Shown in pieces: positions 1 to 38,201 of a DNA stretch of 38,201 bases. The notes under the pieces were generated by a model. It made no database searches. It was not told the DNA's origin and worked only from the letters and a program-made list of their open reading frames with translations. Source of the DNA: a virus (Duplodnaviria; Caudoviricetes). The position numbers and the translations under genes are program-made. Location: IMG/VR virus record IMGVR_UViG_3300014208_000080, positions 1-38,201 of that record. One strand, written 5' to 3'. Numbering within the stretch: the first letter of the stretch is position 1; the number at the start of each line of letters is the position of its first letter.

Positions 1-123
1 GTCGTTTCAGATGCAATCAAGAAAGGGGTGTTTTATCCAAACCGCAATTCCTTCTTGTGCAGTAAAAAGTATTGTTCCTTTTGGAATGAGTGTGAGAAAA
101 AATATGGAGGGATAGTTAAATGA
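1..123 (+). CDS. 3' end of a PD-(D/E)XK Cas4/RecB-like exonuclease (partial)
   Basis: Frame 1 reads VVSDAIKKGVFYPNRNSFLCSKKYCSFWNECEKKYGGIVK*. The C-terminal three-Cys cluster is typical of Fe-S Cas4/AddB-like phage nucleases. It lies upstream of recT. Confidence 0.6.
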   Translation, partial: VVSDAIKKGVFYPNRNSFLCSKKYCSFWNECEKKYGGIVK

Positions 124-311
124 TATTTGTCAACAGACAATTGGTCACTGATATCCTTATCAATGTTGAGGTTTGTACAAATAATTATTCTGTTGAGAGA
201 ATGTTGAAAAATAAATTTTTACTTATGAAAGTCTCTTGGATGGCAGTTCTTCTTCTGCTTAAAATTGTTTTTTCTCCATACAAGCAAGACAGTCACAACA
301 GCAGATTTTAA
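120..311 (+). CDS. hypothetical protein
   Basis: 63-aa ORF overlapping the upstream stop (ATGA); no motif recognised. Confidence 0.3.
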   Translation: MIFVNRQLVTDILINVEVCTNNYSVERMLKNKFLLMKVSWMAVLLLLKIVFSPYKQDSHNSRF

Positions 312-384
312 AGAGTGCTTAGCTCATTATTAATACAAACTTCTCCTAAAAATCTCATATCACATAAACGAAAGGTTAATAAAA

Positions 385-1539
385 ATGTCAGATAAACAAC
401 TCACCGTAAGTCAGAGTTCGATCACAAATAAAAGCAATAAAGGAACGATAGCTCATTTACTGGAATCACAGAAAAAACAAATCGCTTTGGCGCTTCCAAA
501 GCATTTAACGCCGGATCGGTTAATGCGTGTTGCTTTAACTGCATTGAGTAAGAATCCCAAATTACTTGAATGTTCCCCTACTTCCCTTTTGGGTTCGGTC
601 ATTCAAAGCGCACAGTTGGGTTTAGAACCGGACGGCGCACTTGGTGAGGCTTATTTAATTCCGTTTACTAAAAATTTCAAAGATGAAAAAGGTAATTGGC
701 AGCGCAAGATGGAATGTCAGTTCATGCCTGGTTATCGCGGTATTGCAAAACTTGTCAGAAACAGCGGTGATGTCATCTCTGTTTCTGCAAAAGATGTTTG
801 TGAGAATGATCTGTTTGAATTTGAATATGGAAGTAATGAAAAATTAATTCATAAACCCGCAATGAAAGATCGCGGAACAGTAATTTATTTTTACGCATAC
901 GCAAGATTAAAAGACGGCGGATTTCAATTTGAGATCATGAGCAAAGAGGAAGTCGATCTCATTAAATATCAAGCATATCGAAAGAACAATCCCAAGAATA
1001 AGGATAAAAGCAATTCGGAAATAGAAAAATTGATTGATGGAGTTTGGAAAGATTATTATGTAGAGATGGCGCGTAAAACCGTTTTCAAAAAATTATCAAA
1101 ATACCTCCCGATGTCGGTTGAAGCTGCTAAAGTTTTTGAGATCGAAGAAAATCGGGAGTTAGGAAGAACTGTAACTTCCGATATTCTCAACATCAACACA
1201 GAGACCGGTGAATTAACTACAATTGAAACTTCGGAAGATGAATCTGTTCCTACAGAACAACAAATGAACGTTGAAGACTTGAAAATGACTGAAGCAAAAG
1301 TGGTCGAAGAAACTACCAACTCTAACGCTGAACAACCAAATCCGGATAGAGAGTACCAGGAGGTTTTCACTTCCGGGTTACTCAATAAAATTGGGAAAAC
1401 AAAAACTGAACAAGAACTGCTCAATCTCATCTCTGAAAATGATACGGAGGTAAGCACTTTCCCAAATTCAAAAATCACGCAAATTCAAATCGCTTCGAAA
1501 AAGCAATTTGATTTATTAAAAGTTAAGAAAGGTAAATAA
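385..1539 (+). CDS. recT: RecT-family ssDNA-annealing recombinase
   Basis: ALPKHLTPDRLMRVAL, AQLGLEPDGALGEAYLIPF, QFMPGYRG, MARKTVFKKLSKYLP; acidic C-terminal tail. Confidence 0.95.
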   Translation: MSDKQLTVSQSSITNKSNKGTIAHLLESQKKQIALALPKHLTPDRLMRVALTALSKNPKLLECSPTSLLGSVIQSAQLGLEPDGALGEAYLIPFTKNFKDEKGNWQRKMECQFMPGYRGIAKLVRNSGDVISVSAKDVCENDLFEFEYGSNEKLIHKPAMKDRGTVIYFYAYARLKDGGFQFEIMSKEEVDLIKYQAYRKNNPKNKDKSNSEIEKLIDGVWKDYYVEMARKTVFKKLSKYLPMSVEAAKVFEIEENRELGRTVTSDILNINTETGELTTIETSEDESVPTEQQMNVEDLKMTEAKVVEETTNSNAEQPNPDREYQEVFTSGLLNKIGKTKTEQELLNLISENDTEVSTFPNSKITQIQIASKKQFDLLKVKKGK

Positions 1540-1544
1540 TCTTA

Positions 1545-1745
1545 ATGTCCAATAAAACGAAACGAATATTAAAACATCTTTCCCCGATCAAAGGGGAAGG
1601 TGTTAAAAATCTAAACTTTAAACTTCCAAAAAATCTTTGGATGAAGTTAAATATCAAAGCCAACCAATCTGATAAATATGTCAATCAATATATGATTGAT
1701 CTGATCATCAAAGATACCGACGGAATTGAGGTGAAAGTAAAGTGA
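1545..1745 (+). CDS. small ribbon-helix-helix-like DNA-binding protein
   Basis: NLNFKLPKNLWMKLNIKA...VNQYMIDLI has a beta-alpha-alpha pattern like Arc/CopG. Confidence 0.55.
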   Translation: MSNKTKRILKHLSPIKGEGVKNLNFKLPKNLWMKLNIKANQSDKYVNQYMIDLIIKDTDGIEVKVK

Positions 1746-2260
1746 TACCAAAACTAAGTGAAGAGAATAAGGAACCGGTGAACATCAATTGGGGGAATGT
1801 TTCTCGAAGCATTACTCTATTCATTCCCGGTATTCCTCAGCCCAAACAATCGGTACGATCACGCATTGTTAACGCCGGTGATAAATCATATGTCTCTCAT
1901 TATCAGAGCAAAGAAGTTAAGGAAGCGGAGAAGAATATTAGATCGATCGTCATTACCCAGCTTCCTTCAGGTTTTCTCCCTTTCAGCAAAGGAGTAGTCA
2001 TAACAAAACTGCATTACTCGTTTCCACCGCTAAAATCGTTTAGTAAAAAATCGTTAGCCAGGATCGAATCGGGAGAAGGTATAGTTAAAACAACGAAACC
2101 GGACCTGACGGATAATCTCAACAAAGGAGTATTCGATGCGTTGCAAGGATTAGTATTCATAAATGATTCTCAGATTTGTGGACTTAATAATTGCAAAAAG
2201 TTTTATTCAAATTCACCCGGGATATCTTTGGTGATGGAAGAACTTGACGGCACTATCTAA
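1742..2260 (+). CDS. rusA: RusA-family Holliday junction resolvase
   Basis: IPGIPQPKQSVR, KPDLTDNLNKGVFDAL, INDSQI. Confidence 0.88.
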   Translation: MIPKLSEENKEPVNINWGNVSRSITLFIPGIPQPKQSVRSRIVNAGDKSYVSHYQSKEVKEAEKNIRSIVITQLPSGFLPFSKGVVITKLHYSFPPLKSFSKKSLARIESGEGIVKTTKPDLTDNLNKGVFDALQGLVFINDSQICGLNNCKKFYSNSPGISLVMEELDGTI

Positions 2261-2315
2261 AATTCATTTCAATTAATTACAAACAAAAAAAATAGAACTC
2301 AAAGGAACAATAACT

Positions 2316-2912
2316 ATGCATAAATTATGTTTTATCGATGTAGAAACAACCGGTTTAGACCCGAAGAAAAACGGCATCATTCAAATCGCGGGTGAAATTG
2401 TTTTCGGTCTTAATACCGTCTACACGGTGATTGAAACTTTTAACTTCACTCTCCAACCTTTCGTATTTGATGAGATCAATGCCAAGGCTTTGGAAGTAAA
2501 TGGAAAAACCGAAGAACAAATTTTTAGATATAAAGAACCTAAAGAAATTTTAACTTCACTCCTTGCCATTCTGAACCGTCATGTTGATAAATACAATCCG
2601 AATGACAGATATTTTTTCACCGGATACAAAGCTGATTTTGATTATGATTTTATGAAGGAATGGTTCGCTAAAAATCAAAACCGAGACTTTATGAAATATT
2701 TCTACTTCCCCGCTCTCGATGTTTTGCAGCTTGCATTATTCAATCTGAAAAGTGAACGGGCTTCTCTGCCTAATTTTAAATTAGGTACTGTTGCAAAACA
2801 CTTGAACATTTCCGCTGAGGGGACTCTGCATGATGCTAAAACGGATGTGCTGCTCACAAAGGGAATTTTTATGCACTATCATCAAGTCGGAGGAGGACAA
2901 AATGAAATGTAA
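2316..2912 (+). CDS. DEDDh 3'-5' exonuclease (DnaQ-like)
   Basis: FIDVETTGLD, DFDYDF and LHDAKTD match the ExoI, II and III motifs. Confidence 0.92.
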   Translation: MHKLCFIDVETTGLDPKKNGIIQIAGEIVFGLNTVYTVIETFNFTLQPFVFDEINAKALEVNGKTEEQIFRYKEPKEILTSLLAILNRHVDKYNPNDRYFFTGYKADFDYDFMKEWFAKNQNRDFMKYFYFPALDVLQLALFNLKSERASLPNFKLGTVAKHLNISAEGTLHDAKTDVLLTKGIFMHYHQVGGGQNEM

Positions 2913-3195
2913 GTATGAGAAATGTAACAATGAAACAGACAGAATATTCTGTTCTGTTTCGTGCGCACAAAAACACCGCTATTCTTTAGTAAAAGTGTGT
3001 AAACAGTGCGGGAAACCGAAAGATCGCGGCGGATTGCTTTGCACGGCTTGTGTAGCTGCCAATATTGTAAAATCACATAAAGTAGAAAATCCCAAACGTA
3101 TTAATTCAAGAAATAAGATTTCTAAATTTATTCAGCGTACTCAATTACCTATGCGGGATGATATTGTAGCGATCGCCTATGGCTGGATGTTGTAA
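2902..3195 (+). CDS. Cys-rich putative Zn-binding protein
   Basis: Start moved to the ATG at 2902 after GGAGG. Contains CKYEKC, FCSVSC, CKQC and CTAC. Confidence 0.65.
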   Translation: MKCKYEKCNNETDRIFCSVSCAQKHRYSLVKVCKQCGKPKDRGGLLCTACVAANIVKSHKVENPKRINSRNKISKFIQRTQLPMRDDIVAIAYGWML

Positions 3196-3370
3196 TATGA
3201 ATAACTGCAGCACCGGTCTATGGATAGCCAGAATACTTTTTTCTTTGGCAGTTTTTTATTTCTTAGATCAAGGGAAAGTACTTTATGCTGAGATTATTGG
3301 GACTGCTTTATTCTTTTCATTCATCGCGATTGAGGAGGTTTCTGACGACTCTAACACGGATGTTGAATAA
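3179..3370 (+). CDS. small membrane protein
   Basis: Two hydrophobic segments; sits within the operon. Confidence 0.5.
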   Translation: MAGCCNMNNCSTGLWIARILFSLAVFYFLDQGKVLYAEIIGTALFFSFIAIEEVSDDSNTDVE

Positions 3371-3434
3371 ACCCCTCTTCGTGATGAGCTCTTATCAAAT
3401 AATTTATTAAAATCATATTTACCAGGATCAAACT

Positions 3435-3860
3435 ATGGAACGGTACACAGAAAAATTACCGGTCACTCTTTCAGAAGATGAAAAACAAGAGATCGCTGAG
3501 GAATTGACTTCACTCGAAATTAGACTTTCTATAATCGAAAAAGAGAAAACCGAATACAATAAGGATGCTAACGAACAGATAAAATCTTTACGTTTGCAAG
3601 CACTTGAATTGTCAAATCAATATCAAACTACTCAAATAAAGGAAGTTGATTGCTATTTCGTGTTCGATCAACCGGAAGCCGGACAAAAAACAATTTATCG
3701 GAGCGACACCGGAGAAATGATCAGAGTAACTGATATGAATATCTTCGATGTTCCAACTCATGCTCCCAATAGTGGTATGAAGATATCGCAACTAATGTTA
3801 AATGCTCCCGAAGATGTCGAATTTGAAGAGGAGGTCGAGATTTTTCATGAAAATTCGTGA
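3435..3860 (+). CDS. hypothetical phage protein (coiled-coil N-terminus)
   Basis: 141-aa ORF with AGGA RBS, heptad-like N-terminus and YRSDTGEMIR. Confidence 0.7.
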   Translation: MERYTEKLPVTLSEDEKQEIAEELTSLEIRLSIIEKEKTEYNKDANEQIKSLRLQALELSNQYQTTQIKEVDCYFVFDQPEAGQKTIYRSDTGEMIRVTDMNIFDVPTHAPNSGMKISQLMLNAPEDVEFEEEVEIFHENS

Positions 3861-4140
3861 TAGAAACGTTTATTCCAATGACAAATTACTTGCACAGAAT
3901 TCAGCAAAAATACAATTGGAATTCTGTCGTCTGAACGTTGAATATTTGCGCAAAGTCGATAGAAACAGCAAGATGGGGAAAGCCCTAACTTCTTTTGAAG
4001 AAATGCGTAAACGTAATGAGTCTTTTTCTCCTAACCAATTGAAATATATCGACGGAATTTATGAAGCAATCTGGAAAGGATCTGATTTCCCTTCTGTTCC
4101 CATGCATATTGACAAGAAAAAGAAAGGGCTCCGGTACTAA
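3847..4140 (+). CDS. hypothetical protein
   Basis: Probable start MKIRDRN after GGAGG; abuts the initiator gene. Confidence 0.6.
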   Translation: MKIRDRNVYSNDKLLAQNSAKIQLEFCRLNVEYLRKVDRNSKMGKALTSFEEMRKRNESFSPNQLKYIDGIYEAIWKGSDFPSVPMHIDKKKKGLRY

Positions 4141-4851
4141 ATGAGAAAGAGAATGATCCATCCGAAAATTTGGGAAAGCGCCTTTGACAAAAATTGGAAT
4201 GCCAATATTTTGGTAGTTTTTATTGCTGCTATTTCAAATGCAGATGACGAAGGAATCGGGCGCATCTCTGCTCTAAAAAAACTCACTTCGGGTCTTGTCC
4301 GTGCTAACAACTTCACAAAATCATTGAGTTCTCTACACGAAGAGATCATAATCTATGATGTTTTGTACTACTTCGTGCCTAAGTGGAGAGAGTATCAAAC
4401 GATCAACAGACCGACACCAACTTCATTCCCGAAACCTTCGCATATATTATTCAAGGAGTTAGCGTCAAAAACTCATGGAATACTCATTGAGGAATCAGTG
4501 AGCACTCACGGAGTACTCACGCCTAATAGAATAGAAGATAGTTTAAAAGAAGAGAATAGAATAGAAGGGAACTCTACCCTATCTCTATTTTCTTTTTTTA
4601 GAATTAATGAAAACGACATGAATGATTCTGTACTAGAACGAGCAGATAAATTAATTAAGCAATATTCTTTTGAAAAAGTAAAATCTGTTTTTATCGATGT
4701 TTCTAGTTTGCCAATAGCTAAAAGGAACATCGCTTACATTGAAAAAATTCTTACTAACCCTGGACACAAAATAGCTGTTCCAACTACACCTTCGGAGAAG
4801 CCTGCACAGTACAGAAATTTAACCCCTACTTTTGAGGATTTTCAAAAATGA
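4141..4851 (+). CDS. phage replication initiator
   Basis: N-terminal RKRMIHPKIW...ADDEGIG...WREYQTINRP, DnaD-like AYIEKIL at the C-terminus, internal DNA repeats, directly upstream of dnaB. Confidence 0.78.
   Translation: MRKRMIHPKIWESAFDKNWNANILVVFIAAISNADDEGIGRISALKKLTSGLVRANNFTKSLSSLHEEIIIYDVLYYFVPKWREYQTINRPTPTSFPKPSHILFKELASKTHGILIEESVSTHGVLTPNRIEDSLKEENRIEGNSTLSLFSFFRINENDMNDSVLERADKLIKQYSFEKVKSVFIDVSSLPIAKRNIAYIEKILTNPGHKIAVPTTPSEKPAQYRNLTPTFEDFQK
4471..4567. repeat. iteron-like repeats, putative replication origin
   Basis: ACTCATGGAATACTCA (4471-4486) and ACTCACGGAGTACTCA (4504-4519), then AATAGAATAGAAG twice (4525, 4555). Confidence 0.6.
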
Positions 4852-6284
4852 TGGATGCTAAAGAACGAATTGCTTATGAGAGAAAAATCATTGCTTCAAT
4901 TTTGCAAACAGAAAATAATTTTGCAGAGGTAATTTCGTTTGGACTTACGGATGATATTTTTCAAAGTCAGTTATGCAAGGATGCATATAATGCAGCGTTA
5001 AAATATGTGTTCGAAAAAGATAAGTTCCCTAACCATGTTGACTTGTATGCATATTTGATCCCAAGTACAAACAAAGAACTGAAAAATTTTATCCTTTTCT
5101 TAGGCAATTCTTCTTACGAATTACAAGTGATGCCATTTGTTAAACACTTACTTGATCAGAATGTAACAAACGATCTGGCGATAATTGCAAAAGACATTCA
5201 GACATCAAATCTTTTAGGATTGGATTTAGCGCACGATGTAAACGAGAGAATCACAAAGATCATTTACAAGTATTTCCAGAAATATGTTATGGATAAGTCG
5301 ATGGATCAAAACATTGATATATTTATTGCAAATGTACGTGAAGCTAAATCGGGTAAATCCCACCAATACATTCCCACCGGAATAAAAAACATTGATAACA
5401 TCATCATCGGATTTCATAAAAAATCTGTTTGTGTCATTGGAGCCAGACCGGGTATCGGTAAAACTGCTTTCATGCAGCAATGTAATCGGAATCTCATTGC
5501 ACAAGGTTATAAAACCGGAATTATCTCAATCGAAATGGATGCAGAAAGTTTGATCGTAAGGGATGTTTCAGCTATGACTAAATGTGATTCTGTTTTAATC
5601 GAATCGGGTAATCTTGGAGAAGCTGAAATGCAACTCGTAGAAAATGCCACAGATCGCCTCAGAGAACAAAACTACCAGATAGACGAGGATTCACACCAAA
5701 CTCCTAAGAAGATCATGGCTACGATCAATAAATGGAAAGTACAGCATAATATCCATGCAATCTTCATCGATTATTTGCAGCTTATCAAAGCGGATGATCC
5801 AAAAGATAAAGTTTCTTCAAGACACGATCTCGTTATCGCACAAATCTCAGAAGAATTTCGGAAGTTCGCGAAGACTACCGGTACTCCGATCATTCTGCTC
5901 AGTCAGTTGAATCGTAACAACGAAGCCAGACATGACAAACGCCCTCAGCTTTCGGACCTTCGGGAAAGCGGAGCCATTGAACAAGATGCAAGACAAGTTT
6001 TACTTTTGCATTGTCCTGATTATTACAAGATTGATCCTTACGATGGCAAAGAAATCAATATGGTTTGTGTGAATGGTGAGAGTTTATGCAAAGAAGAATA
6101 TTTTGAAGTCATAATTGCTAAAAATCGTGGAGGATTAACCGGTATAACTACTTTGCGCTACATGAAACCCATACATACATTTGAAAATGTTCACTACAAA
6201 CCAAAGGAATCGATGCACTTACCGGAAAAATCATATCACGAACCTAAAGAAAATGAAGTCAAACAAGAGGTATTAATTTTCTAA
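4848..6284 (+). CDS. dnaB: replicative DNA helicase
   Basis: GARPGIGKT, IDYLQL, LSQLNR, DLRESGAIEQDA, IIAKNRGG. Confidence 0.95.
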   Translation: MMDAKERIAYERKIIASILQTENNFAEVISFGLTDDIFQSQLCKDAYNAALKYVFEKDKFPNHVDLYAYLIPSTNKELKNFILFLGNSSYELQVMPFVKHLLDQNVTNDLAIIAKDIQTSNLLGLDLAHDVNERITKIIYKYFQKYVMDKSMDQNIDIFIANVREAKSGKSHQYIPTGIKNIDNIIIGFHKKSVCVIGARPGIGKTAFMQQCNRNLIAQGYKTGIISIEMDAESLIVRDVSAMTKCDSVLIESGNLGEAEMQLVENATDRLREQNYQIDEDSHQTPKKIMATINKWKVQHNIHAIFIDYLQLIKADDPKDKVSSRHDLVIAQISEEFRKFAKTTGTPIILLSQLNRNNEARHDKRPQLSDLRESGAIEQDARQVLLLHCPDYYKIDPYDGKEINMVCVNGESLCKEEYFEVIIAKNRGGLTGITTLRYMKPIHTFENVHYKPKESMHLPEKSYHEPKENEVKQEVLIF

Positions 6285-6298
6285 CTCATCTCCGCTTC

Positions 6299-7131
6299 GG
6301 GATTTTCCGTTATAGGTTTTGCAATATGTTTTATTTGCGACGGAAAATCCCTTCGCTAGCATAAATGATTAAAAAACGAAACGCAAAAGTAATTCATCGT
6401 TCCGTTCTTACTTTTGCTAATTTTTCCCTTCCTTAAATTCCGGGAAAAATTCATCGCAAACTCAAAATGTAAATCGCAGTTTCGGAATTTTAATTCATCG
6501 TTATCGTTCGTTCTCAAAATTCCTTCATTCTTTGCTTCCTTTAATTCCGCAAAGAATTTCAAAGTCTTTCGATTCGCTCCGGTCAGTCGCTATCGCTCCC
6601 TCCCTGCGCTCCATCGGTTTACCTGCGGTGCTACCTGCTGCAGTAATCTCATAAATACACCGGCATAACCTTGGCTAAAACGGAATTCCCTCTTAAACCG
6701 CTAATCACGGTTTAACCCATTCCGTTTTATCGCCGGAATACAATTGGAAGAATTGAAAGGTTTTCTTTAATCTCAAAACATTGCGGGAGGAGGCAAAAAC
6801 TTTACGGTAGTACGGTGATAAATCAAAATTATTATTTCTGATTGATTACGAGGTACAAAGTAATTTTGATTTTTCACCTTTACATAATGCGGTATTATCT
6901 TGCAGACTTAATAGGGGTAGTTGAAGTGTCTGCAAGATAAATCGACATTATGCAAACTACCTATTTTTGCCCCTCCCTTAGCTGCAAATACAGATGAGGC
7001 TTGTACATGGTTTTTCTTTTGCTTATCGCCAAAATACCACGCCAAACCTCTTAAATGTTCCGCTTTTTCCCCTCATAAATCCTTTTTATATCTCTTGCGG
7101 AAAGCTGCACAGACATTTTTAACATTTGAAC
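6299..7131. other. structured non-coding region A (hairpin array; candidate ssDNA element or ncRNA)
   Basis: Perfect inverted repeats at 6299-6310/6340-6351, 6383-6392/6408-6417, 6435-6442/6483-6490, 6527-6535/6549-6557, 6676-6686/6719-6729 and 6895-6907/6928-6940; 17/18 match at 6814-6831/6861-6878. Confidence 0.75.
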
Positions 7132-7800
7132 AGAAATGATTTTGTCCCATTCAGTAAGTTTTTTATCAACTTAAAATTTCGAAGAGGGAGTATTTTACAA
7201 CTGAACAATTGAAAATTGATACTCCTCATTATTTAATAAAAACTATCCCCGATTGTTTATAAAAATTATATCCTTCTTTGTCAATTGCAAATAAATGCGT
7301 GGAATAAAATAAACTTGCTTTTTTAATTTGTTTACTTTATTTTTCATTTAAGCAAAGATAATTAATACTAAGACCGTATGAATTATGTGCGGGTTACTGA
7401 TAGACCACCCCAAACCCCAAAGAAAAGAATAGAAACACAAGTGCGACAATAAATACTTGAACAAAGGATCAATTCAATAAAATAGTTTTAGCTATTTAAC
7501 TAATGAAGGAAGCTTGGGTAATTTTCTAGACATAGTTTTATACAATCCGTGGGAAGCGGATTCCTCTCTTATCAGCGGTGGTGGAAGGGAAAGATGCAGC
7601 TAAATGTATTTCTCTCTTTACTTCCTCTCGTTTATGAAACTCCCGAAGTTTTTATACAAATATTCATTCAATCATTTTTCCTCTCGTTCATTCACCAAAA
7701 CTATCCGACAGGTTTTATATAACTTTGCTAAAGAGATTGTTGTTATCTCCCGCGCAAGGAGCGCCGGGAGCTTTCCCTAAATATTTTTAAGGTATTAAAC

Positions 7801-9576
7801 GTGAAAAAGATAGTGGTTTGTTGGTTGTTGGTGGTAGTTAATTTTTTTTCTTTTGCACAGCAAAGCAGACAAGAAAAGCTACAGCAGTTAAAAACCCGTG
7901 AGGATATTAAAGTTACAGAAGTAGAAAAAGACATACTTAAACTCGAATACCGGAACGGTATAACTCTCTATAAAAACATTGGCGATTATAAACCGCCAAT
8001 TACAAACGCTTTGCAAAAAACAATCCACTCACCAACTTACGACAGCACAATAATAGACCTCAATTCGATTGACACGATGCTTTATTATCAAAAATACAAA
8101 TACTGGCAGGAAGTACCTATTAGTAATCTTGGTTTTAACCATACGATGATAGGCGATGTAAATAAGAATGGGAGACCTGAGTTATATGGTGCAAGAAAAC
8201 TTTATAATACAGAATATGAACCTGTAACTGTTTATGAACTCAATAATACAGGCAAGTTTCAGTTTGTACATCAATATGATTCAGTTATGGATTGTTGGAA
8301 TATCTACGATTTTGACAAAGATGGAAAAGAGGAAGTTCACCTTGGAATGGGTGGAGTGTGGGGTGTAATCCCTTCACAACGCTTCTTCTCAAAACCAAAC
8401 GATAATTCTTTAGCCACACTACTTGATTTTGCGTTTATTCCTCAAGGTGAATATTATCAAATGAATGATGCCCAGTTAGGTGACTATGACAATGACGGAA
8501 AAACCGACTTACTTTGTGCTGCAGGGGCTGGAAGGGGAAGAATGCATATTTATGAGTACAATTCTGCAACAAAGACGTTTGATTCTGTTTACCAATTTCA
8601 AACAGTTGAGAATGGACCATTAGCAGTTTCCGGTTTTTCAGTAGCTGATTTTGATCTTGATGGTAAAACGGATATTGTTTTTGGTACCGGCTCTGGAGCT
8701 GTACATGTAATTGAGAACCAAGGAGATAACCAATACACACACAGTTGGCAAGGGATGGTAGAAACTTACGGAGCTTATACACATACTTGGACACACGACA
8801 TAGACAGAAATGGGAAACCCGAATTCTGGGTTCTAGGTAATGCATTTTATGATGATGGTGCCAAAACCAGAATAACACTGTTTGAAACTAACGGTGATAA
8901 CAGTTATGAAGCTGTAGGTAAGATTGATCTGATTGGTGCACTCGCCTGGGATGCCGGAACAATGCAAGCTATTGATATTGATAAAGACGGTATTGATGAA
9001 GTTGCTATTTGTATAGACGGCAATTTCTTGATTCTAAAATTCAATGGAAGTCAATCCCATCAGACATATGAGGTTTATTATATTAAACAAGATGGAAACC
9101 ATCCGCCTGATGAATTTGACAGGTACTATGGCGCAACAATGGCAGATTTACAAAATAACGGCAGCTACGAAGTTTTGCTGTCTATGATGCACGTAAAGTA
9201 TAATTTTAATCCAAATTTAAGTAAAGGCCAATTTGCAACAGTAATTTACAAACCCGATACTACCACAAGTACAATTGAATTAAGTGATCAGTTTCAATAC
9301 ACTTTCTGTCTGCAGCAGAATTATCCAAGTCCGTTTAATCCAAAAACAACCGTTAGTTTTACATTAAGCCGGTCAATTACTACTTCAATAAAAGTCTATA
9401 ATATTTTAGGGAAAGAAATAACAACATTAATCGAAGAAAATCTTTCTGCCGGAGAACACTCAGTTCAATGGAACGGAAAAGACGATAAAAGTAACCTCCT
9501 CTCGGGAGGCGTTTACTTTATTCAAATGATAGCAGGAAGCTATCAAAAAACAATTAAAACAGTTTTACTAAAATAA
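7801..9576 (+). CDS. FG-GAP/VCBS-repeat beta-propeller protein with T9SS type A sorting domain
   Basis: Signal peptide; seven DxD/NxD/NG repeats (e.g. GDYDNDGKTDL, ADFDLDGKTDI); C-terminal QNYPSPFNP...GVYFIQM...KTVLLK. Confidence 0.9.
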   Translation: MKKIVVCWLLVVVNFFSFAQQSRQEKLQQLKTREDIKVTEVEKDILKLEYRNGITLYKNIGDYKPPITNALQKTIHSPTYDSTIIDLNSIDTMLYYQKYKYWQEVPISNLGFNHTMIGDVNKNGRPELYGARKLYNTEYEPVTVYELNNTGKFQFVHQYDSVMDCWNIYDFDKDGKEEVHLGMGGVWGVIPSQRFFSKPNDNSLATLLDFAFIPQGEYYQMNDAQLGDYDNDGKTDLLCAAGAGRGRMHIYEYNSATKTFDSVYQFQTVENGPLAVSGFSVADFDLDGKTDIVFGTGSGAVHVIENQGDNQYTHSWQGMVETYGAYTHTWTHDIDRNGKPEFWVLGNAFYDDGAKTRITLFETNGDNSYEAVGKIDLIGALAWDAGTMQAIDIDKDGIDEVAICIDGNFLILKFNGSQSHQTYEVYYIKQDGNHPPDEFDRYYGATMADLQNNGSYEVLLSMMHVKYNFNPNLSKGQFATVIYKPDTTTSTIELSDQFQYTFCLQQNYPSPFNPKTTVSFTLSRSITTSIKVYNILGKEITTLIEENLSAGEHSVQWNGKDDKSNLLSGGVYFIQMIAGSYQKTIKTVLLK

Positions 9577-9612
9577 AATTTAACCCGTAAAAAACGGGGA
9601 AGGAATAAAAAA

Positions 9613-11280
9613 ATGAAAAAGATATTTTTATTAATGGCTTTGTTCTATTCTATCTCCTTTTGTCAAGGTTGGAATGCTACGGTTATAACCACTATCAATG
9701 AGGGGACTTTTTCACAGATGGATTTGTTCACTAACAAGGACGGGAATCATCTTGTTATTAAAAAATCAAACGGTACTATCATGTATTATAATCTTAATTC
9801 AGCCGGTACTGTTGACGCCAACAAAACCGCAACATTAGAAACAGGCGCGGACTTTCCGAACATCGTTGGTTCAAATAACAAGATTTACGCTCTCTATCAA
9901 GTTGGGTCTTTGATCAAAGGGAAATCTTCATCCAATGGCGGTGCCTCTTGGGCAGATATGCCGAATAATATCAGTATCGGTTCAAACACTTGCAATGGTG
10001 TTGATGCAGTTTATGAAACTAACCAAGGTGTCCACATAGTTTGGGCGACCATGGATAATGGTTCTAATTTTGAAACGTACTACCACAGATTATACGAAAG
10101 TAATTTAAGTTGGGTAGATTACGAAGTTGTATCTACTATTGGCGGTTTACCTACGGTAACATTTTCTTCTAATAGAGTGCACGTGGGTTATAACACTTGC
10201 GATAATACTAGAGCTGCAAAAAGCAGAGACAGATATAATGGTAGTTGGCAATCACCACAAGAGATATTAAGTAGTAACTCGTACATCGAAAAACTACATG
10301 CAGGTTCAACGAAGCTTTTCGATTTCTATTATAGATATGATGGGGTTTTTAAACTTTGTGCGAAAACAAGAGATTTAAGTGGCACAACTTGGTCATCTGA
10401 ACATGTTGTATATACTGGCGGGGATAACACGGAGATACTTTCTGTAGCAAATACTGCTGATGGCAAAATACATCTCGTTTATTGTGGTGGTGGTCAGAAT
10501 ACGGTTCATACTACTTATGATGGAAGTAATTGGGGAGATGAGAATATTATCTCCACATGGGGATACCCAAGAATTTCGTCTACTACAAACGATCTATTTG
10601 TTATGTGGCATCGTGAAATGCAGGATTTGAGATACCTTCAGTACGATGCGATTCCTTCTGTTCCACAAAACAATCAAATTTCATTTCCATTAAATCAAAG
10701 CCCAGTGTTAACATGGAATGCAAATCCGGAGCCTGATATTGCTGGTTATAGAGTTTTCAAAGAGTATAAGGATTCAGATGGGAATGTATTGTTTAGTGGA
10801 TCGGAATTAAAAAGTGCTACAACTTATTCCTATACTGACAATACATTTACGGCTAACTATAAAACCGGAACAGATGTTGCCGCATATTGGGTTAAAGCAG
10901 AAGACCTAAACAGCTATGAATCAGGCGAAACTTCTCATCTTACTGGTAATGGGGTAAGTTATTATCAGCAAAAAATTGTTAGACATGACAAAACCGAAAA
11001 AACAGTCATTGAGGAATACGGTCTTTCCCAGAATTATCCTAACCCCTTTAACCCGAGCACAGAAATAAATTATCAAATACCCTCAAAAGGATTTGTTACC
11101 TTAAAAGTTTACGATGTTCTTGGAAACGAAGTTGCAACTCTTGTAAACGAGTGGAAAGAACCCGGAAGTTACAACGCTCAGTTTACAACTAGTGAGAAAC
11201 AACTTGCAAGCGGAATGTATTTCTACACGTTAAATGCTGGTAAATTTACGGATACGAAGAAGTTCATTTTATTGAAATAG
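9613..11280 (+). CDS. secreted protein (BNR/propeller-like plus FN3-like) with T9SS type A sorting domain
   Basis: Signal peptide MKKIFLL; SSNGGASW; LTWNANPEPDIAGYRV; LSQNYPNPFNPST...SGMYFYTL...KKFILLK. Confidence 0.9.
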   Translation: MKKIFLLMALFYSISFCQGWNATVITTINEGTFSQMDLFTNKDGNHLVIKKSNGTIMYYNLNSAGTVDANKTATLETGADFPNIVGSNNKIYALYQVGSLIKGKSSSNGGASWADMPNNISIGSNTCNGVDAVYETNQGVHIVWATMDNGSNFETYYHRLYESNLSWVDYEVVSTIGGLPTVTFSSNRVHVGYNTCDNTRAAKSRDRYNGSWQSPQEILSSNSYIEKLHAGSTKLFDFYYRYDGVFKLCAKTRDLSGTTWSSEHVVYTGGDNTEILSVANTADGKIHLVYCGGGQNTVHTTYDGSNWGDENIISTWGYPRISSTTNDLFVMWHREMQDLRYLQYDAIPSVPQNNQISFPLNQSPVLTWNANPEPDIAGYRVFKEYKDSDGNVLFSGSELKSATTYSYTDNTFTANYKTGTDVAAYWVKAEDLNSYESGETSHLTGNGVSYYQQKIVRHDKTEKTVIEEYGLSQNYPNPFNPSTEINYQIPSKGFVTLKVYDVLGNEVATLVNEWKEPGSYNAQFTTSEKQLASGMYFYTLNAGKFTDTKKFILLK

Positions 11281-11295
11281 TTCAAACTTATTTCA

Positions 11296-11330
11296 AACAG
11301 CAGCACAGATTTACAACCTGTGCTACTGTT
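11296..11330. terminator. stem-loop between convergent genes
   Basis: AACAGCAGCACAG / CTGTGCTACTGTT inverted repeat. Confidence 0.65.
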
Positions 11331-11383
11331 ATTAATGAGTATCAAAAATACTTTTCCCAAATAATCGATAATCCTTCTACCAA

Positions 11384-12538
11384 CTAATTCACCTTTACCG
11401 TCTCCGTTTCTTTTAGATCAAAATCACTTTCTTTTAGGTTATAGTTTTTCATATAATATTCTTTTGTGAACCTAACTCCTTGATCAGATAATACTTTATC
11501 CCGGTCAGCCAAATTTTTATCGATTTCTTTCTTGGAGAATAGCATGAACTTTGTCGTTTCGATGTTACCGTAGTTAAGAGTGTTATAATAACCGATCAAC
11601 TTTTTGAAAAACTTTTCTACTATTTTTTTATCCGGTTCGATGACGGTTTCGATCATCTCTTGATGGGTTTTTGATTGTGCATAAGAGCCAATGTTCTTGG
11701 CAATGGAAGTAAGTGTTTCCGTCAAGATCGCAAGACTGATTTCTTCTTTATGAAAATCAGTGAATTCTTTGAAGGCTGAAGAACTTCCTCCTTTGGTCTT
11801 AGACTCCAGAATATTGATCTTTGCCCCTTCCCTTTTTACAATCACACCAGTCTTTCTTAGTGCAACCAAATCGTTGAGAAATTCATCTTTCTTCCCTTCA
11901 TACATCGATTGAGGAAGTTCTCCCTCCAAAAATCCGGAACCGAATTTCTCAATGAAGTACGACCAATACTCTACCGCATTGGCTTTCATCTTAACATTCC
12001 AATAGCATTTCTTAATGAGCTTTTCTCCATAGGGATTCATATAGGAGGGATTATGCTGTGAGAGAATAAATTTATAATCGGGGAGATCAATTAGATCATC
12101 CATCTTATGTGGATTTTTTAATTTCAATACATTTTCATTATCGAAGGCAAACCAATCTTGCGGTTTTTCTTCAATTCTTTTTGGAAAATATTTTCCATCT
12201 TTGAATTCCCAAATTATTTCATGGACAGTATAGCCGTATAAAATAGCATCGAGAACCTGGTTCATCAGATCATTTAATTCTAATTGTTCAAAAAGGAGTT
12301 CCATCTCTTTGGTGTTTTTCATTTTCGCTGTGAACTCATGTTCCATCGCTTTAACGAATGCTTTTCTTTGAATAATGACTCCCGATAAGTGAGGATCATT
12401 TGTCAGTTTTTTATAATGCTCTATCGGGTTTCTGTAACCAATCAGCAACGTGTCGGGATCGGGAAGAATTTTACTTAACGAAGTATAGAAAGCATTGCTT
12501 TTTCTATTTGCCATTTCGTTTGTTAAAAGAGATTTCAT
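11384..12538 (-). CDS. portal protein, Mu gp29-like (DUF935)
   Basis: DPHLSGVIIQRK, LDAILYGYTVHEIIW, NPYGE, FIEKFG, ILTETLTS...GSYA...H. Confidence 0.9.
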   Translation of the reverse strand: MKSLLTNEMANRKSNAFYTSLSKILPDPDTLLIGYRNPIEHYKKLTNDPHLSGVIIQRKAFVKAMEHEFTAKMKNTKEMELLFEQLELNDLMNQVLDAILYGYTVHEIIWEFKDGKYFPKRIEEKPQDWFAFDNENVLKLKNPHKMDDLIDLPDYKFILSQHNPSYMNPYGEKLIKKCYWNVKMKANAVEYWSYFIEKFGSGFLEGELPQSMYEGKKDEFLNDLVALRKTGVIVKREGAKINILESKTKGGSSSAFKEFTDFHKEEISLAILTETLTSIAKNIGSYAQSKTHQEMIETVIEPDKKIVEKFFKKLIGYYNTLNYGNIETTKFMLFSKKEIDKNLADRDKVLSDQGVRFTKEYYMKNYNLKESDFDLKETETVKVN

Positions 12539-12554
12539 GGTGTACCTAAACTGA

Positions 12555-13832
12555 TTAATTGAAAAAGAGATTTTTATATTGGGCTGCTAGTGATGCCATC
12601 CCAAGATTTGCCGAGACGTGATCGATAGTTGTTTTCCTCCCCAAGAAGGGTTTTAGATATAGTAATGATTGGCTCATATCATCTACGCAGTCGTCGTGTT
12701 CAGCGTTTGGGAATTCTTCGCTCTGTTCATAAAAAATATCTAAGTAATCGAGATACTTGTAGACTTTAACTTTCCCTTGTTCCATGATAGGTGTAACTGC
12801 ATGGACACGACTTACTTTATCTGTATCGGGTTTTATTTTTACGATCGGGATGGTTGTTTCTCTTTCCATTTCTTGAATAAGAGATTGACCGGAAGCCTTA
12901 TCTTCAATAAGAACTTCCTCGACCCCCGGAATATTATGGTACAATTCAATGAACTTCTTTTTAAGTTCGGGGAATTCTACTTTTCCAACCCATTGGTGAA
13001 CAAGAAGTATTTCATCTTCCATTAATGCCCATGTTTGACATACGGAATAATCGTTCTCTTCTTTCGCTTTGAATGCAGTATCCCAGGCTTGAATAAGTTT
13101 AAGTATTTTTCGTGAACGAAAATCATAATCAAAAGTCGGGAGCCATGTTTTGCGGATAATCCCCTTTGAAAAAGTGTCAATGAACTTTCCATAGATCTCT
13201 TGATCTCTTAATAATGGAGAAACTTCTGAGACAGCTTCATCCACATCGGCTTTATTCAAGAGTGGATTATCGTAAGTCGAATAGTTAAATGACTTCCATC
13301 GAACACCGTCTGCCAACCCTCTTTGATAAAGTTCATAAAACAAATGTTTTTCTCCTTTGTGTTTTTTCCCTTTCGGTGTCCCCCCAATAATTACATTTGC
13401 ACCGTAATCCATCACCATAGGACGAATACTCTCTTCCCAGAGTCTTCTGTTCTTAAGAATGATTCCGGCTTCGTTGATGATGATCAATCGATATCCGAAT
13501 CCCTCAATGTTTTCGGGTGACTCTGCAGAGCGGAAATCAACCACTGAATTGTAAATCTTTAACTCCCCTTTTTGCCGATTGTATTTCCAAGCGGTTTTTG
13601 GTAGTGCTTTCAGTACGGGTAAAAAATATCGGTCAAAATATCTTTCGATATTTGAGTTCACAGTATCAACCCAAAGTATCGGACTTATCCCATCAATGCA
13701 ATTCTCGATCACATGAAGTGCCATTCCGCGCGTAAGTCCGAAACGCCGACCTTTCCCCACAACTTTGAATCGTGCGGGATCTTCAAACAGTTCAGCTTGT
13801 TTCGGCAAGTAATTTAATTCTAACTCACTCAT
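12555..13832 (-). CDS. terL: terminase large subunit
   Basis: KGRRFGLT, INEAG, GTPKG, STYDNP, WDTAF...DYS, IEDKASG, FPNAEHDDCVD. Confidence 0.92.
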   Translation of the reverse strand: MSELELNYLPKQAELFEDPARFKVVGKGRRFGLTRGMALHVIENCIDGISPILWVDTVNSNIERYFDRYFLPVLKALPKTAWKYNRQKGELKIYNSVVDFRSAESPENIEGFGYRLIIINEAGIILKNRRLWEESIRPMVMDYGANVIIGGTPKGKKHKGEKHLFYELYQRGLADGVRWKSFNYSTYDNPLLNKADVDEAVSEVSPLLRDQEIYGKFIDTFSKGIIRKTWLPTFDYDFRSRKILKLIQAWDTAFKAKEENDYSVCQTWALMEDEILLVHQWVGKVEFPELKKKFIELYHNIPGVEEVLIEDKASGQSLIQEMERETTIPIVKIKPDTDKVSRVHAVTPIMEQGKVKVYKYLDYLDIFYEQSEEFPNAEHDDCVDDMSQSLLYLKPFLGRKTTIDHVSANLGMASLAAQYKNLFFN

Positions 13833-14242
13833 GTAGATTCAATCTCTTTCGTTTCGTTCCGTATTTCTACTTCCCCTTTTGTATTCGTATTAATGGTTTG
13901 TTTCAATACGGTCAATGATTGATTTGGAGGAATTTGTAATGTGTCGGAGTGTCCGCAGAACTGTTTCCCCGCCCAAATAATAGCAGTGATGTTTCCTTTC
14001 AAGGCAAGTTCAATGAGTTTGGTGTTTATCTTTCTGACTAACTGACTTCTCCCCTTTTCGATCACATCAGCATATTTGTTTCGAATGGTTTTTTCGTCAC
14101 ATCCGGTAATAAAAGCTATCACCCGATTGGATAATCCTAATTGTCCCATCTTGACCAATTGTTTTTCATTCAGATATACCGGTTTTGTGGATTTTGACAC
14201 TTTATCATGCTCCGGTATCTCATTTACTTGCTCCGCACTCAT
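13829..14242 (-). CDS. terS: probable terminase small subunit
   Basis: HTH-like GLSNRVIAFITGCDEKTI; KGNITAIIWAGKQFCG; overlaps the terL start. Confidence 0.72.
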   Translation of the reverse strand: MSAEQVNEIPEHDKVSKSTKPVYLNEKQLVKMGQLGLSNRVIAFITGCDEKTIRNKYADVIEKGRSQLVRKINTKLIELALKGNITAIIWAGKQFCGHSDTLQIPPNQSLTVLKQTINTNTKGEVEIRNETKEIEST

Positions 14243-14351
14243 AAAAACCTTAATTATTTTTTACAAACTTAATAAATCTGCTTGTATATAGGCAGTTTTA
14301 TATTATATTTTGCCCAGATACTTAATAAATTTATTAATACTGAGTAAAAAT
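14243..14351. promoter_or_regulatory. divergent late-gene control region
   Basis: 109-bp AT-rich gap between the divergent terS and protease genes; promoter elements not firmly assigned. Confidence 0.5.
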
Positions 14352-15362
14352 ATGACCAAATGGTTTGAGATATTTAAAAGCGGAACTCACATCGATTCAG
14401 CCGGAGTGGAGCACACTTACACGGAAGCCGACCTTGACACCATTGCCTCTAATTATAATCCCCAACATTCGGAAGCTCCCCTGGTTATCGGACATCCGAA
14501 AACAAATGAACCTGCTTACGGATGGGTTGGTGAAGTAAAAAGGTTTGGTTCTTCTCTCTTCGCTAAAGCAAAAAGTATCGTCCCGGAATTTGAACAAGCT
14601 ATCAAGGATGGACTATTCAAAAAACGATCGATCGCAATAAACCCGGATAACACTTTGCGACATGTCGGCTTTTTAGGTGCTGTACCTCCTGCAGTTAAGG
14701 GAATGCAAGATTTAGCATTTGAAGCTAATACAGAAACGCAAACTTTTGAAATATCTGAGTTTGCCGATCAAGAAGATTTGCCTTTAACGGAAGAGCCGGT
14801 AATCCCCGAAGTAGTTTCTACACCGTTAAAAGTTAAGGAGGCGGAAATCATTCCGGAATCAGCCGGTGTTGTTCCTTCGACAGAAAATTTTACTTCACCC
14901 GAAGCTGCTGCAGTGATTACCCCGGATGAGGAAACAAATTTACGTTTGCAGCTTTCAAAGTCGTATGTAAAGCAGAGAATTTCGGAGTTTGAAATTTATC
15001 TGATGGAAAAACTGGCGTATGGAAATATCACCGTACCAATGAAAAATTCTTTGATGAAATTAGTTGAGATCGTCTCGACGGTAAATTTCAATGAATCTCA
15101 ATTATCGAATAGTTTTAACTTTTCTGACGGTTCTGTTGGTGATCCTCTTGAAGTTGTAAAGAGTTTGACCAACGAAATTTCAACTTTGAACTTGACGAAG
15201 GAATTTGCCGTGAAAAGTGAGAATAACTCCAAGGAAGATATCTCATTTTCCGATTTCAATGTCGATGAAGAAAGTTTAATTCTTCACAAAAAAATATTAG
15301 CCACAGCTAAAGAGAAAAATATCCTTTATGCTGAGGCAGCAAAGATTGTGTTTAATTCCTAA
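14352..15362 (+). CDS. Mu-like head maturation protease/scaffold
   Basis: WFEIFKSGTH, APLVIGHP, PAYGWV, LRHVGFLGAVPPAVKG; the ATG at 14352 is the preferred start. Confidence 0.88.
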   Translation: MTKWFEIFKSGTHIDSAGVEHTYTEADLDTIASNYNPQHSEAPLVIGHPKTNEPAYGWVGEVKRFGSSLFAKAKSIVPEFEQAIKDGLFKKRSIAINPDNTLRHVGFLGAVPPAVKGMQDLAFEANTETQTFEISEFADQEDLPLTEEPVIPEVVSTPLKVKEAEIIPESAGVVPSTENFTSPEAAAVITPDEETNLRLQLSKSYVKQRISEFEIYLMEKLAYGNITVPMKNSLMKLVEIVSTVNFNESQLSNSFNFSDGSVGDPLEVVKSLTNEISTLNLTKEFAVKSENNSKEDISFSDFNVDEESLILHKKILATAKEKNILYAEAAKIVFNS

Positions 15363-15387
15363 TTCGTAATTCCTAATTCGTAATTCA
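15353..15387. repeat. heptamer tandem repeat (TAATTCN) x5
   Basis: TAATTCC TAATTCG TAATTCC TAATTCG TAATTCA spanning the protease stop. Confidence 0.85.
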
Positions 15388-15402
15388 TATAACGAGGTAA
15401 AA

Positions 15403-16326
15403 ATGTCGCTCTTAAATAAAAGGATCGTTGATCCGGTATTAACTTCCCTTGCAAGAGGGTTTTCACAACCAAATTTAGTTGCTTCACAACTCTTCCCCGA
15501 GGTGTTTGTTGAAAAAGAAGGAGGGAAAGTTCCTTTGTTTAACAAGGAAGCTTTTAAAATTTACAATACGGAAAGAGCTATTCGGGCAAATTCAAATGTT
15601 ATCAATCCGGAAGGGATCAATACTCTCCCATACTCTTTAACTGAACATGATATCGCTTATCCTATGGATTACCGTGAGGTAGCGGAAGATATCCGAAACT
15701 TAAAAGTTTATGCAACTCATGTGACCACGGAAACGATAAAACTCCGTTTGGAAAAACAAGTAGCTGATCTTGTTCAGAACCTTGCATCTTTTCCAGTCGG
15801 GAATAAAGTGACTCTTGCAGCCGGAGATAAGTTTGATAATGATGCAAGTAATCCTGTTCACATCTTTGAATCTGCTAAAGAGGCTGTTCGAGCGAAGATT
15901 GCTAAGCGTCCTAATGTCGCCATCATTGGGGCTTCTGCTTATTCTGCCTTGAAAAACCATCCGAAGATTTTGGAGAAGATACGTTACACCCAGCATGCCA
16001 TCATGACTCCGGCTCTCCTTGCATCTCTCCTGGAGATCCCAAATCTTTTTATCGGTGAAGCTGTCTACTCTTCCGATGATGATGTCTTTGCTGATGTTTG
16101 GTCCGATAATGTTGTCCTTGCCTACATTCCGGGACAAGCTACCAACGTTGAAAGAAGTTTGTACGAACCTTCGTTTGGTTATACGTTCAAGAAAAGAAAT
16201 TTCCCGATCGTTGATGTCTATGCCGGTGAAGGGAACAAAGTTGAGTTCGTCAGAAATACCGACATCTTCCAGGCGCTTATTGTTGGAGCTGACGCCGGTT
16301 TCTTAATTAATGATACAAATTCATAA
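15403..16326 (+). CDS. major capsid protein
   Basis: VDPVLTSLARGF, EPSFGYTF, GADAGFLI; 307 aa directly after the protease. Confidence 0.88.
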   Translation: MSLLNKRIVDPVLTSLARGFSQPNLVASQLFPEVFVEKEGGKVPLFNKEAFKIYNTERAIRANSNVINPEGINTLPYSLTEHDIAYPMDYREVAEDIRNLKVYATHVTTETIKLRLEKQVADLVQNLASFPVGNKVTLAAGDKFDNDASNPVHIFESAKEAVRAKIAKRPNVAIIGASAYSALKNHPKILEKIRYTQHAIMTPALLASLLEIPNLFIGEAVYSSDDDVFADVWSDNVVLAYIPGQATNVERSLYEPSFGYTFKKRNFPIVDVYAGEGNKVEFVRNTDIFQALIVGADAGFLINDTNS

Positions 16327-16359
16327 CTGTTCGCTGACTAGTTAAGGAAAGAGATTTTT

Positions 16360-16629
16360 ATGGTACAAGAGAATTTAGATCCATTAAATTCACCCGACGA
16401 TTTACCCCGATCGTCGGGACAACCAACGAAGAAATACTACAAAGTAGTCGGGACTGATCTTTACAGAAATAAAAAAATAATTCGTGAAGGCTCGATTGTA
16501 GATTTCTTTGAACCGGCGTTTGCTCCTTTTTTAGTCCCGGTAAATGAAGCTGATGTCCCTCCTTCCGTTCAGATTGAACCGGAAACTATCAGCTCTAAAC
16601 CCGGTCGTGGAAGACAAAGAAAAAACTAA
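16360..16629 (+). CDS. small head-region protein
   Basis: 89 aa following the capsid gene, with a basic C-terminal tail. Confidence 0.6.
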   Translation: MVQENLDPLNSPDDLPRSSGQPTKKYYKVVGTDLYRNKKIIREGSIVDFFEPAFAPFLVPVNEADVPPSVQIEPETISSKPGRGRQRKN

Positions 16630-16682
16630 CGGGATATTTTTAATTACTATTTGTGACAAATCAATTTTATGGAGAATGTTAA

Positions 16683-17018
16683 ATGAAAACCGAACAAATA
16701 ATTTTGACCACTTCAATCAAAGCTGCAGTCGATCTTTCTACAAAGAAAAACCTTTTTATCGGGTTTACCGGTGCTCTTTGCGCCGCAAATGAAAAGTCTC
16801 TTGGAATATTAGCTGAAAACGTGTTAGTTGATGAGCAAGCTCCTGTAGCTGTTGTCGGTATCGCGCTTGTAAAGTCGGGCGCTGCCGTAGTCGTTGGTGC
16901 AGAAATTTCTTCCGATGCAGCAAGTAAAGCAGTTACCAAAGTTGCCGGAGCTCTCAATGGCTATGCTATGGATGCTGCAACCGGTGCTGATCAGCTTATC
17001 AGAGTTAAATTGGTTTAA
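16683..17018 (+). CDS. capsid cement/decoration protein (DUF2190-like)
   Basis: Ala/Gly-rich; GIALVKSGAAVVVGAEISSDAASKAV...GYAMDAATGADQLIRVKL. Confidence 0.8.
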   Translation: MKTEQIILTTSIKAAVDLSTKKNLFIGFTGALCAANEKSLGILAENVLVDEQAPVAVVGIALVKSGAAVVVGAEISSDAASKAVTKVAGALNGYAMDAATGADQLIRVKLV

Positions 17019-17032
17019 TCTAAAGTTTAAGT

Positions 17033-17452
17033 ATGCAGTCTATTTCGGGATTCTTTAAGTTCTACTCAAAAGAGTTGATCTCCAATCTTTTGAACGATGA
17101 AAAGAGAGCGACTAACCTAATTGATTTTGGTCTTGAATCGGATGTCTGTTCCTTGCGTTTGGTTCAATGTATCAAACAAGCTGAGGCGGAAGTCGCTCTC
17201 TATTTATCGAATCCCGATTATGACTCCGTTCTCGTACAAAATATGGTTAATGACTTCACTGCTGAATATGTTTATAAACGGAGAGGCGTCCTCCCTGTTC
17301 CGTCATCAATTAAGGATGCTTGCAAAGAGCACAGAGAAAATCTTTTGTCGATAAATCAACAAAAATTAGATGCTCTTTCATTACCTCAGTTTGTGAACTC
17401 TTCAGTTAGTGAAGTTGCTATTGAGAACTCAAGGATGTTCATTTATGATTAA
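17033..17452 (+). CDS. head-tail adaptor (Mu gp36/DUF1320-like)
   Basis: CIKQAEAEVALYL...YVYKRR helical pattern plus synteny. Confidence 0.6.
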   Translation: MQSISGFFKFYSKELISNLLNDEKRATNLIDFGLESDVCSLRLVQCIKQAEAEVALYLSNPDYDSVLVQNMVNDFTAEYVYKRRGVLPVPSSIKDACKEHRENLLSINQQKLDALSLPQFVNSSVSEVAIENSRMFIYD

Positions 17453-17870
17453 TCCTTTAGTATTGAAAGCTTTTCTCTCCGGGATCCTTGAAGCGCAGAC
17501 TTTCCTCTTTCCCTACTTGAAAAGCAGTATGACGATCGATGAAGCTTTGATCACTTCGGGAAGTATTCTTTTGTCTTACGAAGGTTCAATTTATTCTTAT
17601 TCTCCGAATAACATAAATCTTCCTTCAAAAGTTGTAGCTAAATCTCAATTCAAAGTGTCCGTAGTTTATCAAAGTCTGATTCAAGATGATCAATCGTTGA
17701 TTGTTTTCAATGATGTTGTTTTATTGATCAATGGAACAAATATGGACGAAGTTAAGATGAAACCTTTCAGAATTATTAAAGATGAACTGAAACAATACAA
17801 AGATAAATATGGGGTTTTTGAGCATTCGATCTTTTTTGAAACTGAATATTCTTTTACTCAAATAGTTTAA
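17445..17870 (+). CDS. putative neck/tail-terminator protein
   Basis: Assigned on size, beta-rich character and position after the adaptor only. Confidence 0.45.
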   Translation: MINPLVLKAFLSGILEAQTFLFPYLKSSMTIDEALITSGSILLSYEGSIYSYSPNNINLPSKVVAKSQFKVSVVYQSLIQDDQSLIVFNDVVLLINGTNMDEVKMKPFRIIKDELKQYKDKYGVFEHSIFFETEYSFTQIV

Positions 17871-17884
17871 TTAAGAAAATATTT

Positions 17885-18172
17885 ATGGAATTAACCTTCT
17901 CACAATTCTTTCACCAAAATTTCGGGCTTATTCTTACTTCCACCGTTTTAATTGGTGTCAATTATGGTGTGATCAAAACTCAAATGAAAAATAAAATCGA
18001 TAAGGTAGAAGCTGCTGAATTAATCGATAATAAAATTGCTATGCATGCTAGCAATCAATCTTCTTATTCAAATGTTTCCGGCGCAAGGCTGGAAACGAAA
18101 GTCGAAAATATTGAGAAGAAATTAACGACCGTTGAATCTGATGTTAAAGAAATCTTAAAGAGAGTAGGCTAA
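17885..18172 (+). CDS. membrane-anchored coiled-coil protein (lysis region)
   Basis: One N-terminal TM segment; LETKVENIEKKLTTVESDVKEIL. Confidence 0.6.
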   Translation: MELTFSQFFHQNFGLILTSTVLIGVNYGVIKTQMKNKIDKVEAAELIDNKIAMHASNQSSYSNVSGARLETKVENIEKKLTTVESDVKEILKRVG

Positions 18173-18333
18173 TGAAAAACTTTTTATCTCACTGGAAAAC
18201 ATCTTTCTTCGGTGTTCTGTCAATTGGTTTTGGTCTATTGATCGGATTTAGATCGAATGATTGGGTAACAGCTTCCCCTTTCTTCGTTTCGGGTTTGGGA
18301 TTACTTAACGCTAAGGATTTTAATAAAACATGA
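18172..18333 (+). CDS. putative holin, 53 aa (missing from the ORF track)
   Basis: MKNFLSHWKTSFFGVLSIGFGLLIGFRSNDWVTASPFFVSGLGLLNAKDFNKT*; two hydrophobic segments; coupled to its neighbours by TAATG and ATGA overlaps. Confidence 0.72.
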   Translation: MKNFLSHWKTSFFGVLSIGFGLLIGFRSNDWVTASPFFVSGLGLLNAKDFNKT

Positions 18334-18788
18334 TCAATGAAATAATTGTTAAAAACGGAATTACAAATTTTTCTGTTGAAGAAGTCTTGCACGGTAATCT
18401 TGAAAGAGATATTCCGCTTATTCTAATTCCGAATATTGCCCCAACTTTGAAGCTTATGCAGTTGATTAGAGATGATATCGGTATTCCGATTGAATTTAAT
18501 TCTACTTTTCGTAGTGCAAAACACAATTTAGAGGTCAACGGTAAATCCGGTTCGTTGCATCTTTCGTTCAATGCAATTGATTTCGCCCCGGTGAATTTAA
18601 CAACTAATATTTTACATACCATCTATGCTGATTTTCTAAGAGGCAAATATCAATTTGATTTTGAGTTCAATGGCAAATTGTTTCATGTTAAACCTACATT
18701 GTGCGGTATTGGTTTGTATGACAAATTCATTCACGTTGACACCAGAGGGCTGTTAGGAAGACTTTCACCGGCGGTTTGGAGAGGTTGA
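18330..18788 (+). CDS. endolysin, peptidase M15 family
   Basis: STFRSAKHN, SLHLSFNAIDF, GIGLYDKFIHVDTRG. Confidence 0.9.
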   Translation: MINEIIVKNGITNFSVEEVLHGNLERDIPLILIPNIAPTLKLMQLIRDDIGIPIEFNSTFRSAKHNLEVNGKSGSLHLSFNAIDFAPVNLTTNILHTIYADFLRGKYQFDFEFNGKLFHVKPTLCGIGLYDKFIHVDTRGLLGRLSPAVWRG

Positions 18789-18790
18789 CC

Positions 18791-19129
18791 ATGCAGATAA
18801 AACCGATTCATATTGTTTCGTTCGCCATGTTATTAGGGTTAGTCATTTTCAACATCGTTTTTCTTACTGCTATAAATGATAGAATTAAATCGGACGATAT
18901 GACTTTTGAAAATTCAATCCGGTCTCTCACTGTCCAGATTGATTCAATAAATGGAGTAACACAATCGCGGTTAGACAGTGTTCAGATCATCTCTAACAAA
19001 AAAACAGAAATCAAAAACTATTACACACAGAAATTTTATGAGATCGATTCGCTCCATAACGATAGTTCTCTTGTTCGTTTTATTAGGAAGCAACTACAAG
19101 ACTTACGGTCAGTCCAACAGTTTAACTAA
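18791..19129 (+). CDS. i-spanin-like protein
   Basis: N-terminal TM plus coiled coil, downstream of the endolysin. Confidence 0.5.
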   Translation: MQIKPIHIVSFAMLLGLVIFNIVFLTAINDRIKSDDMTFENSIRSLTVQIDSINGVTQSRLDSVQIISNKKTEIKNYYTQKFYEIDSLHNDSSLVRFIRKQLQDLRSVQQFN

Positions 19130-19388
19130 TGATGAGCTAAGACAGATCGCCAATGCCCTTAATGAACATGATTTTCTTGTAGAACAAGATTCTTTGAATT
19201 CTTTGCTGTTATCACAGTACGCGAAAATCATTTTGGAGTATAAGGCAAAGGAAACATTATTCATTCAGAAAGAAACATCGTATAAAAGTTTAGTGACTGA
19301 GTTAACTCCTTTATGGCATAATAATTTTCTCTTTGGTTCAACTGTCACAGCCATTGTTTTCAGTCTCTTTCTTTTAGCGTTAAACTAA
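19038..19388 (+). CDS. spanin-partner-like protein
   Basis: Overlaps the previous gene out of frame; N-terminal signal-like segment and C-terminal hydrophobic segment; no Cys. Confidence 0.45.
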   Translation: MRSIRSITIVLLFVLLGSNYKTYGQSNSLTNDELRQIANALNEHDFLVEQDSLNSLLLSQYAKIILEYKAKETLFIQKETSYKSLVTELTPLWHNNFLFGSTVTAIVFSLFLLALN

Positions 19389-19415
19389 TTATCATTTTTT
19401 ACTAGGAGTTTTTCT

Positions 19416-20108
19416 ATGGCATTACAAGTTATAAATCTGAAAAGGGATAAAGACAAAGTTCTTAATGCTTTTATCTCAGATGTTTTGATCCAAACAAATC
19501 AAAATCTTTATGCAAGAACTACCGCACAAGGAGGTACGGTTGAGGAAAATGCCTTTGTTACAGCCGGGAACAATAAAATGTTGAATTTCGGTTATTTCCC
19601 TGAAGCCGGTGTAAAGGTGAAACTCACTCCAAATGTTAGACGATTGGGTGATGGCTCTGAATTTCAGAGAGGTTATGACTTTGAATTCAGTATTGAATCG
19701 ATCCAAATGTATTCAAGATTCCAAATCGAAAAGTTCAAGAATGAACTTTGTACGATCAACTTGCATCCGCTTCAATATTACATCAAAGATGTTTACATCC
19801 AGATCACGGTTGATGATGTTTTTGATAAAGACGGAAATACAAAAACGATCATTTCTGGTAAGAAATTTGTCAGAAATATTAGAGACGTTTACGATCCTAA
19901 CCCTTGGGGTGATCTTTCTTATGGAAATTCGCCTTGGGCTTATTCTACCCCAACCACTGTTCCGGAAACTGCTCCTGAAACTATTCATCATTCTGTCCCT
20001 GTTGGAGTTTATGATATGGTTAGTAACCGGTTTGAAAGCTTACGCGCTTCGTTAGTTGGTACTCCTTCCGAGGAACTTGGAATCGATAAACTTGATGTTG
20101 CAGTTTAA
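19416..20108 (+). CDS. putative major tail (tube) protein
   Basis: 230 aa, beta-rich, AGGAG RBS, immediately before the frameshifting chaperone; function inferred from synteny. Confidence 0.45.
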   Translation: MALQVINLKRDKDKVLNAFISDVLIQTNQNLYARTTAQGGTVEENAFVTAGNNKMLNFGYFPEAGVKVKLTPNVRRLGDGSEFQRGYDFEFSIESIQMYSRFQIEKFKNELCTINLHPLQYYIKDVYIQITVDDVFDKDGNTKTIISGKKFVRNIRDVYDPNPWGDLSYGNSPWAYSTPTTVPETAPETIHHSVPVGVYDMVSNRFESLRASLVGTPSEELGIDKLDVAV

Positions 20109-20177
20109 TTAATTCATATTCGTTGAGATAGGCTAATCCCCTATCCCGATCATTTATATTTATCATTTAAGGAACAG

Positions 20178-20558
20178 ATGAAAAAGAGAGATAAAAAAAA
20201 CATTGAGCCGGAGAAAATAATACTCCCTATACCTAAAGAACATGTTTTGAATAGTAAAACATTTTCTTACAAATCAATTTCGTTTGAGAATTTCCATTTG
20301 TTCACTGATGTTTTTGCAGAGTTGAACCAAGCTGATATTTCTACTCCGGTATCGTTAATAAAATTTCTTTTTAGAACCGGAAGCGTTTTTGTTTTAATGC
20401 AATTATATCTTGCTGATGAACAAGAAAATCCCCCTTCGGTTGATTTTCTTAAAATTGTTCCACCGGCGCAGATACTTGATTCTTTATCTGATTTTTTCGG
20501 TTCAGAGGGAAATTTGTTGCTCAATGGAATATTCTCTTTGCTGAAATCAATCCAATAG
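20178..20558 (+). CDS. tail assembly chaperone (G-like)
   Basis: 126 aa with in-frame slippery heptamers T TTT TTC (20492-20498) and G GGA AAT (20507-20513). Confidence 0.7.
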   Translation: MKKRDKKNIEPEKIILPIPKEHVLNSKTFSYKSISFENFHLFTDVFAELNQADISTPVSLIKFLFRTGSVFVLMQLYLADEQENPPSVDFLKIVPPAQILDSLSDFFGSEGNLLLNGIFSLLKSIQ

Positions 20559-20806
20559 AGGAAAAAGCAAATGATGAATTACAGAAGTTCCAGAAGTTTC
20601 CCTATGAACATTTTGAGCCGTCAATTGATTATTCTCTTTCAACAATTCCTTTGGAATTATCGAACGGGAATTATTTAAACTATAAAGCTTTGATGAAACA
20701 ACCGATCATTGAACTTTATGAGTTCCATTATAGGCAGAGAATTAAATATTTGAATTCACTTTTGTACAAAGTCAAAGAATTACAATACTATAAAAAGTTA
20801 AAGTAA
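20492..20806 (+). CDS. -1 frameshift extension of the chaperone (GT-like)
   Basis: The -1 frame is open from the slippery site to TAA at 20804-20806 (FRFRGKFVAQWNILFAEINPIEEKANDELQKFQKFPYE...LQYYKKLK*) and fills the gap up to the next gene. Confidence 0.7.
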   Translation, partial: FFRFRGKFVAQWNILFAEINPIEEKANDELQKFQKFPYEHFEPSIDYSLSTIPLELSNGNYLNYKALMKQPIIELYEFHYRQRIKYLNSLLYKVKELQYYKKLK

Positions 20807-20808
20807 AA

Positions 20809-21384
20809 TTGGATATCACAGATTTTTATACCGTCATAAATAAGTTTCATGCACAAAGAGTTCAATCATTAGGCATCGCCAACACGATTGACACTTATCA
20901 TGATTCTGCCGATATGGTTACGCAATATTTTTTTAGTCTCAATACTCCGAGAAATTATTCAAGTATAAGTTTACCGGATTTTGCTAACCTATTTGCTTAC
21001 TATGATTTCTTTAATGATTTGAATGATACAGCGCAGAATAACCTTTATGCTGCAATTCAAAATTTATCATTCCCGACCGCTTCATTAAGTTATCAGAGGT
21101 TAGAATATTTGTTGAACTACAATCATTCGATCCCTCAGATCAATCCCAATCCTAACGGATTGGATCTTTCGGTTTTTAATGAAGTTCCTTTCGGTTCTAT
21201 GAATGGCAGCAATACAGTTTTTGTTTTATCACATATTCCATTTGAAAACAATTTCATGGTTTTCTTAAATGGTATGTTAATGAATGTTGGTCCAACAAAT
21301 GATTTTACGGTCTCCGGTGCGGTGATTGTTTTTAATTTCCCGCCGTTAGCCGATGATGTTCTCTTAGTTAATTATTCTTATTAA
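20809..21384 (+). CDS. virion structural protein with C-terminal beta module
   Basis: The C-terminal ~70 aa (EVPFGSMNGSNTVF...VFLNG...DFTVSG...PLADDVLLVNY) is paralogous to the C-terminus of the next gene. Confidence 0.65.
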   Translation: MDITDFYTVINKFHAQRVQSLGIANTIDTYHDSADMVTQYFFSLNTPRNYSSISLPDFANLFAYYDFFNDLNDTAQNNLYAAIQNLSFPTASLSYQRLEYLLNYNHSIPQINPNPNGLDLSVFNEVPFGSMNGSNTVFVLSHIPFENNFMVFLNGMLMNVGPTNDFTVSGAVIVFNFPPLADDVLLVNYSY

Positions 21385-21404
21385 TTTTTTTGTGAGGTAT
21401 TCAA

Positions 21405-22718
21405 ATGGCAACAACGAAAATCGAAGTATCAAGGCAGTTAAAAATTAATGCCGATCTAAACTTCAATAATCGCAAAATTACAAACCTTGCTGATCCTGTT
21501 TCAGCGCAAGATGCGGCTACTAAAAACTATGTTGATAATATGTCAATTGGTTTGGATGTAAAACGTTCTGTTCGTTGTGCAAGTACGGCACAAATAGCAA
21601 CCAAAAGTGGTTTGCTTACAGTTGACGGTATAACCTTGTTAGCCGGAGATCGTATTTTATTAAAAGATGAAGCCGATTCAAGGTTAAACGGTATTTATGT
21701 TGCTGCTTCCGGTGCATGGACAAGAGCATCTGATTTTGCAGCTGCAACGCATGTCGGTGGATCATTTGTATTTGTCGAGGAAGGAACGGTAAACGGTGAT
21801 AACGGTTTCGTTTGTACTTCTAACAATGGCGTTTCAGATTTGGTTGATGATATTGGTTCTGATATTCAATTTGTTCAATTCTCCGGTGCTGGACAAATTA
21901 TTGCCGGTACCGGTATTTCTAAAAGCGGAAATACGTTAAGCCTTGCTACTGTTGGAACAGCCGGAACTTATACCAAAGTTACAACAGACGCTTATGGCAG
22001 AGTTACCGCCGGAACTTCTCTCGCTGCAACAGATCTACCAACCGGTATTGATGCTCTTAAAATTGGTGGAGGTTTAGTTGATAATACCGAGTTCAGTTAT
22101 TTGAACGGTGTTACTTCAGCGATCCAAACTCAGTTGAATGCAAAGGAAGCTACACTCACTAAGGGAAACCTTACTGAATCTACTTCATCGGTTTTAACCA
22201 TCACCGGAGGAACGGGCGCTGTTATTGGAGCCGGTTTATCGATCCAGGTTAAAGTTGCTACTTCTACTGTTAGCGGTTATTTAGCAACTGCTGACTGGAA
22301 TACGTTCAATAACAAACAAGCTGCTATTACCGGCGCAGCAACAACGATCACCGCTACAAATCTAACCATCAGCAAAGCTTTGATCTCCGATGCAAGCGGT
22401 AAAGTTGCAGTTTCCACAGTCAGTTCAACCGAGTTGGGTTATGTTTCGGGCGTTACCTCTCCCATCCAGACACAATTAAACGCTAAACTAACTACTGCAA
22501 ATTATGTTGTTCGGGAAATTCCCGGCGGATTGATGAATGGAAGCAACACCGCCTTTACTTTGGCTCATGCGCCTTCTGCCGGTGATGAGATGGTTTTCTT
22601 AAACGGTGTATTACAAAACGCCGGAGCCGGAAATGATTACACCATTACCGGTGCAACGATCACCATGCTCACTGCTCCTCTTGCAGATGATTTGATTTTA
22701 GTAACGTATATCTACTAA
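21405..22718 (+). CDS. fibre protein (tail or head fibre)
   Basis: KITNLADPVSAQDAATKNYVD; DVKRSVR...GDRILLKD...NGIY...WTRASD; YTKVTTDAYGRVT; two GVTSxIQTQLNAK repeats. Confidence 0.8.
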   Translation: MATTKIEVSRQLKINADLNFNNRKITNLADPVSAQDAATKNYVDNMSIGLDVKRSVRCASTAQIATKSGLLTVDGITLLAGDRILLKDEADSRLNGIYVAASGAWTRASDFAAATHVGGSFVFVEEGTVNGDNGFVCTSNNGVSDLVDDIGSDIQFVQFSGAGQIIAGTGISKSGNTLSLATVGTAGTYTKVTTDAYGRVTAGTSLAATDLPTGIDALKIGGGLVDNTEFSYLNGVTSAIQTQLNAKEATLTKGNLTESTSSVLTITGGTGAVIGAGLSIQVKVATSTVSGYLATADWNTFNNKQAAITGAATTITATNLTISKALISDASGKVAVSTVSSTELGYVSGVTSPIQTQLNAKLTTANYVVREIPGGLMNGSNTAFTLAHAPSAGDEMVFLNGVLQNAGAGNDYTITGATITMLTAPLADDLILVTYIY

Positions 22719-22731
22719 AAGGCTAATTCTC

Positions 22732-23385
22732 TTGGCAAAAACATCTGTTAAATCGGAACAAATTAAAGATGGTGGGGTTAAACGCAGTGATGTTAATATA
22801 ACGCAGACCGGTGAAGCTATGATTCGCCGGTTAATTGCGGGAACAAATATCTCTCTTTCTTCCACCGGTGTTGATACCGGAACCGGTGATGTTACGGTTT
22901 CGGTTTCTTCTACTCCGAATTTTACTTCTCTGAGTATTGGCAGCAATACGGTTATTGATAGTTCCAGAAATGTAAACAATATCGGTACGCTCATAGCCAC
23001 CGGAAATATTACTTCAGTCGGAACTAATAATCTTTTCATCTCAAATAGTGTCACGGCTAATTCTTGGGGAGGTTTTGGAATCCAAAAGTATAGTGCTTAC
23101 AAAGGAATTTTGGGTAACGCTTGGGCTGCTAATGCTTTAGTTACCGGCGCTACTGTTGATGATTTAGTTATCAGAAACTCACAGAAGATTATTTTTACGG
23201 CTGATGCCGGTAGTACCGTTCATGCAAGTATTTCAGCTTCTGATTTTGTTATCAATACAACAAATTTTAAGATCGGAACGAATGTCGGTCAAACAGTTCA
23301 ATTTCAAATGTATGATGAATTGAATGCACAAATAACGAATCTCACTTTTACAAAAGGAGTTCTTACAGACTATTACGGTGTTTAA
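22732..23385 (+). CDS. second fibre/adsorption protein
   Basis: EQIKDG, LIAGTNISLSSTGVDTGTGDVTV, NTVIDSSRNV; Gly/Thr/Ser-rich. Confidence 0.6.
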   Translation: MAKTSVKSEQIKDGGVKRSDVNITQTGEAMIRRLIAGTNISLSSTGVDTGTGDVTVSVSSTPNFTSLSIGSNTVIDSSRNVNNIGTLIATGNITSVGTNNLFISNSVTANSWGGFGIQKYSAYKGILGNAWAANALVTGATVDDLVIRNSQKIIFTADAGSTVHASISASDFVINTTNFKIGTNVGQTVQFQMYDELNAQITNLTFTKGVLTDYYGV

Positions 23386-23422
23386 TTTCGACAATCTCTA
23401 ACAATCATAAGGAACAAAGATC

Positions 23423-23791
23423 ATGAGTATCAAGGTCACGTTAGGTCAATTAAAAAACAGCGAAGATGCACTAAAAAGTTTGGTCGCTCAACCTTTGCCG
23501 GTTGTAGTTTCATTTAAGTTAGGAAAAACGATTCAAATAATTCAAAAAGAATTGGATGCTCTGGAAGCTAAACGAATTGATCTAGTTAAACAATATTCCG
23601 GTAAAGCGAAACCTGGTAAGGAATTGTCTGTTACCGAAAAAAATATGCCCAAATTCTTAAATGATATTGGAGAACTTTATCGCATCGAAGCTGAAATTCA
23701 ATCGAAGATGTTTTCTATTGACAATTTCGCTCAAGCGAAATTAAGTGTCAATGATTTACTAACTCTCAATTGGTTAATTGAAGATAAATAG
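23423..23791 (+). CDS. hypothetical helical phage protein
   Basis: 122 aa with AAGGAA RBS, following the fibre genes. Confidence 0.65.
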   Translation: MSIKVTLGQLKNSEDALKSLVAQPLPVVVSFKLGKTIQIIQKELDALEAKRIDLVKQYSGKAKPGKELSVTEKNMPKFLNDIGELYRIEAEIQSKMFSIDNFAQAKLSVNDLLTLNWLIEDK

Positions 23792-23804
23792 GAATCTTTA
23801 TCAA

Positions 23805-25574
23805 ATGTCTCTAAATGGTTTTGAATTAAATAAAGATAGCGCCATAGCTAAACTCATGGATAAAAACGTTTCCTCTTGGAAAACACTTGGTGATCTTTTA
23901 GTTGCTGATAATACTGAAGTCGGTAAAATCATCAACACTTATTATAATTCCAAGAAAGCTTTCGCTGAAGGAAAAAACGTAAAGGAATTTCTGAATAAGA
24001 ATTTAGTCGGTGATCCAAAGAAAAATGACAAGTGGAACGATCCGAATTACATCTTTTGGGAATCAGTGAAGGGAAATATTCCGATAATAGGAAGTTACTT
24101 AACGCTTACGGAAAGTATGAGCGTTTTGCATCATAACTTAGGACAGATCGCGGATGATCTTTACCGGAAACAGATTAATCCCCTTCTGGAAAAAGAACTT
24201 ATGGCCGAAAAGGAAGTCATGGCTTCACAAGAATCGTTTGCTGAAAAGAAAATCAGAACGATGGAAATGCGTAGAGATTTTTGGAAGAAGGAACTCGATA
24301 CTTTCAAGATGAATGCAACGAACAAATATTACGAAGATGATAAAGCAAAGTTAGCGCAGCTTGAATTAGACATCGAACTTTTCAAACAACAGCAATCTGA
24401 GTTCGCAGCAAAGCAAGTTGAGAATCCAGAGGATATTCTTTTTAAGAAGCTTCAAAACTACCGGAACATTTTTCTTTTGAGCGGAAAGACAGATGATGAT
24501 TTTGCAAAATACCGTGAAGGTGTTTTATCCTTAACAGATAAGATCATTGAGAAGCAACCGGAACTTTTCAATGTGAAAAGAGTTTTTTATGAGAATCTTG
24601 AAAAGGATTTTGAGCAGATCGGAAAGGCTCAACTCCAGATATTCAAAGATTTTCAAGAAATGATCCGTTTATATGATGGAGGCAAAGGAGCATTAACTAA
24701 ACAATCTTTTTTCGATTATCTCAATAGAAATATTGCTACTGGAAAAACTTCAAAAGACGGTTCTGTTCAGTTGATCGGGCAGCAATCGCAACATCTTTTG
24801 GATTTGGATGCTGATGCACAGAAAAAATCAGAACAAGCTGTTCAAGATGAACTTGACCGTAATTGGCAAGCATATCAGAGGTATGAATTTCATGTGAAGC
24901 AAATGCAATTTAGCATTTATAAAAATGGAATCTCTTTAGATGATGAATCGCTTCAGAAACATTTGAAAATGAATGACATGGAATATGAACAACAAAAAGA
25001 ATTAGTTCGTTTTCAGATCCAAGATGAAACTAGGAAAAATGAAATGTTGTATCAGTTGGAGGAACAACGCCTTGAAGCTGCATTGCTTTTAGAATACCAA
25101 TACGAAGCTAAACACGATCCTCTTTACGCCGGTATGCAGTCGGGATTTTCTACCATGTGGAATGAATTTATTGTTGGAAGCCGGAAAGCGAAAAATAGTT
25201 GGGATGCTGTCTGGTTGTCTATGAGAAATTCCACACTAAGTAAAATTGGGAGTGAAATTTCTAATCGCGCAATGGATTATGTTTTCAAAGGAAGTTCCGG
25301 TAGTAGTAAACCAAATGAAAGCACCTGGTTAGATACTGCATTGAACTATGCGAGCTATTTAATCCCTTTCCTTGGTGAAGGTGGTGTTGTTACCAGACCA
25401 ACTCTTGCAATGATCGGAGAAGCCGGTCCGGAGAAGGTTATTCCATTAGACAAAGTGAATGATCAAAAGGTTATTTATGTTCAACCGGTCATTCAAGGGA
25501 ATTTCGATGTTTCGCTTCATAAACTGCAAATGAAGTTAGATCAGAATAAACAATTGATGGAAGAACTTTATTAA
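23805..25574 (+). CDS. probable tape measure protein
   Basis: Long helical protein with C-terminal GEGGVVTRPTLAMIGEAGPEKVIPL, typical of TMP ends; the ATG at 23805 is the preferred start. Confidence 0.7.
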   Translation: MSLNGFELNKDSAIAKLMDKNVSSWKTLGDLLVADNTEVGKIINTYYNSKKAFAEGKNVKEFLNKNLVGDPKKNDKWNDPNYIFWESVKGNIPIIGSYLTLTESMSVLHHNLGQIADDLYRKQINPLLEKELMAEKEVMASQESFAEKKIRTMEMRRDFWKKELDTFKMNATNKYYEDDKAKLAQLELDIELFKQQQSEFAAKQVENPEDILFKKLQNYRNIFLLSGKTDDDFAKYREGVLSLTDKIIEKQPELFNVKRVFYENLEKDFEQIGKAQLQIFKDFQEMIRLYDGGKGALTKQSFFDYLNRNIATGKTSKDGSVQLIGQQSQHLLDLDADAQKKSEQAVQDELDRNWQAYQRYEFHVKQMQFSIYKNGISLDDESLQKHLKMNDMEYEQQKELVRFQIQDETRKNEMLYQLEEQRLEAALLLEYQYEAKHDPLYAGMQSGFSTMWNEFIVGSRKAKNSWDAVWLSMRNSTLSKIGSEISNRAMDYVFKGSSGSSKPNESTWLDTALNYASYLIPFLGEGGVVTRPTLAMIGEAGPEKVIPLDKVNDQKVIYVQPVIQGNFDVSLHKLQMKLDQNKQLMEELY

Positions 25575-27043
25575 TGCAGCCTTTCAAACTCTATTTCAAT
25601 ATCACTACCATTCAATCACCGAAATATTATTTGCAGTTGGTTTTCGATTTTATCTACACTGATATTGTTTTTGTTAATCCCGAAAATCCGCAATTAGTTT
25701 GCCCTTTATACGATCCTAGTAATATTTATCAGATCAATGGAAGTGATTTTAATATCTTTCTTCCTGCTGAAATTGATAAGATTGATTTCAATTATAATTT
25801 TGATGATAAATTAGTGATCCCTGGAATTTGGAATCTCTCTATTTTTGATGATTATTCAATGCTGAATGAATGGCTTTTGGAACAAGATTTTTCTGTTTTT
25901 GCACTTTCTGTTCTACTGAAGATCGATTTGACAAAGCCGATTTCTGCTAATCTTTATCACATCAAAGATCATGAAAAATTTGTGTTCCCTTTGGAGGATA
26001 ATCATACAGCTTTCTTTTCCGGTTATGTTTATTCAAAGTCTCTTGGTTTTGATGATTTCACTAAACTTTTTTCTTTGTCGGTTCAACCGAACATTGAAAT
26101 ATTGAAGAAAGCTGATGTTAGAAGCCTTACTTCAGTTAGAGCAGATGCACTTGAAATTCCGGACGCTTTTCTTTCTTTTAAAGAAAATCTTTTTTATTTG
26201 TTACAAGTTGCTTTTCCGAATCTAAAGCTATCGGATATCTCAATAGAACATGAATTCGTTTTTTGCGCTCACAGTAATCCGGCTCATTCGCATACTTCAT
26301 CAGATCCAAATACAATTTTTGCAGCCGGTAGTATCGGGGAATATACTATACATGAACTTTTATTTAATGTCAGAGATATTGTACAACGTTTAGGATCAAT
26401 TACTTATTCCGGTAATGAACTAAGGTCAATGTCGGTTCATGATCTATTAAAGGTACTCTGTTTTTCTTTCTTCGCTACTTTAACGGTTACGCATAACAGA
26501 GTTATTTTCGCTTCTATCAATAAATCATTTCAAACGAACAAAACTTTTAACGGCAATAGATCAGTTTTTGGGTTCACAACAGAAACGAATTTTGAAAGGC
26601 TTGAATGGATCAGAGTAACTGAAGTTAGTGTTAATAGTCATCTCAGTCATTCGATCGGAACGCAGTCGGAACTTACAAATGGTTTTGACAAAAACATTGC
26701 CTTAGTTACTATCATGAATTTTGCGGTTAATCAAGGGGTTACGAGGTATATTTTATCTTCACCTTTTAAGGTCGAAGATGCACAAAACAATTTACTGCAT
26801 GTGATTTTTGCGAAAGAAAGCTCAACGGCAACAGATTACAAAACTTTTAGAAAGTTATTAGCTACACTTTGGTATAATTATTTGAATAAATACTCTTCCG
26901 GGAAAATTTATAAGTTCCAAATTGATTCTGTTGATTTTGATTTTACTCAATCTATTGGCTACCATGACCGGCTTTATTCGCCGGTAGGAATTCATTATGA
27001 TATCGTGGATGATTCGACAACGATCGATGCGGTGAGAAATTAG
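25574..27043 (+). CDS. putative tail tip/hub protein
   Basis: 489 aa, beta-rich, TAATG-coupled to the TMP; function from position only. Confidence 0.45.
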   Translation: MQPFKLYFNITTIQSPKYYLQLVFDFIYTDIVFVNPENPQLVCPLYDPSNIYQINGSDFNIFLPAEIDKIDFNYNFDDKLVIPGIWNLSIFDDYSMLNEWLLEQDFSVFALSVLLKIDLTKPISANLYHIKDHEKFVFPLEDNHTAFFSGYVYSKSLGFDDFTKLFSLSVQPNIEILKKADVRSLTSVRADALEIPDAFLSFKENLFYLLQVAFPNLKLSDISIEHEFVFCAHSNPAHSHTSSDPNTIFAAGSIGEYTIHELLFNVRDIVQRLGSITYSGNELRSMSVHDLLKVLCFSFFATLTVTHNRVIFASINKSFQTNKTFNGNRSVFGFTTETNFERLEWIRVTEVSVNSHLSHSIGTQSELTNGFDKNIALVTIMNFAVNQGVTRYILSSPFKVEDAQNNLLHVIFAKESSTATDYKTFRKLLATLWYNYLNKYSSGKIYKFQIDSVDFDFTQSIGYHDRLYSPVGIHYDIVDDSTTIDAVRN

Positions 27044-27063
27044 TTTTAATCTCATTCAAATAA

Positions 27064-27091
27064 AAAAATCCCTCATTTCTGAGGGATTTTT
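27064..27091. terminator. bidirectional intrinsic terminator
   Basis: AAAAATCCCTCA-TTTC-TGAGGGATTTTT between convergent genes. Confidence 0.9.
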
Positions 27092-27119
27092 CTGTTTAAA
27101 GAATACTAATTACGAAGAA

Positions 27120-30100
27120 CTATTTTAGCAATAACATCTTCTTTGTGGAGGTAAAGTCATTCGCGCGTAACCGGTAAACATACATACCGCTTGCAAGTGA
27201 GGAAGCATCAAATTGGACAGTGTATTTGCCCATTTCTTTCTGTTCGTTTACAAGTGTTTTTACTTCTTTACCAAGCATATCATATATTTTCAATGTTACA
27301 CTTCCGCTTTTTGGCAACTGGTAAGTAATGATTGTTGCCGGGTTAAACGGATTAGGATAGTTTTGGAATAGATCATAATCTTTCACTACAAGTTTGTTGG
27401 AAAGGTCTAAACTAACAGCCTTACTTTTGCCAAGTACTTTTGCATCCGATTTTATTTCTGAAGCATAGTAAACCGGGTTTAAGCTGTTTGTTATTTTTAC
27501 CTTAAAATAAACTTCTTTACCGGTTAATCCTGTAAGATCGATATTATAACTTTCTGAATTGAGATTAAGTGATGAATTACCATCAAACTTCACATTATTT
27601 AGGGTGTAGAGAACCGCATCATTTGTGGCATCAATTAACTCAACGTTGAAAGAAATAAATTTATCTTTTTGTAATAAGCTTAATGCTTTAACGGTATCTG
27701 TCGCGCCATACTCAATTGAGTAACCAAAGTTATCGGCATCACCCAAGTTTACCATATCGGATGTCATTAGGTAGTCTAGATCATTCTGAGAAAGATTTGT
27801 TGCGTTAAGGTTAATACCTTTAAATGCAACGTTCTGTCCGTTAAAACTAATATCCCCAATACGGAAGAAGAACTCAGTTTTTTCCTGCCTTGCAACTACT
27901 TGAACACCTGAACACATTGCTAATGGATTTTCTTTATTAAGATTATAAAGATCAGCAGATTGAGCGAATGAATAAGGTGTGGTAGTGTTGCTGAACGAAA
28001 CAATCTTCATGTCTTGTAGTGTGGAAGTGCTAAATATTTGTAAATCTTTACCATAAACAGGCGCTGTATGCACTGAACCCCATTTTAAGAACTTGTCGCT
28101 ATATGGGCTTGAGCTACCTTCACTCCAAGCAAGAATACTGCTGGAACCATAACAGGCAACGGAAGGATAATTGACTGTATTGCCATATTGCCCAAAATAT
28201 GAACTCCAGGAAGAAGTTCTGGTTCTTGAAATAACTTTTCTGGTGCTTGAAGGATAATAAGGCATTGCCGCCCATGCAACATTTACAACGTTAGAAGTTG
28301 ATAGACTGATAGATGGAGAATAATTATAAGAATACCCACTACCCGAAGAAACATCTTCAACGCCTGTAGTGGAAGAAAGAGTATTGTTTGTTCCAACATC
28401 TATCTTCGAGTAATCAATGTGTGAATAATTACCTGTAGGCTGCTGCCAGGCGATATGAAATACATTTCTTGCCGGATAGGTTACACTCTTAGTAACATCT
28501 ATTGCAGGGCTTAGATTTGCTCCGTTTACTTCACCACCCAAAGGATCAACCATATCACCTAAATTACCGGCGGAATACCAATAGTGATAATCGTAACTGA
28601 TATGTCCGAATTTATAATAGAGCCCTTCAGTTTTTGAACCTGATAGAGTTGTTCTTTTCCAAACAATCATTACTTCGTTATTTGCACCAAGAGCAACAAC
28701 CGGGGTTAAGTTCTTTGTTGCATACGCTTCATCCGGTTCGGACTCTAATAAATAACTGCCGTCTGTTCCGCAGCCGCATGGATGGAAGAGCATTACTTTG
28801 GAACCTGTTCCATCTTTTTCCTGGTAAACAATTACTATTTCGGTGCCGTTAATAGAAATAGCCGGATGTTTGGATTCATAAGTTGAAAGCGGTTTACTAT
28901 TATTCATCAACTGCCAGGTTGTACCATTATTTGTGCTTCTTTCATAGAATACGTATCCCATACTTTCGTAAACAAGGTGCAAATAACCATCCGAGGTTTT
29001 TACAACTTTATTCTGATTATTATTCATAAATGACGTGGAAGTACCCGAAAGATGTACACCCTTATAGTTTGCAGTTACAAGAGCGTTTGCATTGTTAAAT
29101 ATTACCGCTTTTTGATCATATCCACTTGGATTATTTCCAACTTGTTGTAATGTAAAGTTTGTTCCGCTCCAGTTTTGAAAATAACCGGTGACTCCATTTA
29201 ATGTTTGAGTTAATGGCGCTTGAACTGAATAATAACTTCCAGAGTTTACTGACTGACTTAATAATACACCCATGTGAGAAGTGCTAGTCCCAATGTTGTT
29301 TGTTGAATAACTTACCGGCCTATGCCAATCTGCCATTCCTTTATTTCTTTGTCCGAACGCATCGGTTGTATCAATCATCCAAGGATCAAGCAAGTTAAGT
29401 GTTCCACCCGGAGTTACACCTTCTAAAGATGCTTGCAGCGTTGCATTGTTTGCTGTTTTGAATTGTGAAGTTATAATGTTAGGCTGCCCTACTGCTGTCT
29501 TGAATGTATCAGGGTTAATCACTCTTGAGCTTAAACTATTCCAGAGTTGGAATTTTTGAGTTGTCCCTGTCTTAAAGTATTGCTGTCCCCTCATCCTTTC
29601 AGGAGTGTTGTTAAAAGAAGGAAATACATAAGGGACAGCAGCAGAATCGAACCTATTAAAAGTCCAATGCCCAACTGTTCCAAAGGGAGTGCTTGATTCA
29701 TCCAGTTGAGTGACCGATACATTAACCATGTTAGGACTAACAATTCTTCCACCGGGTTCAACAACCAAACCGGATGCGGGATTTACTGTTGCCGAATTAG
29801 TTAAGATCAAAGTACCATAAATTAATATTTTCGAATTAGCGTCACCAAGATTTACAGTTCCTTCAACCAAAGTTGTATAATTCGCATCAATAGTAACCGT
29901 TTTACCTGCACTTATTGCTGCTGTACCAGTTATCCGGTTAAGATTCCATGTAGTATTGGCTGTTACCTGCGGATTGTTAAGAGTAGTCATTCCTTTAACT
30001 ATTGCATCATAAGCGCTTATTTTTCCATAACCGGAAGTACTATTCCATGTTCCTCCTGTCCCCGACGAAATACTTTTAGCGCTTGAAGTAATTGCCGATA

Positions 30101-31754
30101 TAAACTGGGATGAAGTATGTGTTGGATACCTTGAATAATAAAGAGCTGCAACTGCCGCCACATGAGGAGCGGCTGCAGAAGTACCGAAGAAAAGACTATC
30201 TCCTCCAAAGTGACCGTCTTTACCAACTTTGGTTACAACACCATCAGTAGCGGTTATAACAGGTGTATTCCTATTCTGCTCGGTTCCGAGATTACCAAAT
30301 GTGAACATAAGTGAAGGTCCATGGGAACTAAATGATTCAACAGTTGGGGTTTGGTCTAACGCGCTATAAGCTGCTACGCTTATTACGTTTGTTGCAGCAG
30401 AGTGACCATAGATATGCCCGGTCGAACTGCCGTTTGTAAGAGTAAACGATCTCGAACCATCAGGGTTAATATCTTCCGGTAATACCAGTATTTTAATGTT
30501 TTTAAAAGATTTCCCCAAATAGTAACCCTTATAATCAACCATAATATGAAACGTTGCATTATTCAAATAGTTCGACCAAGTAAGGCCAATCCATTCTTGT
30601 GGATATGATCCCTGACCGGCCTGATAGACTGTTGAAGAATCTATAAGATTCCAATTGTTGTCATATAAATATAAATTATAATCTTCACTCGCATTCCCCC
30701 ATAGTTCGTCCCATTGCAATGCAATAGTGATTGATTTATAATTTGAAAGAGTGAATGTTAGGGCAGAATCAGTCGATGTAAAAAGAACCCAATTCTTTCT
30801 TCCACCGGTTTTTACGCTTGGCTGTCCTGTGTACATTTTTTCAGCATCATTTCCGGCAGCAGAAACATAGGTTCCGCCATTTGATTGAAAACTATAAATT
30901 GCCTGGCTTATGTCTCCATCTTCAAACCAGGGTTGGCTAGTTATCCATCCTATATCATCTACAATTACTTTACAGTTCGCAGAAGTAGATAAAACATTAA
31001 TTGTATTTGCCATGTCAAGTGCAGTTGTGGAAATAGTATCGTTATTTGAATTGATATATTTACCTACACCGCCAAAAGTCAAACCGGCGCCTGGAGCGAG
31101 GTCGTGAATGATCTCCATCATTGCCGTTCCTTCAGAACCGATAAAATTATTTGAGTTGTTTACCCATCCAATTGGGGGTAAATCTCCGCTTTGCTGCGAA
31201 TTAGCATAATACTGCATACCATTAGATATAACGCCAACTTTAACCGGAGTGCCATTAATATCAGCACCGTTACTATAGAACAATGCCCGGGTAGAATCAG
31301 CAAGTAATTGACGATCTCCGGCGGATATAGCACTACCGGTTTTTGTAAAAGACTGTCCGGGACCATCAATAAACGTAACGCCGTCTAATGTTACTAAGTC
31401 GGTAAGTTTATCCAGTGGAACCCATGCGTTAAGGTTCATTGTTCCTCTGTATTGAATCTCACCACCCCAGGTAACTATGTTATTAGCTACAACATCCATA
31501 TTGCGAATTGCAGTAATATTCAAGAACATTCTCCCGTTACTATCAACGGGTAAAAACTTTGAACTGTACTTGTTTTTGTATTCAGCGCTGCTTAATTTTC
31601 TAAAAGCTGCATCACTTTTAATATGCCGGAATTTTTTTGTAAGCATGCTGCTCATTTTCCTTTCTGCCGTACTGTCTATATTTTGTTGAGCAGTTAGGAG
31701 CGTTGCATCGATAATAATGCAAAGCAACCATAAAACCAATAATCCATTTTTCAT
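27120..31754 (-). CDS. S8/S53-like subtilase with T9SS type A sorting domain
   Basis: Signal peptide; VKVGVISNG, SEGTAMMEIIHDLAPGA, VSAAGND, FFGTSAAAPHVA; C-terminal LFQNYPNPFNP...SGMYVYRL...KKMLLLK. Confidence 0.93.
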   Translation of the reverse strand: MKNGLLVLWLLCIIIDATLLTAQQNIDSTAERKMSSMLTKKFRHIKSDAAFRKLSSAEYKNKYSSKFLPVDSNGRMFLNITAIRNMDVVANNIVTWGGEIQYRGTMNLNAWVPLDKLTDLVTLDGVTFIDGPGQSFTKTGSAISAGDRQLLADSTRALFYSNGADINGTPVKVGVISNGMQYYANSQQSGDLPPIGWVNNSNNFIGSEGTAMMEIIHDLAPGAGLTFGGVGKYINSNNDTISTTALDMANTINVLSTSANCKVIVDDIGWITSQPWFEDGDISQAIYSFQSNGGTYVSAAGNDAEKMYTGQPSVKTGGRKNWVLFTSTDSALTFTLSNYKSITIALQWDELWGNASEDYNLYLYDNNWNLIDSSTVYQAGQGSYPQEWIGLTWSNYLNNATFHIMVDYKGYYLGKSFKNIKILVLPEDINPDGSRSFTLTNGSSTGHIYGHSAATNVISVAAYSALDQTPTVESFSSHGPSLMFTFGNLGTEQNRNTPVITATDGVVTKVGKDGHFGGDSLFFGTSAAAPHVAAVAALYYSRYPTHTSSQFISAITSSAKSISSGTGGTWNSTSGYGKISAYDAIVKGMTTLNNPQVTANTTWNLNRITGTAAISAGKTVTIDANYTTLVEGTVNLGDANSKILIYGTLILTNSATVNPASGLVVEPGGRIVSPNMVNVSVTQLDESSTPFGTVGHWTFNRFDSAAVPYVFPSFNNTPERMRGQQYFKTGTTQKFQLWNSLSSRVINPDTFKTAVGQPNIITSQFKTANNATLQASLEGVTPGGTLNLLDPWMIDTTDAFGQRNKGMADWHRPVSYSTNNIGTSTSHMGVLLSQSVNSGSYYSVQAPLTQTLNGVTGYFQNWSGTNFTLQQVGNNPSGYDQKAVIFNNANALVTANYKGVHLSGTSTSFMNNNQNKVVKTSDGYLHLVYESMGYVFYERSTNNGTTWQLMNNSKPLSTYESKHPAISINGTEIVIVYQEKDGTGSKVMLFHPCGCGTDGSYLLESEPDEAYATKNLTPVVALGANNEVMIVWKRTTLSGSKTEGLYYKFGHISYDYHYWYSAGNLGDMVDPLGGEVNGANLSPAIDVTKSVTYPARNVFHIAWQQPTGNYSHIDYSKIDVGTNNTLSSTTGVEDVSSGSGYSYNYSPSISLSTSNVVNVAWAAMPYYPSSTRKVISRTRTSSWSSYFGQYGNTVNYPSVACYGSSSILAWSEGSSSPYSDKFLKWGSVHTAPVYGKDLQIFSTSTLQDMKIVSFSNTTTPYSFAQSADLYNLNKENPLAMCSGVQVVARQEKTEFFFRIGDISFNGQNVAFKGINLNATNLSQNDLDYLMTSDMVNLGDADNFGYSIEYGATDTVKALSLLQKDKFISFNVELIDATNDAVLYTLNNVKFDGNSSLNLNSESYNIDLTGLTGKEVYFKVKITNSLNPVYYASEIKSDAKVLGKSKAVSLDLSNKLVVKDYDLFQNYPNPFNPATIITYQLPKSGSVTLKIYDMLGKEVKTLVNEQKEMGKYTVQFDASSLASGMYVYRLRANDFTSTKKMLLLK

Positions 31755-31816
31755 TTTACACCTTTCGTGTTTTTTTTGAAATAATATTTATTAAATGCTA
31801 ATTTGTAGGTGCAAAT

Positions 31817-31918
31817 AAAAAGGCGCGTGGTTAACGGACGTAAACGAAACCACGCATAAGGTGACCAGCCTTGACCTATATATTTGCATTTTATAGGCGG
31901 GATGCTACAACATCCCGC
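31817..31918 (-). promoter_or_regulatory. intergenic multi-hairpin leader with terminator-like last stem
   Basis: Inverted repeats at 31897-31904/31911-31918, 31875-31880/31892-31897 and 31825-31832/31848-31855; the last is followed on the minus strand by GCCTTTTT. Confidence 0.55.
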
Positions 31919-31927
31919 TTAATTATT

Positions 31928-32005
31928 TTGTCATTCTTTTCTCCATAAATCTTATTTTCTTACACCGACTACTGCAATAGCCCGGTCGCCTCCGAGCGTT
32001 CCAAC
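31928..32005. repeat. 78-bp direct repeat, copy 1
   Basis: 74/78 identical to 33040-33117. Confidence 0.95.
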
Positions 32006-33046
32006 GGCTACCACAAGGTTATCTTTTATACTTACCGAACAAAAAACACAGTTCGGAATATTTAACTGCTGTGTAAAATTATACCACGTGCTGCCGTTGT
32101 AATGCAGTAAGGTTCCGAATGCCCCCACTGCAACAATATCATTCCATGCGTTCCCGCGAATTGCGTTGATATAACCATAATTCTTTGACGGTGCTGCTCG
32201 AATGATTTGCCAAATGCTATCCTGTAACGACTTCTTGTAATATATTTCTGCGCCAACGATATAATAACCTTTGTTGTCAAACCATAGTCCTCTTATACTC
32301 CATGAAAGACCATTTGTGTTGATTTTTGTTGCAGTATTACCGGTGATAGAAAGTAAATTTTCTGTTCCCCCATAATACACGGTTGAACTGATGCTAAGTA
32401 TTGTTGTTTGTCCGGAAGTATTTTTGTATCCCCAAATGTCTTGGATATCTTCATTTACTCCGCTTTCTAGCTTTTGCCAATTTATCCCATTGAAGTGAGT
32501 AACCATACCCTTCCATCCTATCCCATACAAATTATTCGAACTAGTCCCGAAGAGTCTGTTTACAGATTGTCCGTTCTCCTCCCCTCCTACTAAAGAAATC
32601 CGATCATAAGAAGCGCTTACTTTCCCTGATGCACCATCCCAGCCATATATACCCCCATCAGTCAACCAAATATCAGAAGAAGAAATACTTAAAATTCCCC
32701 TAATGCTTGGTATTATATTATTATTTGTATCATAAATTCTGTTAAGTTTCCATTTCTTACTGTCCCATTCTACTATACCGTATGGTTGGGGCTCAAACTG
32801 TCCTGTTGAATCTTTAACTTCAATATCCCCAACAGCATAAACAAGCAATGGATTTGTACTAATAATTGCTACATCGTTTAATCCGCTTCCGTTGCCATCT
32901 CCTAAAGTATCAATGGTAAAAACCCAGTTGTGGCTTGTAGTATCTTGTCCTTCCGGTGGCATGGGTGGTATAACCGGGTTCTTTTTACAATTAAAGCCCA
33001 ACATCGTGATAACAACTAATGATGTTATTAAAATATATCTTGTCAT
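31952..33046 (-). CDS. lipoprotein, beta-propeller-like
   Basis: Lipoprotein signal ending GFN-C, then KKNP, Pro linker, DTTSHNWVFTIDTL, and repeated HF/YNGxxW blades. Start at the ATG at 33046 (GGAG RBS) or 33058. Confidence 0.85.
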   Translation of the reverse strand: MTRYILITSLVVITMLGFNCKKNPVIPPMPPEGQDTTSHNWVFTIDTLGDGNGSGLNDVAIISTNPLLVYAVGDIEVKDSTGQFEPQPYGIVEWDSKKWKLNRIYDTNNNIIPSIRGILSISSSDIWLTDGGIYGWDGASGKVSASYDRISLVGGEENGQSVNRLFGTSSNNLYGIGWKGMVTHFNGINWQKLESGVNEDIQDIWGYKNTSGQTTILSISSTVYYGGTENLLSITGNTATKINTNGLSWSIRGLWFDNKGYYIVGAEIYYKKSLQDSIWQIIRAAPSKNYGYINAIRGNAWNDIVAVGAFGTLLHYNGSTWYNFTQQLNIPNCVFCSVSIKDNLVVAVGTLGGDRAIAVVGVRK

Positions 33047-33117
33047 TCTTTTCTCCATAAATTTTATTTTCTTACACCAACTACTGCAATTGCCCGGTCA
33101 CCTCCGAGCGTTCCAAC
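33040..33117. repeat. 78-bp direct repeat, copy 2
   Basis: 74/78 identical to 31928-32005. Confidence 0.95.
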
Positions 33118-33256
33118 AGGTACTCTGAGTTTATCTATCGTCGATACGTAGTCTCGTTTTCCATGGATATCTTGTTCATGTCCGGTGAGTGTTTTTTGTA
33201 CCTATAGTCAAATAATACAATAGTAACCAGTAAAAAGAGAGGAGGTGTTTTTTCAT
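33064..33256 (-). pseudogene. internally deleted, frameshifted lipoprotein paralogue
   Basis: Fragments across frames: MKKHLLSF / LLVTIVLFDYRYKKH / GHEQDIHGKRDYVSTIDKLRVP-VGTLGGDRAIAVVGVRK*. The last 17 aa are identical to the C-terminus of the intact lipoprotein. Confidence 0.72.
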
Positions 33257-33506
33257 AAAGTTTTTCCGGTAAAAGTTAAAAGAGAAGGAGGGGAAAAATG
33301 AATGAGCGAAGAAGAAAAAAGGGAAATAAATACATCAGTTCTCTTTATTTTTTCTATTTTTTTGTTCGCTACTATAAAAGCATAGTGTTTTATTTTTAGC
33401 ATTAACTAACTCCAAGGACGAAACAATAAATGGATATTAAAATATCTTTTTCAAACAATAATTTTTTTTTCAGCTAAAGTATAAGCAAATAATGCGAACA
33501 AAAACA

Positions 33507-33588
33507 GTAGGGTAAACCCTAATAATGTGTAGGGTAAACCCTAATTCGTAGTAGGGAAAACCCTACAAATGAGTAGGGAAATCCCTAC
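33507..33588. promoter_or_regulatory. four palindromic TAGGG-N4-CCCTA sites at a 22-bp period
   Basis: Units start at 33507, 33529, 33551 and 33573: GTAGGGTAAACCCTAA twice, GTAGGGAAAACCCTAC, GTAGGGAAATCCCTAC. Confidence 0.85.
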
Positions 33589-33770
33589 TGAAAAGTAACC
33601 CCTAACGGTTTTTGTTTCATTTTCGCACTTTTTCAGTTTTACGCCCTTTTTTGTCTATTCTTCCCGTCTTTTCCCCGACTCAGTTATTATTCAGATTTTG
33701 CTATACAAATTAGTAGTTCAACTATTAATAAATTATCATTTTTTGCATCGCGCTTTTGTTCTCCTACTTC

Positions 33771-34506
33771 GCCCGAGGCGGATCGCATTACGAAAATCAA
33801 TTCCACTTCATTTCATTGAAATGTGATAAAATAACAGTTAGTCAAAATACACTCCGGTTTGAGACTTTTTTCTCAAAGGAATTTCAACTGCTGCTTATCT
33901 ACTTACTTCGCGCTATTCGGAATAGAGTTGAAGGGGTTTTCTTTTGGGTCAATTTAACTCAATTCCTTTTAAGTCTTTTAATACAGTAGTACCTCCATCA
34001 CCATGATTGGTTTTCCGAAGAGGGTTTATAATCACATCACTTTCGATCAAGTCTGACGCCTTCAAATACTACGAACTCTTTTTGTGGGAGAAAAGCAAAT
34101 TTTCCATCAGCTGCACGTTTGTAAACACAATAAAAAACACCAACCGCTAATCACTTCTCCGGCATTTTTTATCGCATTTACTTCACGATGTAAAATCAAG
34201 ACAGTCCCTACAAAAAGAGTTCTATATTTATTGGCTGACTTGAAAAAATCGAAAGTGAAATCACAAAAACACTCAATCGCTTCGAAAAAATTCATTTGTT
34301 CATGTTTACGGTACATTGAACGCAACAAGACATAAAGTTTTAAGATATAAAAATCTTCACTTTGACCTGAAAACCTCCCTCATTTTTCTCTATTCCTAAA
34401 TTTACAATAGCAAAAGCGAAACAGCGATAAGCGAACGGCAACGCAGTTGAAATTTTATTCCTCTTTGAAAAATGTAATCCTCAAAACCGTGAATCTCTTT
34501 TCGGGC
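33771..34506. other. structured non-coding region B, ~735-nt imperfect fold-back hairpin
   Basis: More than 12 nested collinear inverted repeats, e.g. 33880-33891/34443-34454, 33919-33927/34388-34396, 34037-34047/34248-34258, 34073-34089/34205-34222; apex at about 34138-34164. Confidence 0.88.
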
Positions 34507-34578
34507 ATCATCTGAATCTCAAATACAAATAACCTTTAATCTCAATTAACACAGAAATTCTAAATACAAGGAACTGCA

Positions 34579-34830
34579 ATGAAAAAGTCACTTAAAAACC
34601 AATCTACATCGATCAATAAAACAATTCGCCGCGGCGAATCTAACTCTAAAACATTAAACAACGATACTCTTGAAATCAAAAGAGTCCCTCTTTTTGATTT
34701 CATCAAGAATCAACTTGGAGGAATTGAACTAACACCGGAACAAATGAAAGAACTTGAACCGGAGAGACCGGTGATCAATTACTCAATGTTCCCGATAAAC
34801 CCGGATGAAGATTATGAATACGATCTTTAA
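34579..34830 (+). CDS. hypothetical protein
   Basis: 83 aa with AAGGAA RBS; first gene after the hairpin. Confidence 0.6.
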   Translation: MKKSLKNQSTSINKTIRRGESNSKTLNNDTLEIKRVPLFDFIKNQLGGIELTPEQMKELEPERPVINYSMFPINPDEDYEYDL

Positions 34831-35056
34831 TCCGGAGGATGTTTCAGTCTTAAACGAATCATGGCTTCATGGTAAATACATACATGGGGAAATCAATACA
34901 TGGCTTCCCTTTCTCTGCTATGAACAAGGTGATTTCAACTACTATTCTCAAGGGGATGAAGCGGAACAAGTCATTAAGCAAATCCATGAAATATGGCTTA
35001 ATGGCTTAGAACTAACGGCTGAACAAGCATTTGAACAATATTTTTCTAATTTTTAA
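34814..35056 (+). CDS. small acidic hypothetical protein
   Basis: Overlaps the upstream gene; acidic and aromatic-rich; start at 34814 or 34805. Confidence 0.65.
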   Translation: MNTIFNPEDVSVLNESWLHGKYIHGEINTWLPFLCYEQGDFNYYSQGDEAEQVIKQIHEIWLNGLELTAEQAFEQYFSNF

Positions 35057-35071
35057 CAAAAGGCAAATACA

Positions 35072-35530
35072 ATGACTAATCCTAAATCTGTAAAAACAAT
35101 CTCCTGGAAATTCAGAGACCTTCAAGAAAGTTATCCCGAATTGGTAGACCGCCAAATGAAGATCACTTCTCCTCAAGATGTTTTCGTTCAATTCTCTTTT
35201 CTTTTTAGAAATGAAGTCAAAGAGAAGTTCGTAGTCTTTTGGCTCAACTCTCAAAACAGAGTGATCGGCTTTGAGGTAGTCTCAGAGGGAACGCTTGATG
35301 CTTCTGTAGTACATCCGAGAGAGGTCTTCAGAGGCGCAATAGTCGCAACCTGCAGAAATATCATCATTGCACACAATCACCCTTCAGGAAATCTTGAACC
35401 GAGCAACGAAGATATTTCAATCACTAAGAAATTGGTGGAATCGGGAAAGATCATCGAGATCAATGTCTTCGACCATATCATTTTCACAAATTCGGGTTAC
35501 ACCTCATTTGTTGAAAAACGATTGATGTAA
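35072..35530 (+). CDS. radC: short RadC-like JAB-domain protein
   Basis: VVHPREVF, AHNHPSG, PSNEDISIT, VFDHII. Confidence 0.93.
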   Translation: MTNPKSVKTISWKFRDLQESYPELVDRQMKITSPQDVFVQFSFLFRNEVKEKFVVFWLNSQNRVIGFEVVSEGTLDASVVHPREVFRGAIVATCRNIIIAHNHPSGNLEPSNEDISITKKLVESGKIIEINVFDHIIFTNSGYTSFVEKRLM

Positions 35531-35545
35531 TCGCAAACAATTTTA

Positions 35546-35571
35546 AGCCGGAAGTTTATTCACTTTCGGCT
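35546..35571 (+). terminator. stem-loop after radC
   Basis: AGCCGGAAGT / ACTTTCGGCT; weak T tail. Confidence 0.5.
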
Positions 35572-35621
35572 CTTCCATTATAAAACAAATCAAACTTCAA
35601 TTAACACAAAGGAACAATATC

Positions 35622-36479
35622 ATGAACTACTCAGAATTCTCAGCACAAATTTCAAATAAGATCATTTCAATTTTAGAGACCGGAAAGCTTTCCTGGAGGC
35701 AATCTTGGAAGGTTTCGCTTCCTCATAATTTTGTCAGCAAGCGCCGATACAGCGGGATGAACCTTTTCAGTTTGTTTGGAGCAATGATCGACAATAACTT
35801 CACGAATCCCGGATTTATAACTTTTTTACAAGCTTCTCAAAAAGGATTGAAGATCAATAAGGGAAGCAAAGGAAGTCAAGTCATCTTTTGGAAAACGGAT
35901 CAAGTTTCGGAAGTGAATGTTACAACCGAAGAAATTGAATCCAGAAGACGGATGATAGCGAAGTTCTATTATGTTTTCAATATCTCTCAAACGGATTATG
36001 CCGGTGAACCGGAAATGCCGATCCATGAGGATGCTCAATCACTTCTTGATTCCATCATTCGTGATAAGGCAATCGTATCTTCATTCCATCCTATTAAGGC
36101 ATCATATCGCCCAAGCTTGCACGATATAATAATCCCAAGTGCAAAACAGTTCAGTACACCGGAGGAATATTATTCAACCTTCTTCCATGAGATCATGCAC
36201 TGGAGCGGAAAGGAAATGAATAGAGAACTTAACGCAGATAATAAAACCATCGCTTACGCTAAGGAAGAACTTATCGCAGAATTCGGATCAAGTTTCCTTT
36301 GCGCTCTTTGCGGGATTGAGAATACGTTTGAGAATTCCGCCGCGTACATCCAGGACTGGATCGAGTATGGGAAACTTGATAAGACGTTCATTCCCGGGGC
36401 GATTACCTCAGCTTCTAAAGCAGTTGAGTTCTTAACGAAAGCTTATTTCGATGCTAAGGAACTCAAAGAAGCTGCTTAA
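35622..36479 (+). CDS. ardC: ArdC-like antirestriction protein (ssDNA-binding plus zincin domain)
   Basis: PHNFVSKRRYSGMN, TFLQA...KGSKG, YVFNISQ, YYSTFFHEIMHWSG, YAKEELIAEFGS. Confidence 0.92.
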   Translation: MNYSEFSAQISNKIISILETGKLSWRQSWKVSLPHNFVSKRRYSGMNLFSLFGAMIDNNFTNPGFITFLQASQKGLKINKGSKGSQVIFWKTDQVSEVNVTTEEIESRRRMIAKFYYVFNISQTDYAGEPEMPIHEDAQSLLDSIIRDKAIVSSFHPIKASYRPSLHDIIIPSAKQFSTPEEYYSTFFHEIMHWSGKEMNRELNADNKTIAYAKEELIAEFGSSFLCALCGIENTFENSAAYIQDWIEYGKLDKTFIPGAITSASKAVEFLTKAYFDAKELKEAA

Positions 36480-36497
36480 ATCTTTAATCACATTCAC

Positions 36498-36528
36498 GCT
36501 TCCCTCTTGATCGGGGGAAGCTTTATTT
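36498..36528 (+). terminator. intrinsic terminator-like hairpin
   Basis: GCTTCCCTC / GGGGGAAGC followed by TTTATTT. Confidence 0.65.
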
Positions 36529-36546
36529 AGTTATAGGAGAACTACT

Positions 36547-36705
36547 ATGAATCAAACCAGAATTGATTTCTTACATAACAGAAAGCTTGAACTTTTAACA
36601 ATAGAGAAAGAACAAGGATTTCTTTGGGATAAACAGCGATATGAACTTCAATACATCGAAAGATGCTTAAAAACAATATGCAAAAAACAAAATAAAAAGG
36701 ATTAG
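36547..36705 (+). CDS. 52-aa hypothetical protein (missing from the ORF track)
   Basis: AGGAG RBS; MNQTRIDFLHNRKLELLTIEKEQGFLWDKQRYELQYIERCLKTICKKQNKKD*. Confidence 0.7.
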   Translation: MNQTRIDFLHNRKLELLTIEKEQGFLWDKQRYELQYIERCLKTICKKQNKKD

Positions 36706-36708
36706 ACC

Positions 36709-36930
36709 ATGAATAGACAAGATCAAATTGAATTTGTAAAAGAATTAATTCAAAGAGTTGAATCACAAATTTGTGATAAGATCGCAAAGGAAAAAGTACC
36801 GGAGGATTGGACTTGTACGCATCTTAGGCTTTATGTTGTTGACAAATTCGTTTGTCAAACTCCAATCTTACTGGAGAGCAGATCATTCTTGAAAAAATAT
36901 AACAACGATATTTTAATAAACGATCTTTAG
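36709..36930 (+). CDS. hypothetical protein
   Basis: 73 aa with AAGGA RBS; contains KVPEDW. Confidence 0.7.
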   Translation: MNRQDQIEFVKELIQRVESQICDKIAKEKVPEDWTCTHLRLYVVDKFVCQTPILLESRSFLKKYNNDILINDL

Positions 36931-36944
36931 AAAGGAATAAAACC

Positions 36945-37364
36945 ATGAATTACAGTGAATTCAAACAAAAAAGAGATGAAGCCGTTTCTGCTTTACCCAT
37001 CTTTTACGCTTTCAATGATAAACAATTCGAAGAAGGCATGAAGAATTTAGGACTAAATGCAGATGAATTAAATCTCATTCTATCTTTAGGAGGTGGAGGC
37101 TACATAAAAAAAACTGACAGACAAATGATAATCCAATCATTTAAGGATGCTGAAAATGATTTCGCCGAACTGATGAAAGATGATACTTTTTTCATTGACG
37201 CCGTCAGTTATGAATTAGGCAATCATGAGTTTTGCATTACATACGATCCGAGCGATGCACTTGCAGCAGTTAGTCTGAGCATAGATGCAGTAAACGCAGA
37301 TGAACGGATGAAAAAACTTTATTTTGTCGCAAGAGCGCAATACCTAGAAGGAGCGAATCAATGA
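36945..37364 (+). CDS. hypothetical mobile-element protein
   Basis: 139 aa; FYAFNDKQFEEG, GGGGYI, YELGNHE. Confidence 0.75.
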   Translation: MNYSEFKQKRDEAVSALPIFYAFNDKQFEEGMKNLGLNADELNLILSLGGGGYIKKTDRQMIIQSFKDAENDFAELMKDDTFFIDAVSYELGNHEFCITYDPSDALAAVSLSIDAVNADERMKKLYFVARAQYLEGANQ

Positions 37365-37573
37365 GCCGCAATGAATACGGAATACTTGTAAGCATCAAAG
37401 CTAAATCTGATTCTAAATGCACCGAAACCGGAAACCCTATCAAGAGGGGTGATCCGATTCTTTGGGCTAAAGGAACTAAACAAGTCTATTGCATGGATTC
37501 AAAAGAAGCGCAAAACTACTTTGAAGCTAAATTCGACGAAGAAGTTTTAAGCAATAATCAGAAAAATTATTAG
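37361..37573 (+). CDS. small putative Zn-ribbon protein
   Basis: AKSDSKCTETGNPIKRGD...VYC; ATGA overlap with the upstream gene. Confidence 0.7.
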   Translation: MSRNEYGILVSIKAKSDSKCTETGNPIKRGDPILWAKGTKQVYCMDSKEAQNYFEAKFDEEVLSNNQKNY

Positions 37574-37586
37574 GATAAAAAAATGC

Positions 37587-37617
37587 TTGATTTTATATTA
37601 AATGTGCATTAACTTTG
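37587..37617 (+). promoter_or_regulatory. Bacteroidetes-type promoter
   Basis: TTG (37587-37589), 20 nt, TAACTTTG (37610-37617). Confidence 0.55.
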
Positions 37618-37621
37618 CACC

Positions 37622-37691
37622 ATGATTCATTATGCTTACCCCCCATAGTGAATCTTCCCTCGCCCGGTAGCCCTCCACCGGGCATTTTTTT
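37622..37691 (+). ncRNA. candidate ~70-nt small RNA
   Basis: Promoter, then hairpin GATTCATTATG/CATAGTGAATC, then a terminator; no credible ORF. Confidence 0.5.
37662..37691 (+). terminator. intrinsic terminator
   Basis: GCCCGGT / ACCGGGC followed by ATTTTTTT. Confidence 0.88.
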
Positions 37692-38201
37692 ATCCTTGAA
37701 CTTTGAAAATATTGTTGATTACCGTTTGGTAATCTGTTAAAACATTTTAGGTTATAAGAAACTAAAAAATATTATAAGCTGTACCTGATAGTACTAAAGG
37801 TTTCTACCGCGATAAGATCTATCTCGGTGATATCGAAAACTACATCGAAAGAAAACTTCAAGAGTACCAGGACAAACAAAAATCACAAAAATTCAAATTC
37901 CTGATTTTTCAATACTTGAAGTAATAAAATAAATTATTTTCATGATCTTACTCTTCAATTTTTCATTCCCTTGCCTTTAAAACTATAAACAATTTAACTT
38001 CTACTTTCCACTTTTACTCTTAGCAAGATTCACCATACGAGTAATGTGATTCCGAAAACTCAGTATAATTCTCTTGGAAACATGGATAAATATTTTTAGT
38101 TTAATTATACCAATTAAACAAAGTATAATTAAGTAAGGGATAAGTTACTTGCAGAGTTGTTTAAGCACTACATCGAGATCCAAAATAATTCTTCAAAAGC
38201 A

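Follow-up and report, generated by a model that had tools for sequence, protein, structure and literature searches.

The 38,201-nt stretch of tailed-virus DNA analysed here (the window) contains two conserved non-coding modules, regions A and B. Folding is predicted for their minus strand alone, and a short loop motif at their tips is likely a start or end signal for synthesis on single-stranded DNA (ssDNA). We give this interpretation about an even chance of being correct. In our best overall reading, the modules combine sso/Frpo-like signals for single-strand initiation with a folded Xer site and are common to prophages and virion-less islands.

The window opens with recombination and replication genes on the plus strand (RecT, RusA, DnaQ-like exonuclease, initiator and DnaB; 385..6284); in relatives, the integrase and repressor genes are located further left, beyond the window. 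A reading of the sequence alone had described a mirror-like arrangement with cargo pointing inward, and the annotation bears this out: proteins with T9SS tails are encoded at 7801-11280 (+) and 27120-31754 (-), with the head and tail genes between them. The left cargo comprises two T9SS C-terminal-domain proteins (7801..11280, +), and the right cargo (27120..33058, -) an S8 peptidase with a T9SS tail plus a 368-aa protein that matches no Pfam family. The virion module (11384..27043) includes the Mu-type portal, terminase, protease, major capsid, lysis and tail genes. Both cargo positions vary: the left cargo consists of other genes in the G914 C16 prophage and is absent from L001, and the right one is swapped for other cargo in L059-L064 and G914 C16.

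Region A contains several predicted minus-strand structures. The apex hairpin (6676..6729) presents, on the minus strand, the loop GATTA closed by T.G/G-C and holds the first copy of a 13-mer (6696-6708), of which 5 nt lie within the stem 6693-6700/6708-6715 and 7 nt constitute the loop (6701-6707), above an outer stem (6676-6686/6719-6729). To its left, 3′ of dnaB, is a cluster of short hairpins (6285..6640) with a tetraloop variant of the motif at 6589; this cluster is retained in the G914 C16 prophage and replaced in L001. To its right, the predicted fold and covariation point to a three-way junction around two hairpins (6785..6978), and its 300-nt segment ranks first in stability among 253 across the window. 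A third hairpin (6997..7059) carries a variant loop motif, GCGATAAGC, at 7021-7029, where L001 has GCGATTAGC, so that the two regions have more in common than the sequence-only reading had allowed. Across region A, 97.3% of 336 cells are paired on the minus strand and 12 of the 56 pairs have two-sided changes; none of 500 shuffles scored as high, and slid controls were 43-47% paired, a comparison that favours the model because it was derived from the window's own fold. The apex stems (helices 5 and 6) covary over six homologues, with seven pairs changed on both sides.

Region A also holds a pair of dif-like sites: site 1 (6877..6905, -), with an XerC-like arm, a 7-nt centre and an XerD-like arm, and site 2 (6930..6958, +), which is inverted relative to it. 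Compared with dif of genomes G914 and G898, the XerD-like and XerC-like arms are each identical at 9 of 11 positions in site 1 and at 10 and 9 of 11 in site 2; two such mimics arose in none of 200 simulations. The sites are separated by a 24-nt loop; in the predicted structure the arms form 25 near-perfect pairs around a 20-nt loop, and the folded pair would amount to a single Xer site whose centre is mismatched. In the window subtype, the centre bases beside the XerC arm (ATC and TAC, compared with TGT in the host) are unpaired and not host-like, and helices 3 and 4 are 100% paired over six homologues, with two-sided changes in four pairs. Of 301 genomes sampled from a single order (likely Ignavibacteria), 58 have a related dif-pair hairpin with covarying spacers; this wider family is 99.6% paired, and both halves of the centre agree in 25 of 25 cases, 19 of them TGT. 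In both the window subtype and the wider family, this pattern suggests that intra-strand pairing of the two sites is under selection. An integron attC site is not favoured as an explanation for the dif pair because the base beside the outer arm varies and covaries, and because the arms match dif.

Region B is an imperfect rod of about 635 nt (33855..34489, minus strand), the best long inverted self-alignment in the window (score 156, the next being 111), with a terminal loop (34142-34160) that contains the second 13-mer. Its arms include 17 A.C mismatches on the plus strand, that is, G.T on the minus strand, against 3 G.T on the plus strand. Behind the rod is an early-type cassette (34579..37364, +), for which the minus strand is the template, with two 83-aa ORFs (one of which reached an uninformative best score of 0.86 against the ESM Atlas), RadC (35072-35530, +), ArdC (35622-36479, +) and DUF7659 (36945-37364, +). 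Every close B homologue that was fetched has RadC and ArdC after the rod. A Bacteroidota-type -7 box, which may not be that of the host, had no match in B, and inspection of both arms gave no convincing promoter boxes.

The 13-mer AACCGCTAATCAC occurs in two exact copies in the window, at 6696-6708 and 34142-34154, both on the plus strand and each at a predicted hairpin apex, as originally noted. The accompanying caution that such a repeat can be fortuitous in 38 kb proved apt: maximal direct repeats of at least 13 nt number 43 in the window and 27-34 (about 30) in Markov simulations, and a repeat with the GC content of the 13-mer arises in 98% of the simulations, so that a 13-nt repeat is unremarkable per se. 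The crude chance that any of the 43 repeat pairs hits both 20-nt apex zones, which were picked post hoc, is 2e-5. We infer that the exact match is a 7-nt functional core lengthened by chance. The exact apex hairpin had no match in the viral contigs searched. A genome-wide chi-like or uptake-like motif was ruled out: GYGATTAGC occurs 14, 10 and 7 times in three host chromosomes, against 14, 10 and 13 for the reversed control, which is the background level.

What is conserved at both apices is the core, not the full 13-mer. The A apex carries GAT(T/A)AG on the minus strand in all six elements, window included, and in G914 C17 and C18 the entire apex stem is exchanged and the loop retained. At the B apex, GCTAATC is retained in 4 of 4 homologues found by BLAST and in the B′ of L001, found via its capsid protein. 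None of these A and B homologues had been selected by the motif. The metagenome scan for B demanded the B apex motif, and L059-L064 are therefore not counted as evidence of conservation (among its loci, L065 was left out as the record of the window itself, L060 is a duplicate of L061, and L064 is a near-duplicate of L063 in B). The apex word is TAGCGG in the window and TAGCAG, TAGCAA, TAGAGG or AAGCGT in homologues. All three GYGATWAG occurrences in the window and all three in L001 lie within hairpin loops, compared with a background of 3-13%; in L006, only two of three GCGATTAG copies lie within predicted loops. An element can have up to four loop copies, and the mini-stem closing the loop is absent from three B copies and one A copy.

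Predicted folds favour the minus strand in all eight B and all six A copies, and G.T on minus exceeds G.T on plus in all eight B rods (10-17 vs 2-6), these sequences being related rather than independent. The non-coding region of L006, a distant relative, has five GC-GNA-GC mini-hairpins on the minus strand and none on the plus strand; the window's own regions have none on either. One L006 segment folds better on the plus strand. Such strand-specific structures are expected of sites that act on single-stranded nucleic acid. The earlier proposal of structure-presented sites acting on ssDNA thus holds up in its loop display, apex conservation and strand specificity and fails in its claim of a matched pair delimiting a module.

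The nucleic acid in question might also be RNA, with the modules templating structured minus-strand RNAs, B as a leader of the leftward cargo operon and A as an antisense RNA, and with the motif as a protein-bound RNA loop. A G.T bias is equally compatible with G.U pairs in an RNA, RNA energies too favour the minus strand (9 of 10 regions), and the right cargo genes lie on that strand, about 800 nt from B. However, the genes linked to B are RadC and ArdC rather than cargo, an Rfam scan of the window gave no match at gathering score, and dif, which A mimics, is a site in DNA; the mimics and the minus-biased mini-hairpins of L006 argue for a DNA signal. We consider the RNA explanation unlikely.

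The preferred reading, synthesis signals on ssDNA, implies that at some stage the minus strand of the element exists as ssDNA, and that the loop motif is where synthesis by a host polymerase or primase begins or terminates. Given that the minus strand templates the adjoining RadC/ArdC cassette, B would act as an Frpo or sso, providing both early anti-restriction expression and a second-strand primer; A would prime likewise and would also present the folded XerC/XerD site formed by its two inverted dif mimics. As the source of ssDNA, strand-asymmetric replication starting at the replication module of the element itself, directly 3′ of which region A is located in DnaB-type elements, seems to us more likely than conjugative transfer. 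Against such a stage, no HUH, relaxase or rolling-circle Rep protein was recognised among the 40 window ORFs scanned, and four relaxase families other than MOB_H and MOB_Q were found in none of five host genomes. ComEC is uninformative, being present in 5 of 5 hosts and also in 10 of 14 controls. Terminase-portal phages package dsDNA, which counts against an ssDNA stage.

These last points are compatible with extrusion of the stems as cruciforms in supercoiled dsDNA, where Xer and other proteins would act without a long single-stranded stage. The phage has a dsDNA packaging module, the scanned ORFs and hosts offer no ssDNA source, and the dif pair, with its 25 nearly perfect arm pairs and short loop, is suited to extrusion. 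In a cruciform, however, both strands must pair, and the wobble pairs lie on one; furthermore, a 635-nt rod with about 50 mismatches would probably not extrude. This makes cruciforms a slightly poorer candidate than an RNA, and likewise unlikely.

Prophages and virion-less integrative islands alike carry both modules, always arranged in this order and orientation; the islands with both modules are PrimPol-integrase islands. The relatives encode tyrosine integrases; the end of G914 C17 is a 43-bp tRNA repeat, two islands adjoin tRNA-Thr, and the G107 element is about 580 kb away from dif. No att repeats were found for the G914 C16 prophage or the two PrimPol islands. Structured regions bearing the motif also occur in L006 and the G347 element, neither of which has an alignable A or B, and the ArdC-based viral loci L012-L024 (27-35% identity) have neither module. 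In distant-mode searches, A and B showed no similarity to 72,556 plasmids and A had no match in phages; against 401 genomes of the class, A gave four matches of just 26-33 nt. A degenerate region-A pattern had 33 matches in genome contigs of unrelated taxa, which we take as chance. Among the best matches listed from the open-access literature, no title or abstract describes these elements.

Retention of both modules by virion-less islands would also be expected if prophage and islands were mobilised by conjugation, with A as an oriT/nick region for a relaxase acting in trans and B with RadC/ArdC as a conjugative leading region. A structured ssDNA region followed by ArdC, small ORFs and DUF4942 genes of orphan-methyltransferase type is reminiscent of leading regions, and the CTAA-containing loop may resemble Rep_trans nick sites. 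Against conjugation stand the multiple loop copies per element, the lack of similarity to the plasmids searched and the absence of the four relaxase families from the five hosts, which render it improbable.

Alternatively, A and B could be packaging or helper-hijack signals common to phage and satellites, as their presence in both full prophages and PrimPol-integrase islands without virion genes might suggest. In head-only modules, the related dif-pair hairpin adjoins the portal gene, but a portal gene lies within 1.5 kb at only 4 of the 25 dif-pair loci, and single-strand-specific folding is not expected of pac/cos sites. We consider such a role very improbable.

The sequence-only reading had cast the 13-mers as boundaries of a module. 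The exact pair is present in one of the six elements that carry both regions, and the distance between the A and B apices ranges from 0.6 to 30 kb. Three elements with both A and B have no virion genes between the apices, and in one prophage A and B are adjacent and accompanied by an additional B copy. A break of synteny at the 13-mers was not seen: homology ends 300-600 nt inside the apices. The idea of an exchangeable stretch survives in part, as a variable slot that the 13-mers do not delimit. At the sole cargo junction found, the left arm of B is fused, about 200 nt before the apex, to the end of a tail gene. Among Logan contigs, assembled sequences that lose rare variants, those of run X1 (possibly from the source sample) include one that spans each apex intact (5905-6966 and 32800-34389), and none of the loose ends listed is at a 13-mer. 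For paired recombination sites such as IS200/IS605-like ends or direct att repeats, borders and junctions lie elsewhere. That the 13-mers are matched recombination or nicking sites excising or replicating the 27.4-kb block is the least credible alternative, favoured by their direct orientation, apical positions and the variable slot, but contradicted by the rarity of the 13-nt identity, the different apex words in the closest full-length relative of identical layout, the position of the synteny breaks and the lack of a half-A/half-B fusion among the elements fetched. The apparent 13-mer-bounded module is ordinary chance over a real 7-nt loop motif.

Among known systems, B resembles in form the Frpo/ssi of plasmid leading regions, which, as the cited accounts describe them, are long imperfect stem-loops on the template strand directly before anti-defence genes such as ArdC (PMC11541004, PMC8744291). 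The Frpo stem-loop measures 328 bp and supports both priming and transcription on ssDNA, and ArdC has an ssDNA-binding domain (PMC8744291). Unlike the F Frpo as presented there, B is about twice 328 bp and -35/-10 boxes were not found in it (PMC11541004, PMC8744291); unlike Frpo/ssi generally, B resides in a prophage and integrase islands, with no oriT found, no relaxase of the four families searched, and no similarity to the plasmids searched. With the ssoA-type sso, as far as the cited descriptions extend, the window has in common an imperfect palindrome that is orientation-specific and bears a short conserved word in its terminal loop (PMC10378824, PMC4595007). The CS-6 of these origins, TAGCGA/T, is located in the terminal loop (PMC10378824), and the resemblance to it suggested earlier is incomplete: neither window apex has an exact CS-6 as given in that source; TAGCG is shared and the sixth base differs. 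Unlike CS-6 as so described, the core here is GAT(T/A)AG(C), at a shifted position and in several copies. As a candidate ssoA-type sso, the window has a predicted strand-specific imperfect palindrome, lacks CS-6 and gave no sign of a rolling-circle or relaxase-nicked replicon (40 ORFs, 5 hosts).

The dif pair of region A resembles CTXphi attP(+), the folded ssDNA Xer site of IMEXs, in which, according to the cited accounts, two inverted dif-like sites pair in-strand with a partly mismatched centre (PMC4246890, PMC3089051, PMC5357621). As in CTX-type IMEX attP, both XerC and XerD arms match the dif of the host lineage (9-10 of 11). Compared with these sites as reported, the loop is 24 nt rather than about 90 nt, the XerC-side centre bases are unpaired in the window subtype (paired in the wider family), and the carriers are capsid-terminase prophages and islands with their own integrase, whose ends, where found, lie at tRNA genes, not dif. 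Like pdif modules and dif-type double-jelly-roll prophages (PMC12715192), the present elements reuse host Xer sites beside variable cargo; unlike the single dsDNA dif-like sites at the borders of those elements, the dif pair here is internal and built to fold. The hairpin is short, common among the genomes sampled (58 of 301) and amenable to tests with purified XerCD. We tentatively suggest, with somewhat less than even confidence, that Ignavibacteria harbor widespread single-strand cis modules, namely CTXphi-like folded Xer sites and GATTAG-tipped sso/Frpo-like rods, common to tailed dsDNA prophages, head-only capsid modules and PrimPol islands. In the sources cited above, Xer sites folded from a single strand are a feature of filamentous phages, whereas promoters and origins active on single strands belong to conjugative and rolling-circle elements; conservation of both kinds of signals in terminase-portal prophages and their virion-less relatives points to an ssDNA step not attributed to such elements. 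The suggestion above would mean that they have an unrecognised strand-specific ssDNA stage and use host XerCD on folded DNA for moving or exchanging cargo.

The window belongs to the genome of a temperate phage, in which the RecT, RusA, exonuclease, initiator and DnaB genes are followed by two T9SS cargo genes, the virion genes (Mu-type portal, terminase, protease, capsid and tail), further cargo and, lastly, RadC, ArdC and DUF7659; the closest ArdC homolog (95%) is attributed by name to an Ignavibacteria bacterium. In the related locus L011 (4501-5574), an unrelated 357-aa protein replaces RecT (window 385-1539), with the C-terminal end common to both. Region A, a structured region (6660-7120), lies after dnaB, and region B, an imperfect rod, precedes RadC/ArdC. 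The related prophage L001, with a capsid protein 97% identical to that of the window, contains A and, 0.6 kb on, a B copy that has diverged, together with small ORFs, the cargo being absent; beyond the virion genes, its 56.7-kb contig also includes a full B accompanied by RadC and ArdC. A BLAST search of 301 genomes of one order detected B in two genomes, at three places, and a fourth copy was present in a fetched region. A full prophage of genome G914 (C16) is syntenic with the window and differs in the T9SS cargo on both sides, whereas three of the four B-carrying elements are islands without virion genes. In one virion-less island, integrase, repressor, initiator and DnaB come first, then A, 26 kb of cargo and B, with a 43-bp tRNA repeat at the end; in two PrimPol-integrase islands, a single gene separates A from B, and tRNA-Thr adjoins. 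Given that A and B occur both in prophages and in virion-less islands, they flank a variable slot of which the virion module is just one possible filling. The suggestion of the sequence-only reading that paired sites could delimit an exchangeable module is supported as to the variable slot, but not as to a matched 13-nt pair at its limits.

That reading started from a 13-nt word with exact copies at 6696-6708 and 34142-34154, both on the plus strand. Folding agrees with its claim that the word occupies both hairpin apices in the same orientation: the first copy is predicted to cap a nested hairpin, and the second to occupy the first positions of the terminal loop in the B rod (core 33855-34489). 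Repeats of 13 nt are common in the window (43 observed vs 27-34 simulated), so that only the placement counts. Among six elements, the longest word common to A and B is 13 nt in the window only and 9-12 nt in the others, at odds with a matched pair. The loop core, in contrast, is GAT(T/A)AG at the A apex in all six elements, including those whose A stem is entirely replaced, and GATTAGC at the B apex in 4/4 BLAST-found copies of B and in the B copy of L001.

On the minus strand, the motif is predicted to form a five-base loop capping larger stems, with three such loops in the window and three intact in L001. The six helices of region A are 97% paired across six homologs, with 12 two-sided changes and wobble pairs on the minus strand, and A.C mismatches on the plus strand exceed G.T on the same strand in 8/8 B rods. 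The right arm of B is 83-97% conserved vs 77-81% for the left arm, and the RadC/ArdC cassette has the minus strand as its template. Against the minus-strand reading, we count the less clear loop placement of motif copies in the distant relative L006, the preferential folding of one L006 segment on the plus strand, and the failure to find promoter boxes in B.

Region A further contains two inverted dif-like sites (6877-6905 and 6930-6958), with a chance expectation of 0.08 per 38 kb. In their outer arms, the two sites match XerD arms given for Chlorobi in the table of Kono et al. (PMC3025954 supplement), and both arms are identical in 9-10 of 11 positions to the dif of genomes carrying the same modules. 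The pattern, searched with the three XerC-side center bases left free, is present in 58/301 genomes of one order (reversed control, 0), in up to 5 copies per genome, and the centers covary. Similar sites lie past the portal gene in 14/23 more distant capsid loci; in 11 of these, the hairpin is 99.6% paired, and all three two-sided changes fall in the center. The XerC-side center bases agree between the halves in 25/25 fetched loci and are TGT, with which the center of the host dif begins, in 19 of these. Besides portal genes, the neighbors of the family (window 6877-6958; L067-L072, L074-L079, L082; L168-L192) include Fic, SNase, TA and receptor genes. In the hosts' chromosomal dif (L149-L151, L205-L207), the center and XerD arm are constant and the XerC arm is variable; the XerC-like arms within region A are similar to the XerC arm in genomes carrying that region. 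A second, pdif-like class comprises single dif-like sites with 6-7-nt centers beside small cassette-like genes (L138:7501; L141:7300 and 10434; L081:16617; L153).

Head-only modules of about 8-9 kb (L067, L075, L076, L082; L138:11300-19900 in G107) encode portal, terminase, protease, capsid, cement and 1-2 signal-peptide-like proteins, whereas genes for tail, replication or integrase functions were not seen; set among restriction and defense genes, each carries a conserved non-coding region and a dif-pair hairpin. The 23.3-kb G001 record (L006, L118) has direct terminal repeats and a related head module, with neither tail nor integrase gene seen; its 2.1-kb structured region precedes small early genes, upstream of which a 110-nt unit is repeated. 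Another related head module, flanked on both sides by T9SS cargo, adjoins a tyrosine recombinase (L143:8207-9172 in G395; Pfam Phage_integrase and SAM_4), which we take to resemble an integron integrase.

Elsewhere in the window, a conserved non-coding unit with a promoter-like box, hairpin and terminator (37575-37749), also found in L003, L059-L064 and G914 elements and without a match in Rfam, is possibly a small RNA of about 75 nt. A 101-nt direct repeat (31924-32024 and 33036-33136; 88%) surrounds a 368-aa gene, with the end of a paralog ahead of it and the start of one behind, as if the gene had been cut from a tandem array. Between the cargo and B, tandem palindromic repeats of the GTAGGG...CCCTA type (33507-33590), with short matches in 4/4 runs compared, are possibly regulator sites.

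Conservation, covariation, strand bias, gene context and dif similarity are the computed basis of a proposal to which we give an even chance, namely, that the element goes through a minus-strand ssDNA stage. On ssDNA, B would yield early ArdC expression or a primer, as Frpo or sso does (excerpts of PMC11541004, PMC8744291, PMC4595007 and PMC10378824), and A would prime synthesis and present the Xer site. Among the alternatives, function of A and B as structured RNA appears unlikely, and action as cruciforms somewhat more so. Four relaxase families, searched as the ssDNA source in five hosts, were not found; mobilization in trans is improbable, and a role as packaging signals highly improbable. 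Synteny does not break at the 13-mers, homology extending 300-420 nt past the A apex and beginning 400-600 nt ahead of the B apex. A cargo-accretion junction, identical in L061 (reversed 2900-3900) and L064 (1-760), fuses a truncated left arm of B, near 33945, to a tail-gene end, with the cargo unit duplicated in tandem; in the contigs, from which rare junctions could escape, either apex is crossed without a break. Because the loop core is kept while the homology limits and the cargo junction lie away from the apices, the apex sites are, judging from sequence, loop signals, and the 13-mers are hardly credible as module borders.

Most of the interest comes from the strand-specific modules and from the dif-pair hairpins as a family, not from the 13-nt identity. 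No account of these elements was found among top-ranking open-access titles and abstract starts; Xer-using prophages are treated as non-tailed in an excerpt of PMC12715192. In their parts, A and B resemble known kinds, but the apices of the window do not match CS-6 (the loop word of single-strand origins) exactly, the dif-pair departs from the IMEX definition, and Frpo boxes were not found in B. The dif-pair shares the logic of CTXphi attP(+), as outlined in excerpts of PMC4246890, PMC3089051 and PMC5357621, but the XerC-side center of the window subtype is unpaired and, unlike CTX-type elements, those described here have their own integrase and lie away from dif. Multimer resolution and cargo exchange are candidate uses, and the pair may instead be a relic; by its predicted fold, the window pair resembles a folded Xer site, yet falls short of the full definition of a CTX-type attP.
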